From assembly GCA_947627495.1 (NCBI GenBank), contig CANQWH010000001.1, positions 5,332 to 69,331 on the forward strand: DNA of 64,000 nucleotides, read 5' to 3'. Shown here piece after piece: positions 1 to 64,000 of this stretch (its first letter is position 1; the number at the start of each line of letters is the position of its first letter). The stretch is from an uncultured Clostridia bacterium (GTDB lineage Bacteria > Bacillota > Clostridia > TANB77 > CAG-508). Below the pieces are notes generated by a model. The model did no database searches, had not been told where the DNA came from, and saw nothing but the letters and a program-made list of their open reading frames with translations. The translations under genes were made by a program, and so were the position numbers.

Positions 1-515
1 AAAAATTTTAAATCTTTTAATGGATTTAATTCGTTTTGTAAATTTTCAACTGCTGCATCAACTTTAGAAGGTGCAAGTTTATCTGCTTTATTTGCAAGTA
101 CAATGCAAGGAAAACCAGTATTTATAATATAGTTATACATCATAACATCATTTTCAGTAGGAGAGTGGCGAATATCTATTAAAAATATAATTAATGCAAT
201 TTGATTTCTTGTAGAAAGATAATGTTCAATAAATTCTCCAACACGAATTTGCTCTTCTTTAGACATCTTACTAAAACCAAAACCAGGTAAATCCACAAAA
301 TAGAAATTGTTATCTATGTTATAAAAGTTAATTTGCCTAGTTTTTCCTGGTTCACTACTAGTTCTAGCTAAATTTTTTCTATTAACCATTGTATTTATAA
401 AAGAAGATTTACCAACATTGGACTTACCAACTAAAACAATTTCTGGCAAATTTGTTTTAGGGTACTGTTTTTCAGAAACAGCTGAAATTGCAAAATTGGG
501 ATTTTTAACTATCAT
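1..515 (-). CDS. engB: Ribosome biogenesis GTP-binding protein EngB/YsxC. The 3' end of the gene runs off the window; the N-terminal ~171 aa are present.
   Basis: Reverse-strand translation MIVKNPNFAISAVSEKQYPKTNLPEIVLVGKSNVGKSSFINTM... has a G1 P-loop and DLPGFG motif. RBS aaaggtg-like lies upstream of the ATG at 513-515(-). Confidence 0.8.
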   Translation of the reverse strand, partial: MIVKNPNFAISAVSEKQYPKTNLPEIVLVGKSNVGKSSFINTMVNRKNLARTSSEPGKTRQINFYNIDNNFYFVDLPGFGFSKMSKEEQIRVGEFIEHYLSTRNQIALIIFLIDIRHSPTENDVMMYNYIINTGFPCIVLANKADKLAPSKVDAAVENLQNELNPLKDLKF

Positions 516-550
516 ATATATTTCTCCTAACTGTAGCATTGGTTTATAAT

Positions 551-716
551 AAAAATTCTTTAGTTCGTTTGTCTAACATCCAGTTCGCAGAAGTTCTATG
601 TATCTTTTTTGGCACCCTTTCAAAGTAAATTTGAACTATTTCCAAAAAATCTACTTAGAACTTCTTGCTCCTTTCGTTAGAACCACTTCACTTGCAGAAT
701 TTTTATTATAAACCAA
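551..716. repeat. Interspersed repeat family B copy 1 (~165 bp), an imperfect long hairpin bounded by ATAAAAATTC / GAATTTTTAT inverted ends.
   Basis: Near-identical to 20201-20360 and 45621-45805. The first half is repeated in inverse orientation at 12730-12815. Confidence 0.85.
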
Positions 717-748
717 TGCTACTATATAAATATTAATTATATTTAATA

Positions 749-2032
749 TTAATTTATACCAATTACAGTTTTTCCGCCCATATAAGGTCTTAAAGCCTCC
801 GGTATTCTTATGCTACCATCAGCATTGTAGTTATTTTCTAAGAAAGCTATAAGCATACGAGGAGGAGCAACAACTGTATTATTTAAAGTATGTGCAAAAT
901 AATTTCCTTTTTCACCTTTTATACGAATACCTAAACGTCTACTTTGTGCATCTGTTAAATTTGAGCAACTTCCAACTTCAAAATATTTCTTTTGACGAGG
1001 AGACCATGCTTCAACATCACAAGATTTTGCCTTTAAATCTGCTAAATCTCCAGAGCAACATTCAAGAGTACGAACAGGAATATCTAAACTTCTAAATAAT
1101 TCTACTGTATAATTCCACATTTTATTATACCAATCGTAGCTTTCTTCAGGCTCGCAAACAACTATCATTTCTTGTTTCTCAAATTGATGTATTCTATAAA
1201 CACCACGTTCCTCAATGCCATGCGCACCTTTTTCTTTTCTAAAACATGGAGAATAAGATGTCATAGTGTATGGAAGATTTTGTTTTTGTAATATTTGATC
1301 TTTAAATTTACCAATCATTGAATGTTCACTTGTACCAATTAAATATAAATCTTCACCTTCAATTTTATACATCATAGCATCCATTTCTTCAAAACTCATA
1401 ACGCCAGTTACAACATCACTTCTAATCATAAAAGGAGGGATGCAATAAGTAAATCCTTTATTAATCATAAAATCACGAGCATAACTAATAACTGCAGAGT
1501 GAAGGCGTGCAATATCTCCAATTAAATAATAAAAACCATTACCAGCAACTCTACGAGCAGAGTCTAAATCTATACCAGATAGCTTTTCCATAATTTCTGT
1601 ATGGTAAGGAATTTCATAATCTGGAACAACAGGTTCACCGTATTTTTGAACTTCAACATTTTCAGAATCATCTTTTCCAATAGGAACAGATGCATCTATA
1701 ATGTTTGGAATTTTCATCATAATTTCTTTAACTTGTGTCTCTAATTCTTGCTCTAATTTTTCATTATCAACTAATTCTTGATTTATTTCATTTACTTTTG
1801 CTTTTATTTTATCTGCTTCCTCACGATTTCCACTTCTCATTAAATTACCAATTTGGCTACTTAAAGAATTTCTGCTAGAACGTAATTCATCGCCTTTAAG
1901 TTTAACTTCACGATTTTTCTTATCTAATTCTAAAACTTTATCAACTAATTCTAATTTATGGTCTTGAAATTTCTTTTTAATATTTTCTTTAACCATTTCT
2001 GGATTTTCTCTAATTAATTTAATATCAATCAT
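749..2032 (-). CDS. serS: Seryl-tRNA synthetase
   Basis: A 440-aa ORF with class II aaRS motifs and an N-terminal coiled-coil arm. The start is placed at MIDIKLIREN (the ORF extends to 2071, but the RBS agaaaggaa fits the internal ATG). Confidence 0.93.
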   Translation of the reverse strand: MIDIKLIRENPEMVKENIKKKFQDHKLELVDKVLELDKKNREVKLKGDELRSSRNSLSSQIGNLMRSGNREEADKIKAKVNEINQELVDNEKLEQELETQVKEIMMKIPNIIDASVPIGKDDSENVEVQKYGEPVVPDYEIPYHTEIMEKLSGIDLDSARRVAGNGFYYLIGDIARLHSAVISYARDFMINKGFTYCIPPFMIRSDVVTGVMSFEEMDAMMYKIEGEDLYLIGTSEHSMIGKFKDQILQKQNLPYTMTSYSPCFRKEKGAHGIEERGVYRIHQFEKQEMIVVCEPEESYDWYNKMWNYTVELFRSLDIPVRTLECCSGDLADLKAKSCDVEAWSPRQKKYFEVGSCSNLTDAQSRRLGIRIKGEKGNYFAHTLNNTVVAPPRMLIAFLENNYNADGSIRIPEALRPYMGGKTVIGIN

Positions 2033-2171
2033 TAAAATTCTCATTCCTTTCTCTTGGTAAGATTTTTTCAACCCTCCAAAGTATTTTACTATAATTTAAT
2101 AAAATTTGCAATAATTTTTCAGCTATTAACATAAAAAATGTAACTTCTTTTGAGTTCAAAAATTTAATCCC

Positions 2172-2298
2172 AAATAGCCAAACGCAGGAGTGATATATTT
2201 AGAACAAATTGAAGACTCCCGAAAAGCATCGAAGGCAATGACAAACGTGGGTTCAGTTTGTAAAAAATATATAACTCCTTTCGAGTTTGGCGGACTTT
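2172..2298. repeat. Interspersed repeat family A copy, core variant 1 (GC-rich palindromic core gaagactcccgaaaagcatcgaaggcaatgacaaacgtgggttca).
   Basis: Termini agccaaacgcaggag ... cgagtttggcggacttt are shared with 10 other copies in the window. Confidence 0.85.
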
Positions 2299-2418
2299 AA
2301 TAGTACAAAATAAGAAAAAATTTTACAAAAATATATTGCAAAACGAATAGTTATAATACAAAATAAAATTATAGAATAAAGAGAGAAAAAAGTATAAAAG
2401 AAAAGATGGTGAAAAAGA

Positions 2419-2447
2419 ATTGAAATTTGGTTTAAATTGTGATATAG
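2419..2447 (+). promoter_or_regulatory. Putative sigma-A promoter TTGAAA-17-TATAGT with a TGn extension, upstream of the M50 protease gene.
   Basis: Hexamer match and spacing are read from the sequence. Confidence 0.4.
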
Positions 2448-2486
2448 TTTTTATTACATATTATTTGTATAGAAAGGGAAGATAAA

Positions 2487-3200
2487 ATGTTTAATTTTGA
2501 TAGAAGAACACTATATATTATATTAGGAGCAATGGTATTAATGAATGTGCTAAATGGAGGGAGGTCAATAGAAGGATTAATATATTCATTGCCAGGTGTA
2601 ATAGTAGCAATGACATTCCACGAATTTGCACATGCTTGGGCAGCTACTAAATTAGGAGATGATACACCTAGACTACAAGGTAGACTAAATTTAAATCCAA
2701 TGAGCCATATAGATCCAGTAGGGATAGTTTGTTTAGCATTATTGGGATTTGGATGGGGAAAACCTGTACAAATAAATTCTAGAAATTTTAATGGAAAGTA
2801 TTCTTTATCAAAGGCAGAGGCAATAGTTTCTGCTGCAGGACCAATTATGAATTTTATAATTGCATTCTTATTTGTTGTAATTTATGCGATAATGGCTATT
2901 ACAGTAAGAACTATAACAAGACCTATTATAATATTACAAACAATAATATCATCAATAATATTAGTAAACCTAGGCCTAGGAGTATTTAACTTAATCCCAA
3001 TATATCCACTAGATGGTTCAAAAGTATTAAATCATTTTTTACCATATAAAGCTAAAGAGTGGTTTGAAAACAATCAATTTATACTATCTATTATTGTATT
3101 TATATTAGTATTTGGAACAAATATAATATCATATATTTCAGCATGGATATTGACTGGAATGGAATATTTAGTAGGATTAGTAATAGGAATTTTTATTTAA
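2487..3200 (+). CDS. Site-2 protease family (peptidase M50) integral membrane zinc metalloprotease
   Basis: HEFAHAW (HExxH) in a TM helix, an LDGSKVL motif and multiple hydrophobic segments. Confidence 0.8.
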   Translation: MFNFDRRTLYIILGAMVLMNVLNGGRSIEGLIYSLPGVIVAMTFHEFAHAWAATKLGDDTPRLQGRLNLNPMSHIDPVGIVCLALLGFGWGKPVQINSRNFNGKYSLSKAEAIVSAAGPIMNFIIAFLFVVIYAIMAITVRTITRPIIILQTIISSIILVNLGLGVFNLIPIYPLDGSKVLNHFLPYKAKEWFENNQFILSIIVFILVFGTNIISYISAWILTGMEYLVGLVIGIFI

Positions 3201-3347
3201 AATTTTATAAATTAGATATACACTTAAAAAATTAGAGTTTTTGTCTAACTTTTTAAGTGTATTTTTTGCAAAAGAATAAAAAATATATATTGACAAAAAA
3301 ATGAGTATAATATAGAATATATGAAGAAAATACTAAGGAGATAAAAA

Positions 3348-4868
3348 TTGGAAAAAGATAAATTTATTTCAAAATTTAATATAAAAGATTATAATAATCA
3401 ATTAGAAAAAATTTTATCTAAAAAGACTTTTTCTGAAGATACTAAAAACTTATTATTAAGTATGTTATATAAAGTAGAAAATGCATATGATGATTATAAT
3501 TTAGTAACACAAGATGCAAAAACAAAAAGAGAAATACTAGAAGAAATATTAGAAATAATAGAGAAAGATTGTGACAAAATAGATGTTATTAAAGAACAAA
3601 AAAGTAGCAGTAATATAAAAGAAAAAAAGATTATAACATATTTAAATGCTAGAAAAATGTTATATGAGATATATCAAATAAAAACTTTAAAGTTTAAAAT
3701 TCTGGAACAATACAATATAATAAAAAATTCTTTAGAACTAACACTAAATCAAGGCTATAGTATAGCTTCTAATGAAATAATTAGAGACTTCGATGGTTGG
3801 ACTTGGAACATAGAAGTACAAGAGATAGAAAATTTAAAAGCAAATTTAGTATATCAAACATTAAAAATATTAGTAGGGCATCAGTTTTTAGATGAATGGC
3901 AGAAGAGCAAAGATGATGATGATTATATCATAAATTTACAAGATAAATTGAAAGAAAAGTATGAAGATGAATTAGCAAAAGAATTATTTAAAGTGATAAA
4001 TCAAATAGCATTGCTAAATTCTATAGAAGCTGATAATAGTGAAAAAGATATATTACTAAATAAGCAAGAAATATTGCAAACTGAATATGATAAATTAGTT
4101 AATAAAAAGAAATATCTAGAAGAATTGGGAACAAAGAAAAAACAAATAGTAAAAGAAATAAAAAAAATAGATCAGATTATATGTAGTGATAGAATATTAA
4201 AAGAAGAATTTATTTCAAGAAATGAAAAGTTAGATATGGATCATAGAATATTTAGCTTAAGTGATTTTGTAGATTTATTAGAAGAAGATAGAAGTAATCT
4301 AATAGAAAAATTAAATATGTTTAGTAAAATGATGGAACCTTTAATATTTATAAAAACAAAAACTGAAGTAGAAAATAAATTACAATTAATTAAGGAATTA
4401 GACTTGCAAAATCTAAATCAAAAGATATATAATACAAAAGTAAAAGAATTAGTACAATTAGTATTTAAAGCGATAAAGATACAAATAGATAATGCAGTTG
4501 AAAAAGAAGATATAAAAAAGATAATATATAAAATTAGATATTATACTTCAATATATGTAGATAAAAACAAACAAATAAAGGATATAGTAAATACGGATAA
4601 TATACAAAAAGAAGCGGTAACAAAGGCATGTAAGCAAAGATATATAACAATATTTAGCCCAGACATAAAAGAAAATTACAAAATAATAAAAAACATATTT
4701 CAAACAGACATAATAGAATTAGAAAAAATATATTTTAAGTTTACACCTCAAGTAGATGGAATTGACTTAACTATGTATGATGAAGAAAGTACTTATAAAA
4801 TAGTTAAATATAAGGAAATAAAAGAACTAAATGTTAAGTTTAACAAAAAAATAAAAGTTTTTATTTAG
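3348..4868 (+). CDS. Hypothetical K/E-rich 506-aa protein with a TTG start and no recognisable domain.
   Basis: A long ORF with AAGGAG RBS 7 nt upstream of TTG. Composition is low-complexity and coiled-coil-like. Confidence 0.5.
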   Translation: MEKDKFISKFNIKDYNNQLEKILSKKTFSEDTKNLLLSMLYKVENAYDDYNLVTQDAKTKREILEEILEIIEKDCDKIDVIKEQKSSSNIKEKKIITYLNARKMLYEIYQIKTLKFKILEQYNIIKNSLELTLNQGYSIASNEIIRDFDGWTWNIEVQEIENLKANLVYQTLKILVGHQFLDEWQKSKDDDDYIINLQDKLKEKYEDELAKELFKVINQIALLNSIEADNSEKDILLNKQEILQTEYDKLVNKKKYLEELGTKKKQIVKEIKKIDQIICSDRILKEEFISRNEKLDMDHRIFSLSDFVDLLEEDRSNLIEKLNMFSKMMEPLIFIKTKTEVENKLQLIKELDLQNLNQKIYNTKVKELVQLVFKAIKIQIDNAVEKEDIKKIIYKIRYYTSIYVDKNKQIKDIVNTDNIQKEAVTKACKQRYITIFSPDIKENYKIIKNIFQTDIIELEKIYFKFTPQVDGIDLTMYDEESTYKIVKYKEIKELNVKFNKKIKVFI

Positions 4869-4907
4869 GTTGAAAATTAAAGCCATGATTAAGAGAGGAA
4901 GGTATTT

Positions 4908-6551
4908 ATGAATATTACATTCTTAGGTGCAACAAAAACGGTTACAGGCTCTAACTTTTTACTAGAAGGAGCAGGAAAAAAAATAATAATAGATTGTGGA
5001 TTATATCAAGGAAAAGCAAAAGAGGAAAGGGAAAATTATACAGACTTTGCGTATGATGTAAATGATATAGACTTTATGTTACTTACGCATGCACATATAG
5101 ACCATTCAGGCAGAATACCAAAGTTATATGTAGATGGTTATAGAGGTCCAATTTATGCAACAAAGGCAACATGTGATTTATGTGCAATAATGCTACCAGA
5201 CAGTGGACATATTCAAGAAATGGAAAATGTGTGGCAAAATAAAAAAAGAACAAGGGTAGGGAAAAAAGAACTTCCACCGCTATATACAGCACAAGATGCT
5301 GTAGATTGTTTAGAATTATTTAAACCAGTTTCATATGATGAAATAATTGAATTAGATGAAAATATAAGTGTAAGATTTAATGATGCAGGTCATATGTTAG
5401 GGTCAAGCATAATAGAAGTATGGGTTAAAGAAAATGGAGAAACTAAAAAAATAGTATTTACCGGAGATTTAGGAAATAATGATATACCATTATTAGACTC
5501 ACCAACAATGATAGATAATACAGACTATTTAGTAATGGAATCAACATATGGAGCAAGACTTCATAATAGAAATGATGATAAAGCTGAAATGTTTTTAAAT
5601 ATAGTTGCAGAAACTTTAGATAAAGGTGGAAATGTAATAATTCCATCATTTGCAGTAGGAAGAACCCAAGAAATTTTATATGAGCTAAATAAATTAAAAG
5701 AGGTAAGAACAGATGAAGAATTCTTGAAAAAATACGAAACTTTAATGAAAGCACCAGTATATGTAGATAGTCCTCTTGCAATATCTGCAACAGAAGTATT
5801 CAATCAAAATATGGATTTATTTGAAGAAGAAGTAAGAGAAGAGATAAAGAATGGAGATAATCCATTAGAATTTCCAGGGCTACAATTTACAAGAACTCCA
5901 GATGAATCAAGAGCATTAAATGATGATCCACATCCACATATAATAATATCTGCAAGCGGAATGTGTGAAGTAGGACGTATAAAACATCATTTAAAACATA
6001 ATTTATGGAATCCAAATAATACAATACTTTTTGTTGGATATCAAGCACCAGGAACTTTAGGAGCAAAAATTGTATCAGGTGAAAAAAAAGTAAAAATTTT
6101 TGGTGAAGAGATTGCAGTAAATGCTAGAATTGAATATATTGAAGGGTATTCAGGTCATGCTGATCAAGAATGGTTATTAAATTTTGTATATTCATTCATA
6201 ACAAAGCCAAAACATATATTTCTAGTACATGGTGAACCAGAAGGACAAAAGGTATTAAAAGAGAAATTAGTTGAAACAACGAATATTCCAGTTACAATAC
6301 CAGATTATGGAGAAAGTTACAAATTAGAAGAAACTATTAAGGTAGTATCAAAATTAGATGATAATTATAAATATAGATTCTTAAGATTAGAAGTAATAGA
6401 TAGATTATCAACATTAAAAGAAGAGTTAGACGAAATGTCTGATATAATAAAAGAAGATATATTTGATGAAGATACTCAAGATGAACAAATAGAAGAAATA
6501 AACAATAAAATTAAAGAATTAGAGCAACAAATAGTTAAAGTTATATCATAG
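4908..6551 (+). CDS. MBL-fold beta-CASP family ribonuclease (CPSF73/RNase J-like)
   Basis: An HAHIDHSG (HxHxDH) motif with downstream beta-CASP-like motifs. Total length is 547 aa. Confidence 0.65.
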   Translation: MNITFLGATKTVTGSNFLLEGAGKKIIIDCGLYQGKAKEERENYTDFAYDVNDIDFMLLTHAHIDHSGRIPKLYVDGYRGPIYATKATCDLCAIMLPDSGHIQEMENVWQNKKRTRVGKKELPPLYTAQDAVDCLELFKPVSYDEIIELDENISVRFNDAGHMLGSSIIEVWVKENGETKKIVFTGDLGNNDIPLLDSPTMIDNTDYLVMESTYGARLHNRNDDKAEMFLNIVAETLDKGGNVIIPSFAVGRTQEILYELNKLKEVRTDEEFLKKYETLMKAPVYVDSPLAISATEVFNQNMDLFEEEVREEIKNGDNPLEFPGLQFTRTPDESRALNDDPHPHIIISASGMCEVGRIKHHLKHNLWNPNNTILFVGYQAPGTLGAKIVSGEKKVKIFGEEIAVNARIEYIEGYSGHADQEWLLNFVYSFITKPKHIFLVHGEPEGQKVLKEKLVETTNIPVTIPDYGESYKLEETIKVVSKLDDNYKYRFLRLEVIDRLSTLKEELDEMSDIIKEDIFDEDTQDEQIEEINNKIKELEQQIVKVIS

Positions 6552-6566
6552 GAAAGGAAAAAAACA

Positions 6567-8462
6567 ATGGACAAATATTTTAATGATGCAATAATAGGAA
6601 ATCAAAATATAGTAGCAAGTTATACAAAACAGGGAGAGCTATTAAGGATATTTTATCCTAACAGAGACTACAAACAAATAATAGATTTTTTTCATGTAGG
6701 ATTAAAAATAAATGATTCAGGGATAGTATATTTACATCAAGATATAAATAATATTTATGAACAACACTATGAGGAAGAAACAAATATATTAAATACAGAA
6801 ATACTAAACACATATTTTAACTTAAGAGTAATACAAACAGATTATGTGTCAATTAAAGAAAATATTATAGTAAAAAAATACAAATTTATTAATGAAAGCA
6901 GTATTGATTTGAATTTAAACCTAATAACACATTCAGGTTTAATATCTTCACCCAATAATAGAGTGAGTGGATTATGTAAAAATAGTACATTAATGCAATA
7001 TAATCATGAATATACTGTATGTACATTTTCAAAACAACAAATAATGAGCTCACAAATAAATAATACAAAAGCAAATATTAATGATGGTCAAATTTGGGAT
7101 AAAGATTATGTTGGAATGTCTGCTGATTCTAGCATAAGCTATGATTTAGGTGTAATAAAACCACATGAATCAGAAACCTTTGAACTATATATATATATTG
7201 ATGATAACAAAAATGGTTTAGATTATTTAGAAAAAACAATAGAAAGAATAAGAAAAATAGATTTTAGAGTAGAATATGAAGATGCAAAAAAATATTGGAA
7301 AAAATACTTAAAAACACATGATACATTAAACCTAAATTTAGCAGAAACACCAAAAAACAATAGAATAAAAGAAATATATGTAAGAACAATATTATTATAT
7401 TCATTACTCGTAAATAATGAAACTGGTGGAATTTCAGCGGCAGTTGAAATAGATGAAAATTTAAGTCAATCAGGTGGATACGATTATTGTTGGCCAAGAG
7501 ATGCAGTATTTATAACCTATGCAATGGATATATTAAATATGAAAAAAGAAGTAGAAAAATTTTATAAACATTTCTGTAAAAATACACAAAGTAGAAATGG
7601 AATGTGGGAACAGCGTTTCTTTACAGATGGAAGATTAGCACCATGTTGGGGTTATCAAATAGATGAAACAGCCTCTGTAGTATTTGGTTTATATAATCAT
7701 TATTTGCAAATAAAAGACAAAAAGTTCTTAAAAGATAATTTAAAAATGTGTGAAAAGGCAATAACATTTTTAAAAAAATATATAGAAGATATATTTAACG
7801 AAAATTCAAAAATGCAAGTAAGTTATGATATATGGGAAATGCATGAAGGAATAAGTTTGTACTCAATAGCAAGCATATTTGCAGCAAATACAGCCATGAT
7901 AAAAATATATGAAGAACTAAAAGAAGAATTTACAAAAAATAGAGTAAAACAAGAAAATGTAAATAAAGAAAAAGAAAATTTAAGAGAATTAAATACTAAA
8001 ATAAGAGAATACATATTAAAAAATTTCTATGATGAAAATAAGAAAAGTTTTGTTAGAAATTTAGAAGATAAAAATATGGATATAAGTATTTTAGGAGCTG
8101 TAATACCATTTGAAATATTTACAGTAAAAGAAAAGAAAATATTAAATACAATTGAAAGAATAAATATGACATTAAGAACATACACAGGTGGTTATACAAG
8201 ATTTGAACAAGACCATTATATGGGAGGAAAGCCTTGGGTAATAGCAACATTGTGGATGGCGAATTATTATATAGAATTAGGCGAAGAACAAAAAGCAAAA
8301 GAATGTTTTGATTTTGTTATAAAAACAAGTACCAAACATGGATTCCTTGCTGAACAAATAAATAATGAAACATTAGAACCAGCATGGGTAATAGGATTAG
8401 GTTGGTCACATGCCATGTTCATAATAGTTTTAAAGAAGATGTTAGATAAAGGTTGTATATAA
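6567..8462 (+). CDS. Glycoside hydrolase family 15 (glucoamylase / glucodextranase-like)
   Basis: WPRDA motif (GGYDYCWPRDAVFI), an (alpha/alpha)6-barrel-like C-terminal half and a total length of 631 aa. Confidence 0.8.
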   Translation: MDKYFNDAIIGNQNIVASYTKQGELLRIFYPNRDYKQIIDFFHVGLKINDSGIVYLHQDINNIYEQHYEEETNILNTEILNTYFNLRVIQTDYVSIKENIIVKKYKFINESSIDLNLNLITHSGLISSPNNRVSGLCKNSTLMQYNHEYTVCTFSKQQIMSSQINNTKANINDGQIWDKDYVGMSADSSISYDLGVIKPHESETFELYIYIDDNKNGLDYLEKTIERIRKIDFRVEYEDAKKYWKKYLKTHDTLNLNLAETPKNNRIKEIYVRTILLYSLLVNNETGGISAAVEIDENLSQSGGYDYCWPRDAVFITYAMDILNMKKEVEKFYKHFCKNTQSRNGMWEQRFFTDGRLAPCWGYQIDETASVVFGLYNHYLQIKDKKFLKDNLKMCEKAITFLKKYIEDIFNENSKMQVSYDIWEMHEGISLYSIASIFAANTAMIKIYEELKEEFTKNRVKQENVNKEKENLRELNTKIREYILKNFYDENKKSFVRNLEDKNMDISILGAVIPFEIFTVKEKKILNTIERINMTLRTYTGGYTRFEQDHYMGGKPWVIATLWMANYYIELGEEQKAKECFDFVIKTSTKHGFLAEQINNETLEPAWVIGLGWSHAMFIIVLKKMLDKGCI

Positions 8463-8547
8463 GGTTACATATGGTTGCTTTGTGCATATAATGGGTAGTA
8501 AATTGCAACAACCAAACTTGGTGCCTAAAAAAAAATGGAGCAAAGTA

Positions 8548-8576
8548 TTGACATTGCTCTATTTTTTTGGTATAAT
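8548..8576 (+). promoter_or_regulatory. Consensus sigma-A promoter TTGACA-17-TATAAT upstream of rpsB, followed by a 117-nt leader.
   Basis: An exact hexamer match with 17-bp spacing. Confidence 0.6.
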
Positions 8577-8693
8577 TTACAAGTTGAAAAATACGCACGC
8601 AAGATTTAGTGTAAGGTTGTGCTTAAAATAAATTTTAAGTGTCCTTAAATGCAAAGAGATTTTGCGGAGGAAAATAACAAGGAGGAATGAAAA

Positions 8694-9473
8694 ATGGCAG
8701 TAGTTGCAATGAAACAATTACTTGAAGCAGGTGTACACTTTGGACACCAAACAAAAAGATGGGATCCTAAAATGGCTGAATATATTTATCAAGCTAGAAA
8801 TGGTATCCATATAATTGATTTACAAAAAACATCTAAAAAGATTGATGAAGCTTATGCATTCATTAAGGAAATCGCAGAGGAAGGTCAAGATATCCTATTT
8901 ATAGGAACAAAAAAACAAGCACAAGAATGTGTAAAAGAAGCAGCTGAAAAAAGCGGTATGTTCTATGTTGACCAAAGATGGTTAGGTGGAATGCTTACAA
9001 ACTTTAAAACAATTAGAACAAGAATTGAAAGACTAAAAAAATTAGAAGCAATGCAAGAAGATGGAACATTTGATGTTCTACCTAAAAAAGAAGTAGCAGC
9101 ATTAAAAAATGAAATGGAAAAACTAGAAAAGAACTTAGGTGGAATTAAAGAAATGACAAAACTACCAGGAGCAATATTTGTAGTAGATCCAAAAAATGAA
9201 AGAATAGCTGTTTTAGAAGCTAAAAAATTAGGAATACCAGTTGTAGGATTAGTAGATACAAACTGTAGTCCAGTTGATGTAGATTATCCAATTCCAGGAA
9301 ATGATGATGCAATTAGAGCAGTAAAATTAATTACAGATGTAATGGCAAATGCAATTATAGAAGGAAAACAAGGAGAAATATTAGAAGATAATACAAATAC
9401 TGAAAATGCAGAACAAGCTTCTGAAGAAGCACCAACAGACATGGAAGAAGTAGTTGCTGAAAGTGCTGAATAA
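8694..9473 (+). CDS. rpsB: 30S ribosomal protein S2
   Basis: [27 protein letters not shown] with a strong RBS. Confidence 0.97.
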
Positions 9474-9478
9474 TATAT

Positions 9479-9499
9479 AGGCACGATAAAAACGTGCCT
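9479..9499 (+). terminator. Stem-loop aggcacg...cgtgcct between rpsB and tsf, either an attenuator or a weak terminator with no U-tract.
   Basis: A 7-bp perfect stem. Confidence 0.35.
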
Positions 9500-9573
9500 A
9501 ACTGAATGTACAAAATAAGATAAATTAATATATAAAATGATATTATTCATTTATATAGATAGGAGGAAAATAG

Positions 9574-10452
9574 ATGATTACAGCAAGTTTAGTTAAAGAA
9601 TTAAGAGAAAAAACAGGTGCAGGAATGATGGACTGCAAAAAAGTTTTAACAGAAACAGATGGAGATATGGAAAAAGCAGCAGAGTTATTAAGAGAAAGAG
9701 GAATAACAAAAGCTGCTAAAAAGTCAGATAGAATTGCTGCAGAAGGTTTAGTATATTGCTATGTAGCAGATAACAATAAAACAGGTGTTGTATTAGAAGT
9801 TAATGCAGAAACAGACTTCGTTGCTAAAAATGAAGAATTTAGAAAATTCGTAGCAGATACAGCAGCTCATATATTAGCAAAAAATCCAGCATCAGTAGAA
9901 GAATTATTAGAACAAAAATCTGTTAATGATGAAAGCAAAACAATAAAAGATATTTTAACAGATAAAATTGCAACAATAGGTGAAAATATGACAATAAGAA
10001 GATTTGCAAGATATGAAACAAATGGATTAATTGAAACATATACACATGGTGATGGAAAAATAGGTGTTATGGTTGAATTTGCAAAAGGAACACCAGAAGT
10101 TGCAAAAGATGTATGTATGCAAATTGCAGCAGCAAGACCAGAATATTTAAATGAATCAGAAGTTCCAGCAGATGTTGTAAATCATGAAATGGAAATATTA
10201 AAAGCACAAGCTATGAATGAAGGAAAACCAGCTGAAATAGCAGAGAAAATGGTAAAAGGTAGAATAGGAAAATTCTATGGTGAAGTTTGCTTAGTAGACC
10301 AACCATTTGTAAAAAATCCAGATATAAAAGTAAAAGACTTATTAAATCAAAATGGAGCAGAAATAGTAAAATTTGTAAGATTTGAAAAAGGTGAAGGTTT
10401 ACAAAAAAGAGAAGAAAACTTCGCAGAAGAAGTTGCAAAACAAATTAAGTAA
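9574..10452 (+). CDS. tsf: Elongation factor Ts
   Basis: MITASLVKELREKTGAGMMDCKK with a UBA-like N-terminus and a total length of 292 aa. Confidence 0.97.
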   Translation: MITASLVKELREKTGAGMMDCKKVLTETDGDMEKAAELLRERGITKAAKKSDRIAAEGLVYCYVADNNKTGVVLEVNAETDFVAKNEEFRKFVADTAAHILAKNPASVEELLEQKSVNDESKTIKDILTDKIATIGENMTIRRFARYETNGLIETYTHGDGKIGVMVEFAKGTPEVAKDVCMQIAAARPEYLNESEVPADVVNHEMEILKAQAMNEGKPAEIAEKMVKGRIGKFYGEVCLVDQPFVKNPDIKVKDLLNQNGAEIVKFVRFEKGEGLQKREENFAEEVAKQIK

Positions 10453-10481
10453 TTTATTAAAATAATGACTTAAGATACTTT

Positions 10482-10502
10482 AGGCAGGCAAAAGACCTGC
10501 CT
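10482..10502. terminator. GC stem-loop aggcagg-caaaagac-ctgcct after tsf, with a weak U-tract.
   Basis: An 8-bp stem. Confidence 0.4.
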
Positions 10503-10642
10503 AAAAATATGTTGTAGTATTTTGTTATGTAAAATGATGAGAAACATAGAATTATACTATGATGAAAGTATAAGAATAAAAGAGAATAAGTTTATATATT
10601 AAAAGTACAAGTTTAAACATTGGAAAAGGAATGATATTAGAA

Positions 10643-12463
10643 ATGAATAACGAAAAAATTAGAAATGTAGCAATAATTGCACACGTTGACCATGGAAAAA
10701 CAACATTAGTAGATAGCTTATTAAAACAAAGTGGAACATTTAGAAGTAATGAGCAAGTTGCTGAGAGAGTAATGGACTCAAACGATTTGGAAAAAGAAAG
10801 AGGAATAACAATATTGGCAAAAAATACATCAGTTATGTATAATGATGTAAAAATAAATATAGTAGATACTCCAGGACATGCAGATTTTGGTGGAGAAGTA
10901 GAAAGAGTTTTAAAAATGGTAGATGGAGTATTGCTTTTAGTAGATGCTTTTGAAGGTGCAATGCCACAAACTAGAGAGGTATTAAAAAAATCTTTAGCAT
11001 TAAATTTAAAACCAATAGTTGTAATTAATAAAATAGATAGACCAGGAGCAAATCCAGCAAAAGTAGTTGATGAAGTATTAGAATTATTTATAGAATTAAA
11101 TGCAAATGATGAACAACTTGATTTTCCAGTAATATATGCATCAGCTAAAAATGGTATTGCAAAAATGGATTTAAATGAAGAATCAGATAATGTAAAATGC
11201 ATATTTGAAACAATAATAAATACAATAGAACCACCTAAATGTGATATAAATGGAACAGCACAAATGTTAGTTTCAAACATTGAATATGACGATTATTTAG
11301 GAAGAATGGCAGTAGGAAGAATAGAAAGAGGAAAAATTCAAACAGGAATGACTGTTGCGGTATGTAAAAACGAAAAAACAATTCAAGGAAAAGTTGCAAA
11401 ATTATTCACATATAAAGGATTAAAGAAAATTGAAGTAGAAGAAGCAGAAGCTGGAGATATTGTTGAAATATCTGGTATTGCAGATATAAATATAGGCGAT
11501 ACAATATGTGATGTAAATAACCCTGAAAAAATACCATTTGTAGATATAGATGAACCAACAGTATCAATGACATTTTCAGTAAACAATGGACCTTTAGCAG
11601 GAAAAGAAGGAGAATTTGTAACATCAAGACATATTAGAGATAGATTATTTAAAGAGCTAGAAAGAAATGTAAGTTTAAGAGTTAGAGAAACAGAAACTCC
11701 AGATAGTTTTGAAGTATGTGGACGTGGAGAATTACACTTATCTGTATTAATAGAAACAATGAGAAGAGAAAACTTCGAACTTTTAGTATCTCGTCCAAAG
11801 GTAATAATAAAAGAAATAAATGGTGTAAAATGTGAACCAATAGAAAGACTAGTAGTAAATGTTCCAGATGAATCAATAGGAACAGTTATTGAAAAACTTG
11901 GAAGAAGAAAAGCTGAAATGGTAAATATGGAACCAGCAGAACTAGGTCATACAAAAATAGAATTTAAAATACCTGCAAGAGGTTTAATTGGATACAGAAC
12001 AGAATTTTTAACAGATACAAAGGGAACAGGAACAATGAACAGCATATTTGATTCATATGAGCCATTTAAAGGTGAGGTTCAATCAAGAACAAGAGGTGTT
12101 TTAGTAGCATTTGAACCAGGAATTTCAGTAACTTATGGTTTATACAATGCACAAGAAAGAGGAGACTTATTCATAGGAGCAGGTGTAGAAGTTTATGAAG
12201 GAATGATAGTAGGCTTAAACTCAAGAAATGAAGATATATCAATAAATGTTTGTAAAGAAAAACACTTAACGAATACAAGAGCATCTGGTTCAGATGATGC
12301 ATTAAGATTAGTTCCACCAATACAAATGTCATTAGAAAAAGCAATAGAGTTTATAGAAGATGATGAATTGGTTGAAGTAACACCAAAGAATATAAGATTA
12401 AGAAAGAAAATATTAGATACAAAAACAAGAGAAAGATTAGCAGCAAGAGCAAAAAAAGAATAA
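10643..12463 (+). CDS. typA: Translational GTPase TypA/BipA
   Basis: AHVDHGKTTL and DTPGHADF G-domain motifs followed by EF-G-like domains. The start is placed at MNNEKIRN (better RBS spacing than the ORF-track start). Confidence 0.93.
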   Translation: MNNEKIRNVAIIAHVDHGKTTLVDSLLKQSGTFRSNEQVAERVMDSNDLEKERGITILAKNTSVMYNDVKINIVDTPGHADFGGEVERVLKMVDGVLLLVDAFEGAMPQTREVLKKSLALNLKPIVVINKIDRPGANPAKVVDEVLELFIELNANDEQLDFPVIYASAKNGIAKMDLNEESDNVKCIFETIINTIEPPKCDINGTAQMLVSNIEYDDYLGRMAVGRIERGKIQTGMTVAVCKNEKTIQGKVAKLFTYKGLKKIEVEEAEAGDIVEISGIADINIGDTICDVNNPEKIPFVDIDEPTVSMTFSVNNGPLAGKEGEFVTSRHIRDRLFKELERNVSLRVRETETPDSFEVCGRGELHLSVLIETMRRENFELLVSRPKVIIKEINGVKCEPIERLVVNVPDESIGTVIEKLGRRKAEMVNMEPAELGHTKIEFKIPARGLIGYRTEFLTDTKGTGTMNSIFDSYEPFKGEVQSRTRGVLVAFEPGISVTYGLYNAQERGDLFIGAGVEVYEGMIVGLNSRNEDISINVCKEKHLTNTRASGSDDALRLVPPIQMSLEKAIEFIEDDELVEVTPKNIRLRKKILDTKTRERLAARAKKE

Positions 12464-12484
12464 ATATTATAAAATATAGGTAGG

Positions 12485-12514
12485 GCGGAAGGAATTTATT
12501 GCTTCCGCTTTAAT
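12485..12514 (+). terminator. Rho-independent terminator gcggaag-loop-cttccgc followed by ttt
   Basis: A 7-bp stem followed by a T-run. Confidence 0.55.
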
Positions 12515-12562
12515 AAATAATGGTTCCCTGTTTTATAAATAATTTTGCAAGTGAATATGCAC

Positions 12563-12704
12563 AAAGTAGCCAAACGCAGGGGTTTTATATTTTTTTTCGA
12601 AAGAAAATAATCAAACAGCCTGCTGCTCACGGATTACCAGCGTAGCCATTTTGATTTTTTCTTAAGAAAAAAATATAAAACCCCGACGAGATTTGGCGGA
12701 CTTT
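12563..12704. repeat. Repeat family A copy, core variant 2 (same termini, a different AT-richer core with an atcaaa...tttgat hairpin).
   Basis: Nearly identical to 31387-31524. Confidence 0.85.
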
Positions 12705-12729
12705 ATAGTACAAGCTGTGAATTGTAATT

Positions 12730-12815
12730 TCAAATTTACTTTGAAAGGGTGCCAAAAAAGATACCTAGAACTTCTGCAAACTGGACGTTAGACAAACGAA
12801 CTAAAAAATTTTTTT
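12730..12815. repeat. Partial family B copy (first half only) in inverse orientation, abutting the family A copy.
   Basis: Reverse complement of bases 551-640. Confidence 0.8.
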
Positions 12816-12874
12816 AAAAGTAAGAAACAAATCGATAATATGTTATAGCAAAAAAGAAGGGAATGAAATTTTTT

Positions 12875-13459
12875 ATGGAAATAATAGAACAAATAAAGCA
12901 AAAAGCATTAGAAGAACATATACCCATAATAATGGATGATACTCTGCAAGAAGTAGGAAAAATATTAGAAAAAATAAAACCAACAAAAATATTAGAAATA
13001 GGCACAGCAGTAGGATATTCAGCAATAAGATTTTCAAAGTATTTGTCAGAAAATGGCTATATAGATACAATTGAAAGAGATGAAGAAAGAATAATAGAAG
13101 CAAAACAAAATATAAAAAATCTTAATTTAGAAAGCAAAATACACATATTTGAAGGAGATGCAGTTGAAATATTGCCAACATTAAATGATAAATATGATGT
13201 AGTATTTATAGATGCAGCAAAAGGAAAATACCCAATATTTTTAAACGAGGCTTTACGAATGTTAGCTGATGGTGGTATAATAATAGCTGACAACGTTTTA
13301 TACAAAGGTTATGTAATGAGCGATTATAACAAACATAAGCAACGTACAGCAGTAAGAGGGCTTAGGGAATTTTTAAAAAATTTACAAGAAAATGAAAATT
13401 TAAGCACAGAAATTTTAGAAGTTGGAGATGGACTAGCAATAAGCAAGAAAAAATGTTAG
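12875..13459 (+). CDS. Class I SAM-dependent O-methyltransferase, YrrM/TrmR-like (tRNA 5-hydroxyuridine methyltransferase family).
   Basis: LEIGTAVGYSAIRF SAM motif and VFIDAAKGKYPIF. Context is like B. subtilis yrrM-yrrN/O. Confidence 0.75.
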   Translation: MEIIEQIKQKALEEHIPIIMDDTLQEVGKILEKIKPTKILEIGTAVGYSAIRFSKYLSENGYIDTIERDEERIIEAKQNIKNLNLESKIHIFEGDAVEILPTLNDKYDVVFIDAAKGKYPIFLNEALRMLADGGIIIADNVLYKGYVMSDYNKHKQRTAVRGLREFLKNLQENENLSTEILEVGDGLAISKKKC

Positions 13460-13481
13460 ACATGAGAAAGTGAGGAAGAAA

Positions 13482-14204
13482 ATGGATAAAAAAAACAACC
13501 CATGGAGAGTAGAGTTAACAGAAACTCCACCAAATGAGATGGAGAAATATTCACTATATAGTGATTATACAACAGAGCAAAAGGCTGGATTTATTGCTCT
13601 TATAAGGATGATATATGAATGTATACAAGAGCTACAAGAATATGGAGAAATTACTGAAAATGTAAAAATAATGGCTAGAATAAAATCAGCAGAATCAGCA
13701 ATTAAAAATGATGATAAAGAAGATAAAGCATTAGATGATGTATTTGGAATGGAAATAGTGGCTGGTAATGATACAGCATTAAATAAAATAATGAAAAAAA
13801 TAGAAGCATACATGAACATTTTAAGAGAAAAGAAGCATAATAAAGAAAATGGCTATAAAGCAACTCATAGAGTAATGGAAATAAAAAAAGAATGTAAAGA
13901 TAGACTAAAATTAGGAGAAGGAATTGAGTTAGAACAAATACCTATGATAGAAATTCAGTTTAAAACTTTTGAGGTTAAGGAAAACTGTATTTCAGGACCA
14001 GCAAGACATAGTGAATATAAAGATGAAAGTCCAGAAAAAATTCAAAGAATGTATGATAACAATGAATTAACTGAACACAATTTACCAATTATGTATACTA
14101 TTGATAATACAGGTACAATTAGAATATTAAATAAAATTGCAACAATTAGAGAAGTGTATCCATTTGTAAGATTACATAGTAAAGGAAAAGGGGAGCAAAG
14201 ATAG
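13482..14204 (+). CDS. RelA/SpoT-domain (small alarmone synthetase-like nucleotidyltransferase) protein with a ~70-aa C-terminal extension.
   Basis: Motif series IMARIKSAESAIKN, DDVFGMEIV, NGYKATHRVMEI and IPMIEIQFKTFE. These align to the RelQ motifs RVKSFESI, DIAGVRII, NGYRSLHLI and EIQIRT. Confidence 0.55.
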   Translation: MDKKNNPWRVELTETPPNEMEKYSLYSDYTTEQKAGFIALIRMIYECIQELQEYGEITENVKIMARIKSAESAIKNDDKEDKALDDVFGMEIVAGNDTALNKIMKKIEAYMNILREKKHNKENGYKATHRVMEIKKECKDRLKLGEGIELEQIPMIEIQFKTFEVKENCISGPARHSEYKDESPEKIQRMYDNNELTEHNLPIMYTIDNTGTIRILNKIATIREVYPFVRLHSKGKGEQR

Positions 14205-15449
14205 ATGAAAAAACCAGAATTACTTGCACCAGCAGGTTCATTTGAAAAAGCAAAAGTTGCATTTGAATATGGAGCAGATGCAATTTATTGTGGCACATCT
14301 AAATTATCATTAAGGTCAAGAGTAGAAATAGATGATACAGGATTAGAAAAAATAATTGAATATGCACATGGTATAAATAAAAAAGTATATGCAACATTAA
14401 ATATATATGCAAGAGATTATATGTATGATGATGTAAAAGTACAAATAGAAATGCTAAATAGAATAAAAGCAGATGGTGTTATTGTATCAGATGGTGGAGT
14501 TATGGATATGGTAAAAGAAATAGCTCCAGATTTACCAATACATATAAGTACACAGGCAAATACTGTAAGTTACCATACAAGTAAATTTTGGTACAATAAT
14601 GGTGCAAAAAGAATAATTTTAGCAAGGGAATTAAATAAAGAAGAAATAAAAGAAATTATAAAAAACAAACCAGAAGATTTAGCAATAGAAATGTTTATAC
14701 ATGGTGCAATATGTTATGCATATTCAGGTAGATGCCATTTAAGCGATTTTTTAGCTGGAAGAGGAGCAAATTTAGGAGACTGTGCACAAAGTTGTAGATG
14801 GGCATATAATTTATATTTAGAGGAAAAGAATAATCCAGGTAATATGATGCCAGTAGAACAAGATGAAAATGGTACATATATATTATCTTCAAAAGATATG
14901 TGTTTAATAAAAGAATTACCAGAAATAATTGAAATGGGTGTAGATAGTTTAAAAATAGAAGGAAGATTAAAAACAGAATATTATCTAGCAACTATAATAA
15001 ATACATATAGAACAGCAATAGATGATTATATGGCAAATCCAGAAAATTATGATTTTACAAAATATCAAAATGAATTAGAAAAAGTAAAAACAAGAGGACT
15101 TACAACATTTTATTTTAACGATAAAAATAATAGAGATTTCCAAGAGTATGAGGGAAAACAATACAATCCAAATTATGAATTTGGAGGAAAAGTGAAGGAA
15201 TATTCTAAAGAAAAGAGTATAATAGAAATAAAGAACAGATTACAAATTGGAGATACATTTGAATTAATTATACCAAATGAAATAAAACCATATAAATTTA
15301 CAATAGATAAATTATGGGATGTAGAAACAGATGATGAAATTGAATTTGTAAATCCAGGTAAAGAAGGACAAAGCGTTAAATTACATATACCAGTTAATGC
15401 AAAGGAAAATTGGATTTTAAGAAGGCAAAAAAATAACAGTTCTAAATAA
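14205..15449 (+). CDS. Peptidase U32 family protein (YrrN/YrrO/TrhP-like, tRNA U34 hydroxylation family)
   Basis: MKKPELLAPAGSFEKAKVAFEYGADAIY is a canonical U32 N-terminus, and the total length is 414 aa. Confidence 0.85.
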   Translation: MKKPELLAPAGSFEKAKVAFEYGADAIYCGTSKLSLRSRVEIDDTGLEKIIEYAHGINKKVYATLNIYARDYMYDDVKVQIEMLNRIKADGVIVSDGGVMDMVKEIAPDLPIHISTQANTVSYHTSKFWYNNGAKRIILARELNKEEIKEIIKNKPEDLAIEMFIHGAICYAYSGRCHLSDFLAGRGANLGDCAQSCRWAYNLYLEEKNNPGNMMPVEQDENGTYILSSKDMCLIKELPEIIEMGVDSLKIEGRLKTEYYLATIINTYRTAIDDYMANPENYDFTKYQNELEKVKTRGLTTFYFNDKNNRDFQEYEGKQYNPNYEFGGKVKEYSKEKSIIEIKNRLQIGDTFELIIPNEIKPYKFTIDKLWDVETDDEIEFVNPGKEGQSVKLHIPVNAKENWILRRQKNNSSK

Positions 15450-15473
15450 CCTTGCATTTAGAAAGGAAGAAAA

Positions 15474-16346
15474 ATGTTAGAAAGAGTATATTTTTATACA
15501 GAAGACCAAATAGAATTAGTAGGTTTATTAGAAACACCAAGTAAACCTACAAAAAAAGTTGTAATATCAATACATGGTATGCAAAGTAATTGCCTAAAGC
15601 AAAGAGAAACCATATTATCTCAAAACATTGTAAATGCAGGAATAGCATATTTTGCATTTAATAATAGGGGCGCTGAAGTAATGACATATACGAAAAAAAT
15701 AACAGGAGAAAAGATATTAAATGGTGGAGTAGTATATGAGGATGTATTAGATTCATATTATGATATAAAAGCTGCAATAAATAAAATGCTTGAATTAGGA
15801 TATGAAGATATATATTTACAAGGACATAGTTTAGGATGTACAAAAATAGTATATTCATATAATAAATTGAAAAAAGAAAACAACGTAGCAAATATAAAAG
15901 GTGTAATTTTATTATCATTAGTAGATATTCCAGATTGTCAAAAATATGATTTAGGGGATAAATACGAATCAATGTTGCAGTATGCAGAAAACAAAGAAAA
16001 AGAAGGAAAACTAAATGAATTAATGCCAGAAGAAAGTTTTGACCATCCAATAAGTGTAAAATCATATTTAAGATATTTTAAATATAATAAAGAAATAGAT
16101 TTTGCAAGATTTAGTGATGAAAATTACGATTTTAAGGAAATAAATAATATACAAGTACCATTATTCTTAAGATGGGGAAATGTGCATGAACTTGTAATAC
16201 AGGACTTAGATGAATTAGTTAAATTTTTAAAACAAAAAATTAAAAATGATAAATTAGATATAAATTATATAGATGGTGCTGACCATGGATATACTGGAAA
16301 AGAAAAAATATTAGCAAGCCAGATAGTAAATTTCATCATTAAATAA
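15474..16346 (+). CDS. Alpha/beta hydrolase fold protein
   Basis: GHSLG nucleophile elbow and a total length of 290 aa. Confidence 0.7.
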   Translation: MLERVYFYTEDQIELVGLLETPSKPTKKVVISIHGMQSNCLKQRETILSQNIVNAGIAYFAFNNRGAEVMTYTKKITGEKILNGGVVYEDVLDSYYDIKAAINKMLELGYEDIYLQGHSLGCTKIVYSYNKLKKENNVANIKGVILLSLVDIPDCQKYDLGDKYESMLQYAENKEKEGKLNELMPEESFDHPISVKSYLRYFKYNKEIDFARFSDENYDFKEINNIQVPLFLRWGNVHELVIQDLDELVKFLKQKIKNDKLDINYIDGADHGYTGKEKILASQIVNFIIK

Positions 16347-16390
16347 CACAAGAAAAAGGGATATTACTTAGAAAGGAATGAAAAGAAAAT

Positions 16391-18412
16391 ATGACAGATA
16401 AATTAATAATAGTGGAATCACCTGCCAAGGCGAATACAATAAAAAAATTTCTAGGTGGAAATACAAAAGTTGTGGCTTCAATGGGACATATAAGAGATTT
16501 ACCAAAATCCAAACTAGGCATTGATGAAAGAACATTTGATCCACAATATATAAATATTAGAGGAAAAGGCGACTTAATAAAAAAATTAAAAAAAGAAGCA
16601 AAAGATGCAAAAAAAGTTTACCTTGCAACTGACCCTGACCGTGAAGGTGAAGCAATTGCATGGCATTTAGCATATATTTTGGGAATAGACCCAAATGAAA
16701 TATGTAGAGTAACATTTAATGAAATTACAAAAGAAGCGGTTAAGAATGCAATTAAAGAGCCAAGAAAAATAGATATGGACTTAACAGATGCTCAGCAAGC
16801 AAGAAGAGTATTAGATAGAATAGTAGGATATAAAATAAGTCCAGTATTATGGAAAAAAGTACAAAAAGGATTGTCAGCAGGAAGAGTTCAATCAGTTGCA
16901 GTAAAACTAATTGTTGAAAGAGAAGAAGAAATAGAAAACTTTGTACCAGAAGAATATTGGAACATATATGTAAAATTAAAAGAATTAGAAAACAAAAAAT
17001 CTTTTCAAGCTAAATTTTATGGAAAAGATAATAAAAAAATAGATATTCATTCAGAAGAAGAAGTAAATAAAGTTGTAAGTGATTTAGAAAAAGCCAAATA
17101 TATAGTAGAAGAAGTAAAAAATGGTAAAAAGAAAAGAACACCTGCTCCGCCATTTACAACCAGTACAATGCAACAAGAAGCTTCAAGAAAGTTAGGCTTT
17201 GCAATTAAGAAAACAATGTCAGTTGCACAAGGACTTTATGAAGGTGTAAAAATAAATGAAAAAGGTACAGTAGGTTTAATTACTTATATGAGAACAGACT
17301 CAACAAGAATATCAGAAGAAGCAAGAAAAGCAGCAAAAGAATATATTGAAAAAGAGTATGGAAAAGAATATTATGAAAATAGATATTATAGAACAAAAGC
17401 AGATGCACAAGATGCGCACGAAGCAATAAGACCAACATATATAGATTTATCACCAGAAAAAATAAAAGCAGAACTAACTGCAGATCAATATAAATTATAT
17501 AGACTAATATATAACAGATTTATAGCAAGCCAAATGTCAGCAGCAATATATGATACAGTTTCAGTTAAAATATTAGCAGATGGATATAACTTAAGAAGCA
17601 ATGGTCAAACATTGAAATTTAAAGGTTTTATGACTCTATATGTAGAGACTTTAGACTTTGAAGAAAAGGAAGAATTTGAAACAATTCCACCATTAAAAGA
17701 AGGGGAAGAACTAAAAAAAGAAAAAATAGATTCAAAGCAAAGCTTTACAGAGCCACCACCAAGATATACTGAAGCAAGCCTTGTAAAAACATTAGAAGAA
17801 AAAGGAATAGGAAGACCAAGCACATATTCACCAATTATAACAACAATTTTAGCAAGAAGATATATAGAAAAAATACAAAAACAGCTTCATCCAACAGAAC
17901 TTGGAAAAATTGTAAACAAATTATTGGTAGAAAATTTTACAGATGTAATAAATGTAAAATTCACAGCAGACATGGAGGAACAATTTGATAAAATAGCAGA
18001 TGGCAAAGAAGAATGGAAAAAAGTCATAAAAGAATTTTATGGACCATTTGAAAATGTTGTAGAAAAGGTAGAAAAAGAATTAGAACATGTTAAACTAGAA
18101 TATGAGGTATCAAATGTACCATGTGAAAAATGCGGACGTATGATGGTTATAAAATATGGAAAATATGGAAAATTTTTAGCTTGTCCAGGTTATCCAGAAT
18201 GTAAAAATGCAAAACCATTTATAGAAACAATTAGTGAACCATGTCCAAAATGTGGTGGAAAAATACAAATTAGAAAGACTAAAAAAAGAAGAAACTACTA
18301 TATTTGTGAAAACAACCCGGAAAAATGTGATTATATATCTTGGAACAAGCCAGGTCAAGAAGAAAAAAAGACTAGCAAACCAAGAAGGACTAATAGAAAA
18401 AAGAAAAAATAA
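16391..18412 (+). CDS. topA: DNA topoisomerase I
   Basis: TOPRIM N-terminus MTDKLIIVESPAKANTIKKFLG, C4 zinc ribbons in the C-terminus and a K-rich tail. Confidence 0.95.
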   Translation: MTDKLIIVESPAKANTIKKFLGGNTKVVASMGHIRDLPKSKLGIDERTFDPQYINIRGKGDLIKKLKKEAKDAKKVYLATDPDREGEAIAWHLAYILGIDPNEICRVTFNEITKEAVKNAIKEPRKIDMDLTDAQQARRVLDRIVGYKISPVLWKKVQKGLSAGRVQSVAVKLIVEREEEIENFVPEEYWNIYVKLKELENKKSFQAKFYGKDNKKIDIHSEEEVNKVVSDLEKAKYIVEEVKNGKKKRTPAPPFTTSTMQQEASRKLGFAIKKTMSVAQGLYEGVKINEKGTVGLITYMRTDSTRISEEARKAAKEYIEKEYGKEYYENRYYRTKADAQDAHEAIRPTYIDLSPEKIKAELTADQYKLYRLIYNRFIASQMSAAIYDTVSVKILADGYNLRSNGQTLKFKGFMTLYVETLDFEEKEEFETIPPLKEGEELKKEKIDSKQSFTEPPPRYTEASLVKTLEEKGIGRPSTYSPIITTILARRYIEKIQKQLHPTELGKIVNKLLVENFTDVINVKFTADMEEQFDKIADGKEEWKKVIKEFYGPFENVVEKVEKELEHVKLEYEVSNVPCEKCGRMMVIKYGKYGKFLACPGYPECKNAKPFIETISEPCPKCGGKIQIRKTKKRRNYYICENNPEKCDYISWNKPGQEEKKTSKPRRTNRKKKK

Positions 18413-18430
18413 AAAAGGAAGATAAATTTT

Positions 18431-20140
18431 ATGGTAAATTTTAAAAGAGAAATAGCAAAAGCAATATCTAAAATTACAAATATAGATGAAAAGGAGCTTG
18501 AAACATATATAGAAATTCCACCTAATAGTGATTTAGGTGATTATGCATTTCCATGCTTTAAACTTGCAAAAACTTTAAGAAAGGCACCTCCTATTATAGC
18601 CCAAGAAATAAAAGACCAAATAAGTTTAGGTGAAAATATACTAGAAAAAATAGAAATAGTTGGTGGCTATTTAAATATATATATAAATAAAGAAGAACTA
18701 ACTAAAAATGTATTTTGTGAAATAGCAGAAAAAAAAGAATTATATGGTTCAAGTAATATTGGAAATGGGAAAAATGTTGTAATAGATTATTCAGCACCTA
18801 ACATAGCAAAGCCATTCCATATAGGACATTTACGTTCAACTGTAATAGGTGGAGCTTTATACAAAATATATAACTTTTTAGGATATAATAGCATAGGAAT
18901 AAATTATTTAGGAGACTGGGGACTTCAATTTGGTAAAGTAATGGCAGGATATGATATGTGGAAAGATGAGTATGATTTTTCTAAAGACGAGATTCAATCT
19001 ATTTTAAAAATATATATTAGATTTAACCAAGAAGAGAAGGAAAAGCCAGAATTAACGGAGAAAGCAAGAGAATATTTTAAAAGATTAGAAGATGGAAATG
19101 AAAAAGAAGTTAAAACTTGGAAGTGGATAAGAGAAATAAGTTTAGAAAATTATCAAAAAACTTATAATTTATTGAACTCAAAATTCGATTCATATAATGG
19201 AGAATCATATTATAATGATAAAATGGATGCAGTTGTAGAAGAACTAAAAGAAAAGAACTTATTAAAACAATCAGAAGGTGCTGAAGTAGTAGATTTAAGT
19301 GAATATGATATGCCACCATGTATTATAATAACATCAGCAGGAACAACAATATATGCAACAAGAGATTTAGCTTCATTAAAAGATAGAATAAATAAATATA
19401 ATTTTGAAAAAGCCATATATGTAGTAGGAAATGAGCAAAGGCTACATTTCAAACAAGTTTTTAAAGTATTAGAATTAATGGGATACCCAGAATATGCTGA
19501 AAAATGCGAACATGTGCCATTTGGACTAGTAGTAGATAAAGATGGTGAAAAAATAGGTTCAAGAAAAGGAAATTCAGTTTTCTTAGAAGATTTATTAAAA
19601 GAAGCAATGCAAAAAGTAGAAAAAATAATAGAAGAGAAAAATCCAAATCTTGAAGATAAAAAAGAAGTAGCAAGAAAAGTAGGAGTAGGTGCAATAATAT
19701 TTAATGACTTATCAAATAGCAGAATAAAAGATGAAATATTTGATTGGGATATGTTATTAAATTTCCAAGGAGAAACTGGACCATATATTCAATATATATA
19801 TGTAAGAACAAAAAGTTTATTAGAAAAAGCTGGATACACACCAGAGATAGAGAAGGTAGATTTTAGTAAATTGCAAGAAGCAGAAGCAATTCAAACAATT
19901 AAATTATTATATAGATTTAATGAAATAATAGAAAATTCTGCTTTAAAAAATGAACCTTCAATAGTTGCAAGATATTTAATTGATCTAGCACAAAGTTTTA
20001 GTAGTTTTTATAACGAACATAAAATAATAACAGATGATAAAGCAGTTCAAGATGCAAGACTTGCTTTAACTTATTGTGTAGGAACAGTTCTTAAAACTGG
20101 TGTAACATTACTTGGAATGGAAATGCCTAACAAAATGTAA
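18431..20140 (+). CDS. argS: Arginyl-tRNA synthetase
   Basis: HIGH motif (PFHIGHLRS) and a total length of 569 aa. Confidence 0.95.
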   Translation: MVNFKREIAKAISKITNIDEKELETYIEIPPNSDLGDYAFPCFKLAKTLRKAPPIIAQEIKDQISLGENILEKIEIVGGYLNIYINKEELTKNVFCEIAEKKELYGSSNIGNGKNVVIDYSAPNIAKPFHIGHLRSTVIGGALYKIYNFLGYNSIGINYLGDWGLQFGKVMAGYDMWKDEYDFSKDEIQSILKIYIRFNQEEKEKPELTEKAREYFKRLEDGNEKEVKTWKWIREISLENYQKTYNLLNSKFDSYNGESYYNDKMDAVVEELKEKNLLKQSEGAEVVDLSEYDMPPCIIITSAGTTIYATRDLASLKDRINKYNFEKAIYVVGNEQRLHFKQVFKVLELMGYPEYAEKCEHVPFGLVVDKDGEKIGSRKGNSVFLEDLLKEAMQKVEKIIEEKNPNLEDKKEVARKVGVGAIIFNDLSNSRIKDEIFDWDMLLNFQGETGPYIQYIYVRTKSLLEKAGYTPEIEKVDFSKLQEAEAIQTIKLLYRFNEIIENSALKNEPSIVARYLIDLAQSFSSFYNEHKIITDDKAVQDARLALTYCVGTVLKTGVTLLGMEMPNKM

Positions 20141-20200
20141 ATTCTCAAATTTTAATAAAAGATATTATGATAAGAATAAATTATAATAATTCACTAATTT

Positions 20201-20360
20201 ACAATAAAAATTTTTTAGCTTGTTTGTCTAACTCCTGTTCGCAGAAGTTTTATGTATCTTTTTTGGCACCCTTTCCTTTGGAACTTTTTCCAAAAAATCT
20301 ACTTAAAACTTCTAGCTCCATACGTTAGAACCACTTCGCTTGCAAAATTTTTATTGTAAA
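20201..20360. repeat. Repeat family B copy between argS and upp.
   Basis: Shares the tgtttgtctaac...ttcgcagaagtt...ttttggcaccctttc... core and ACAATAAAAATT/AATTTTTATTGT ends. Confidence 0.85.
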
Positions 20361-20404
20361 TTAGTAAACTAGTATAATAAATAAAAAAATAGGAGGAATG
20401 TAAA

Positions 20405-21031
20405 ATGAAAGCAATCGAACTAAAACATCCATTAATTGAACACAAACTAGCTATATTAAGGGACAAGAAAACTGGAACAAAGGAATTTAGAGAGATAATT
20501 TCGGAATTGGGAGAAATGCTTTGTTATGAAGCAATGAAAGATGCAAAAACTTATGAAACAGAGATACAAACCCCTATGGAAAAAATAAAAGTTAGAAAAA
20601 TAGATGAAGATAATTATGCATTTGTTCCAATTTTAAGAGCAGGAACAGGAATGTTAGATGGCATAATAAATGTTGTTCCGAATGCAAAAATAGGACATAT
20701 AGGAATGTATAGAGATGAAGAAACTTTTAAACCAAATGTATATTTCTTTAAAGTTCCAAAAGATATTGAAAAAAGAGAAGTTTTAATATTAGATCCAATG
20801 CTTGCAACAGGTGGTTCTGCATTAGATGCAATTGAGCTATTAAAAGAAAAAGGAGTAACAAAAATAAAATTCTTGTGTATAATAGCTGCACCAGAAGGAA
20901 TAAAAGCAGTAGAAGAAAAATATCCAGATGTGCAAATCTTCTGCACAGCAATAGATAGACAATTAAATGAAAAAGCATACATACTTCCTGGTTTAGGAGA
21001 TGCAGGAGATAGAATATTCGGAACAAAATAG
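20405..21031 (+). CDS. upp: Uracil phosphoribosyltransferase
   Basis: A 208-aa ORF with the PRPP-binding motif VLILDPMLATGGS. Confidence 0.95.
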   Translation: MKAIELKHPLIEHKLAILRDKKTGTKEFREIISELGEMLCYEAMKDAKTYETEIQTPMEKIKVRKIDEDNYAFVPILRAGTGMLDGIINVVPNAKIGHIGMYRDEETFKPNVYFFKVPKDIEKREVLILDPMLATGGSALDAIELLKEKGVTKIKFLCIIAAPEGIKAVEEKYPDVQIFCTAIDRQLNEKAYILPGLGDAGDRIFGTK

Positions 21032-21212
21032 TGTTAAAAATCTTCTATAATATATTGATAATTATTACAAAATAATGTATAATATAACAAAAATAAAACA
21101 TATTTGTTACAGATATGTTAAAAATATTAAATTATTATTACATTTTTAAAAATACTCTTGACATATATTAAAAAATGAATAAAATATATGTAAGAAATAA
21201 AATGAGGATTGT

Positions 21213-21767
21213 ATGAGGGTAATTAGCGGAAAAGCTAGAGGAAAAAAACTAGTATCTTTAGAAGGATTAAATACGAGGCCAACTCTTGATAGAGTAAAAG
21301 AAGCATTATTTAATATAATACAATTTCAAATAGTAGATAAGAATATATTAGATTTATTTGCAGGAAGTGGAGCAATAGGTATAGAGGCAATAAGCAGAGG
21401 AGCAAAATCAGCAACTTTTTGTGATAATTCAATTGATGCAATAAAAATAATAAAATCTAATATAGATAGTACAAGAAGTACTGATAAATCTATAGTAATA
21501 CATAAAGATTATAGTTTAGCACTAAAGTATCTAGCTAATAACAATAAGCAATTTGATATAATTTATTTAGACCCTCCATATAAAACGGATTTCGCAAATA
21601 AAGCAATAGATGAAATCATAAAATTAAACTTATTGTCAAAAAATGGAATTATAATATTAGAAACAGACGATGACAAAAAAGAAAAAACAATCGAAAAACA
21701 AGGAATTGAAATTTTTGATAGAAGGAAATATGGGCGAGCCATACTCATATTTATTCGAAAGGAGTAA
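21213..21767 (+). CDS. rsmD: 16S rRNA (guanine966-N2)-methyltransferase RsmD
   Basis: MRVISGKARGKKL...RPTLDRVKEALFNI and a DPPY motif. Confidence 0.9.
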   Translation: MRVISGKARGKKLVSLEGLNTRPTLDRVKEALFNIIQFQIVDKNILDLFAGSGAIGIEAISRGAKSATFCDNSIDAIKIIKSNIDSTRSTDKSIVIHKDYSLALKYLANNNKQFDIIYLDPPYKTDFANKAIDEIIKLNLLSKNGIIILETDDDKKEKTIEKQGIEIFDRRKYGRAILIFIRKE

Positions 21768-21771
21768 AAGC

Positions 21772-22230
21772 ATGGAGATTTTTACATTATTAGAAACATT
21801 AGAAGACATATTAGAAAGAAGTAAATCTGTACCATTCACAGAAAAAGCAATTGTAGATAAGGAAGAGGTATTAGAGATAATAAAAGATATAAGATTGAAA
21901 CTTCCAGATGAATTAAAACAAGCAAAATGGGTAAAAGAGGAGAGAGCACGTATATTAGATGAAGCTAAAAAAGAAGGAGAAAATATAGTACGAGAAGCAG
22001 AAAATAGAATTATATCAATGATTGATGAACATGAGATTACAAGAAAGGCATATGAGCAAAAAGCTGAAATAATTGAAACAGCAAACGAAATGTCTAGGGA
22101 AATTACAAAAGGAACAAAGGATTATGCAGATGGAATACTAGAGAATTTAGAAAATGCAATAAATAATATTAATGCATCTATAAGTGAAGCATTAAAGACT
22201 ATTGAACAAAATAGAAGCGAACTAAAATAA
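21772..22230 (+). CDS. Hypothetical 152-aa coiled-coil protein. Only the part from the internal ATG with an AGGAG RBS is considered real, not the ORF-track start at 21670.
   Basis: aaggagtaaaagcATG sits immediately after the rsmD stop. Confidence 0.5.
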   Translation: MEIFTLLETLEDILERSKSVPFTEKAIVDKEEVLEIIKDIRLKLPDELKQAKWVKEERARILDEAKKEGENIVREAENRIISMIDEHEITRKAYEQKAEIIETANEMSREITKGTKDYADGILENLENAINNINASISEALKTIEQNRSELK

Positions 22231-22282
22231 AGAAGAACAAATAGACTAAAAACTTTGTAATACATAAAAATAATATCTAAAA

Positions 22283-22316
22283 GTCAGAAACGTCTCAAGA
22301 ATGTTCTGGCTTTTTA
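22283..22316 (+). terminator. Imperfect hairpin gtcagaaac...gttctggc followed by ttttt
   Basis: A stem with one wobble and one bulge, then a T5 run. Confidence 0.45.
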
Positions 22317-22347
22317 TTGTAAAACAATGAAAAGGAATGAATTTGAT

Positions 22348-24624
22348 ATGGGAAGAAAAAAGAAAAAACAAAAAAGCAACTTAGATATACAAGTAGTAAT
22401 TTTATTTATAGTTAGTATAGTTTTAGGAATTTTAATATATGGAAAACCAGGATATGTAGGACAAAATATAATTCCACAATTAGAATATGCAATTGGTTGG
22501 ATAGAGTATTTAGTACCAATTGCAATATTTGCTGCTGCAGTAAATCTAGCATGTGAAGAGGATAAAAGAACGATAGCTATAAAACTAATGCAATATTTAG
22601 GATTAGTTTTGGCTATAGCGGTTATAATAACAATTTTCCATGGAGACACAGGAATTGTAGGAAAAAGTATAACAGATTATTTTGTTGGATTAGTAGGTAA
22701 GGCAAGTACAGTAATTATTTCAATTGGATTAATAGTAATTCTTTCAGTTTTTATGTATGGTATAGAACCTGCCGAAAAAGTCAAGGAAATAGTAGAAGAA
22801 AGAAAAGGTAAAAATATAGAAAAGAAAGAAAGAAGAGGAAGAACAAGAAGAGAAGACGATGATGAAGATGACGAGGAAGATGATGCAAAAGAAGTATCAG
22901 TAGAACCTAAAATTTCAGGAATTAAAAATAATATAGAGAAATTAAAGGAAAAACAAAAGAGTAAGAAAGAACTTAAAGAATTAGAAAGGAAAGAGGCAGA
23001 AGTATTAGATAACCAGCTAAACATAAAGATGGCAAATGAAGATGGATCAGGAGAATTATTTAAAAAACAAGAAGAAGAAAAAGTAGATAAATCAAAAGAG
23101 GTATTAACGCTAGAACATACATTAACAGTGGAAGATCAAAATTATGAATTTCCACCAATAGATTTCTTAAAAGAGGGTAAGGCAACAGCTAAAAATAGTA
23201 AAAAAGCAATAACAGATACAGCTAGTAAATTACAAAGAACATTACATAGCTTTGGAGTATCTGCAAAGGTAGAAAATGTTTCAGTTGGACCAACAATAAC
23301 ACGTTATGAATTAAAACCAGCAGAAGGTGTAAGAGTAAGCAAAATTGCAAATCTTGCAGATGATATAGCACTTAACTTAGCAGCAGAGAGTATAAGAATT
23401 GAGGCTCCAATACCAGGTAAACAAGCAGTAGGAATTGAAATACCAAATAAAGAAAAAGATATGGTTGTTTTAAGAGATATAATATCAGATAAAAAATTCC
23501 AAGAAGCAAAATCAAAATTATCATTTGCAGTAGGAAGAGATTCAGCAGGAGAAGTAATAGTATCAGACATAGCAAAAATGCCACACGTTTTAATTGCAGG
23601 AAGTACAGGTTCAGGAAAGAGTGTTTGTATAAATACACTTATAACAAGTATTATATATAAAGCAAAACCAAGTGAAGTAAAATTGGTAATGGTAGACCCA
23701 AAAGTAGTTGAATTATCAGTATATAATGGTATTCCACATTTACTTATACCAGTAGTAACAGAACCTAAAAAAGCAGCAGGTGCATTGTCATGGGCTGTAC
23801 AAGAAATGGTAAATAGATATCATTTATTTGCAGAGAAAAATGTAAGAGACATTGTAGGATACAATGAAGCTTTAGAAAGTGAAGGAATAGAAGAAAAACT
23901 TCCACAAATAGTAATAATTATAGATGAGCTGGCAGATTTAATGATGGTTGCAGCAAAAGAAGTTGAAGATGCAATTTGTAGATTAGCACAAATGGCGAGA
24001 GCAGCAGGAATGCACTTAGTAATAGCAACACAAAGACCTTCTGTTGATGTAATAACAGGTGTTATAAAAGCAAATATAGCAAGTAGAATTGCTTTTGCGG
24101 TAACATCAGGAGTGGATTCAAGAACAATATTAGATTCAATAGGTGCAGAAAAATTATTAGGAAAAGGGGACATGCTATTCTATCCATCAGGTACAATAAA
24201 ACCTCAAAGGGTTCAAGGTGCATTTATATCAGATGGAGAAGTTGAAAAAATAGTTACATTCCTAAAGAATAATGGAGGTCCATCATATAGTGATGACATA
24301 TTAGAGAAAATTGAAAAAGCAGATACAACAGACCAAGAGATGGATAGCGATGAAGAAAATGATATGGATGAATTCTTAATGGATGCAATAGATATGGCAG
24401 TTGATATGGGACAAATATCAGCATCAGGGTTACAAAGAAGATTTAAAATAGGTTATACAAGAGCAGGTAGAATAATAGACCAAATGGAGGCAAGAGGAAT
24501 TATTTCGGGATATGAAGGAAGTAAACCAAGAAAAACGCTAATATCAGAAGAAAGATGGCAAGAATTAAAAATGGCAAAACCACCAGCTTCAGCAAATTCA
24601 CAAGAAGATTCACCTAATGAATAA
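22348..24624 (+). CDS. ftsK: DNA translocase FtsK/SpoIIIE
   Basis: N-terminal TM segments, an acidic linker, Walker A GSTGSGKS and a C-terminal gamma (winged-helix) domain. Confidence 0.9.
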
Positions 24625-24690
24625 ATGTTTATTGTAAATATGAAATTTAATTCTTTTTAAAGTCAAAATTTTTAAGAAAAGGAGAAGAAA

Positions 24691-26041
24691 ATGCAAAAAA
24701 AAGTAGCATTCTATACTTTACGGTTGTAAGGTTAATCAATATGAAACAAATGCAATAATACAGCAATTTATAAAAAAGAATTATCAAGTTGTAGACTTTG
24801 AAGAAAAAGCAGATATATATGTAATAAATACTTGTACAGTTACAAATATGGCAGATAAAAAGTCAAGACAAATTATAAGACATGCCAAACAACAAAATAA
24901 TAATGCAATAGTTGTTGCAACAGGCTGCTATGCAGAAGTTAATAAACCAGAATTAGAAAAAATAGAAGAATTAGATTTAATAGTTGGAAATGCAGAAAAA
25001 GGCCATTTGATTGATATTGTAGAAAAATATTTTGAAAATATAACAAATAATTTAAAGAATGAAACAGAGAAACAAGATTTAATATATAAAATACAAAATG
25101 ACATAAAAATTGAAGAAGAAAAAGAATTTTCAGATTTTGGAACAGTAACATATACAGAGAAGACCAGAGCTGTAATAAAAGTACAAGACGGGTGTGATAA
25201 TTTTTGTTCATATTGCATAATACCTTATGCAAAAGGAAGAGTAAGAAGTAGAAAGCCAGAAAGCGTAATAAAAGAAGTAAGGGAAATTGTAAAAAACGGA
25301 ATTAAAGAAGTAGTAATAACTGGTATTCATGTTGCATCATATGGTAAGGACTTCAAAGATGACACTAGACTAATAGATTTACTAGAACAAATAAATAAAG
25401 TAGAAGGACTAAAAAGAGTTAGATTAGGTTCTTTAGAACCTAATTTAATAACAGAAGAATTTGTAAATAGATTAGAAAATGTAGATAAGATATGTGATCA
25501 TTTTCATCTATCTTTACAAAGTGGTTGTAATGAAACATTAAAAAGAATGAATAGAAAGTATACCGTGGAAGAATTTGAATATGGTGTAAATTTGTTAAGA
25601 AATAAATTTAATAATGTAGCATTAACAACTGATATAATAGTAGGTTTCCCTGGAGAAACAGAAGAAGAATTTAATACCACGTATAAATTCTTAGAAAAGA
25701 TAAAATTTAGTAAAATGCATGTATTTAAATATTCCATGAGAAAAGGAACTGTTGCTGCAAGGATGAAGGAACAAATAAGTCCAGAGATTAAAGAAGTAAG
25801 AAGTAATAAATTAATAGAATTATCAAATAAGAATGAAATAGAATTTTTAGAGAAATACATAGGAAAAAAGTTACAGATTCTTTTTGAGTCTACAATTCAC
25901 GATAATTATATACAAGGACATACAACTAACTATATAAGTGTAAAGACACAAGGAGATAGTTTAGAAAATACAATACAATCTGTAAATATTACTAAAAGAG
26001 ATGGGTTAGAACTTGTTGGAATAGTAGAGAAAAAAATGTAA
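24691..26041 (+). pseudogene. mtaB: tRNA methylthiotransferase MtaB (MiaB-family radical SAM), interrupted by a +1 frameshift from an extra C at 24721.
   Basis: The N-terminus MQKKVAFYTL is followed by cgg ttg taa. Deleting c24721 restores the conserved LGCKVNQYETN...VINTCTV run, which joins the 397-aa downstream ORF. Confidence 0.8.
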
Positions 26042-26210
26042 TATTTTTGTAACATATATGTAACAAAAATGTAAAGAAAATATTGGCAAAAACTATTGAT
26101 TATTGGAAAAAAATGTAGTATAAGTAATTATGAAGATAAAGAGAGATTAAACAAATTGAAAATTACTAAAGAAAATCTCAAAAATAATACTTTAAAAGGG
26201 AGGAAAAATA

Positions 26211-26546
26211 ATGAAAGAAGTATCAAAATTTATTCCAATGGAGGGAAATGATGAGAACATAGGTGAAAATACAGGAATAGAGAATGCAGGAAATGGTGGA
26301 GTAGGAAATGGAAACTCTGCTTTTAGAGTATGCAGTACTAATGGCTCAAACTTACCAGCAAAACCTTCATTCTGGTCTAAGCTAAAAAGCATTTTAACAT
26401 ATGAAATAAAAGTTGAATTAACACCATATCAACAAAAAGTAGAAGATGAAATAAATGAATTTTTACACCAAGATATTACATGGCAAAGTTTCAAAAACTT
26501 CTTATTCCAAGATGTAACATTTGGAAAAAAGAAAACTAATGTATAA
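26211..26546 (+). CDS. Hypothetical 111-aa protein with a Gly/Asn-rich N-terminus
   Basis: The ORF has RBS gggagg and is followed by a strong terminator. Confidence 0.4.
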   Translation: MKEVSKFIPMEGNDENIGENTGIENAGNGGVGNGNSAFRVCSTNGSNLPAKPSFWSKLKSILTYEIKVELTPYQQKVEDEINEFLHQDITWQSFKNFLFQDVTFGKKKTNV

Positions 26547-26554
26547 TGAAAAAT

Positions 26555-26590
26555 AAAAAACGAATTGTAGAAACATACAATTCGTTTTTT
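26555..26590. terminator. Bidirectional rho-independent terminator acgaattgta-loop-tacaattcgt flanked by A/T runs. It is shared by ORF 26211 and ssrA.
   Basis: A 10-bp perfect stem with T6 on the plus strand and A7 on the plus-strand 5' side. Confidence 0.7.
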
Positions 26591-26945
26591 TGGTGGAGAT
26601 GGAGGGAGTTGAACCCTCGTCCAATATTCTATTCATACAAACTTCTACGAGTGTAGTTTATTATTAAACATTCCCTTAAATTCTAGCAAATAAACACGCT
26701 TGAATTTTTGGTAGCCTTTTAATACCCATTATTCTCAAGGCAAAGAATAATTTTGTTTCCTACTTTAATCGACGCCTTATCTATACCAGTAGGCCTTATA
26801 GTAAGACGACGTTGCAACTAGGCAGCGTATGCTAATTCATTATCAGCGTTTATTTTTAATTTCGCTTTTTTATAGTGGCCAAAGCGACCATCCACTACTC
26901 GCTATCTATACTTCAAAAATACTGTCGAAACCAAAATACATCCCC
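26591..26945 (-). ncRNA. ssrA: tmRNA (SsrA). The tag reading frame ends ...A-D-N-E-L-A-Y-A-A-stop.
   Basis: The reverse complement ends GGGTTCAACTCCCTCCATCTCCACCA (T-arm plus CCA) and begins GGGGATGTATTTTGGTTTCGACAG. An internal gct gat aat gaa tta gca tac gct gcc tag encodes the tag. Confidence 0.9.
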
Positions 26946-26957
26946 ATATACTTTAAT

Positions 26958-26986
26958 ATTATACAACTTTTTTAAAATATATGCAA
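26958..26986 (-). promoter_or_regulatory. Putative ssrA promoter TTGCAT-17-TATAAT on the minus strand
   Basis: Reverse complement of atgcaa ... attata. Confidence 0.5.
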
Positions 26987-27020
26987 TAGAAAAATTTGCT
27001 ACAATTCACCGCTACATATA

Positions 27021-27054
27021 AAAGTCCGCCAAACTCCTCAAGTTTGGCTATTTT
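27021..27054. repeat. Family A solo-terminus footprint aaagtccgccaaactc/ctcaagtttggctatttt, with the two ends juxtaposed and no core.
   Basis: Matches both A termini. Confidence 0.7.
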
Positions 27055-27130
27055 AGGCATATAATAGGCAGTAAATTGTAATAAGAGTGTCCTGTAATTT
27101 ACAATAAAAAAAACCCAAATATTTGGGCTT

Positions 27131-27207
27131 TGGTAGCGAGAAGTGGATTCGAACCACCGACCTGTCGGGTATGAACCGAATGCTCTAGCCAACTGAGCTA
27201 TCTCGCC
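27131..27207 (-). tRNA. tRNA-Met (anticodon CAT). Elongator type is most likely, but Ile-lysidine cannot be excluded.
   Basis: Reverse complement GGCGAGATAGCTCAGTTGGCTAGAGCATTCGGTTCATACCCGACAGGTCGGTGGTTCGAATCCACTTCTCGCTACCA. It folds as a cloverleaf with anticodon loop TTCATAC. Confidence 0.85.
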
Positions 27208-27219
27208 ATGAACTATCTT

Positions 27220-27248
27220 ATTATACATATTTTTCTCGCATTTGTCAA
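27220..27248 (-). promoter_or_regulatory. Consensus promoter TTGACA-17-TATAAT on the minus strand, 12 nt upstream of tRNA-Met.
   Basis: Reverse complement of tgtcaa ... attata. Confidence 0.55.
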
Positions 27249-27297
27249 TAAAAATTGCAAAAAAAATATATTTTATTGCACAAATAGCAAAAAAATA

Positions 27298-27326
27298 TTG
27301 ACAAGTAGCTATTTTTCCTATATAAT
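27298..27326 (+). promoter_or_regulatory. Consensus promoter TTGACA-17-TATAAT for rpsU, with an A/T-rich UP-like tract upstream.
   Basis: Exact hexamers. Confidence 0.6.
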
Positions 27327-27380
27327 TATACAAGTTATGGAAAATCCCAAATGAAAGCAAATCGAGGGGAGGGAATATAA

Positions 27381-27551
27381 ATGGCAGAAATTAAAGTAAA
27401 TAATGGAAATATAGAAGACGCATTAAAAAGATTTAAAAGGCAATGCGTAAGAAACGGTGTATTACAAGAGGTAAGAAAAAGAGAACATTATGAAAAACCA
27501 AGTGTTAAGAGAAAGAAAAAATCAGAAGCAGCACGTAAAAGAAAATTTTAA
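27381..27551 (+). CDS. rpsU: 30S ribosomal protein S21, 56 aa. It is not in the ORF track because it is under 60 aa.
   Basis: [56 protein letters not shown] with RBS gaggggaggg. Confidence 0.9.
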
Positions 27552-27564
27552 ATACATATAAATG

Positions 27565-27597
27565 GAGGTTAAGAATAAATTTAACCTCTATTTTTTT
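27565..27597 (+). terminator. Rho-independent terminator gaggttaa-loop-ttaacctc followed by T7
   Basis: An 8-bp stem followed by ttttttt. Confidence 0.75.
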
Positions 27598-27767
27598 ATC
27601 AAAACTATTGAAAAAGAAGATAGTATAATTTAAAATAGAATAGGAAAAAATAAACAAAGCAAAAACAAGTTTATATATACAACTTAAAGATTGTAACAAC
27701 TAAGGTGATGCCTAAATTATAAAAGCAGTAGTTATATATTTATTAAAAGATGAAAGGATGTTGTAAT

Positions 27768-29042
27768 ATGTCATACGAGATAAAAGAAATAAAAAATGGA
27801 ATAAAAACCCATTTTATAGAAACAAATAAATTTAAAACAAATTTATTTGCCATCTTTTTAACAATACCAATAAACAGAGAAAGTGTAACACAAAATGCGC
27901 TTATACCAGCGGTTTTAAGAAGAGGAACAGAAAATTTAAAAACACAAGAAGAAATAAGCATAAGGTTAGAAAATATGTATGGAGCAAGCCTAGATTGTGG
28001 TATAGAAAAAATAGGAGATAATCAAATACTTAAATTTTATTTAGAAACATTAAATGATAATTTCTTACCACAAGTAGAAAATTTAAGTAAAAGAGCAATA
28101 GAATTAATGCTAGATGTAGTATTAAATCCTTTAAAAGAAAACAACGCATTTAAAAAGGAATATGTTGATGCTGAGAAAAAAACTATTAAAAGAATTATAG
28201 AAGGAAGAATAGATAATAAGGATTTATATTCTTATACTAGATGTATAGAAGAAATGTATAAAGATAAGCCATACGGATTATATAAATATGGATATATTGA
28301 AGATTTAGAAAAAATAAATGCAGAGAATTTATATGAAAGTTATCAAAAATTATTAAGTGAAGCAAAGATAGATATATTTGTTTCAGGAAATTTTGAAAAT
28401 AACGAAATAATAAATGATATAGAGCAAAATGAAAATATCAAAAAACTAAATGAGAGAGAAGATAAACATGTAATAAATACAGAAGAAACTGAAAAGAAAG
28501 AAAAAGTAGAAGTAAATACTCTGCAAGAATCAAAAGATGTAACACAAGGAAAACTTGTTATAGGTTTAGATGTAGACTTTTATAAGCCAGATTCAAAATA
28601 TGCAATATGTTTATATAATGTAATTTTAGGAGAAAGTGCTACTTCTAAGATGTTTCAAAATGTAAGAGAAAAAGCTGGACTTGCATATTCAGCAAGGTCA
28701 ACATATTTAAGACAGAAAAATAACATTTTTATTAGAGCGGGAATAGAAATTGAAAACTATGAAAAAGCTTTAGATATAATTAAAGAGCAATTGGAAGACA
28801 TGAGAAAAGGAAACTTTACAGATGAAGAAATAGAAAATGCAAAAAAATATATGGTATCTGGAATAAAAACAGTACAAGATGAACAAGACTCAGAAATAAC
28901 ATATTATTTAGGTCAGGAATTATCAGGAAGATTAATGAGCTTTGAGGACTATATGAAAAAAATATCTGATGTAACAAGAGAGCAGATAGTAGAAATTGCA
29001 AATAGTATAAATATGAATACAATTTACTTTTTAAAAAATTAA
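27768..29042 (+). CDS. Peptidase M16 family protein (insulinase-like, no HxxEH motif, probably the non-catalytic partner)
   Basis: M16 fold-like sequence without the zinc motif, paired with a catalytic M16 gene downstream. Confidence 0.7.
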   Translation: MSYEIKEIKNGIKTHFIETNKFKTNLFAIFLTIPINRESVTQNALIPAVLRRGTENLKTQEEISIRLENMYGASLDCGIEKIGDNQILKFYLETLNDNFLPQVENLSKRAIELMLDVVLNPLKENNAFKKEYVDAEKKTIKRIIEGRIDNKDLYSYTRCIEEMYKDKPYGLYKYGYIEDLEKINAENLYESYQKLLSEAKIDIFVSGNFENNEIINDIEQNENIKKLNEREDKHVINTEETEKKEKVEVNTLQESKDVTQGKLVIGLDVDFYKPDSKYAICLYNVILGESATSKMFQNVREKAGLAYSARSTYLRQKNNIFIRAGIEIENYEKALDIIKEQLEDMRKGNFTDEEIENAKKYMVSGIKTVQDEQDSEITYYLGQELSGRLMSFEDYMKKISDVTREQIVEIANSINMNTIYFLKN

Positions 29043-29060
29043 TAAGGAAAAGGTGAGATT

Positions 29061-31357
<2,297 letters not shown>

Positions 31358-31386
31358 AACATAAAAATATGGAAGAATTAAACACT

Positions 31387-31524
31387 AAAGTAGCCAAACG
31401 TCGGGGTTTCATATTTTTTTCGAAAGAAAATAATCAAACAGCCTGCTGCTTACGGATTACCCGCGTAGCCATTTTGATTTTTTCTTAAGAAAAAAATATG
31501 AAACCCCGACGAGATTTGGCGGAT
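31387..31524. repeat. Repeat family A copy, core variant 2
   Basis: About 95% identical to 12563-12704. Confidence 0.85.
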
Positions 31525-31531
31525 TATATAT

Positions 31532-31987
31532 CTACTCTAAATTTTTTTCACTTAGTTGTTTTCTAATTCTTATTTCCGCATCACGTTTAGCAATGTCATC
31601 ACGTTTATCATAAAGTTTTTTACCTTTTCCAATACCAAGTTCAACCTTAACAAAGTTTCCTTTAAAATATAAACTTATAGGTATTAAAGAATAACCTTTT
31701 TGTTTAATTTGACCTACTAATTTATTAAACTCATTTTTATTAACTAACAACTTTCTATCTCTTAAAGGGTCTTTATTATATATATTTCCAAATTCATAAG
31801 GACTTATATGCATATTATAGATAAAAAGTTCGCCATTTCTAATTCCTGCATAGCTATCTTTTAAATTCACCTTCCCATTTCTTATAGATTTTATTTCAGT
31901 TCCATACAAAACAATACCAGTTTCTATTGTATCAATAATAGTATAATTATGTTTTGCTGTTGGATTTTTTGCAATTAACTTAGACAT
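31532..31987 (-). CDS. smpB: SsrA-binding protein SmpB
   Basis: A 151-aa protein [27 protein letters not shown] with a K/R-rich C-terminal tail. Confidence 0.95.
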
Positions 31988-32096
31988 TTTAAATCACCTA
32001 TTCTAAGTACATATAATACAATTACTCGTATTTATGTACGCTTTTTTAAATAAATATGAAAATATTATACCATATTTATTTAAAAAAGTGAAACTT

Positions 32097-32552
32097 TTAT
32101 TCATCATGGTGTGTATTACTGTTTTGTGTACCATAGTACCAAACTAAACCAATTATAACTATTGCAGCTATTGCAATTATTAACCAAATCCATAAAGTAT
32201 TTGCGTTATCAGTTGCAGCACCAGTAGTTGTTGTAGCATCAGCTGTAGTTCTAGTTGCAGTATAATCACCTGTAGTTGCCATTCCAGTATCATCAGTTAC
32301 TCTGTCATTATCATCTCCGTGTGAAGGATCATCTTGTTTTTTGTCATCCATATTTAAAGCATCTTCAACACCGTTTTCAGCGTTTCCTATACCGTTACGT
32401 ACATCAGAACCTAGGTTGTTAACACCATCAACTATTGCATTTGTAGTATCACTAACTGCATTTTTTACATCATTAGTAGCATAGACGAAACTTGAACATA
32501 CGAATATAACGAAAAGAATTGCAGATACTAATATAAAACTTTTTTTATTCAT
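32097..32552 (-). CDS. Hypothetical secreted/anchored protein with a signal peptide, short N/G/D-rich repeats, an Asp-rich segment, a Thr-rich segment and a C-terminal TM helix.
   Basis: Read from the translation. RBS ggaggt is present. Confidence 0.55.
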   Translation of the reverse strand: MNKKSFILVSAILFVIFVCSSFVYATNDVKNAVSDTTNAIVDGVNNLGSDVRNGIGNAENGVEDALNMDDKKQDDPSHGDDNDRVTDDTGMATTGDYTATRTTADATTTTGAATDNANTLWIWLIIAIAAIVIIGLVWYYGTQNSNTHHDE

Positions 32553-32616
32553 TAATTTTACCTCCTATTTTTAGAATTCAATAATATTATTAAAAAAATA
32601 GGTAAAAAATATGCAT

Positions 32617-32649
32617 AAAAAAATTGCCTTTTCATACATAAAAAGGCAA
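32617..32649 (-). terminator. Rho-independent terminator (minus strand) ttgcctttt-loop-aaaaggcaa with a U-run
   Basis: A 9-bp stem. Confidence 0.7.
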
Positions 32650-32654
32650 ATAAT

Positions 32655-32978
32655 TTAACGAATTTTTATTAATATGGCAATACTTAAAAATATTAAAACA
32701 ATTCCAACAGAAATTAAAATTATGTTTATAATATCAGAAACAGTTAATTCAAAATTATCACTTGTTTCAGTTGTAGAAACTTTTGTAGGTGTAATTGGAG
32801 TTGTAATAGGATTTTCTATATTATTATCATTAGTATTATTAGTATTAACATAGTTATTAGAGAAAATATTTTGATTGCTATTGTTTATATTCATATCAAT
32901 ATCAACAGCAAGTACAGAAGATATATTAATTATAAATAAACAAGTTAAAATTAAAAAAATTCTTAAAAATTTTTTCAT
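32655..32978 (-). CDS. Hypothetical small secreted/anchored protein of 107 aa, with a signal peptide, an Asn-rich low-complexity region, a Thr/Pro segment and a C-terminal TM.
   Basis: Read from the translation. RBS aaaggaa is present. Confidence 0.5.
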   Translation of the reverse strand: MKKFLRIFLILTCLFIINISSVLAVDIDMNINNSNQNIFSNNYVNTNNTNDNNIENPITTPITPTKVSTTETSDNFELTVSDIINIILISVGIVLIFLSIAILIKIR

Positions 32979-33028
32979 TTGAATAAATCATTCCTTTCAT
33001 AAGTTGTTACAATTCAATGCTATATATA

Positions 33029-33084
33029 AAAGTCCTCCAAACTTGAAAGGAGCTTTCATATTTTTTTCTGAGTTTTGCTACTTT
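33029..33084. repeat. Family A deletion derivative (termini only), followed by the conserved A-flank motif
   Basis: aaagtcctccaaacttgaaaggagc ... gttttgctacttt. Confidence 0.65.
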
Positions 33085-33175
33085 GTGCATATAATAGACT
33101 GTAAATTGTAATTATAAGTTCCATATATATAATACACAAAAAATTAAAGTTTGTCTAGTATAAAATAAAAAATAT

Positions 33176-33205
33176 TTACACTTTAGTAAAAATGTGATAT
33201 TATAT
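33176..33205 (+). promoter_or_regulatory. Putative promoter TTTACA-17-TATTAT with a TGn extension upstream of whiA
   Basis: Hexamer match. Confidence 0.4.
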
Positions 33206-33243
33206 ATAAGGACTAGTTTACAGAAAATATGAAAGGAACGTGA

Positions 33244-33900
33244 ATGATAATGTCATTTGCAACAGATATAAGAGATGAACTTTTAGCACTTAAGATGTGG
33301 GATACTAATAGTAGCATGCCACAAGATGAACAAATAGCAAAATTATCTATAAGAGAAGAATTTATAAAATCTGGTTTTATGAGTGATCCGAATAAAGAAT
33401 ATCATTTAGAAGTTTTATTTAAAACAAAGAAAAAAGCAGAGGAATATAATGAACTCTTAAAAAGATTTAATATACAAGCGAAAATAACGAAAAAAGGGAA
33501 TGGTTACATAATATATATTAAAGATGGAGAAGTAATTGCGGAATTTCTTGCCTTCCTTGGTGCGAATAATGCAGTTTTAAGGTTTGAAGAGATACGTGTT
33601 TTAAAAGATGCAAGAAACAATGTAAATAGAATAGTAAATTGCGAAACTGCAAATCTTAATAAAACATTAGAAACAGCAAAATTACAAATAGATAACATAA
33701 AATACTTAAAGGAACATAAAAAATTTGAAACATTACCAGAAAGCTTAAAAGAAGTAGCTTCATTAAGATTAAAAAATCCGGATTTATCTTATGAAGAGAT
33801 TGGAAAAATGTTAAAGGAACCAATGAGCAAATCATGTGTAAGTCATAGATTGAATAAAATAAACAAAATAGTAAAAGAGCTAAAAATAGGCAAAATATAA
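33244..33900 (+). CDS. whiA: WhiA-family transcription regulator. This is a short form (218 aa) lacking most of the first LAGLIDADG-like domain.
   Basis: MSFATDIRDELLAL matches the WhiA N-terminus. The protein then aligns directly to domain 2 and the HTH (RIVNCETANLNKT, LPESLKEVASLRL, SKSCVSHRLNKI). Confidence 0.75.
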   Translation: MIMSFATDIRDELLALKMWDTNSSMPQDEQIAKLSIREEFIKSGFMSDPNKEYHLEVLFKTKKKAEEYNELLKRFNIQAKITKKGNGYIIYIKDGEVIAEFLAFLGANNAVLRFEEIRVLKDARNNVNRIVNCETANLNKTLETAKLQIDNIKYLKEHKKFETLPESLKEVASLRLKNPDLSYEEIGKMLKEPMSKSCVSHRLNKINKIVKELKIGKI

Positions 33901-33982
33901 ATTAATAAAGTACAGTAGGAAGTAATTATAATAAAATTTATGTGTATACTTCCGAACAAAGCAAGAAAGGACAGATTTATAA

Positions 33983-35087
33983 ATGGAAAAAAGAGAAGTA
34001 GGAATATATGTTCATATACCATTTTGCAAACATAAATGCTATTATTGCGATTTTACATCATTTGCTAATAAGGATAATTTTATAGAAGAGTATATTGAAA
34101 GATTAAAAAAAGAAGTAAAAGAATACGAATTAAATAAATATGAGATATCAACAATATATATAGGAGGAGGAACACCATCATATATAGATAGTAAGTATAT
34201 TGTAGATATTTTAAATACCATTCGGAAAGTTAGGGACAGAAAGCACAATAGAAGTAAATCCAGGAACTGCTACAGAGGAAAAACTTCAGGATTATTATAA
34301 TGCTGGTATAAATAGATTAAGTATAGGTTTGCAATCTACATGTGATGTGTTATTAAGCAATATTGGAAGAATACATAATTTTAAGCAATTCCTGGAAACA
34401 TATAATTTAGCTAGAAAGATAGGCTTCAAAAATATAAATGTGGATTTAATGATAGGATTACCAAATCAAACAATCTCAGATGTTGAAGAAAGTATCAAAC
34501 AAATTTTAGATTTGCGTCCTGAACATATTTCAGTTTATTCATTAATTTTAGAAGAAGGTACTAAATTAAAGGACATGGTTGATTCAGAAGAGCTAACATT
34601 GCCATCAGAAGAATTAGAAAGACAAATGTATTGGAAAGTTAAAAATATACTAGAAATATGTGGATATGAACATTATGAAATATCAAATTTTGCAAAAAAA
34701 GGTTATAGATCAAAACATAATACTGCTTGTTGGGATCAAAAAGAATATATAGGTTTAGGACTTGGTTCACATTCATATTTGAACGGAGTAAGATATTCAA
34801 ATTCAGAAGAAATGGAAGAATACTTATATTCTAATAAAAGAACAATACATGAGGAGCAAGATTATGAGACCAAAATGAAGGAATATATGTTATTAGGTCT
34901 TAGAAAAATAGAAGGAGTAAATATACAAGAATTTAAGAACAAATTTATGCAAAATCCCATATATTTATATATGATAGAATTAAATAAACTATTTGAGGAT
35001 AAACTAATTGAAATAGATACAGAATATATAAAATTAACTAAAAAAGGAATAGATTTAGCTAATTTGGTTTGGGAGGAATTTGTATGA
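33983..35087 (+). pseudogene. hemW: Radical SAM heme chaperone HemW (HemN-like) interrupted by a +1 frameshift near 34216-34220, an extra base in attCgga.
   Basis: CxxxCxxC (CKHKCYYC) in ORF 33983-34300. The protein continues in the +1 frame (GKLGTESTIEVNPGT...) and joins ORF 34329-35087. Confidence 0.75.
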
Positions 35088-36229
35088 ATGGCATAAGGTA
35101 TTTTGACCATGCAGCAACTACAAGTGTAAAAGAAGATGTTTTAAAAGCAATGATTCCATATTTTTGCATTGAATATGGTAATCCTTCTTCGATATATAGT
35201 ATAGGTAGACGAAATAAAAAAGCAATAGAGGAAGCAAGAAAAAAAGTTGCAAAAGTTATTAACGCAAAACCGCAGGAAATATATTTTACTGGTTGTGGAA
35301 GTGAAAGCGATAATCTAGCAATTAAAGGTATTGCATATAGTTTAAAAGATAAGGGAAATCACATAATTACAAGCAAGATAGAACATCATGCTGTTCTTAA
35401 TACTTGTAAAACCCTTGAGAAAGAGGGCTTTTATATTACCTATTTAAATGTAGATGAAAATGGTTTAATTGATTTGGAGGAACTACAAAATGTTATTAAT
35501 GAAAAAACAATTCTTATATCTATAATGACTGCAAATAATGAAATAGGCACAATTGAACCAATTAGAGAGATAGGACAAATAGCAAAAAAGAATGATATAT
35601 ATTTCCATACAGATAGTGTTCAAGCTATTGGTAATATGAAGATAGATGTACAAAGTATGAATATTGATAGTTTATCTATGTCCGCACATAAATTTTATGG
35701 ACCAAAAGGTGTAGGAGCATTATATGTACGAGAAGGTGTACCTTTTACTAAGATTCAAGATGGAGGACATCAAGAAAAAGATAAAAGAGCTGGAACAGAA
35801 AATGTTGCAGGAATTGTAGGTTTAGGAAAAGCAATAGAACTTGCTTATAACAATATAGATGAATATAATAAAAAGTTAACAGAACTTAGAGAATATTATA
35901 TATCACAGGTAGAAAAGAAAATACCAGATGTAAAATTAAATGGACATAGAAATAATAGATTACCTGGGAATGTAAATATTTCATTTAAAAATGTTGATGG
36001 AGGAGAATTACTCTTAAAATTAGACGAGAAGGGAATTTGTGCATCAACAGGTTCTGCTTGTAATTCAGGCTCAACTCAGCCATCTCACGTATTAACAGCT
36101 ATAGGATTGAAACCAGAATATTTAGAGAGTTCGCTTAGAATAACATTTGGAGAAGAAAATACAAAAGAAGATATAGATTATCTAGTTGATAATTTAGAAG
36201 AGATCGTAAATAAGTGTAGGCATGTATGA
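35084..36229 (+). CDS. nifS: Cysteine desulfurase (NifS/IscS family)
   Basis: PLP lysine motif SAHKFYGPKGVGALYV and RBS gggagg. Confidence 0.9.
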   Translation: MNGIRYFDHAATTSVKEDVLKAMIPYFCIEYGNPSSIYSIGRRNKKAIEEARKKVAKVINAKPQEIYFTGCGSESDNLAIKGIAYSLKDKGNHIITSKIEHHAVLNTCKTLEKEGFYITYLNVDENGLIDLEELQNVINEKTILISIMTANNEIGTIEPIREIGQIAKKNDIYFHTDSVQAIGNMKIDVQSMNIDSLSMSAHKFYGPKGVGALYVREGVPFTKIQDGGHQEKDKRAGTENVAGIVGLGKAIELAYNNIDEYNKKLTELREYYISQVEKKIPDVKLNGHRNNRLPGNVNISFKNVDGGELLLKLDEKGICASTGSACNSGSTQPSHVLTAIGLKPEYLESSLRITFGEENTKEDIDYLVDNLEEIVNKCRHV

Positions 36230-36252
36230 AAATTTTAAAATTGAAATAAAAA

Positions 36253-36278
36253 GGGTGTTTTCAAAATAGGAAACACCC
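36253..36278. terminator. Bidirectional terminator gggtgttt-loop-aaacaccc between convergent nifS and the HD-GYP gene
   Basis: An 8-bp stem flanked by A/T runs on both sides. Confidence 0.65.
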
Positions 36279-36288
36279 TCAAAATTAT

Positions 36289-37203
36289 TTAAACCTTCAA
36301 CTTTTTTATATCCTTTAATTCTTGAGTAAGTTTAGCCATACATTCTTGTTTAGAAATATGAGCTTGTTTATATTCTTCTAATACCTGTTCAAAATTTTCC
36401 ATATTTTCTCCATCAGCAAATAGCATTTTTATGACATTATCATAATAATCTTTATCTGTTTCTTTTTTAGCGTTATCCATTTTTATTTTATATTCTCTAA
36501 TTTCTTCTAATCTTTTAATTTCTTCTTTTAAATATTCAATATATAAGTCTAAATTATAAATCTCATATTTTGTATCATCTATAATAACTTTTATTAAAGC
36601 TTTAACAGCTTTTGGGTTTACTTTACCTATTCTAGGATTTATATTTGGGTCAGGATGGGTTTGATCTATAAGTATTTTTAATGTATCGCAAACTCCAATG
36701 TGGGACTTATATTGCCTTTTACTAGTAATAGCATCAAATTCATCAGCAACTCTTATTATTTGACCTTCTAAAGGTAAATTGGGACTTGCGACTTTATTTG
36801 GATAACCAGTTCCATCAAGAGCTTCATGATGATATAGTGGCCCTGCTATATATGGTTTTAATTTTTCATCTTTCATGCATATTTTATAACCAAGAGTGGT
36901 ATGAGTTTTCATAATTTCGTATTCCTCGTCAGTTAATTTACCATTTTTTTGCAAAATTGCAGGAGGAATAAATTGTTTCCCTATATCATGTAAATATGCA
37001 CAAATAGTACAATATACAGTAAAATAATTTTTCATATGCATATATTCACAAATTCTACAAGTAAGGTTAGCAACATTTTCAGAATGTAATCTAGTAAAGA
37101 CATCTAAACTATCTAGCATAGCAAGTTGATATCTCATACTTTCATTTAAATCATAACTTTTTAAACTAGTAGTACTATAAAAATCCATTTTTAATTCTTT
37201 CAT
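36289..37203 (-). CDS. HD-GYP domain phosphohydrolase (probable c-di-GMP phosphodiesterase)
   Basis: HDIGK and HHEALDGTGYP motifs. Confidence 0.8.
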   Translation of the reverse strand: MKELKMDFYSTTSLKSYDLNESMRYQLAMLDSLDVFTRLHSENVANLTCRICEYMHMKNYFTVYCTICAYLHDIGKQFIPPAILQKNGKLTDEEYEIMKTHTTLGYKICMKDEKLKPYIAGPLYHHEALDGTGYPNKVASPNLPLEGQIIRVADEFDAITSKRQYKSHIGVCDTLKILIDQTHPDPNINPRIGKVNPKAVKALIKVIIDDTKYEIYNLDLYIEYLKEEIKRLEEIREYKIKMDNAKKETDKDYYDNVIKMLFADGENMENFEQVLEEYKQAHISKQECMAKLTQELKDIKKLKV

Positions 37204-37338
37204 ATACAACACCTATATTTATTTTATAATGAATTAAAAAATTCGTCAATAATATTTTAAAAAAAGTATATTTAATTTATTTTTACTTTTAAAATATAAA
37301 AAATTATTATATAATATATATTCAGGAGTAGAGTAAAG

Positions 37339-38256
37339 ATGGAAGAATTAAAAGAATGTAAAATTTGCCCACATAATTGCAGAGTTAATAGATTAGAAGG
37401 AAAATTAGGAAGATGTAAATTATCTAATAAGATTAAAATTGCATTAGTATCCTTACATAATTTTGAAGAACCTTGTATAAGTGGAAAAAATGGTTCTGGT
37501 ACAGTATTTTTTTCAAACTGCAATTTGAATTGTGTATTTTGTCAAAACTATGAAATAAGTCAATTAGGAAATGGAAAAGAAGTATCAATTGAAGAACTTG
37601 CTGATATATTTATAAATCAGCAGAATAATAATGCAGAGAATATAAATTTAGTTACACCTACAATGTATATTTATCATATAATAGAAGCAATAAAAATTGC
37701 GAAAAGTAAGGGGTTAAAAATTCCAATCGTATATAATTCAAATGGATATGAAAATGTAGAGGCATTAAAAAAGTTAGAAGGCTATATAGATATTTACTTA
37801 CCAGATTTAAAGTATAGCAATAATGAAATTGCATATAAATATTCTAATATAAGGAATTATTTTGAAAATGCAACTTTAGCAATAAAAGAAATGTATAGGC
37901 AAGTAGGAACACCTGTATTAGATGATAATGGAATAATGAAAAGAGGATTAATGATAAGACATTTAATTTTACCAAATCAATTAGAAAATTCAAAAGGTGT
38001 GTTAAAATGGATAAGCGAAAATTTAGATAATTATATATATGTAAGTGTTATGGCACAATATTTTCCAACATATAAAGCAAAAGAATTTCCAGAAATTAAT
38101 AGAAAATTAACTAAAAAAGAATATGAGACTATTGAACAATATTTATATTCGCTAAATTTAGATAATGGTTATATACAAGAACTTGGAACACATGAAGAAG
38201 AATATGTACCAAATTTTAAAAGTTGGTATGGAAAAGAAGGGAGAGATGTTTTATGA
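37339..38256 (+). CDS. Radical SAM protein of the pyruvate formate-lyase activating enzyme-like (PflX-type) family
   Basis: CNLNCVFC (Cx3Cx2C) motif and a total length of 305 aa. Confidence 0.7.
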   Translation: MEELKECKICPHNCRVNRLEGKLGRCKLSNKIKIALVSLHNFEEPCISGKNGSGTVFFSNCNLNCVFCQNYEISQLGNGKEVSIEELADIFINQQNNNAENINLVTPTMYIYHIIEAIKIAKSKGLKIPIVYNSNGYENVEALKKLEGYIDIYLPDLKYSNNEIAYKYSNIRNYFENATLAIKEMYRQVGTPVLDDNGIMKRGLMIRHLILPNQLENSKGVLKWISENLDNYIYVSVMAQYFPTYKAKEFPEINRKLTKKEYETIEQYLYSLNLDNGYIQELGTHEEEYVPNFKSWYGKEGRDVL

Positions 38257-39003
38257 AAGCAATTGTAACAGGAGCATCTTCTGGAATTGGACGAGATATG
38301 ACAAGATATTTAGTTCGGCTTAGGTTATGAAGTATTTGCAGTTGCTCGAGATAAGAAGAAACTTGAAGATTTGCAAAATGAATTAGGAGATAAAGTAAAA
38401 ATAATTATTGTAGATGTTAGCAATAAAGAAAATTGCATTGAACTTCATAATAATTTGCAAAAAGAGAATATAGATTTATTAATAAATAATGCTGGATTTG
38501 GAATATTTGGTAATTTTACTGAAACAGATTTAGAAAAAGAATTAAACCTTATAAATACAAATATTACGGCAGTACACATATTAACAAAATTATTTTTAAA
38601 AGATATGGTAGCAAGAAATAGTGGCAAAATTTTAAATGTTGCATCAATTGCAGGAAGTTCTCCCGGTCCATTAATGGCAGCATATTATTCTTCAAAAGCT
38701 TATGTATTAAGATTAACAGAGAGTATATATGAGGAGTTAAAAAAGCAAAATTCAAAAGTAACAATTAGTGTATTATGCCCAGGACCTGTTGCAACTAATT
38801 TTAATAATGTAGCAAATGTAAAATTTAGTTTAAAAGCTTTATCTAGCGAATATGTTGCAAAATATGCAATAGATAATACTTTAAAAGGAAAATTAATGAT
38901 AATACCGGGAATAAAAATAAAAATTTTAAGAATATTAAGTAAAATATCTCCAGATAAATTAACAATGAAGGTTGTATACAAAAATCAAACAAGAAAGAAA
39001 TAA
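38253..39003 (+). pseudogene. SDR family oxidoreductase interrupted by a +1 frameshift at about 38316 (gttCggctt).
   Basis: MKAIVTGASSGIGRDMTRYLV is followed by a stop after 25 codons. Removing one base (C38316 or G) restores ...GLGYEVFAVARDKKKLEDLQNELGDKV, which joins ORF 38371-39003 (YYSSK catalytic motif). Confidence 0.7.
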
Positions 39004-39202
39004 TGTAATAATACAAAATATAGGTTTAAATGATTTAATTTATGTTATCTATTATTAATTAAAATATCAAGATTTACAAATAAAATTGGTATTTATGGTT
39101 TTTATTGAAAAAAATATTGATTGTTTGTGGAGTTTTGTGATATATTTTAATTAGTAAAATTTTTCAAACTGGTTTGTGTCTTAGAAAGGAATGAGTTAAA
39201 TT

Positions 39203-39955
39203 ATGAGTATAATAAATTCTTATGATAATAGTGAAGAAATAGTAAAAGCAGAAATATTTACAAAGGAGCAACAAAAACTTTCTGAGAACGCGATAGTATG
39301 TTTTAAAAAAGAACTAATAGATGAAATAGAAAACATGGAAGAATTTGAAGAATATAGCAATATTGAAGTTTGTGGAGAAAAAGTAAAAATATATAAAACT
39401 AAAGTTTATGGAAAAGATGTTATTATATATAGAACTATGCTTGGTGGTCCAGCAACAGCAATGATGATGGAAGAAATTCATGCAAGGGGAGTTCAAAATT
39501 TCATATTTTTTGGTTCTTGTGGTGAACTTACTTCAGATTTAAAAAAGGGTGCATTTATTATACCAACAGCAGCCTATAGAGATGAAGGGACAAGTTATCA
39601 TTATATGCCAGCTTCAGACTTTGTAGAAGTAAAAACAGCTACAAAATTAGAAGAAATTTTTAAGAAAAATAAAATAAGTTATGAATTAACAAAAACATGG
39701 ACAACAGATGGTTTATATAAAGAAACTAAAGATAAGATGAAAAAAAGAGTACAAAGTGGTTGTAAAGTTGTAGAGATGGAGTGTGCATCAATTATGGCTG
39801 TTGCTCAAGCAAGAAACATAAATGCATATCAATTTTTATACTCAGATGATACACTTGCTGAAGCAAATTGGGATATAAGAACATTAAATGATAATAGAAG
39901 TCCACTATTAAAAGAATGTCTAAAAATCGCATTTGAAATTATTAAAGAAATATAA
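39203..39955 (+). CDS. Nucleoside phosphorylase family (PNP_UDP_1 fold) protein
   Basis: A C-terminal VVEMECASIMAVAQ motif typical of the PNP/MTAN family. Confidence 0.55.
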   Translation: MSIINSYDNSEEIVKAEIFTKEQQKLSENAIVCFKKELIDEIENMEEFEEYSNIEVCGEKVKIYKTKVYGKDVIIYRTMLGGPATAMMMEEIHARGVQNFIFFGSCGELTSDLKKGAFIIPTAAYRDEGTSYHYMPASDFVEVKTATKLEEIFKKNKISYELTKTWTTDGLYKETKDKMKKRVQSGCKVVEMECASIMAVAQARNINAYQFLYSDDTLAEANWDIRTLNDNRSPLLKECLKIAFEIIKEI

Positions 39956-39974
39956 AAAAGGGAAAGAAAGATAT

Positions 39975-40976
39975 ATGGAAGAATTAAAAAAAATATTTAA
40001 AGAAATAGGTTATACAGAAGAAGAAATGAATGAAATAATAAATGAATATGGAATAAGAGACTTAAAACCAGAAACTTTATTAGAAAATGTAAAAAGAAAT
40101 TATAGTTTCTTTTTATCAATAGGCTATAGCAAAGAAGATGTTATAAAAATGACAAAATCCTTGCCACAAATATATAGCTATAGTATAGACAATATGAAAC
40201 AAAAAATAGAAGATATGGAAAAATTAGGCTATAGCAAAGAAGACGTTATAAAAATGACAAAAATTTTCCCAGCAATATATAGCTTGAGTATAGACAATAT
40301 GAAACAAAAAATAGAAGATATGGAGAAATTAGGCTATAGCAAAGAAGACGTTATAAAAATGACAAAATCCTTGCCACAAATATATGGCTATAGTATAGAC
40401 AATATGAAACAAAAAATAGAAGATATGGAGAAATTAGGCTATAGCAAAGAAAACGTTATAAAAATGACAAAGACATTGCCAGCAATATATAGCTTGAGTA
40501 TAGACAATATGAAACAAAAAATAGAAGATATGGAGAAATTAGGCTATAGCAAAGAAGACGTTATAAAAATGACAAAAACTTTACCAGCAATATATAGCTA
40601 TAGTAAAGAAAATATAAAACAAAAAATAGAATTTTATGATTCAATAGGCTTACACTCATTAGCAATAATAGATGCAAAACAATTAATGCAAAGTACAAGC
40701 TTAAGTTATGCAAGATATATGTATTATAAAGATATAGGAATAGATATAGATGAAACAAATTATAAAAAGTTATTTATTAACAAAAAAATATTTGAAAAAC
40801 AGTATGGCATAACAAAAGAAGAATTATTAGCAAAATATAATTATCAGGAATACATGAGGAAGAAAAATACACAAGATTTAGGACAAGAAGTAGTAGATGT
40901 TTTGGAAAATACAGAGTATTTAGGAGATACAGAAGAAACAATAGGTGCATATGAAAAAGATGAAAAAATCAAATAA
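39975..40976 (+). CDS. mTERF-like helical repeat protein with 5 tandem 35-aa repeats and a conserved C-terminal domain
   Basis: The repeat LGYSKEDVIKMTKxLPxIYxxSIDNMKQKIEDMEK matches the mTERF motif LGFSxxxIxxIIxxxPxILxYSxExxLxPKIEFL. RBS aagggaaag is present. Confidence 0.6.
   Translation: MEELKKIFKEIGYTEEEMNEIINEYGIRDLKPETLLENVKRNYSFFLSIGYSKEDVIKMTKSLPQIYSYSIDNMKQKIEDMEKLGYSKEDVIKMTKIFPAIYSLSIDNMKQKIEDMEKLGYSKEDVIKMTKSLPQIYGYSIDNMKQKIEDMEKLGYSKENVIKMTKTLPAIYSLSIDNMKQKIEDMEKLGYSKEDVIKMTKTLPAIYSYSKENIKQKIEFYDSIGLHSLAIIDAKQLMQSTSLSYARYMYYKDIGIDIDETNYKKLFINKKIFEKQYGITKEELLAKYNYQEYMRKKNTQDLGQEVVDVLENTEYLGDTEETIGAYEKDEKIK
40122..40646 (+). repeat. Five direct tandem 105-bp repeats (coding) inside gene 39975-40976
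   Basis: ggctatagcaaagaagacgttataaaaatgacaaa recurs at 40122, 40227, 40332, 40437 and 40542. Variation is limited to 2-3 codons per unit. Confidence 0.9.
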
Positions 40977-40999
40977 AGATAAAAAATGGAGGTAAATGA

Positions 41000-41398
41000 A
41001 TGGAAGAAATATTAAAAGAAATAGGGATAAGCGAAAATACAATAAGTCAAATGGAAGAGTTATGTCCAAATATAAAAGAACTAAGCAAAGAAGAAATAGA
41101 AAAGAAGATAGAGAAACTAAAGGAAATGAAATGTGATGATATACAAGTAAGAAATATAATAAGTAGTAATGCTATATACTTAGATAGAAGCGTTACAGAT
41201 GTGGACAAGCTAATAAACACGATGAAAGACTTAGGCTTTGATAACTTAAATATACTATTAGATGGAAATCCATACATATTAAATTTAGACGACTTTGAAA
41301 TAAAAAATTACATAACAAAAAGAGAAGAAAAAGGAGAATTATTAGAAGACATAGTAGATGATATGAGTGCGAATCCATTCTTATTTGAAGAAATATAA
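41000..41398 (+). CDS. Short divergent mTERF-like protein of 132 aa (one or two degenerate repeats)
   Basis: N-terminus MEEILKEIGISEN parallels the flanking genes, and LGFDNLNILLDGNPYILNLDDFEIKNYI is motif-like. Confidence 0.5.
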   Translation: MEEILKEIGISENTISQMEELCPNIKELSKEEIEKKIEKLKEMKCDDIQVRNIISSNAIYLDRSVTDVDKLINTMKDLGFDNLNILLDGNPYILNLDDFEIKNYITKREEKGELLEDIVDDMSANPFLFEEI

Positions 41399-41419
41399 AA
41401 TAAAAGGAAAGAAAGATAT

Positions 41420-42673
41420 ATGGAAGAATTAAAAAAGATATTTAAAGAAATAGGTTATACAGAAGAAGAAATGAATGAAATAATAAATGAACATGGAATA
41501 AAAGAACTTAAACTAGAAACTTTATTAGAAAATGTAAAAAGAAATTATAGTTTCTTTTTATCAATAGGCTATAGCAAAGAAGACATTATAAAAATGACAA
41601 AGACATTGCCACAAATATATGGCTTAAGTATAGACAATATAAAACAAAAGATAGAAGATATAGAAAAATTAGGCTATAGCAAAGAAGAAGTTATAAAAAT
41701 GACAAAATCCTTGCCACAAATATATGGCTTAAGTATATACACTATAAAACAAAAGATAGAAGATATAGAAAAATTAGGCTATAGCAAAGAAGATGTTATA
41801 AAAATGACAAAAAACTCTCCAACAATATATGGCTTAAGTATAGACAATATAAAACAAAAAATAGAAGATATGGAAAAATTAGGTTATAGCAAAGAAGACG
41901 TTATAAAAATGACAAAGACTTTGCCAAAAATATATAGCTATAGTATAGACAATATAAAACAAAAAATAGAAGATATGGAAAAATTAGGCTATAGAAAAGA
42001 AGACGTTATAAAAATGACAAAGACATTGCCAGCAATGTATAACTATAGTATAGACAATATAAAACAAAAAATAGAGGATATGGAGAAATTAGGTTATAGC
42101 CAAGAAGAAGTTATAAAAATGACAAAGACATTGCCAGCAATATATTGCTTAAGTATAGACAATATGAAGCAAAAAATAGAAGATATGGAAAAATTAGGCT
42201 ATAATAGAGAAGAAGTTATAAAAATGACAAAGACATTGCCACAAATATATAGCTATAGTATAGACAATATAAAACAAAAAATAGAATTTTATGATTCAAT
42301 AGGTTTACACTCATTAGCAATAATAGATGCAAAACAATTAATGCAAAGTACAAACTTAAGTTATGCAAGATATATGTATTATAAAGACATAGGAATAAAT
42401 ATAGACGAAACAAATTATAGAAAATTATTTATAGGACAAAAAAAATTTAAACAACAGTATGGAATAACAAAAGAAGAATTATTAGCAAAATATGATTATC
42501 AGGAATACATGAGGAAGAAAAATACACAAGATTTAGGAAAAGAAGTAGTAGATGTTTTGGAAAATACAGAGTATTTAGGAGATACAGAAGAAACAATATG
42601 TGCACACGAAAAAAATGAAAAATCAGTTAGAGAAGATGAAACACGTCAAAGTTCAGAAAACCAAAGTAAGTAG
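41420..42673 (+). CDS. mTERF-like helical repeat protein with 7-8 tandem 35-aa repeats, a paralogue of 39975-40976
   Basis: The same N- and C-terminal domains, with a longer repeat array. Confidence 0.6.
   Translation: MEELKKIFKEIGYTEEEMNEIINEHGIKELKLETLLENVKRNYSFFLSIGYSKEDIIKMTKTLPQIYGLSIDNIKQKIEDIEKLGYSKEEVIKMTKSLPQIYGLSIYTIKQKIEDIEKLGYSKEDVIKMTKNSPTIYGLSIDNIKQKIEDMEKLGYSKEDVIKMTKTLPKIYSYSIDNIKQKIEDMEKLGYRKEDVIKMTKTLPAMYNYSIDNIKQKIEDMEKLGYSQEEVIKMTKTLPAIYCLSIDNMKQKIEDMEKLGYNREEVIKMTKTLPQIYSYSIDNIKQKIEFYDSIGLHSLAIIDAKQLMQSTNLSYARYMYYKDIGINIDETNYRKLFIGQKKFKQQYGITKEELLAKYDYQEYMRKKNTQDLGKEVVDVLENTEYLGDTEETICAHEKNEKSVREDETRQSSENQSK
41567..42301 (+). repeat. Seven direct tandem 105-bp repeats (coding) inside gene 41420-42673
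   Basis: ggctatagcaaagaag repeats at 105-bp periodicity from 41567. Confidence 0.9.
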
Positions 42674-42705
42674 TGGCACTTATAATTTGAATTGGAGGTA
42701 AAACA

Positions 42706-43149
42706 ATGGTAAATACCGAATATGCTAATGCATATAGTGAAGTTATTGAAATACTAAAATACATTTCAATAGAAGAATATAATAAAATTCCTAAAAGTAA
42801 AATTAGGTCATTTGAAGCCAATGCAAATAAAGAATATAAGTTTAAATATAATCCTAATTTAACATTAGATGAACAGGGTGTATCAAAAAGAGCAAAGGCA
42901 ATTATAGCTATCCTATTTAGGGATTATTGGGCTACACCTATTCAAAGAGAAAAAATTATAGCAAAACAAAATTATGATAGAATGCAAATAGAAAAAGAAA
43001 AACAAGAAAAATATAGTAATGATAATATATTTAAAAACAAAGAATTAAATACAAAAACAATAGAAACAAATAATAATTCAATGATAAAATATAAACAAAG
43101 TTTTTTTAGCAAGATATTAAAAAATATAAAACAAATATTTAGTAAATAA
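42706..43149 (+). CDS. Hypothetical 147-aa protein
   Basis: The ORF has RBS tggaggt, and its C-terminal half is K/N-rich. Confidence 0.45.
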   Translation: MVNTEYANAYSEVIEILKYISIEEYNKIPKSKIRSFEANANKEYKFKYNPNLTLDEQGVSKRAKAIIAILFRDYWATPIQREKIIAKQNYDRMQIEKEKQEKYSNDNIFKNKELNTKTIETNNNSMIKYKQSFFSKILKNIKQIFSK

Positions 43150-43224
43150 TATAGAAAAAATGATGAAAGATATGTAACAAAAATATATTTTTCATCATTT
43201 TTTTGTGCCATTTGGGACTTAAGA

Positions 43225-43248
43225 ATATCAATACATCCATTGATATTA
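43225..43248. promoter_or_regulatory. Perfect 9-bp inverted repeat AATATCAAT-acatcc-ATTGATATT, a candidate operator upstream of the acyl-CoA ligase/birA-like/fab cluster
   Basis: The palindrome lies 84 bp upstream of the start codon at 43332. Confidence 0.35.
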
Positions 43249-43331
43249 CATTAAACTGACCGTTCATTCTAATGACTTTTAAGAAAAATGAGTATAAAAT
43301 ATTATAGAAGAAAGGATAAAGGGGATTGTGA

Positions 43332-45044
43332 ATGCAGGAACCAATATATGAATGCTTAAAAATAACAGATTTAAAGGATATGCTAAATAAAACGAAAGAA
43401 CTATATAAAAATAATATTGCATATAAAATAAAAATTGAAAAAGATAAATATTATACGATTACACATTTAGAAGCCAGAAATATGGTAGAAAGTTTAGGAA
43501 CAGCTCTAATAGAAATGGGACTAAAAGGAAAAAGAATCGCAGTAATTGGAGAAAATAGATATGAGTGGCAGATAGCATATTTATCAATAGTATGTGGAAC
43601 AGGTATAGTTGTTCCACTAGATAAATCCTTACCAGAAAATGAGTTAATGAACTTAATAGAACGTTCAGAAGTAGAAGCAATATTTTATTCATCAAAATAT
43701 GAAGAGACTCTAAAAAGATGTGTTTTAGAAGGTGTAGGAAATTTAAAGCATCTAATATCAATGGACTTAAAAGAACACAAAGAAGGTATATATTCAGAAA
43801 TAGAATTAATAGAAAAGGGAAAAAAATTATTAGCAAATGGAAATAAGAAATTTTTAGATGCAAAAATAAACCCAGAGGAAATGAGTATAATGTTATTTAC
43901 ATCTGGCACAACAGCAGCATCAAAAGTTGTAGCACTATCACATAAAAATATTTGTTCTAATTTGATGAGTATTGCTTCAATACTTGATGTTTCAGAAAAA
44001 GATGTAATGCTTTCATTTTTGCCATTGCACCATGTGTTTGAATGTACTGTGGGCTTTTTAATGGCTTTATATAAAGGAATGGAAGTAACTTTTTGTGATG
44101 GAATAAAGCATATTGTAGAAAATATGAATGAATATAAAATAACGTATATGGCGTGTGTTCCAGCAATTTATGAAAATATATATAAAAATATTTTAAAGAA
44201 ATTGCAAAAGGAAGGAAGACTAGAAGAAACTAAGCAAAAAATAATAGATACAAAAGATTATAGTATGGAAGAAAAGAAAAAAGTATTTCAAGAGATACAT
44301 AATATGCTTGGTGGAAATGTAAGGCTTTTAATTAGTGGAGCAGCAGCATTAAATGGTAAAGTAGAAGAAGGTTACAGAGATTTAGGTATAAATTTAGTAC
44401 AAGGTTATGGATTAACAGAAACCTCGCCAGTAATAGGAATGGGAAACAATAGGTATCATAAGATAGGCTCAATTGGAAAAGCAGTACCAAATGTTGAAGC
44501 AAAAGTAGAAGATGTAAATGAAGAGGGAATAGGAGAGTTAGTAGTAAAAGGTCCAAATATAATGATAGGGTATTATGGAGATAAAAAAGCAACAAATGCT
44601 GTATTAAAAGATGATTGGTTCTACACAGGAGATTTGGCAAAAATAGATGAAGAAGGTTACATATTTATCTGTGGTAGAAAGAAAAGTGTAATAGTTTTAA
44701 AAAATGGAAAAAACATTTTTCCAGAAGAATTAGAGGGAATAATAAACAGAGTTGAAGGGGTAAAAGAAAGTTTTGTATTTGAAAAAAGAAATACAGAAGA
44801 TGTAAATGATATAAAGATTTATGCAAAGATTGTGTATGATAGGAAAATAGTAGAAGAAGTTTACAAAACAAATAACGATACAGAAATATATAATTCAATA
44901 AATAACCAAGTAAAAGCAATAAACAAAAGCTTGCCACCATATAAAGTAATTCGTGGAATTATATTAACAGAAGAACCTTTAATAAAAACAACAACCTCTA
45001 AAATAAAAAGACAAGAGGAGTTAAAAACAATAACATGGAATTAG
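43332..45044 (+). CDS. Long-chain fatty acid--CoA ligase (AMP-dependent synthetase/ligase family)
   Basis: AMP-binding motif LFTSGTTAASKVV and a total length of 570 aa. Confidence 0.8.
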   Translation: MQEPIYECLKITDLKDMLNKTKELYKNNIAYKIKIEKDKYYTITHLEARNMVESLGTALIEMGLKGKRIAVIGENRYEWQIAYLSIVCGTGIVVPLDKSLPENELMNLIERSEVEAIFYSSKYEETLKRCVLEGVGNLKHLISMDLKEHKEGIYSEIELIEKGKKLLANGNKKFLDAKINPEEMSIMLFTSGTTAASKVVALSHKNICSNLMSIASILDVSEKDVMLSFLPLHHVFECTVGFLMALYKGMEVTFCDGIKHIVENMNEYKITYMACVPAIYENIYKNILKKLQKEGRLEETKQKIIDTKDYSMEEKKKVFQEIHNMLGGNVRLLISGAAALNGKVEEGYRDLGINLVQGYGLTETSPVIGMGNNRYHKIGSIGKAVPNVEAKVEDVNEEGIGELVVKGPNIMIGYYGDKKATNAVLKDDWFYTGDLAKIDEEGYIFICGRKKSVIVLKNGKNIFPEELEGIINRVEGVKESFVFEKRNTEDVNDIKIYAKIVYDRKIVEEVYKTNNDTEIYNSINNQVKAINKSLPPYKVIRGIILTEEPLIKTTTSKIKRQEELKTITWN

Positions 45045-45610
45045 AAGGTTTAAAAACTAATTTTTTAGGACGAAATTTAATTTATTATGAAAGTATTGAT
45101 TCTACACAATTAGAGGCATTTAGACAAATAGAAAACAACATACCAAATGGAACAATTATAATTGCAGATTTGCAAACGAAAGGTATTGGAACACATGGAA
45201 GAAATTGGTACACAAATGAAAGAAATAACATAGCGTTTTCGTTTGTTATCTATCCAAAATGTAAAGTGGAAATGTTAAATGGAATAACTAAAGAAATTGC
45301 ACAAGATATGATAATGGTAATAAAGAACTTATATAATATAGAGTTAGAAATAAAAGAGCCTAATGATATAGTACACAATGGTAGAAAAGTTGGAGGAATA
45401 TTAACGCAAAATAAGTTAAATGGTGAAATGGTTAAATGCATGGTAGTTGGAATAGGGTTAAACACGGTGCAGGAAGATTTTCTTAAAGAAATACAGAATA
45501 TTGCTACATCAATAAAAAAGGAATTTAATGTTGAAGTAGATAGGATGAAGATTATAACTGAGTTTTGCAATTTATTTGAGACGAGACTTGAAGATTATTA
45601 TTTAAAGTAA
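45035..45610 (+). CDS. birA: Biotin--[acetyl-CoA-carboxylase] ligase, class I (no HTH domain)
   Basis: GRNWYT, BPL catalytic-domain motifs and KVGGIL. Total length is 191 aa, and the start overlaps the upstream gene by 10 nt. Confidence 0.75.
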   Translation: MELEGLKTNFLGRNLIYYESIDSTQLEAFRQIENNIPNGTIIIADLQTKGIGTHGRNWYTNERNNIAFSFVIYPKCKVEMLNGITKEIAQDMIMVIKNLYNIELEIKEPNDIVHNGRKVGGILTQNKLNGEMVKCMVVGIGLNTVQEDFLKEIQNIATSIKKEFNVEVDRMKIITEFCNLFETRLEDYYLK

Positions 45611-45620
45611 TTACATTAGT

Positions 45621-45805
45621 TTAGATAGTTAAAATAAAAATTCTTTAGTTCGTTTGTCTAACATCCAGTTCGCAGAAATTCTATGTATCTTTTTTGGCAC
45701 CCTTTCAAAGTAAATTTGAACTATTTCCAAAAAATCTACTTAGAATTTCTTGCTCCTTCCGTTAAAACCACTTCACTTGCAGAATTTTTATTGTAACTAT
45801 CTAAA
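45621..45805. repeat. Repeat family B copy with a 24-bp TIR TTTAGATAGTTAAAATAAAAATTC / GAATTTTTATTGTAACTATCTAAA
   Basis: Over 95% identical to the copy at 551-716. Confidence 0.85.
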
Positions 45806-45865
45806 CAGAATAATAAAGTTTAATTATTAATAATTAAACTTTAGCTAAGTGGACAGTAACAATTT

Positions 45866-45898
45866 TTAATAAATATATAACTGCTGCGTTTGGCTACT
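45866..45898. repeat. Solo terminal fragment of family A (aaatatataactgctgcgtttggctact)
   Basis: Reverse complement of the left end of the copy at 62946. Confidence 0.7.
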
Positions 45899-45939
45899 GA
45901 AGTATTTAATTATGATAAGAGAAAGGAATGATTGATTTT

Positions 45940-46872
45940 ATGAAAATTGGATTTGTTTTTCCAGGTCAAGGTTCACAAACAGTAGGCATGGGAAAAGATA
46001 TATACGAAAATTATGAAGAAGCAAGAAATATGTATAAATATGTGGAAAGTATAACAAATATGGATGTTAGTAAAATAACATTTGAAGGGACAGAAGAAGA
46101 TTTAAGTAAAACAGCAAATACACAAGTGTGTATTTTAACAATGAGTTTAGCAATATTAGAGGTTTTAAAAAAACACAATATAAATGCAGAAATTTGTAGT
46201 GGTTTAAGTTTAGGTGAATATACTGCTTTAATTTATAGTAATATTTTAGGATTAGAGGAAGGAATAAAAACAGTACAAAAAAGAGGAGAACTTATGCAAA
46301 ATCTTGTTCCAAGTGGAAATTGGAGTATGGCTGCAATTATTGGTCTAGAAAATAATCAGGTAGAAGAAGTATGTAAGAAATGCAAAAAAGGTTTTGTAGT
46401 TCCTGCAAATTATAACTGTATAGGGCAAGTAGCAGTTTCAGGAGAAAAAGAAGCGGTTATGGAGGTAATGGAAGAAGCAAAAAGAATTGGAGCAAAGAAG
46501 GTAGTAGAGCTTAAAACGTCAGGACCATTTCATACAGTAAAATTAGAAAAGGCAGCAGAGGAGCTAGGCAAGGAACTTGAAAAAGTACATATACAAAAAA
46601 CAGAGAAAATAGTTATAAAGAACATAGATGGAACGCCATATAAAGATACAGATAACATAAAGGAGATTTTACAAAAGCATATAATTAGTCCAGTACAGTT
46701 TGAAAAAACAATAAGAACAATGATAGAGATGGGAGTAGATACTTTTGTAGAAATAGGTCCAGGAAAGACTTTATCAGGATTTGTAAAACGAACTAATAAA
46801 GAAGTTAAAATACTTAATATAAATGATGTAAAAAGCTTAGAAGATGCAATTTTGTTGTTAGAAAATAAATAA
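45940..46872 (+). CDS. fabD: Malonyl CoA-ACP transacylase
   Basis: FPGQGSQ and GLSLGEY motifs. Confidence 0.92.
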   Translation: MKIGFVFPGQGSQTVGMGKDIYENYEEARNMYKYVESITNMDVSKITFEGTEEDLSKTANTQVCILTMSLAILEVLKKHNINAEICSGLSLGEYTALIYSNILGLEEGIKTVQKRGELMQNLVPSGNWSMAAIIGLENNQVEEVCKKCKKGFVVPANYNCIGQVAVSGEKEAVMEVMEEAKRIGAKKVVELKTSGPFHTVKLEKAAEELGKELEKVHIQKTEKIVIKNIDGTPYKDTDNIKEILQKHIISPVQFEKTIRTMIEMGVDTFVEIGPGKTLSGFVKRTNKEVKILNINDVKSLEDAILLLENK

Positions 46873-46958
46873 AGAATAAATTTATTAAAGTTTTACTTAA
46901 TTTGCAATTAGTATAATAACAGCTTAATTATTGTTACTACTATTAACAGATTATACTA

Positions 46959-47088
46959 TAAAGTCCGCCAAACTCGAAAGGAGCTTCTATATTTTTTCTA
47001 AATTGAACCCACGCCGGCGATTGCCTTCGATGCTTTTCGGGGGTCTTCAATTTTTAAAAAATATAGAACTCCTGCGTTTGGCTACTTT
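46959..47088. repeat. Repeat family A copy (core variant 1) in the fabD-fabG spacer
   Basis: aaagtccgccaaactcgaaaggagc...gaacccacgccggcgattgccttcgatgcttttcgggggtcttc...ctcctgcgtttggctacttt. Confidence 0.9.
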
Positions 47089-47168
47089 AGATTAATTAAG
47101 TGACTGTGAGCAGTAACTTAGTAATATATCAAATTATAAAAATAAAATGTAATGAAAGGATGATTTTT

Positions 47169-47903
47169 ATGAGTAAAGTAGCATTAATAACTGGCTCAAG
47201 TAGAGGTATAGGAAAACAAATAGCAATTAAATTTGCAAAAGAAGGATATAACATTGTTTTAAACTATGTAAACAGAAGTGAAGAAGTAGATAAAACAATT
47301 GAAGAGATAAAGAGTTTAGGTGTAGAGGTATTAGAAGCACAAGGAGATGTTTCAAATTTTGAAGAAAGTGAAACAATAGTAGAATTAGCAATTGAAAAAT
47401 TTGGACAGATAGATGTACTTGTAAATAATGCAGGGATAACAAGAGATACTTTAATAATGAGAATGAAACCAGAGGATTTTTCAAAAGTTATAAATGTTAA
47501 TTTAGTTGGAACATTTAATATAACAAAAAATGTAGTGCCATATATGATGAAAAAAAGACAAGGAAGAATTATAAATATTTCATCAGTAGTTGGAATAAGT
47601 GGTAATGCAGGGCAATGTAATTATGCAGCATCAAAAGCAGGAATAATAGGATTTACGAAAAGTTTAGCAAAGGAACTTGCAAGTAGAAATATATTAGTAA
47701 ATGCAGTAGCTCCAGGATTTATAGAAACAAGCATGACAGATGTATTGCAAGAAAGTGTAAAGGAAAGTATAAAGAAACAAATACCTTTGAACAGAATAGG
47801 AATGCCAGAAGATGTGGCAAATGTGGTTTATTTCTTAGCATCAGAGGAAAGTTCTTATGTTACAGGGCAAGTTCTACAAGTTGATGGTGGCATGTTAATG
47901 TAA
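47169..47903 (+). CDS. fabG: 3-oxoacyl-ACP reductase
   Basis: TGSSRGIGK, NAGI and YxxxK (YAASKAG). Confidence 0.92.
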   Translation: MSKVALITGSSRGIGKQIAIKFAKEGYNIVLNYVNRSEEVDKTIEEIKSLGVEVLEAQGDVSNFEESETIVELAIEKFGQIDVLVNNAGITRDTLIMRMKPEDFSKVINVNLVGTFNITKNVVPYMMKKRQGRIINISSVVGISGNAGQCNYAASKAGIIGFTKSLAKELASRNILVNAVAPGFIETSMTDVLQESVKESIKKQIPLNRIGMPEDVANVVYFLASEESSYVTGQVLQVDGGMLM

Positions 47904-47904
47904 A

Positions 47905-48027
47905 GTTTGAAAAATAAACTTCGTCTTGCGTCGTTATTATTAAACAAAAAATGCTCAACGTACCTTTGTACGCCTCCGCTTTTTTGTTTAATAATGCCTA
48001 GCAATACTCGTTTCTTTTTCAAACTAG
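47905..48027 (+). promoter_or_regulatory. Nested long inverted repeat (AGTTTGAAAAA...TTTTTCAAACT outer, TTATTATTAAACAAAAAA...TTTTTTGTTTAATAAT inner) between fabG and fabF
   Basis: Read directly. It occupies the position where acpP usually sits. Confidence 0.4.
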
Positions 48028-48059
48028 AATGTATAATGAATAGGGAGGATTTTTAAGTA

Positions 48060-49298
48060 ATGGAAAGAAGAGTTGTAGTTACAGGTATTGGAGCAATAAC
48101 TCCAATAGGAAATAATGTAGAAGAGTTTTGGGAAGGAATAAAGCAATTTAAATGTGGTATAGATGAAATTACTTTATTTGATACAACAGGTTATAAAGTA
48201 AAGTTAGCAGCAGAGGTTAAAAATTATAATCCAGAAGAATATTTTGATAGAAAACAAGCAAAAAGAATGGATAGATTTACACAATTTGCAATAATTGCAG
48301 CAAAAGAAGCTTTTAAGAAAAGTGGAATTACTGCTGAAAATACAAATATGGAAAGAGTAGGTGTAATTATTGGTTCAGGAATAGGTGGATTAAGAACAAT
48401 AGAAATGGAAAATCAGAAATTACAAGAAAAAGGTCCGGATAGAGTATCTCCAATGTATATTCCAATGGCTATTACCAATATGGCTTCAGGAAATATAGCA
48501 ATAGAATTGGGAGCAAAGGGAGAATCTGAAACTATAGTAACTGCTTGTGCAAGTGCAACACACTCCATAGGTCAAAGTTATAGAATGATAAAACATGGAT
48601 ATGAAGATGTAATGATTGCAGGAGGTGCAGAAGCTTCTATTACTCCTTCAGGAATAGCTGGATTTACTAATATGAAAGCTTTAAGTACAACGCCTGATAA
48701 AACAAGAGCAAGTATCCCTTTTGATAAAGAAAGAAATGGCTTTATAATGGGAGAAGGTGCAGGAATATTAATATTAGAAGAATTAGAACATGCTAAGAAA
48801 AGAGGAGCAAAGATATATGCAGAGTTAATTGGGTATGGAGCAACATCAGATGCATACCATATTACATCTCCAGCACCAAATGGAGAAGGCGGAGCAAAAG
48901 CCATGATAAAAGCAATGGAAGATGCAAACATAAAACCAGAACAAATAGATTATATAAATGTTCATGGAACATCAACTTCGTTAAACGATTCATGTGAAAC
49001 ATCTGCAATAAAAACAGCATTAGGTGCTTCTGCAAAAACTGTAAAAATAAGTTCAAGCAAAGGAAATACAGGGCATTTATTAGGTGCAGCAGGTGGAGTT
49101 GAAGCAGTTCTATGTGTTAAAGCAATACAAGATAATTTCATACCACCAACAATAAATTATAAAGTGCCAGATGAAGAATGCGACTTAAATGTTGTTCCAA
49201 ATAAGGGCATTGAGGAACAAGTAAACATAGTAATGTCAAATTCATTAGGATTTGGAGGACACAATAGTAGTATTATTTTAAAAAGGTATGAAGGATAA
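48060..49298 (+). CDS. fabF: 3-oxoacyl-ACP synthase II
   Basis: Active-site C (TACASATHS), a HGTST motif and a GHxxGAAG motif. Confidence 0.93.
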   Translation: MERRVVVTGIGAITPIGNNVEEFWEGIKQFKCGIDEITLFDTTGYKVKLAAEVKNYNPEEYFDRKQAKRMDRFTQFAIIAAKEAFKKSGITAENTNMERVGVIIGSGIGGLRTIEMENQKLQEKGPDRVSPMYIPMAITNMASGNIAIELGAKGESETIVTACASATHSIGQSYRMIKHGYEDVMIAGGAEASITPSGIAGFTNMKALSTTPDKTRASIPFDKERNGFIMGEGAGILILEELEHAKKRGAKIYAELIGYGATSDAYHITSPAPNGEGGAKAMIKAMEDANIKPEQIDYINVHGTSTSLNDSCETSAIKTALGASAKTVKISSSKGNTGHLLGAAGGVEAVLCVKAIQDNFIPPTINYKVPDEECDLNVVPNKGIEEQVNIVMSNSLGFGGHNSSIILKRYEG

Positions 49299-49367
49299 AA
49301 AAAGTGTAAAGAAGTCTATGAAAAAATAGAATATAAAAATATTATCTAAAAAAGGAGAGTAGAAAAA

Positions 49368-49790
49368 ATGGAATATGATCAAATAAAAAAGATAATTGAA
49401 GATATGAGCAATTCAAAATTAAGTAGTATTGATATAGAATTTCCAGAAGGCTTAAAAATTAGCATGAAAAAAGATGGAATTTCTCAAAATACTTGTACTT
49501 CATTAACTCAAGAAGAAACTGGTAAATCAAAACCAGAAGTAAAGGAAGAACAAAAGGGACAGATAGTAACATCTCCAATGGTAGGAACGTTTTATTTAAA
49601 GCCAGAACCAAATGCAAATGATTATGTAGAAAAAGGCAGTGAAGTAAAGAAAGGTACTGTTCTTTGTATAATAGAAGCAATGAAATTAATGAATGAAATT
49701 GAGTCAGAATATGAAGGCAAAATAGAAGAGATATATGTTAAAAATGGAGAGGCTGTGGATTACGGTAAGCCATTATTTAAAATAATATAG
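49368..49790 (+). CDS. accB: Biotin carboxyl carrier protein
   Basis: Biotinyl-lysine motif EAMKLMNEIE. Confidence 0.9.
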   Translation: MEYDQIKKIIEDMSNSKLSSIDIEFPEGLKISMKKDGISQNTCTSLTQEETGKSKPEVKEEQKGQIVTSPMVGTFYLKPEPNANDYVEKGSEVKKGTVLCIIEAMKLMNEIESEYEGKIEEIYVKNGEAVDYGKPLFKII

Positions 49791-49884
49791 ACCATATAAC
49801 AAATCACAGTTTTACAATAAAAATTCTGCAAGCGAAGAGGTTCTAACTTTCAGTTAATGCAATTCATAGCCAATTAATTAATTA

Positions 49885-50013
49885 AAAGTAGCCAAACGCA
49901 GGAGTTCTATATTTTTTAAAAATTGAAGACCCCCGAAAAGCATCGAAGGCAATCGCCCTCGTGGGTTCAATTTACAAAAAATATAGAAGCTCCGACGAGA
50001 TTTGGCGGACTTT
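49885..50013. repeat. Repeat family A copy (inverse orientation) in the accB-fabZ spacer
   Basis: Shared termini and GC-rich core. Confidence 0.9.
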
Positions 50014-50114
50014 TTAGTATAAACTTTGAATTTGTAACGCCCTGTTTTTAGAATTTTTATTGTAAAACTGTGAGTAGTGGTATAAATAAAGTATAAAGAA
50101 AGGATTTTTATAAA

Positions 50115-50537
50115 ATGTTAAATAAAGATGAAATAAAAAAGATTATTCCACAAAGAGAACCTTTTTTAATGATAGATGAAGTGGAAGCATATGTTCCAGG
50201 AATAAGTTGCACAGCATATAAGGATGTAAATGTAGAAGAACCATATTTTAAAGGACATTTTCCAGGAAATCCAATAATGCCAGGTGTATTAATTGTAGAG
50301 AGCTTGGCACAGGCAGGTGCGGTTGCAATTTTATCTATGGAAGAGAATAAAGGGAAGAATGCAATTTTTGGTGGAATTGATAAAATGAAATTTAAAAAAA
50401 TGGTAACTCCTGGTGATAGGTTAAAATTAGAAGTTAATATAATTAAAAGAAAAGGACCAATAGGAATAGGAGAAGCTGTTGCAACAGTAGATGGAAAAGT
50501 TGCTGCTAAAGGTGAACTTACATTTGCAGTTGTATAA
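50115..50537 (+). CDS. fabZ: 3-hydroxyacyl-ACP dehydratase
   Basis: Hotdog-fold motifs HFPGNPIMPGVL. Confidence 0.9.
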   Translation: MLNKDEIKKIIPQREPFLMIDEVEAYVPGISCTAYKDVNVEEPYFKGHFPGNPIMPGVLIVESLAQAGAVAILSMEENKGKNAIFGGIDKMKFKKMVTPGDRLKLEVNIIKRKGPIGIGEAVATVDGKVAAKGELTFAVV

Positions 50538-50619
50538 TTAAAAACATATATGAGTAGAACATTAGCTAAAACTATATTCCATGTAAGCAAAGTAATATGT
50601 TTTTGAGAGGAGGAGAAAA

Positions 50620-51960
50620 ATGCTAAAAAAAGTATTAATAGCAAATAGAGGAGAAATTGCTGTTAGAATAATAAGAGCATGTAAGGAATTAAATATAAAA
50701 ACAGTTGCTGTATATTCAGATATAGATAAAGATAGTTTACATACAAAACTTGCAGATGAAGCAGTATGTATAGGAAAAGGACCTGCAAGCCAGAGTTATC
50801 TAAATGTAAAAAACATTTTAGAAGCTGCAAATATAACTGGGGCAGATAGTATACATCCAGGTTTTGGATTCTTATCTGAAAATGCTAAATTTGCAAAAAT
50901 GTGTGAAGAATGTAATATAAAATTTATTGGTCCAAATTTTTCTGTAATAGAGAAAATGGGAGATAAGGTAAATAGCAAAGAATTAATGAAAAAAGCAGAT
51001 ATTCCTGTAATTCCAGGAATGGATTTAAAAGATAAAGATATAAAGGAAATAAAAGAGATAGCAAATAAAATTGGTTATCCAGTAATTTTAAAAGCATCTA
51101 ATGGTGGTGGAGGAAAAGGCATAAGAGTTGTAAAACAAACAAAAGATTTAGTTGAAGCAATAAATATAGTAAAAAAAGAGGCAAAGCAAGCATTTAATAA
51201 TGATGATATATATATAGAAAAGTACATAGAAAATCCAAGACATATAGAAGTTCAAGTATTAGCAGATGAATTTGGAAATATTATACATTTAGGAGAAAGG
51301 GACTGCACAATTCAAAGAAAGAATCAAAAAATATTAGAAGAAAGTCCATCAATAGTTCTAGATGATGGTTTAAGAGAAAAAATATCAAAATGTGCAATAA
51401 AAGCAGTAAAGGCATCAAATTATACAAATGCAGGAACAGTAGAATTTTTAGTAGATAAAAGCAAAAACTTTTATTTTATGGAGATGAATACAAGAATACA
51501 GGTTGAACATCCAGTAACAGAAATGCTTACAGGGGTAGACATAGTAAAAGAACAAATAAGAATTGCATCAGGAGAAAAACTTTCATATAAACAAAGCAAA
51601 ATAAACTTTACAGGTCATGTTATAGAAGTAAGAGTAAATGCAGAAAATCCAAGCAAAAATTTTATGCCTTCACCAGGAACTATAACAGGGTTGAACTTGC
51701 CAGGTGGAAATGGAGTAAGAATAGATTCAGGAATATATTCAGGTTATACAATATCTCCATACTATGACTCAATGCTTGCAAAAATTATAGTACATGGAAG
51801 AGACAGAGAAGAAGCCATAGCAAAATTAAAACAAGCTTTAGAAGAATTAGTTATAGAAGGCGTAGATACAAATATTGACTTTTTGTTAAAACTTATAACA
51901 AATGATGATTTTAAACGAGGTAGTTACGATACAAGTTTCGTGGAGGAAAAACTTGTATAA
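50620..51960 (+). CDS. accC: Biotin carboxylase
   Basis: ATP-grasp motifs and a total length of 446 aa. Confidence 0.93.
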   Translation: MLKKVLIANRGEIAVRIIRACKELNIKTVAVYSDIDKDSLHTKLADEAVCIGKGPASQSYLNVKNILEAANITGADSIHPGFGFLSENAKFAKMCEECNIKFIGPNFSVIEKMGDKVNSKELMKKADIPVIPGMDLKDKDIKEIKEIANKIGYPVILKASNGGGGKGIRVVKQTKDLVEAINIVKKEAKQAFNNDDIYIEKYIENPRHIEVQVLADEFGNIIHLGERDCTIQRKNQKILEESPSIVLDDGLREKISKCAIKAVKASNYTNAGTVEFLVDKSKNFYFMEMNTRIQVEHPVTEMLTGVDIVKEQIRIASGEKLSYKQSKINFTGHVIEVRVNAENPSKNFMPSPGTITGLNLPGGNGVRIDSGIYSGYTISPYYDSMLAKIIVHGRDREEAIAKLKQALEELVIEGVDTNIDFLLKLITNDDFKRGSYDTSFVEEKLV

Positions 51961-51973
51961 TAGTTTAGAATAT

Positions 51974-52102
51974 AAAGTCCGCCAAATCTCGTCGGAGCTT
52001 CTATATTTTTTCTAAATTGAACCCACGAGGGCGATTGCCTTCGATGCTTTTCGGGGGTCTTCAATTTTTAAAAAATATAGAACTCCTGCGTTTGGCTACT
52101 TT
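51974..52102. repeat. Repeat family A copy in the accC-accD spacer
   Basis: Shared termini and core. Confidence 0.9.
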
Positions 52103-52152
52103 GGTGTAAATAATAATTATTAAAATAAAGTTTTTAAAAAGGAGGGAGAACC

Positions 52153-53016
52153 TTGATAGTTGACAAAATACGAAAAAGCACTAGTACCGAAACATTAGTA
52201 GAACATAAAGTAGACATACCAGTAGGAAAATGGATAAAATGCGATAAATGCAAGGAAATAATATATAAAGAGACTGTAAATGAAAACTACAACATATGTC
52301 CGAATTGTGGAAACTATTTTAGGCTTTCAAGCAGAAGAAGACTTGAACACATAATAGATAAAGGTACATATAACGAATTTGAATTAAATATGCAGAATAT
52401 AAATCCATTAAACCTTAGTGAATATCCAAAAAAATTAGAGGCATTGCAAAGAAAAACAGGTTTAACAGAAGCAGTAAGATGTGGAACTGGATGTATAGAC
52501 GGTGAAAATGTAGTAATATGTATAATGGATAATAATTTCCTTATGGGAAGTATGGGAAGTGTAGTTGGTGAAAAGATAACATATTCTATAGAAAAAGCAA
52601 TAGAACTTAAATTACCATTAATAATATTTTGCGTATCAGGTGGAGCAAGAATGCAAGAAGGGATAATTTCTCTTATGCAAATGGCAAAAACTTCTGCAGC
52701 ACTTACAAAACTAAATGAAGCAGGAAATCTTTATATATCTATATTAACAGATCCTACATATGGAGGTGTAACAGCAAGTTTTGCTAGTTTAGCAGACATA
52801 GTTTTAGCAGAACCAGGAGCTATGATAGGCTTTGCAGGACCAAGGGTTATAGAACAAACAATAAGGCAAGAGTTACCACAAGGATTTCAAACATCAGAAT
52901 TTTTACTAGAACATGGATTCATAGATAAAATTGTAGAAAGAAAAGAATTAAAGAAAACCTTAAGTAAAATTATAAAACTACATAAAGGAGGCGACTTTAA
53001 GTGGCAAAACAAATAA
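52153..53016 (+). CDS. accD: Acetyl-CoA carboxylase carboxyltransferase beta subunit (TTG start)
   Basis: Zn ribbon CxxC...CxxC (CDKCKE...CPNCG) and a CT domain. Confidence 0.88.
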
Positions 53017-53778
53017 CTGCGTGGGATAGAGTAACAATTGCAAGAAAACCAGATAGGTTAACATCATTAGATTATATAGAAAATATATTTGATGATTTTT
53101 TTGAATTACATGGAGATAGAAATTTTAAAGATGATAAAGCAATAGTATGTGGCTTAGGAACAATAGAAGATAAAACATATACCATAATAGCAGAGCAAAA
53201 AGGAAGAACAACAAAAGAAAATATAGAAAGAAACTTTGGAATGCCTAATCCAGAAAGTTATAGAAAAGCAATTAGATTTATGAAACAGGCAGAAAAGTTT
53301 AGAAGGCCAGTTATAACTTTTATAGATACAAAAGGAGCATATCCTGGTTTAGAGGCAGAAGAGAGAGGACAACGGTGAAGCAATTGCAAGATGTATATAT
53401 GAAATGGCAAATTTAACAGTTCCTACAATAGTTGTAGTAATAGGAGAAGGTTCAAGTGGAGGGGCATTAGCAATAGGCGTTGGAAATTATGTTATGATGC
53501 TTGAAAATGCTATATATTCAATACTTTCACCAGAAGGCTATGCAAGTATAGTATGGAAAGATTCTAGCAAAGTAAAAGAAGCGGCTGAACAAATGAAATT
53601 AACAGCTAAAGATTTATATGAATTAAAAGTAATAGATAAAATAATAAAAGAAGATGATAATATATTTAATAATATAAAAAAAGAAATAATAAAACAAATA
53701 GATAAATCAAAAGAAAAAACAGGTGAAGAAATAAGAGAAGAACGATATCAAAAATTTAGAAATATTGGAAAACAATAA
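53001..53778 (+). pseudogene. accA: Acetyl-CoA carboxylase carboxyltransferase alpha subunit with a GTG start, interrupted by a +1 frameshift at about 53375 (extra C in caaCggtgaa).
   Basis: ...[10 protein letters not shown] is followed by a stop. Deleting the C gives [35 protein letters not shown], which joins ORF 53404-53778. Confidence 0.8.
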
Positions 53779-53800
53779 AAGGAAGAAAAGGGGAATGAAA

Positions 53801-54574
53801 ATGTTATTGAAAGATAAGAAAATATTAATCATGGGAATAAGAAATAAATGGAGCATAGCTTATGGAATTGCAAAATCAGCATATCAAAATGGAGCAAAAT
53901 TAATATTTACATTCATGGATACAGAAAACAGACAAAAGATAGAAGAGCTAATATCAGAATTTAAAGGTGCAAAGCTATATACTTGCAATGATGCTTCAGT
54001 TGATGAAGTTGTAAGAGAAACTTTTACAAAAATAAAGGAAGAAAATGGAAAAATAGATGGAATAGTACATTCAATAGCACATGCAAATACCGAAGATTTA
54101 CATAGAGATTTTATATATACAAGTAAAGAAGGTTTTTCTCATGCAAATGATGTAAGTGCATATTCATTAGTTTTAGCAGCAAGAATGGTAAAAGAATTAG
54201 ATATGTTAAATGAAAATGCAAGTATAGTAACACTTACATATTATGGTTCAACAAAAGTTTTAAGTGGATATAATGTAATGGGAATTGCAAAATCAGCATT
54301 AGAAGCAAGTGTTAGATATTTAGCAGAAAATTTAGGTAAAGAACAAATTAGAGTAAATGCAGTTTCTGCAGGACCAATAAAAACGTTGTCTGCCAAAGGA
54401 ATAAAAGATTTTAATTCAATTTTAGATATTGTGGAAGAAAAGGCACCATTACATAGAAATGTCACAATAGAACAAGTTGGTGATGTTGCAACATTTTTAT
54501 TGAGCAGTATGTCTTCAAGTATAACAGGGCAAGTTATTTTTGCAGATAATGGCTATAATATTATGGGCACATAA
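53801..54574 (+). CDS. fabI: Enoyl-ACP reductase (NADH) FabI
   Basis: ILIMGIRNKWSIAYGIA N-terminus and a catalytic Y...K. The start is chosen at MLLKDKK for RBS spacing. Confidence 0.85.
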   Translation: MLLKDKKILIMGIRNKWSIAYGIAKSAYQNGAKLIFTFMDTENRQKIEELISEFKGAKLYTCNDASVDEVVRETFTKIKEENGKIDGIVHSIAHANTEDLHRDFIYTSKEGFSHANDVSAYSLVLAARMVKELDMLNENASIVTLTYYGSTKVLSGYNVMGIAKSALEASVRYLAENLGKEQIRVNAVSAGPIKTLSAKGIKDFNSILDIVEEKAPLHRNVTIEQVGDVATFLLSSMSSSITGQVIFADNGYNIMGT

Positions 54575-54617
54575 TTATTTTAAAAAATAAATGGTTACTT
54601 TTTATAGCTTATACTGT

Positions 54618-54745
54618 AAAGTCCGCCAAACTCGAAAGGAGTTATATATTTATTTTAAATTGAACCCACGAGGGCGATTGCCTTCGATGCTTTTCGGGGG
54701 TCTTCAATTTTTAATAAATATATAACTCCTGCGTTTGGCTACTTT
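54618..54745. repeat. Repeat family A copy in the fabI-fabK spacer
   Basis: Shared termini and core. Confidence 0.9.
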
Positions 54746-54809
54746 AGAATAATTAATTAGCTGTGAATGGTAAATAATAAGAATAAATTGTGAAAGGAAG
54801 GAAAAGGGT

Positions 54810-55865
54810 TTGAAAGGTATTAAAGTAGGAGATAAAATCTCCAAGTATCCAATAATTCAAGGTGGAATGGGCGTAGGCGTATCATTGCATAAATTAGCAG
54901 GTGCAGTTGCTAAAGAAGGTGGAATAGGAGTAATTTCAACAGCAGATATAGGTTATAAAGAGGAAAATTTTAATAAAAATCCATTAGAAGCCGATAAAAT
55001 TGCTATTAAAAAGGAGATAGAAAAGGCAAGAGAAATAGCCGGAAAAAATGGAATAATAGGAGCAAATATAATGGTTGCTCTAAGTAATTATGCAGAGATA
55101 GTAAAGGAATGTGTAAAACAAAAAATAGACTTAATAATATCAGGTGCTGGTATTCCAAAAGAATTGCCAGAATATGTAAAAGGAACAAAAACAAAAATTG
55201 CTCCAATAATTTCATCTTTAAGATGCTGTAAATTGATAGTTAAACATTGGAAAAACAAATATGATTATACTCCAGATATGATAATTATAGAAGGACCAGA
55301 AGCTGGAGGACATTTAGGATATAAAGCAGAAGAATTGCAAAGTGAAGAAAATAAGTTAGAAAATATAACAAAAGAAGTGGTTGAATATATAAAAGGCGTA
55401 GAAGAAGAAACAAAATGTGAAATACCAGTAATTTCAGCAGGAGGAATTTGGGATTCAAAAGATATAAAGAAATTTTTGGAGCTCGGAGCGTCAGGAGTTC
55501 AAATGGCAACAAGATTTGTTGCAACAGAAGAATGTGATGCATCAGATGAATTTAAACAAGCATACATAAATGCAAAAAAAGAGGATATAAAAATAATAAA
55601 AAGTCCAGTAGGAATGCCAGGAAGAGCAATATACAATAATTTTATAAAAGCAACTGAAACAACAAAATGTAAAATAGAAAAATGCTATAAATGTATAAAA
55701 ACATGTGATGCTGTAAATACGCCATATTGTATAACAAAAGCGTTAATAGAAGCGGTAAATGGAAATATAGATAAGGCATTAGTATTTTGCGGAAGCAATG
55801 TTTATAAAGTAAAAGAAATAATATCAGTTCATAAACTAATGAAAGAATTAGTGTATGAAATTTAG
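54810..55865 (+). CDS. fabK: NMO-fold FMN-dependent enoyl-ACP reductase II (putative FabK), with a TTG start
   Basis: QGGMGVGVS and EGPEAGGH motifs plus fab-cluster context. Confidence 0.65.
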   Translation: MKGIKVGDKISKYPIIQGGMGVGVSLHKLAGAVAKEGGIGVISTADIGYKEENFNKNPLEADKIAIKKEIEKAREIAGKNGIIGANIMVALSNYAEIVKECVKQKIDLIISGAGIPKELPEYVKGTKTKIAPIISSLRCCKLIVKHWKNKYDYTPDMIIIEGPEAGGHLGYKAEELQSEENKLENITKEVVEYIKGVEEETKCEIPVISAGGIWDSKDIKKFLELGASGVQMATRFVATEECDASDEFKQAYINAKKEDIKIIKSPVGMPGRAIYNNFIKATETTKCKIEKCYKCIKTCDAVNTPYCITKALIEAVNGNIDKALVFCGSNVYKVKEIISVHKLMKELVYEI

Positions 55866-56213
55866 GTGTTAGAAGTAACACTTTAACTAATACAGTTAGA
55901 AATTAGAGTGATTCTTATATTCATAAGCCCAATCCATTTCAAATTGTCAGTATTTTTCAAATTTTCATCAATAGAATTTTTTTGTAACATTTGTTTCATA
56001 AGTATTTCAAATCTTTCTTTAGCTTGTGATTATTGATGATTTGAAAGTAAAAAGTAATTTTACAGAAGATATGAAAAATACTAATATGCTTTATTGGTTG
56101 GAAACGCTGAATGCAATTAAAGAGCAAGCCGAAAAAATTGCATATAATGAAATTATTTACAAATAATAATTTTAGAAAATTAACGAAAAGTATTAAAAAA
56201 TAGTAAAATTTAT

Positions 56214-56235
56214 GCTATACTATTTATAGTATAGT
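56214..56235. promoter_or_regulatory. 9-bp inverted repeat CTATACTAT-ttat-ATAGTATAG immediately upstream of the antitoxin RBS, a candidate toxin-antitoxin operator
   Basis: Read directly. Confidence 0.4.
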
Positions 56236-56251
56236 AAAGAGGTGTATTGAT

Positions 56252-56488
56252 ATGATACAAGTAACAAATATACAAGATTTAAAAATAGCAGTAAAAAAAA
56301 ATGGAGAAATGGTTATTACTATGAATAATAACGATATTGTAATTATGAAAATGGAAGAATATAGAGAAAAAATATTAAAGGAAGATATAGAAGAACATCT
56401 ATTAAAGGCAGAAGATGATATAAGAAATGGCAGAGTAAGAGACGCTAGAGAAGTTTTTAAAGAATGGAAAGAAAAATATGGAATATAG
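56252..56488 (+). CDS. Phd/YefM-like type II antitoxin
   Basis: A 78-aa protein, ...EMVITMNNNDIVIMKMEEYREKI..., with RBS agaggtg. Confidence 0.6.
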   Translation: MIQVTNIQDLKIAVKKNGEMVITMNNNDIVIMKMEEYREKILKEDIEEHLLKAEDDIRNGRVRDAREVFKEWKEKYGI

Positions 56489-56890
56489 CATAAAATTAGC
56501 AAACCAATTTTTAGATGAGTTTGAAGAAATATGCGACTATATTTCTAATAAATTAAAAAATATAGATGCCTCAAATAGATTAAGAGAAAAATTAGGACTA
56601 AAATGGCAAATACGAGATAAAAGTGCAAAAAGATTATTGACAGAACACCTAGAGATTGTTATAATAGAACTACCGAAACCGATAAGACAATATAAAGAAA
56701 ATAAAAAAGACGAAATAATAGAGTGAGCAAAATTTTTAGAAAATCCAAATAGTAGGGATGTATCGGCTATTATGGAAAGAATGAACGAAATATAGAAATA
56801 GCAAAAAATAAGATAAAAGAAAATGCTGATAAGCAATTTATAAGTAAAGTAACAGGATTAAGCATAGAATAAATAGAAAAACTTGGTAAG
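56478..56890 (+). pseudogene. Gene remnants. A RelE/ParE-like toxin N-terminus (about 37 aa, MEYSIKLANQFLDEFEEICDYISNKL...) is fused to decayed C-terminal fragments of an Rpn-family (PD-(D/E)XK, transposase_31-like) nuclease gene.
   Basis: ...IVIIELPKP..., then across stops/frameshifts AKFLENPNSRDVSAIMERMNEI / IAKNKIKENADKQFISKVTGLSIE / IEKLGKE. These are typical Rpn C-terminal motifs. Confidence 0.5.
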
Positions 56891-57102
56891 GAATGAAAAA
56901 AGTTGTTATAAAAGTCATTAGATTTAAGAATGTAATAGCGACAGTATTAATTTATTTTATAATGAGGTAAACTTTACTTTTAAACTTAAATTTAATTGCA
57001 AATTTTCATAAAACTACTGTAATCTAGAAAAAAAATATATTAAAATAATAAACAGTATTATTAGTAATATAAAAATTATTTTTTAGGAGGAGAATGTAAG
57101 AA

Positions 57103-58053
57103 ATGAAGAAAGAAGAAATAACACTAAAAAACACAAAAACAGAAATACTAGAAGCTTTAAATGCTGCATTAGAGAGGGAAAAAAACATGTCTAGCATAAA
57201 GGCAAATCCAGAAAAAGAAGAAAAAGAAAGAAAAGTAGCAAAAGCAATAGAGGTATCAAAGGTAAATGTAGAACAAAAAATTTTTTCAGATGAATTAAAT
57301 AATAAATTTAAAGATTTGGAAATAGCAATAGCTGCAGAAGAAGAAAAACTTAAAGAATTATACGGGATAGAGGAAGAATTGAATAATCTTACATTAGTTG
57401 TAAATGCAGGAAAGGACTGCCTTGTAGAAATTGAAAATAATAAGAAAATAAAAACAGAAGAGTTAAATAATAATATTAAAGAATTAGAAGAAACTTATAG
57501 AATAAAATCAGAAGAATTACAAAAAGATTATGAGATGAAAACAAAGAATTTGAAAATAGAGAGAGAAAGAGAAAATGAAGAATATACTTATAAAATAAAG
57601 AGAGAAAGAGAAATAAGTAATAATAAATGGGAAGATGAAAAAGAAGAAAGAGAAACAAAGTTGGCTAAGGCTGAAGAGGAAACTAAAAAACTATTAGATG
57701 AAGCAAATCAAAATGCAGAACATATAAAAGAACTAGAGAATAAAGTAAATGATATTCCAATGCTTTTAGAAAAAGAATATGCAAGAGGAAGAAAAGAAGC
57801 AACAAGTGAATTAGAAAAGGAACATAAATATGCTACAGAATTATTAAGTAGAGATTTTAAAAATACTATTGATAGACAAAATGATAAAATAGAAGCTTTA
57901 AAGGAAGAATTAAATAAGGTAAACACATTAAACAATGTGTTGCAAGAAAAAATGGATAAAGCATATGCAGAAATAAAAGAACTAGCTACAAAAACTGTAG
58001 AAGCAACGGGAGGAGTAAAAATAATAGGAAATAATCAAACAGATGTAAAATAA
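57103..58053 (+). CDS. Hypothetical coiled-coil protein of 316 aa, E/K-rich
   Basis: The ORF has RBS aggagg. Confidence 0.5.
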   Translation: MKKEEITLKNTKTEILEALNAALEREKNMSSIKANPEKEEKERKVAKAIEVSKVNVEQKIFSDELNNKFKDLEIAIAAEEEKLKELYGIEEELNNLTLVVNAGKDCLVEIENNKKIKTEELNNNIKELEETYRIKSEELQKDYEMKTKNLKIERERENEEYTYKIKREREISNNKWEDEKEERETKLAKAEEETKKLLDEANQNAEHIKELENKVNDIPMLLEKEYARGRKEATSELEKEHKYATELLSRDFKNTIDRQNDKIEALKEELNKVNTLNNVLQEKMDKAYAEIKELATKTVEATGGVKIIGNNQTDVK

Positions 58054-58279
58054 TGACGATAAAATTTGTGAAAACGTGATAATTGGCAGTTGAAAAACTT
58101 ATGATAAACCATCGACTGAAATTTATATATTCATTAAAATTTATTAAGTTTTAAAGAGACCACAGTAATGTGGCCTTTTTAGTGCAAAAAGAAAAATGTT
58201 TAGTTCTTGAATAAATGGATAAAATAGTGTATTATATATATTAGTTGTAAATCTTAAGTGTAAAGGAAGAGTATAAAGC

Positions 58280-59131
58280 ATGGATTTATCAAATGAAAAT
58301 GTTATTCATATAAAGAAAGAAGGAATAGAATATATACAATTTAGAAAACTTTTGGAATATAGCGATACTGTAATACATGCATTTACAATAGGTATAAACA
58401 ATGATTATAAAATACCATTATATAATTCTAAACAAAATGTTTTAATACCTGAACAAATAGAGAAAAATAAGAATAGTTATAGAAAAATTTGCAATGCACT
58501 AGGAATTGAATATAATAATATAGTAAAAACAAATCAGGTGCATAAAGATTTAGTAAAAGAGGTAACGGGAAAAATAAATAAAAATGAGCCAGATTTTTCT
58601 GAACAAGTTTATGATAAAACAGATGGTTTATTAACTAACAAGAAAAATATAGCTATATGTGCAACAAATGCAGACTGTATAGTTTTAATGATGTATGATA
58701 GAAATAAAAAAGTAATTGCAAATGTGCATTCAGGTTGGAAAGGAACAGTTCAAAAAATAGCAATAAAAACTATAGATAAAATGCAAGAAATATATAATTG
58801 TAATCCTAAAGATATAATTTGTTGTATAAGTCCTAGTATAAGAAAATGCCATTTTGAGGTAGATGAAGATGTAAAAAACATGTTTGAAGATACATTTAAA
58901 AATATTGATGATGCAATACAAAAAAAACAGGAGAAGTGGAATATAGATACAGTAAAAATAAACATAGATATGTTAAAAGAAAAAGGTTTAAGAGAAGAAA
59001 ATATAATAGATTCAAGAATATGTACAGTATGCAATTCAGATGTAATACATTCATATAGAGGAAGTAAACACAAAAATGGACTAGAGATGGGTATAATAGA
59101 ATTAAAGGATAATCAAATTGAAAGGAAGTAA
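58280..59131 (+). CDS. pgeF: Peptidoglycan editing factor PgeF / YfiH (DUF152 laccase-domain) family protein
   Basis: HSGWKGT motif and conserved His/Cys positions. Confidence 0.75.
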   Translation: MDLSNENVIHIKKEGIEYIQFRKLLEYSDTVIHAFTIGINNDYKIPLYNSKQNVLIPEQIEKNKNSYRKICNALGIEYNNIVKTNQVHKDLVKEVTGKINKNEPDFSEQVYDKTDGLLTNKKNIAICATNADCIVLMMYDRNKKVIANVHSGWKGTVQKIAIKTIDKMQEIYNCNPKDIICCISPSIRKCHFEVDEDVKNMFEDTFKNIDDAIQKKQEKWNIDTVKINIDMLKEKGLREENIIDSRICTVCNSDVIHSYRGSKHKNGLEMGIIELKDNQIERK

Positions 59132-59136
59132 TAACA

Positions 59137-59670
59137 TTGGTTAAAGCAATAAAACATTTATGGTTAATTACAAAGCACAAATGGAGAGTATTTGTGCTTT
59201 GTGTAAGAGCAGGTATACCATTTAGAGGTTTAGTACATGATTTATCTAAATATTCATTAACTGAATTTATTGAATCTGCAAAATTCTATGTTGGAGATCA
59301 TAGTCCAATTACAGAAGCTAAGAAGGCTAACGGATACTCAAAGGCATGGTTACATCATAAAGGAAGAAATAAACATCACTATGAATATTGGTATGATGCA
59401 AAAGCACCAGATAAAACACCAGTAATTCCATATAAATATGCAGTAGAGATGATATGTGATACTCTTGCAGCAGGAAAAACATATCTAGGAAAAAATTGGA
59501 AAAAGAGCAGTCAATTAGAATATTGGAATAGAACAAAGGATTTAGAATACATAAATATAAAAACAGCCAATTTTTTGGAGGCTGTTTATATAGAAGTAAG
59601 TAAAAATGGAATAGAAAAAACAATAAACAGAAAGAATTTAAAAAAACTTTATAAAGAAAATTGTGAATAG
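59137..59670 (+). CDS. Hypothetical 177-aa protein (TTG start), conserved-looking but of unknown function
   Basis: The ORF has RBS aaaggaag and is His/Tyr/Trp-rich. Confidence 0.45.
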   Translation: MVKAIKHLWLITKHKWRVFVLCVRAGIPFRGLVHDLSKYSLTEFIESAKFYVGDHSPITEAKKANGYSKAWLHHKGRNKHHYEYWYDAKAPDKTPVIPYKYAVEMICDTLAAGKTYLGKNWKKSSQLEYWNRTKDLEYINIKTANFLEAVYIEVSKNGIEKTINRKNLKKLYKENCE

Positions 59671-59675
59671 AAAAA

Positions 59676-59720
59676 ATGATATCCGCCTATGACATTTTAT
59701 GGTGTAGGTGGGTATCATTT
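59676..59720. terminator. Imperfect hairpin gatatccgcct...aggtgggtatc followed by a long T-run. It is shared by the convergent genes.
   Basis: A stem of about 11 bp with two mismatches. Confidence 0.45.
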
Positions 59721-59723
59721 TTT

Positions 59724-59891
59724 TTATTTTTTTTCTGCAGTTTTTTTAGTTTCGGGAATAATAATATTTTTTTTCTCCTCTTTAGGAGATGGTTTTGCTA
59801 TATTAAGATGTTCATAAACAGGAGAAATTTCTAAATTTTCACCATTATCATCCATAACAACTTCAATATCATTATTTTTATTTTCTTCCAT
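59724..59891 (-). CDS. Possible small acidic protein of 55 aa (MEENKNNDIEVVMDDNGENLEISPVYEHLNIAKPSPKEEKK...)
   Basis: RBS aaaggtg 7 nt upstream of the ATG. There is no homology call. Confidence 0.3.
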   Translation of the reverse strand: MEENKNNDIEVVMDDNGENLEISPVYEHLNIAKPSPKEEKKNIIIPETKKTAEKK

Positions 59892-60102
59892 ATATATCAC
59901 CTTTTAAAATCATAACATAAAAGAAAAAAACTGTCAAATAATTTAACACAATTAATAAACATAGAAAATTTATCAATGTGGCAGATATAAAAAGAAATTC
60001 ATAATATATATAAGAAAAATAGTATATTAAGCTAAGGGGTGGACAAATTATAAAAAAGATGGTATAGTATTTAAGTATGTTTTTTCAATAGGAGGACGTG
60101 CA

Positions 60103-61329
60103 ATGAATAAAATAGATAAAGCAAGAGAAATACTAAAAAAATATAATCAAAATCATATTAAAAATATAGATGAGAAGTTAGCTGACCAAATATTAAAGAT
60201 TGATTTTGAACAATTGCAAGAGTTATATGAACAAGCAAATAGTAAAACACTGGAAAGTGATATAGATAATATAGAACCTGTAAAAGCAATAAATCCAAAT
60301 AAAATTTCAAAAGAAGAAATAGAAAATTATATAAAAATTGGAGAAGAAAATGTTAGGGCAGGTAAGTTCGCAGTAGCAATAATGGCAGGAGGGCAAGGAA
60401 CAAGATTAGGACATAATGGACCAAAAGGTACATTCACATTAACATTAAACTTAGAACAGAAGTCTTTATTTCAGATAATAATTGAAAAACTACAAACTGC
60501 CCAAAAACAATACAATATAAAATTACCATGTTATATTATGACGAGTCCAGAAAATAATGATGATACAGTAAAATTCTTTGAAAAAAATAATTATTTTGGG
60601 TATCAAAAAGAATACATAAAATTTTTTGAGCAGGGAGAACAACCATTATTAGATAAAGATGGTAAAGTTTTAATAGGAGAAGATGGATTAATAAAATTAG
60701 CATCAGATGGAAATGGTGGAATATTCTGTTCAATGGCTAAAAATGGAATAATAGATGATATGAAGAAGAAAAGTATAGAATGGGTATTTATAGGTTCAGT
60801 AGATAATTTATTAGTAAAATATGTAGATACATTATTGCTAGGAATAGCGATAAGTCAAAATGTAAAAATTGCAACAAAAACAATTATTAAAAATAGTCCA
60901 TATGAAAAAGTAGGGGTATTATGCAAAAGAAATGGCAAAGTTAAAGTAATTGAATACACAGAAATTCCAAAGAAAATGAGATTCGCAGTTGATGAATGTG
61001 GAGAGATGATATATGGAGAGTCTCATATAATGTGCAATTTATTTAATATACAAGCGATAGAAAAAGCAAGCACAAAAGAACTTCAGTATCATATAGCAGT
61101 AAAAAAATCAAAATATATGAATGAAGATGGAGAAATAATAGAACCAACAGAAGAGAACTGCTATAAATTTGAAAAATTTATATTTGATAGTTTTTGCCTA
61201 TTTGATAAGATAGCAATACTTAGAGGGAAAAGAGAAGAAGATTTTGCACCAATAAAAAATGAAAGTGGACCAGATAGTCCTGAAACTGCGAAAAAAATGT
61301 ATGAAGAATATATAAAAAGAAATGTATAA
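60103..61329 (+). CDS. UDPGP-family nucleotide-sugar pyrophosphorylase (eukaryotic-type UDP-GlcNAc/UDP-sugar pyrophosphorylase-like)
   Basis: MAGGQGTRLGHNGPKG signature. Confidence 0.7.
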   Translation: MNKIDKAREILKKYNQNHIKNIDEKLADQILKIDFEQLQELYEQANSKTLESDIDNIEPVKAINPNKISKEEIENYIKIGEENVRAGKFAVAIMAGGQGTRLGHNGPKGTFTLTLNLEQKSLFQIIIEKLQTAQKQYNIKLPCYIMTSPENNDDTVKFFEKNNYFGYQKEYIKFFEQGEQPLLDKDGKVLIGEDGLIKLASDGNGGIFCSMAKNGIIDDMKKKSIEWVFIGSVDNLLVKYVDTLLLGIAISQNVKIATKTIIKNSPYEKVGVLCKRNGKVKVIEYTEIPKKMRFAVDECGEMIYGESHIMCNLFNIQAIEKASTKELQYHIAVKKSKYMNEDGEIIEPTEENCYKFEKFIFDSFCLFDKIAILRGKREEDFAPIKNESGPDSPETAKKMYEEYIKRNV

Positions 61330-61455
61330 TTTTTACAAAATTTCCTATAATATAAATAAAGTAAAATCCTATCAATGGTGATGAAGATTATTGACATGCT
61401 TTTTGTTTCCCTCAATAATTTCCGTCCCAATTGACAGAGCTATAAAGAGGTTTTT

Positions 61456-62325
61456 ATGAAAATTAGTATAGGAAAAAATATTGTAAAAGCCAAAAAAATT
61501 ACAATAGATTTATTAAAAATCACCATTGGAACAATGATTATGGCAATAGGTATAGATTTATTTTTGTTGCCTAATCAGCTTTCAACAGGTGGTTTTTCTG
61601 GTATAGGAACAGTTTTTTATTATCTTTTTGGAATATCTGTGGGAACTACAATGCTGTTATTAAACCTGCCATTATTTATATTATCATATTTCAAAGTAGG
61701 AAAGAGATTTTTCCTAAATGCTCTGGTAGGTACTGCATTATTATCTTATTTCTTAAATATATTTGAAAAGTTAAATCCAATTACAAATGATAGAGTATTA
61801 GCTTTTATATATGGTTCTATAATTGTAGGTATAGGTACTGCAATAGTGTTAAAAGCACGTGCCTCAACAGGGGGAACAGAGTTAGTTGCAAACATTGTAA
61901 AAGCATATAGACCACAATTAAAAACAGGAACATTAATTGTAATTTTTGATACAATAATTATTTCAGCAAACACAATATTTTTTAAAGATATAGAAGTAGC
62001 TTTATATTCAGCATTAGCTATATATATTATGGGAAAAATATTAGATATATTTTTTGAAGGTATAGATTTTGCTAAGATGCTTTTAATTATTTCTCCAAAA
62101 TGGGAGGAGATATCTAATAAAATAAATACAGAAGTAAGAAGAGGAACAACATCTTTATATGGAGAAGGAATGTATAAAAAAGAAGAAAGGAAAATTCTCC
62201 TTTGTGTAATGTCTAGAAATGAAGTAAGAGAAGTAAGGAGAATAGTGGAAGAAATAGATCCATCTGCATTTATAATAATAGCAAATGCAAGGGAGGTTTA
62301 TGGAGAGGGATTTAAGGAAGCTTAG
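61456..62325 (+). CDS. yitT: YitT-family membrane protein (DUF161 membrane domain plus a C-terminal DUF2179 domain)
   Basis: Multi-TM N-terminal part and a soluble C-terminal domain. Confidence 0.7.
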   Translation: MKISIGKNIVKAKKITIDLLKITIGTMIMAIGIDLFLLPNQLSTGGFSGIGTVFYYLFGISVGTTMLLLNLPLFILSYFKVGKRFFLNALVGTALLSYFLNIFEKLNPITNDRVLAFIYGSIIVGIGTAIVLKARASTGGTELVANIVKAYRPQLKTGTLIVIFDTIIISANTIFFKDIEVALYSALAIYIMGKILDIFFEGIDFAKMLLIISPKWEEISNKINTEVRRGTTSLYGEGMYKKEERKILLCVMSRNEVREVRRIVEEIDPSAFIIIANAREVYGEGFKEA

Positions 62326-62360
62326 AACCTCGCTCTTGCCATTTTATGAAAATCAAACAC

Positions 62361-62900
62361 TTAATATATAATGGCGGTTGGTATATAGGTAGCATCAGGA
62401 GGATAGGTAAACTCATCAGCAGGTTTATCTATCTTCTTAATTTTGCTAATTTTAATAATAGGAATTTCACCATGATAATTTCCTTTAGAAATAACACCGG
62501 TTATTTCTACCCAGGTTCCATCTGCATAGCTTTTAGCATCATTATGAGTACATAAAAAACCAACAATTAGTTTTTCGGTACTACCCTCAACAATCATATC
62601 TCTAGCAAGCACAAATTGATTTTCAGTAAAATCTAAATTTCTATAAACATAACCAGAAAAACAAATTTTTTGCCCAACATAAGTGTCTATATTTTCATAA
62701 ACACTTTTTAAAATATTTGTATAATTATCAGCTTGAATATAGGCAACATCAGGTTCTTTGATACTGTCTCTTACTTTAAAACTATTGTTAAATATTTTGT
62801 ATAAAGAGAGTAAGAAGAAAATAACTACAATAATTGAAATTATAATAAGGGAAACTTTAACAATACTTTTACTATTAAATTTAATATTATAAATAAACAT
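62361..62900 (-). CDS. Hypothetical membrane-anchored protein of 180 aa. The start was moved to MFIYNIKFNSK because the ORF-track N-terminal extension lies inside repeat A.
   Basis: RBS agaggtg, an N-terminal TM helix and a soluble C-terminal domain. Confidence 0.5.
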   Translation of the reverse strand: MFIYNIKFNSKSIVKVSLIIISIIVVIFFLLSLYKIFNNSFKVRDSIKEPDVAYIQADNYTNILKSVYENIDTYVGQKICFSGYVYRNLDFTENQFVLARDMIVEGSTEKLIVGFLCTHNDAKSYADGTWVEITGVISKGNYHGEIPIIKISKIKKIDKPADEFTYPPDATYIPTAIIY

Positions 62901-62945
62901 ACACATACACCTCTTATAACAATTAAAGATATTAATTATAGTAGA

Positions 62946-63070
62946 GTAGCCAAACGCAGCAGTTATATATTTATTAAAAATTGAAGACCCCCGAAAAGCA
63001 TCGAAAGCAATCGCCATCGTGGGTTCAATTTAGAATAAATATATAACTGCTTTCGAGATTTGGCGGATTT
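62946..63070. repeat. Repeat family A copy
   Basis: agtagccaaacgcagcag...gaagacccccgaaaagcatcgaaagcaatcgccatcgtgggttca...gagatttggcggattt. Confidence 0.9.
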
Positions 63071-63190
63071 GAATATAATACATATCTTAAATCGTCATGT
63101 TTTTTATTAATTCTATGCCTACATATTGAAAGATATGATAATTTGTGATATAAATATATAGTTACTAAAAAAGAAAAGGTAGGTACATAA

Positions 63191-64000
63191 ATGGGAATAT
63201 TAAGTAAAATTTTTAAATCATATAGTGAGAAAGAAGTAAATAGGATAAGACCAATAGTTGAAAAAATTAATGGATTAGAACCAGATATTCAAAAACTATC
63301 AGATACGGAATTAAGGAATAAGACAGAAGAATTTAAACAAAGATTGCAAAAAGGTGAAACATTAGATGATATTTTACCAGAAGCTTTTGCAGTTGTGAGA
63401 GAAGCATCTAAAAGGGTCTTAGGGATGAGACACTTTGATGTTCAATTAATAGGTGGAATAATATTGCATCAAGGTAGAATAGCAGAGATGAAAACAGGTG
63501 AAGGAAAAACCTTAGTTGCAACACTTCCAGTTTATTTAAATGCACTTACAGGAAAAGGAGTTCATGTAGTAACAGTAAATGACTATTTGGCAAAAAGAGA
63601 TAGTGAATGGATGGGAAAACTATATAGATTTTTAGGTTTAACTGTAGGTTTAATTGTTTCAAGAATGGAACCTTCAAAAAAGAAAGAAGCATATGCAGCA
63701 GATATAACTTATGGAACAAATAATGAATATGGATTTGATTATTTAAGAGATAATATGGTTATAAACAAAAACGATATAGTTCAAAGACCACTTAATTATG
63801 CAATAGTGGATGAGATTGATAGTATCTTAATAGATGAAGCACGTACTCCACTTATAATATCTGGAACAGCGGCAGAAAGTTCAAATTTATACAAATTAGC
63901 AAATGATTTTGTAAAACGTTTAAAACCAAAAACATTAGTAGAAGAGGATGCAAAGGATTTAGACCAAGCAGAAGATAATGAGAAATATGATTATGTAATA
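63191..64000 (+). CDS. secA: Preprotein translocase ATPase SecA. The N-terminal 270 aa are present and the gene continues beyond the window.
   Basis: [19 protein letters not shown]...[20 protein letters not shown] (Walker A) and RBS aaaaggtagg. Confidence 0.93.

Follow-up and report, generated by a model that had tools for sequence, protein, structure and literature searches.

Among prokaryotic MITEs, QMITE2 of Coxiella burnetii is a unit of ~190 bp with direct repeats (DRs) of 7-9 bp, terminal inverted repeats (TIRs) of 23-29 bp and a core of 113-145 bp, and Chunjie and Nezha are further examples displaying a full-length foldback structure (PMC10969869). Repeat family A, dispersed through the 64-kb stretch of clostridial DNA analysed here (hereafter the window), resembles QMITE2-type MITEs in its length of ~180-190 bp, its TIRs, a duplication of the 7-9 bp class, its non-coding nature, A/T-rich intergenic targets, a stable stem-loop and the many truncated copies, which resemble REPs once their TIRs and DRs are lost. 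It differs from them in its hosts, which are uncultured gut Clostridia, and in combining one frame with several unrelated cores. Correia elements of Neisseria (CREE/NEMIS) are, like family A, TIR elements that are often co-transcribed within operons, form hairpin RNA, contain a central conserved site (an IHF site in Correia) and give rise to size variants via internal deletion. However, Correia elements duplicate TA rather than 8 bp, their 26-bp TIRs are unrelated in sequence, and promoter and RNase III effects, putative at most in family A, have been demonstrated for them. Membership of the Correia family was rejected on the basis of the different TIR sequence and the 8-bp duplication (Correia features are from PMC10969869 and general knowledge). 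The pneumococcal BOX, RUP and SPRITE elements and enterobacterial ERIC share with family A a modular (BOX A-B-C) or palindromic organisation, intergenic positions in operons, predicted RNA structures and terminator-like motifs. They are unrelated to family A in sequence, RUP duplicates TA, and BOX has neither TIR nor target-site duplication (TSD). Family A sequences had no match in plasmid, phage or literature searches; the family is previously undescribed, although the kind of element is ordinary.

Twelve copies or remnants of family A were located in the window using nhmmer and direct reading of the sequence, including a copy or fragment at all 11 positions listed in the original prediction. 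A repeat search returned the same set as nhmmer, with nothing further above noise, and the 46-nt core, allowing up to 3 mismatches, has 5 matches against 0.00 expected in shuffled sequence. These repeats are genuine copies of one family. Six carry core A. The most diverged (2147..2308, plus strand, inner coordinates 2171-2298; nhmmer E = 5e-38, and alignment) lies between serS, on the minus strand, and an M50 peptidase gene, and has weakly recognisable outer TIRs. Four occupy the gaps of the fab/acc operon that had been named for them. These comprise full copies between fabD and fabG (46933..47116, minus, inner 46960-47088; outer TIRs diverged, GTTACTGCTCACAG / CTGTTAATAGTAGTAAC), between accB and fabZ (49853..50038, plus, inner 49885-50013) and between fabI and a fabK-like gene (54594..54773, minus, inner 54618-54745; outer TIRs GTTACTTTTTATAGC / GCTGTGAATGGTAA), and a copy between accC and accD that begins 13 nt past the accC stop and has lost its outer TIRs (51956..52121, minus, inner 51974-52102). 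The accB/fabZ copy is nested within a family B element, one arm of which lies on either side (49797-49847 and 50045-50083). The last core A copy (62932..63091, plus, inner 62943-63071) is located ~45 nt upstream of a minus-strand DUF1980 gene, a site also occupied by a copy in two other species (L046 and L051).

Two copies display the same ends as the core A copies around a different core, core B. One, identified by nhmmer, alignment and TIR inspection (12548..12731, plus, inner 12563-12704), retains an intact right outer TIR, GCTGTGAATTGTAA, and abuts a family B half copy. The other, identified by nhmmer and alignment (31371..31531, plus, inner 31387-31527), is squeezed between the stop codons of fba (31357) and smpB (31532), and no outer TIR is recognisable in it. 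Internally deleted short forms were observed between the tmRNA and tRNA-Met genes (26998..27082, minus, 85 bp, inner 27021-27054), where outer TIRs and frame ends persist with the entire interior deleted, and at 33006..33112 (minus, 107 bp, inner 33029-33084), where the deletion covers the core together with the left arm of stem 2, and both outer TIRs are present. A left-end fragment comprising the left arm of the frame only (45860..45910, minus; nhmmer E = 2e-9) lies between birA and fabD and adjoins a family B copy. The twelfth member, absent from the earlier list and read directly from the sequence, is a heavily deleted remnant (8464..8509, minus) in which stubs of both outer TIRs survive (GTTACA...GTAAATTGCAAC); direct-repeat family D18 connects it with those at 27051 and 33081. 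As originally described, every copy in the window lies between called genes, both orientations occur in this single-replichore window (5 plus, 6 minus) and the core is GC-rich (56.5% G+C against 24-32% G+C for the window).

The terminal inverted repeats first proposed (AAAGTAGCC... and ...GGCGGACTTT) proved to be subterminal, an outer TIR being found ~25 nt beyond each. The true ends are a 15-bp TIR, GTTACAATTCACAGC / GCTGTGAATTGTAAC, to which many copies conform at 11-12 of 12 positions and which is recognisable in the window copies at 26998, 33006, 46933, 49853 and 54594. The unit is therefore ~178-190 bp, longer than the earlier description; short forms measure 85-107 bp, and no ORF fits inside. 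Target-site duplications, which the original prediction had named as a feature to look for, were found as 8-bp repeats flanking the outer TIRs. Flanks are identical at 7 or more of the 8 positions in 8 of the 18 copies having both outer TIRs, four of which have perfect TSDs (AAATATTC, AGAAAAAG, AAATTAAG and ATATTGTG), while mismatched flank pairs, used as control, reached 7/8 in 0.3% of cases and 8/8 never. A further TSD, AAGATAAT, accompanies a looser TIR match in L022. The perfect TSDs surround core A copies (L011, L018 and L037) as well as a core B copy (L016), which indicates that the mobile unit is the whole element including the outer TIR. No outer TIR pair lacking the inner frame was found. 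Among the approximately five window copies with recognisable outer TIRs, a clear TSD was observed only at 33006..33112 (CATAAGTT at 32998-33005 and TATAAGTT at 33113-33120, 7/8 match). Since, in addition, the four fab-operon copies are mutually 94% identical, gene conversion or decayed flanks must be invoked.

From the outside inwards, family A comprises the 15-bp TIR, a short A/T spacer, a subterminal frame, an A/T stem and an apical core. The frame is conserved but asymmetric, its left side reading AAAGTAGCCAAACGCAGGAG and its right side CTCC(GACGAGA|TTTCGAG)TTTGGCGGACTTT, and the invariance of its ends across species is partly an artefact, because the search pattern required those ends. One hairpin frame is common to the copies, and it encloses at least four different, mutually unrelated apical cores. 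The view of the repeats as a single family thus holds for the shared frame but not for a single core, since the copies at 12563 and 31387 lack the core originally quoted. In the hairpin alignment 97.3% of cells are paired, and 11 pairs changed on both sides, involving 64 cells compared with 11.0 +/- 2.8 in shuffled alignments and at most 8 in slid controls; the RNAalifold picture agrees with this count. Compensatory changes have preserved the hairpin in 15 or more species. The stable palindromic hairpin anticipated at the outset is borne out by folding of the 49853..50038 copy, both as RNA (-51.6 kcal/mol, z = -6.0) and as DNA (-32.8 kcal/mol, z = -6.4). The asymmetric internal loops are conserved, as is, in core B, a 20-nt unpaired apical loop, GCCTGCTGCTTACGGATTAC, among species in which the adjoining stems have diverged; such conservation exceeds the obvious needs of a purely selfish element.

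A pattern search placed family A at 46 loci in MAGs of at least 15 species of uncultured Clostridia from human, rabbit and ruminant guts; one rabbit-gut MAG contains at least 18 strict-pattern copies. Two pattern matches in Bacteroidota contained no family A element by nhmmer. Placement is intergenic for 61 of 61 copies, with divergent, convergent and tandem gaps equally occupied, and in tandem-gene contexts the copies point with or against transcription at random (19 same, 21 opposite). Each species has its own sequence cluster. Several copies occupy orthologous sites in different species and many copies are thus old; transposition of family A may be rare. Pfam and NCBIfam searches of essentially all ORFs detected no transposase in the window, in keeping with the original prediction, and no Y1_Tnp/RAYT ORF. 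Neither the window nor ~380 kb of related loci contained an autonomous partner or a transposase sharing the family A TIR, and no multi-copy ORF was found in the related loci.

The four copies within the co-directional fab/acc operon must be co-transcribed with it. Relatives whose FabZ is 84-91% identical have fab operons in which most gaps measure 11-75 nt and no family A copy was found. One such relative appears to originate from the same sample as MAG BRZ_PA, which carries family A elsewhere. These compact operons show that the four copies are lineage-specific insertions rather than conserved regulators, and the fatty-acid operon has been invaded recently, in this lineage only. It is unlikely that the operon hairpins are host-selected cis-acting RNA elements that govern the stability of mRNA segments, their processing by RNase III or partial termination, a role for which Correia and ERIC elements provide precedent (PMC10969869). 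Such a role would be consistent with the transcription of very stable predicted hairpins inside an essential operon, with the retention of the copy upstream of the DUF1980 gene at one site in three species, and with an excess of terminator-like motifs (stem plus T-run) in the fab region, 13 against 3.4 +/- 1.8 expected, 7 of the 13 lying in cores and on the sense strand for three of the four operon copies. It is opposed by the TSDs, which show placement by transposition, by the equal occupancy of all gap types and by wobble changes in the inner helices that display no clear strand bias (~12 G.U against 7 A.C). The random orientation and the family-A-free operons of relatives also make fab-mRNA stability or polarity less likely as the purpose of the element, although an effect of the operon copies on mRNA is plausible. 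Strong covariation and conserved unpaired nucleotides in the apical regions speak for a structured non-coding RNA gene, or for a ribozyme or riboswitch family resembling a repeat. That reading is highly improbable, as the elements have TIRs and TSDs, their mutually unrelated apical cores are interchangeable, both orientations are equally common with respect to flanking genes and promoter-like sites are not enriched (49 against 61.8 expected). Rfam, which the original prediction had proposed consulting, returned no known RNA family at gathering threshold for the elements, the best matches being weak, generic miRNA-hairpin models (15-26 bits against thresholds of 53-245); only tmRNA and tRNA passed in the window.

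The analogy with REP/BIME elements drawn in the original prediction fails on mechanism. HUH/IS200-type transposition is not known to produce a target-site duplication, in contrast with the 8-bp TSDs outside the family A TIRs. REP units are imperfect palindromes of 20-40 bp with a GTAG or CGTC tag, frequently arranged as inverted dimers in which each unit has its tag. In family A, GTAG is present at the left frame end only; read on the other strand, the right end gives GTCC. A self-contained palindrome of 20-40 bp is missing, the left arm having its partner at a distance of more than 100 nt. The true outer TIR and the length of ~180 bp also distinguish family A from REPs and REPINs, as do the nearly balanced strands within a single replichore; no RAYT ORF was seen in the window and no multi-copy ORF in related loci. 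It is very unlikely, despite several points of likeness, that family A is of REP/BIME or REPIN type, long inherited vertically and amplified by a HUH tyrosine transposase (RAYT) that is encoded by one single-copy gene and works on hairpins of single-stranded DNA. GTAG, which tags the largest REP superfamily and is the RAYT cleavage site (PMC3733652), directly adjoins the left hairpin arm on its 5' side in almost every copy, and some GTAG REP dimers in other bacteria sit inside longer palindromes (PMC3733652), which counts in favour of a REP origin. A long imperfect hairpin that has conserved bulges and evolves by compensatory change is likewise shared (PMC3733652, PMC3337134), together with intergenic location, high copy number, lineage-wide persistence and mosaic modules as in BIMEs. 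The spread over 15 or more related species, with a separate sequence cluster in each and copies at orthologous sites, resembles REPIN populations.

An 8-bp TSD marks a staggered cut of the kind that DDE-type transposases make. Family A most probably represents a non-autonomous foldback transposon, or MITE, of ~178-190 bp that is mobilised in trans by such an enzyme and whose operon copies are passengers. Its features fit the published definition of prokaryotic MITEs (PMC10969869), as the units are non-coding and below 500 bp, have TIRs and TSDs, and are dispersed with presence/absence differences between related genomes. Points against this reading are the lack of a partner in the window and in ~380 kb of related loci, the single clear TSD in the window beside the 94% identity of the fab-operon copies, the conservation outside the stems and the age of many copies. 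The element inserts with an 8-bp duplication and, judging from the TSD, the DDE transposase is presumably supplied from elsewhere in the genome. The hairpin and its conserved asymmetric loops may reflect binding or architecture requirements for transposition, such that selection would act at the level of the element and not of host function. Copies decay as TIRs and TSDs are lost and as internal deletions produce the short forms. The fab-operon copies would be tolerated passengers, co-transcribed as hairpins of roughly -50 kcal/mol, and any influence on mRNA processing, decay or partial termination would be a side effect.

The repeat family described in the original prediction (family A) is borne out by core counts against shuffles, a repeat search and a profile search, which agree. 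The 46-nt core quoted there presents five matches at ≤3 mismatches in the window compared with 0.00 in dinucleotide-preserving shuffles, while direct and inverted repeats of 130-163 nt, with 74-94% identity, join the same family A positions. A profile made from cross-species copies recovered eight long copies, located at 2147-2308, 12548-12728, 31371-31531, 46935-47113, 49859-50034, 51956-52121, 54591-54771 and 62932-63091, together with a fragment (45860-45910) and a short form (33007-33100). A second, 34-nt short form (27021-27054) was identified by eye and pattern, and a twelfth, heavily deleted remnant lies at 8464-8509. Alignment revealed that both short forms derive from full copies by simple internal deletion; copy 33029 (copies are named by the positions given in the original prediction) retains the whole right arm and lacks both its core and the left arm of the A/T stem. 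The G+C content is 24-32% across the window and 56.5% in the core. GC skew is monotonic, and the window thus lies within one replichore. The 34-nt short form sits between the tmRNA (26591-26945, minus strand; tag ADNELAYAA) and tRNA-Met (27131-27207, minus strand); smpB is located 4.5 kb from it, and a second family A copy abuts the smpB stop codon.

A species scan, using one genome per species and two end motifs 95-120 nt apart, identified 48 loci, of which 46 belong to 15 uncultured Clostridia/Clostridium MAGs, including human UMGS1640 and UMGS1616, many rabbit "Lapin" bins, roe deer and other sources. The two remaining loci, from Bacteroidota, are chance pattern matches displaying no similarity to family A. 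Young copies are found, for example, in the MAGs CANREW01 (Lapin-024__bin78) and USEM01 (UMGS1640), and the species of the window is present in metagenomes such as ERZ27248994, ERZ27249481 and ERZ27249483. Window and related loci together provided 62 pattern matches, or 61 copies after removal of one Bacteroidota chance match. In this set the conserved arms, or frame, comprise AAAGTAGCCAAACGCAGGAG followed by TTTTATATTT... on the left and ...AAATATAAAA followed by CTCC(GACGAGA or TTTCGAG)TTTGGCGGACTTT on the right. That the frame ends are exactly invariant is in part a product of the search pattern. Both variants of the right-hand loop were found with core A and with core B inside one genome. 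Rather than the single core originally described, at least four unrelated apical cores are mounted on this frame: core A, core B and others in the related loci L012, L026 and L032. Copies 12563 and 31387 align with other full copies at their ends only, their interior being core B, which reads ...GAAAGAAAA-stem-AGCCTGCTGCTTACGGATTAC-....

The motifs AAAGTAGCC... and ...GGCGGACTTT, previously taken as the termini, are subterminal. Many copies contain a further inverted repeat outside them, in the order GTTACAATTCACAGC, an A/T spacer of 11-14 nt, the frame, a spacer of 9-10 nt and GCTGTGAATTGTAAC; these outer terminal inverted repeats (TIRs) are 15 bp long and of the type GTTACAATTCACAG. Directly outside the outer TIRs lie 8-bp direct repeats, exemplified in related loci by AAATATTC (L011), AGAAAAAG (L018), AAATTAAG (L016, a core B copy), ATATTGTG (L037) and AAGATAAT (L022), with several further copies matching at 7/8 positions. 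Under a fixed rule for target-site duplications (TSDs), the flanks match at ≥7/8 positions in 8 of the 18 copies with both outer TIRs, four of them perfectly, compared with 0.3% at 7/8 and none at 8/8 when all mismatched left/right pairings were used as control. In the window, outer TIRs are recognisable at 26998-27082, 33006-33112, 46933-47116, 49853-50038 and 54594-54773, and a clear duplication (CATAAGTT/TATAAGTT) is kept only at 33006-33112.

Folding predicts a single long hairpin for a full copy, with energies of -51.6 kcal/mol (z = -6.0) as RNA and -32.8 kcal/mol (z = -6.4) as DNA. RNAalifold analysis of 43 core A copies from 15 species predicted 28 pairs, 10 of which present compensatory double changes. 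When three terminal pairs were added, 97.3% of cells were paired and 11 pairs had changed on both sides, amounting to 64 cells, against 11.0 ± 2.8 cells in column shuffles and at most 8 when partners were slid by 1-3 columns. One-sided changes in the inner helices comprise ~12 G.U and 7 A.C, with no clear strand bias. Core B stems also display compensatory changes (TTCGAA/TTCGAA versus ATCAAA/TTTGAT), and the 20-nt apical loop of core B, the conserved unpaired GCCUGCUGCUUACGGAUUAC, is unchanged in several species. Asymmetries are conserved as well, namely TA facing GGA beside the outermost stem, GCA facing GACGAGAT or TTTCGAG, and a C.T mismatch within CCCCCG/CGTGGG; their persistence amid covariation indicates that the hairpin arms are not simply copied one from the other. 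A tRNA-like or T-loop identity for GGGTTCAA/GGGTTCGA was rejected because these bases covary as an ordinary stem with TTGAA/TCGAA.

Judged by the prokaryotic MITE definition and the QMITE2 example (PMC10969869), family A is short and non-coding, is bounded by TIRs and TSDs, targets A/T-rich intergenic DNA, forms a stable stem-loop, includes numerous truncated copies and differs in presence between relatives. Every testable defining feature of a prokaryotic MITE is thus present, the autonomous element being the one missing piece. From the interpretation as a MITE/REP-like element the MITE identity therefore stands, while the termini, the single core and the REP-like functional emphasis do not. 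The GTAG tag (PMC3733652) made a relationship to REP elements mobilised by RAYTs appealing, but this reading fails because GTAG is found at one end only, the unit size does not fit and an 8-bp TSD is present. The variable cores between conserved ends recall integron attC sites, an idea rejected since GCCAAAC/GTTTGGC is unlike RYYYAAC/GTTRRRY, the flanking genes are housekeeping genes and TSDs are present. Insertion into pre-existing hairpin targets, to which the ends would belong, was also rejected: the short forms are plain deletions, the TSDs enclose the whole unit, and a search for solo outer TIRs in related loci never found an outer TIR pair without the frame between, which identifies the whole 178-190 bp structure as the mobile unit. 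A known RNA family was discarded, as the Rfam check proposed in the original prediction, which covered the window at the gathering threshold and two copies at E ≤ 10, returned generic hairpin noise only. Literature searches found no description of family A, the motif strings retrieving unrelated primers only.

All 61 copies are intergenic, with flanking genes arranged in tandem (40), divergently (8) or convergently (8). In tandem contexts the element follows transcription in 19 cases and opposes it in 21, and the window copies comprise five on the plus and six on the minus strand. These counts argue against a strand-specific RNA function and, to a modest degree, against an HUH mechanism that acts on single strands and is coupled to replication. 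The idea that the ends hold outward promoters was dismissed, since promoter-like sites are not enriched (49 versus 61.8 expected) and the TATAAT of some left spacers lacks a convincing -35 element.

As originally stated, no ORF of the window matches a transposase family in Pfam. Searches for multi-copy ORFs and solo outer TIRs in ~380 kb of related loci revealed no autonomous partner, and plasmid, phage and viral collections provided no transposase candidate. A 1.9-kb insertion in related locus L058, considered as a transposase carrier, contains a pilin-like gene.

Family A occupies orthologous sites across species, as observed for copy 62946 and loci L046 and L051 (flanks 76-81% identical) and for the pairs L008/L050, L005/L007 and L025/L032. 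At one shared site, L012 and L016 contain unlike cores in opposite orientation. Copy 62946 is 83-87% identical to its window paralogues and to the copies of closest relatives and 74-75% identical to its positional orthologues, suggesting that paralogues are homogenised or that the site has been used repeatedly. No empty sites dating single insertions were found between sister species, only shared or different insertions near the same gene. Locus L019 holds a complete copy, and its sister L032 (95-97% identical) retains the left arm only, joined to another GC-rich palindrome. In L032 (3046-3245, a rabbit-gut MAG) the right half is exchanged for ...TTTGCAGCCTAC-loop-GTAGGCTGCAAA..., also with GTAG beside the stem, a sequence that hints at further related repeat families in the clade.

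The gene names originally assigned near the fab copies (birA, fabD, fabG, fabF, accB, fabZ, accC, accD, fabI and fabK-like) were confirmed. Relatives' fab loci were reached through FabZ homologues at 84-91% identity. Contigs L052-L055 (FabZ 91%) display the gene order of the window with spacers of 74, 20, 11, 28, 23, 12 and 55 nt, the window spacers being 287, 156, 69, 324, 82, 192 and 235 nt. In L059-L061 (FabZ 84%) the layout is similar as far as fabI and most spacers measure 11-17 nt, with a fabG/fabF gap of 203 nt containing an unrelated insert. The profile search found no family A copy in either group of fab loci. These compact, family A-free operons indicate that the four operon copies are insertions specific to the window lineage, and the same holds for the fragment before fabD and for an unrelated palindrome of 100 nt in the fabG/fabF gap. 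Sample BRZ_PA, of which a MAG contains family A elsewhere, appears to be the source of L052 as well. Near-identical metagenome contigs (99.7-100%) have the family A copies as in the window and are missing the fabG/fabF palindrome. That insert (window 47908-48010) is single-copy in all sequence compared, and at L001:2390-2400, with flanks 99.7% identical, a short AGTTT...AAACT stub replaces it. The short fabD/fabG spacer of L052-L055 (~3495-3535) contains a small hairpin, GTAGGGGCGAGCATTGCTCGTCCGCCAAAT, with the GTAG and GTCCGCCAAA motifs of family A; judging from these motifs, it may be what remains of an ancient copy in the spacer that holds a full one in the window. Terminator-like motifs, which are pattern matches only, are enriched in the fab region (13 versus 3.4 ± 1.8 expected); seven of these 13 pattern matches lie within cores, on the sense strand in three of the four operon copies (47023-47054, 52026-52068 and 54669-54711). 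An essential, normally compact fab/acc operon tolerates hairpins of 130-320 bp inserted into almost all of its spacers.

In the window accA is divided between two ORFs in different reading frames (53001-53378 and 53404-53778), as in L052-L055 (8648-9040 and 9042-9455), and forms one 267-residue ORF in the 84% relatives (L059, 8656-9459). Conservation of this division suggests either that AccA is genuinely made of two pieces or that frameshifting is programmed. A hemN-like radical SAM gene is broken in the same manner (33983-34300 and 34329-35087). A second foldback repeat of ~170-190 bp, family B, with TIR TTTACAATAAAAATTCT, lies at 536-720, 20197-20369, 45620-45810, 12729-12813 (minus strand) and 49797-49847 plus 50045-50083, and also in the related MAG loci L033, L035 and L042. 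It often adjoins or nests with family A, its arms bracketing the accB/fabZ copy, and each full copy has its own ~10-nt palindrome extension outside the shared TIR. Three adjacent ORFs (39933-40976, 41000-41398 and 41420-42673) are made of 105-nt (35-residue) tandem repeats. The mTERF family comprises chiefly eukaryotic organellar nucleic-acid-binding proteins, and the three ORFs match its Pfam model (PF02536; E = 6e-34, 2e-7 and 2e-56), making bacterial members within a hairpin-rich genome curious.

Family A inserts into A/T-rich intergenic DNA through a staggered cut of 8 bp and decays by internal deletion and loss of ends, its hairpin being maintained through compensatory change. A DDE transposase acting in trans would recognise the 15-bp TIR; 8-bp TSDs are generated by IS256-, ISL3-, IS6-, IS66- and IS1595-like transposases, and the conserved asymmetric frame and apical sites may serve transposition by binding the transposase or a host factor, for which the IHF site of Correia elements offers a parallel. 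The fab-operon copies would be transcribed passengers, so that any influence they have on polarity or on the processing and decay of the mRNA would probably be secondary. A more ambitious proposal, to which we give little credence, treats family A as more than a decaying parasite: a hairpin scaffold inherited vertically over long periods and preserved by a DDE-type transposase that is dedicated to it and possibly single-copy. The conserved asymmetric loops and exchangeable apical cassettes of the scaffold, such as the core B loop, would be functional protein- or RNA-binding modules that it distributes to intergenic sites. Such a system would resemble RAYTs keeping REPINs, but through a DDE mechanism leaving 8-bp TSDs, and would imply homogenisation of paralogues within each genome (compare the identities of copy 62946).

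Family A, with its TIRs, TSDs, frame and cores, provides a defined repeat for annotating an uncultured, low-G+C gut Clostridia clade known only from MAGs. Repeats of this type cause assembly breaks and spurious ORF extensions and can be used as strain markers. A mechanical ORF of 218 residues, for example (62361-63017, minus strand), extends 40 codons into a family A copy; since orthologues align only from residue 40, the true gene, encoding a DUF1980 C-terminal domain, starts near 62900, and the N-terminal extension supplied by the element is spurious. Family A leaves the current understanding of MITEs unchanged; its cross-species covariation and conserved asymmetric bulges constitute a clean data set on what MITEs need besides TIRs.

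Follow-up and report, generated by a model that had tools for sequence, protein, structure and literature searches.

A chromosomal cluster of mTERF-fold tandem-repeat genes of probable pTERF kind in an uncultured gut Clostridia bacterium

The window, i.e. the whole 64,000-nucleotide stretch of DNA analysed, harbors a chromosomal, operon-like cluster of three mTERF-family genes in a low-GC gut Bacillota bacterium. The products of the two long genes, A and C, are in our reading, which we regard as probable with some reserve, DNA-binding solenoids of the pTERF class that resemble MTERF1 and whose specificity is reshuffled by exchange of their units. mTERF proteins have long been regarded as organelle-specific eukaryotic factors and, to our knowledge, their bacterial relatives have so far been described by one 2024 screen only.

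The preliminary description of this DNA had placed three open reading frames in the region, and all three were recovered on the forward strand at the same positions (Table 1). For gene A the ATG at 39975 is favoured over an upstream TTG at 39933, because its ribosome-binding-site context and the resulting MEELKK N-terminus both agree with those of the paralogue C. In gene A a degenerate N-terminal unit is followed by five 35-residue units, a domain that caps the C-terminus and, last, the acidic tail, and gene C shows the same architecture with seven units. The surrounding bacterial chromosome carries tmRNA, FabD and BirA. The nucleoside-phosphorylase-family gene upstream is probably co-transcribed with A; among the related loci described below it stands beside the long genes only in L004, while the sequence of L001 ends before that position. 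A promoter and terminator scan gave 38 sites against 34 expected, which is uninformative in DNA of about 25% GC, and an Rfam search returned nothing in or near the cluster, with tmRNA and tRNA found elsewhere only.

Table 1. Features of the cluster and of its immediate neighbours, in window coordinates.
Feature	Positions	Strand	Evidence or remark
Nucleoside-phosphorylase-family gene upstream of A	39203..39955	+	PF01048 97.2 bits; 19 bp from A
Gene A, long mTERF-fold tandem-repeat protein, 333 aa	39975..40976	+	ORF; PF02536 117.4 bits
Array A, 5 x 105-bp in-frame direct repeats	40119..40643	+	TRF and unit table
Acidic C-terminal tail motif of A, NTQDLGQEVVDVLENTEYLGDTEE	40866..40937	+	translation
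Gene B, acidic mini-mTERF protein, 132 aa	41000..41398	+	ORF; PF02536 30.7 bits
Gene C, long mTERF-fold tandem-repeat protein, 417 aa	41420..42673	+	ORF; PF02536 191.9 bits; AF2; Foldseek
Array C, 7 x 105-bp in-frame direct repeats	41564..42298	+	TRF and unit table
Acidic C-terminal tail motif of C, NTQDLGKEVVDVLENTEYLGDTEE	42521..42592	+	translation; low-confidence region of AF2 model
147-aa basic protein, candidate associated gene	42706..43149	+	32 bp 3' of C

Repeat units and their variable positions

The arrays of near-identical 35-residue units are real, with five units in A and seven in C, where seven to eight had been counted at first. TRF detects a period of 105 in both genes, with 4.9 copies and 90% matches in array A (40120-40631) and 6.9 copies and 89% matches in array C (41565-42286), and each array is preceded by a degenerate 38-residue unit. 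The common termini of A and C are also borne out, nucleotide identity being 95.1% in the N-terminal region and 94.5% in the C-terminal one. The DNA of the units is less uniform than had been stated: instead of at least 95%, pairwise nucleotide identity is 79-96% with a mean of 87%, and silent positions, described as identical, vary synonymously at codons 2, 13, 27, 29, 31 and 34 (pS = 0.146 outside the hypervariable codons of the A and C units).

Concerning the residues that differ between units, these had been said to be confined to positions 13-17 and 20-21. Differences are indeed concentrated, but the set is a non-contiguous one, namely 14, 15, 17, 20 and 21: K13 and P16 are invariant among the A and C units, and unit residues 1, 4, 5, 7, 8, 18, 23-26 and 33 vary likewise. 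The five positions, 16% of the codons, hold 49% of the pairwise amino-acid differences. The unit alignment for dN/dS that had been called for yields a pN of 0.362 at the hypervariable codons versus 0.047 elsewhere, and a pN/pS of 1.17 versus 0.32. The lower ratio indicates purifying selection on the non-variable codons; a ratio of about 1.2 at the variable ones fits relaxed constraint as well as diversifying selection. The same positions show the highest within-protein entropy in 473 units from 120 homologues among the matches listed, and Pro16 is present in 95% of those units. Among 1,182 units, positions 14 and 17 occur in 143 combinations, while positions 20-21 are restricted, GY, GL, SY and SL accounting for 69%.

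Part of this pattern would suit arrays that bind DNA without real sequence specificity, as nucleoid-associated or architectural proteins whose variable positions simply tolerate substitution. A pN/pS near 1 at the variable codons fits neutrality, the residue combinations are very many and form no compact code, and small or polar side chains predominate at the variable positions, where arginine is rare, unlike MTERF1. We hold this to be improbable, given that mutual information between the variable positions exceeds that of every shuffle, that these positions are not scattered but coincide with those used for base readout in MTERF1 (see below), and that distinct motifs were selected by pTERF1 and pTERF2 in the published pTERF section (PMC11417379).

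Family membership, predicted fold and correspondence with MTERF1

All three proteins match Pfam PF02536 above its cut-off of 23.1 bits (Table 1). A phmmer search with C gives matches to MTERF1, MTERF3 and MTERF4, and the family profile matches MTERF1 with E = 5.6e-14 and MTERF3 with E = 3.2e-12. The AF2 model of C (pLDDT 89, pTM 0.69) has three helices per unit, at unit positions 5-14, 16-20 and 23-34. When the PDB is screened with this model using Foldseek, the top eight matches are MTERF1-DNA complexes (E 1.1e-8 to 6.3e-8, target-normalised TM-scores 0.53-0.63), MTERF3 (3m66) and MTERF4 (7o9k, 4fp9) rank next, and Tetrahymena mitoribosomal mS93 is also found; the profile matches these too. 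The rmsd between the model and solved mTERF structures is 6-8 Å, hence the pitch differs. The assignment to the three-helix mTERF motif, proposed initially from the unit consensus, is thus supported by Pfam, profile and predicted fold, and the structure prediction suggested at that stage yields, in the model, a superhelical solenoid like MTERF1, MTERF3 and MTERF4.

TPR, PPR and Sel1 membership is rejected: none of these models appears among the best 25 of 33 matches of A, the best 25 of 30 of C or all matches of B, at E up to 1. The UBA, WIYLD, RuvA_C and similar matches on A and C were treated as repeat-amplified noise, nearly all having zero qualifying stretches and the remaining ones being single-stretch, weak and below or near cut-offs. 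The top PDB sequence match, the designed toroid dTor_6x35L (4yxx), reflects similarity between 35-residue repeats and is no evidence of homology.

Human MTERF1 (3MVA, 3N6S, 5CRK) shares with A and C the Pfam family, the fold and the proline-capped motif. It is a basic, nuclear-encoded organellar protein of eight degenerate, non-identical motifs, which flips bases and whose arginines read guanines, whereas A and C are bacterial cytoplasmic proteins without presequence, built of near-identical tandem units, mildly acidic overall (pI 5.35 for A and 5.70 for C, with a repeat region of net charge +2) and with arginine rare at the contact positions. The classical mTERF distribution, nuclear-encoded and organellar, does not apply to them: these are bacterial chromosomal genes, and all 69 relatives are from bacterial MAGs.

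Unit residues were mapped onto MTERF1 with a calibration based on PDB point mutants. Position 14 corresponds to R162, 17 to R202, F243 and R350, 20 to F322, 21 to R169 and 25 to R251 and Y288, and Pro16 is the equivalent of the S-loop proline. For four of the five variable positions the aligned MTERF1 residue is one that touches DNA or was picked for substitution in MTERF1-DNA structures. [quoted passage not shown] The earlier suggestion that the variable residues determine specificity gains support from this homology.

In the mechanism that we favour, each long protein would form an MTERF1-like superhelix along the major groove of double-stranded DNA, made of the degenerate N-terminal unit, the five or seven units, about two degenerate capping motifs and the acidic tail. 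The invariant Pro16 of each unit would lie nearest to the DNA, and residues 14, 15, 17, 20 and 21 would contact bases and set the sequence preference. Recombination between the 105-bp units is proposed to add, remove and reshuffle units, so that paralogues and strains would gain different specificities. In the cell, A and C would probably serve as regulators at specific sites or as roadblocks to transcription. We infer DNA binding, the role of the variable residues and the cellular role alike, the first by analogy with pTERF1 and pTERF2, as the pTERF section of the published work presents them, and by homology with MTERF1. It should be noted that the mildly acidic character of A and C and their arginine-poor variable positions, unlike MTERF1, count against this mechanism, as do the pN/pS of about 1.2 and the lack of a small recurrent code.

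The long proteins might instead bind RNA, with a role in rRNA or ribosome biogenesis or in RNA processing, like MTERF3, MTERF4 and plant mTERF4/9/15. Model and profile do also match MTERF3 and MTERF4 in mitoribosome assembly intermediates, and mS93, and the predicted pTERF targets carry GO terms for RNA metabolic processes in the published pTERF section (PMC11417379). Nevertheless, DNA-bound MTERF1 is the best match in both structure and sequence, and the same section reports sequence-specific binding of double-stranded DNA with nanomolar affinity for pTERF1 and pTERF2 (PMC11417379). A conserved rRNA target is, moreover, ill-suited to the turnover of units and contact residues amid neighbours that are 96-99% identical, and hard to square with one to five paralogues per locus, so that RNA binding appears rather unlikely. 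MTERF3 and MTERF4 have the same fold and family as A and C, but are conserved proteins present in single copy, have no repetitive structure and act on conserved rRNA targets, whereas the arrays of A and C diversify fast.

Array turnover and associated genes

Relatives were searched for in one genome per species, covering 185,579 species, and 69 loci were obtained, in agreement with the rarity in bacteria that had been supposed for this family. Nearly all are in gut MAGs labelled Clostridia, Bacilli, Mycoplasmatota or Erysipelotrichaceae, RGIG ruminant MAGs included, and the same architecture is present in 228 database proteins. The number of long genes per locus ranges from one to five and that of units per protein from 2 to 10, with 15 in one protein.

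Repeat number is labile, as the preliminary description had anticipated. One cluster at 90% identity contains proteins with 2-6 units between identical termini. In the syntenic locus L001 an array of 10 units stands against 7 in the window and the variable residues differ, while flanks and partner genes are 93-99% identical; in L004, identity is 85% over array A as compared with 98-99% for the neighbours. A contig of 2.8x coverage, which matches the window exactly apart from this difference, carries an allele of array C that lacks two units. Between near-identical genomes, then, arrays differ in how many units they hold and in their variable residues, with neighbouring genes still 96-99% identical. 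Some of the repeat-number variants could be short-read assembly collapses, and since repeats are prone to mis-assembly and the deletion on that low-coverage contig is a clean one, the whole array region might be taken for an assembly artefact or a decaying pseudogene. This has a close to negligible probability: no reading frame is disrupted and ribosome-binding sites are present, at 19-32 bp from neighbouring genes, the architecture recurs at 69 independent loci and in the 228 database proteins, the non-variable codons are under purifying selection, and the structure of C is predicted with confidence.

Gene B had been viewed as an incidental divergent copy, built of the same near-identical units. 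Its product contains only about three to four degenerate mTERF motifs, is strongly charged (pI 4.3, net charge -16) and proves to be a conserved acidic mini-mTERF partner, with a homologue in 53 of the 69 loci. Homologues of 110-150 residues (n = 52, window copy included) have a median net charge of -12.5, and hhalign relates B to the profile of the long proteins with a probability of 92% and E = 6e-7. Nucleotide identity of B in L001 and L004 is 97.7-99.2%. The conserved module is therefore one to five long genes plus B.

The 147-residue protein encoded downstream of C has a pI of 9.6 and no match in Pfam, NCBIfam, PADLOC or PHROG; its family counts 2,458 matches. AF2 predicts its N-terminal domain with pLDDT above 90, and no fold match was obtained with the model. 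The gene is present in 14 of the 69 loci, at least 12 of them with tail-bearing long proteins. The acidic tail motif, counted by regular expression with spacing variants added by eye, also ends unrelated proteins encoded directly upstream of homologues of the 147-residue gene, and the neighbourhoods in which tail and gene accompany such unrelated proteins are rich in mobile-element and defence genes.

These neighbourhoods, together with fast array turnover, expanded paralogues and the mild acidity of A and C, would be compatible with the solenoid being a protein-recognition scaffold, e.g. a sensor or effector of a conflict system whose hypervariable patch binds fast-evolving protein ligands. 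However, the neighbours of the window locus and of L070 are housekeeping genes, credible PADLOC or PHROG matches are absent, and tblastn of C against phage and plasmid collections gave no match, so the family is in no record of the collections searched. DNA-binding-family homology and the residue mapping favour nucleic acid, and a protein ligand seems to us quite improbable. A defence or phage origin is unsupported as well: the only PADLOC match is AbiTi, with zero qualifying stretches, and the PHROG matches are short and compositional.

More speculatively, the cluster may be one example of a wider and so far undescribed modular system among uncultured gut Bacillota, a proposal that we consider unlikely on present evidence. 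The fast-diversifying, multi-paralogue arrays would serve as programmable DNA readers that work with B, a dedicated acidic partner which might mimic DNA or act as a capping regulator, and the portable tail would join one clade of them to a widespread tail and 147-residue protein module, otherwise found on unrelated unannotated proteins. If this were so, the mobile-element and defence-type neighbourhoods of that module would suggest that it takes part in genetic conflict or in the control of mobile elements. The functions of B and of the 147-residue protein are putative; a loose analogy to the pairing of a long protein with B may be seen in MTERF4, which acts with its partner NSUN4.

Relation to pTERF and TALE proteins, and significance

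In the pTERF section of Hu et al. (2024, NAR, PMC11417379), pTERFs are described as prokaryotic mTERF-like tandem-repeat proteins, mostly from Bacillota MAGs, with 3-11 head-to-tail near-identical repeats of period 35, Pfam mTERF annotation and three helices per unit. pTERF1 (MBQ3414883.1, identifier TR_35_C32_2), from a rumen Clostridia MAG, binds ACTNNNAGTC with a Kd of 1.87 nM and pTERF2 binds a different motif, different repeat arrangements accompanying different DNA motifs (PMC11417379). A and C are alike in being bacterial, from gut Bacillota MAGs and three-helical, with repeats of 105 bp or 35 residues, unit numbers of 5 and 7 and mTERF annotation, and the 69 loci include MAGs of the ruminant RGIG collection, from which pTERF1 itself came. 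They agree with the published description, by which they are matched to pTERF, at every point where it can be tested; the 459-residue protein of L007 (RGIG2387) may, as a guess, be closely related to pTERF1. The units of A and C conserve the proline and heptad features, whereas pTERF1 is described in that section as without the canonical ones (PMC11417379). The pTERF1 motif as published contains an inverted repeat (ACT/AGT), which in our view hints at dimeric half-site recognition and not at one repeat per base, a point against the mechanism favoured above. The pTERF section of the paper (PMC11417379) is silent on tandem paralogues, on B as a conserved acidic partner, on the turnover of arrays between near-identical genomes, on the alignment with MTERF1 contact residues and on the link of the tail with the 147-residue gene.

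TALEs and TALE-like proteins (dHax3, BurrH/Bat, STAR) resemble A and C in having tandem repeats of about 33-35 residues, near-identical at the DNA level, in the focus of variation on a few residues per unit and in labile repeat number, and they are superhelical readers of the DNA groove, as A and C are predicted to be. The TALE-like pattern proposed in the preliminary description stands as regards this focus on few positions, but not as regards a compact code, since the 1,182 units show 435 four-residue combinations. Units of A and C have three helices against two in TALE repeats, they have no two-residue RVD loop (residues 12-13 in TALEs), and neither a secretion signal nor a host-targeting context is evident. 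BurrH and dHax3 match the model of C in Foldseek with E = 3e-4 to 4e-2 and TM-scores of 0.3 or less. TALE membership is rejected on the three-helix units, the Pfam match to mTERF and not to TAL effector, these poor scores and the want of a small recurrent code.

Set beside the pTERF section of the published paper, the locus offers a richer instance of a kind already known, not a first discovery of it. The 69 loci and about 1,200 natural units lead to a concrete specificity hypothesis, centred on positions 14, 17, 20 and 21 around an invariant proline, and natural allelic series differ in unit number and variable residues only; with both in hand, a designable mTERF recognition code becomes directly testable. 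Gene B and the link of the tail with the 147-residue gene suggest, moreover, that these presumed DNA binders belong to a system of several proteins, absent from the pTERF section as published, which, if true, would matter both for the biology of mTERF arrays and for their use in engineering.

Fold and layout of the cluster

The preliminary description had assigned the three genes to the mTERF family from their repeat motif, and database searches bear this out. Pfam PF02536 matched C, A and B with 191.9, 117.4 and 30.7 bits, respectively (gathering score 23.1), and no TPR, PPR or Sel1 model was among the matches listed for the three proteins. A profile of 35 family members found MTERF1 (E = 5.6e-14) and MTERF3 (E = 3.2e-12), and phmmer of C against PDB sequences recovered human MTERF1, MTERF3 and MTERF4; its top match, PDB 4yxx (dTor_6x35L, E = 4.8e-9), is a designed left-handed toroid of 35-residue repeats, a chance likeness between repeats that is no evidence of homology. 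The AlphaFold2 model of C (mean pLDDT 89, pTM 0.69, with low confidence in the tail, residues 370-417) presents three helices in every unit (unit positions 5-14, 16-20 and 23-34) and about two further degenerate motifs in the C-terminal domain. In a Foldseek search of this model against the PDB the top eight matches were human MTERF1-DNA complexes (E = 1.1e-8 to 6.3e-8, target-normalised TM-score 0.53-0.63), followed by MTERF3, MTERF4 (mitoribosome assembly intermediates) and the Tetrahymena mitoribosomal protein mS93, the TALE/BurrH matches being weak (E = 3e-4 to 4e-2, TM-score at most 0.3). Hence, the Pfam, profile, phmmer and Foldseek results make the mTERF assignment secure and exclude a TALE assignment, and A, B and C are almost certainly mTERF-fold proteins.

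In both A and C a 38-residue degenerate unit (IGYTEEEMNEI...) lies ahead of the array, which is followed by a domain of about 74 residues (IGLHSLAIID...LSYARYMYYK...KYDYQEYMRKK) and then by an acidic tail. The terminal domains are indeed common to the two genes, with 95.1% nucleotide identity in the N-terminal and 94.5% in the C-terminal region; A and C are, as judged from these sequences, paralogues, recent or homogenised. Intergenic gaps of 19-32 bp with purine-rich ribosome-binding sites fit a single transcription unit running from the phosphorylase gene through A, B and C to the 147-aa ORF. The region has about 25% GC, and a promoter and terminator scan gave no informative signal in such DNA. 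The ORF list starts A at an upstream TTG (347 aa), overlapping the end of the phosphorylase gene; the ATG appears the likelier start, since its upstream context and the MEELKK N-terminus resemble gene C.

The stretch separating the 147-aa gene from the acyl-CoA ligase gene matches L001, the syntenic locus of a rabbit-gut MAG, at 182/182 positions, where flanking coding sequence is 96-99% identical; it had no Rfam match and may be a conserved regulatory element or small RNA. Elsewhere, the minus strand carries an ordinary tmRNA gene and tRNA, against an otherwise strong plus-strand bias of genes and GC skew in the window.

Features of the cluster and of related loci (window positions unless a locus is named)
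Feature	Position	Strand	Details
tmRNA gene	26591-26945	-	
tRNA	27134-27207	-	
Nucleoside phosphorylase(-family) gene	39203-39955		19 bp upstream of A
Extra segment of A from TTG	39933-39974		
Gene A	39975-40976	+	ORF, 333 aa
In-frame units of A	40119-40643		five, 35 residues each
TRF array in A	40120-40631		period 105 bp, 4.9 copies, 90% matches
Acidic tail of A	40866-40937		
Gene B	41000-41398	+	ORF, 132 aa
Gene C	41420-42673	+	ORF, 417 aa
In-frame units of C	41564-42298		seven, 35 residues each
TRF array in C	41565-42286		period 105 bp, 6.9 copies, 89% matches
Acidic tail of C	42521-42592		
147-aa ORF	42706-43149		downstream of C
Intergenic interval	43150-43331		182 bp
Cytidylate kinase-mTERF fusion	L024:6344-8110		P0058/P0151, 588 aa
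Tailed protein + 147-aa homologue	L071:4035-5444, L080:3106-4444, L083:2590-3956, L085:1734-3950, L087:2425-3941		
Partner proteins with 'NSYFHFT' region	L080:3106-3981, L075:5495-7528		

Unit variation and the likely specificity patch

Pairwise nucleotide identity between units is 79-96% (mean 87%), below the 95% or more first described, and the silent positions thought to be identical differ synonymously at codons 2, 13, 27, 29, 31 and 34, pS outside the hypervariable codons being 0.146. Variation is focused on codons 14, 15, 17, 20 and 21, which hold 49% of all pairwise amino-acid differences, with pN of 0.362 vs 0.047 and pN/pS of 1.17 vs 0.32 at the remaining codons. The preliminary description was therefore right on anatomy and variable positions and wrong on unit identity and silent sites, and its interpretation is supported in substance. 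In 473 units of 120 listed homologues the within-protein entropy is again highest at 14, 15, 17, 20 and 21, and G2, Y3, P16 and K29 are near-invariant.

MTERF1 is, to our knowledge, the one family member solved on DNA; its F243 and Y288 stack on everted bases. Profile alignment, with MTERF1 numbering set by PDB point mutants (3mvb R162A/F243A/Y288A, 5crk F243A, 5crj F322A), places R162 at unit position 14, R202, F243 and R350 at 17, F322 at 20, R169 at 21, R251 and Y288 at 25, and the conserved proline at P16. By this homology-based mapping, four of the five bacterial hypervariable positions would coincide with DNA-facing MTERF1 positions; the MTERF1 literature, as far as its accessible text goes, states no role for F322 or R169.

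Among 1,182 units from 281 distinct proteins, 143 combinations occur at positions 14 and 17, and 435 when positions 20 and 21 are included, which does not fit a compact TALE-style two-residue code. Positions 20-21 are restricted, GY, GL, SY and SL making up 69%, and the mutual information of the variable positions was above every shuffle; such statistics would fit co-adapted contact patches. A and C would bind double-stranded DNA sequence-specifically, tuned by positions 14, 15, 17, 20 and 21, a full mechanism towards which we lean moderately.

Array turnover and partner genes

Nucleotide identity to L001 is 96.2% in the acyl-CoA ligase gene, 92.7% in BirA, 97.7% in B, 98.9% in the 147-aa gene and 95.1% in both the N- and the C-terminal region of C, whose orthologue carries 10 units vs 7 in the window, with another series of variable residues. 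At L004, the other closest locus, the five-unit array of A is 85% identical, vs 98-99% for the adjacent N-terminal region, B and the phosphorylase gene. Members of P0031, a 90%-identity protein cluster, have 240, 275, 310, 345 and 380 aa with identical termini and 2-6 units, some on contigs of several hundred kb. Contig L082 (ENA ERZ27249265, NODE_15323, 2.8x coverage) is 100% identical to window 40930-43765 bar a clean 210-bp deletion (two units) in C with a 29-bp ambiguous junction, either a within-strain repeat-number polymorphism or a low-coverage mis-join. These comparisons, all of short-read assemblies, agree with the labile repeat number proposed earlier, and the sequences support unit gain and loss driven by recombination. 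Some length variants could be assembly collapses, which cannot account for the substitutions at variable positions.

A phmmer census of window genes against all ORFs of 69 loci gave 1-5 long repeat ORFs per locus, with at least two in 32 (some possibly fragments). B, which could have been an incidental divergent copy, has homologues in 53 of the 69 loci, usually directly 3' of the long gene(s), the commonest orders being long-B (17 loci), long-B-long (8) and three long genes then B (5). All 52 B sequences (110-150 aa, window copy included) are acidic (median net charge -12.5, range -23 to -7), and B aligns over about three motifs with the long-protein profile (hhalign probability 92%). Recurrence, acidity and profile alignment thus mark B, at the sequence level, as a conserved acidic mini-mTERF partner; speculatively, it might cap the long proteins or regulate them by mimicking DNA. 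The real unit is the module, rather than three repeat genes.

The 147-aa family (2,458 matches) has a homologue in 14 of the 69 loci, in at least 12 of which the long proteins end in an acidic tail such as NTQDLGKEVVDVLENTEYLGDTEE (11 called by regex and L013 by eye); in the other two, the tails are long and acidic but differ in sequence. Tail and gene are both absent in 40 loci (Fisher p = 1.8e-5, confounded by clade). Outside the mTERF family, five unrelated proteins without annotation (317, 291, 299, 354 and 580 aa, the last being the loosest match) all end in the tail motif of the long mTERF proteins, (Q/N)(D/E)LG.E....(E/D)T.Y(I/L)D.T, and each is followed after 11-24 bp by a 147-aa homologue; a strict regex for the motif matched 19 of 916 control ORFs, every one of the 19 a long mTERF protein. 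Because it occurs on unrelated proteins upstream of 147-aa homologues, the tail seems to be a portable peptide with a functional tie to that family. The non-mTERF loci frequently have relaxase, Mob, Rep, RhuM, DGR or HEPN/NTase genes close by, and what emerges looks like a tail-plus-partner module, often in mobile-element or defence gene neighbourhoods. At one locus, L075, no tailed protein lies upstream; a stretch resembling the motif occurs instead within the downstream 677-aa protein. An 'NSYFHFT' motif region, without match in Pfam or PADLOC, is common to two of the tail-bearing partners and may be an undescribed domain recurring beside 147-aa homologues.

Distribution and relation to pTERF

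A protein search yielded 228 homologues (E <=1e-3), nearly all from ENA or Logan metagenome assemblies and none with a functional name. The 69 loci, from a scan of one genome for each of 185,579 species, are all in MAGs of gut origin (rabbit, Hadza human, goat, chicken and rumen samples), with the labels Clostridia, Bacilli, Mycoplasmatota or Erysipelotrichaceae (names include Clostridium sp. CAG:433 and CAG:524). Labels outside Bacillota, i.e. L030, L059, L060 (Muribaculaceae), L003 (Nanosyncoccus), L047 and L065 (Paratractidigestivibacter), probably reflect bin contamination or mislabelling; horizontal transfer may be an alternative source. By tblastn, C had no match in 50,697 phage or 72,556 plasmid records, and PADLOC and PHROGs gave no credible match. 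The window locus sits among housekeeping genes (acyl-CoA ligase, BirA, FabD), as does the distant L070; its flanking genes are common only to L001 and L004, so the conserved unit is the cluster, not the neighbourhood. Some Bacilli-labelled MAGs encode a fusion in which a cytidylate kinase domain (PF02224) precedes the mTERF repeat protein, one such fusion (P0151) occurring on 10 contigs, the longest of 296 kb; together with the phosphorylase gene ahead of A, such fusions could reflect a recurring nucleotide-salvage link.

According to the accessible text of Hu et al. (2024, Nucleic Acids Res 52:10464; PMC11417379), a tandem-repeat protein screen led to the name 'pTERF, prokaryotic mTERF-like protein' for a family of a few dozen homologues with 3-11 units, all from MAGs, mostly Bacillota. 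Its member pTERF1 (MBQ3414883.1, TR_35_C32_2), encoded in a Clostridia MAG of the ruminant gut, binds ACTNNNAGTC (Kd 1.87 nM), as shown by SELEX, EMSA, BLI and GFP activation; pTERF2 selected a different motif, from which those authors propose 'potential reprogrammability'. The pTERF1 motif holds an inverted repeat (ACT...AGT), which in our reading hints at dimeric half-site binding rather than one repeat per base. A and C resemble the published family in their prokaryotic Bacillota MAG source, period of 35, 5 and 7 units, mTERF annotation and three-helix units, whereas the canonical proline and heptad features, 'not observed' in pTERF1 according to the same text, are conserved in A and C. Given this difference and a comparison with pTERF1 and pTERF2 by published description, we regard membership of A and C in pTERF as likely, short of certain. 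A literature search found no further paper on bacterial mTERF proteins. The class has been known since 2024, so A and C are not the first of their kind; what they add to the picture of pTERF are leads on how the operon is built, on its partner genes, on the dynamics of the arrays and on a likely specificity patch.
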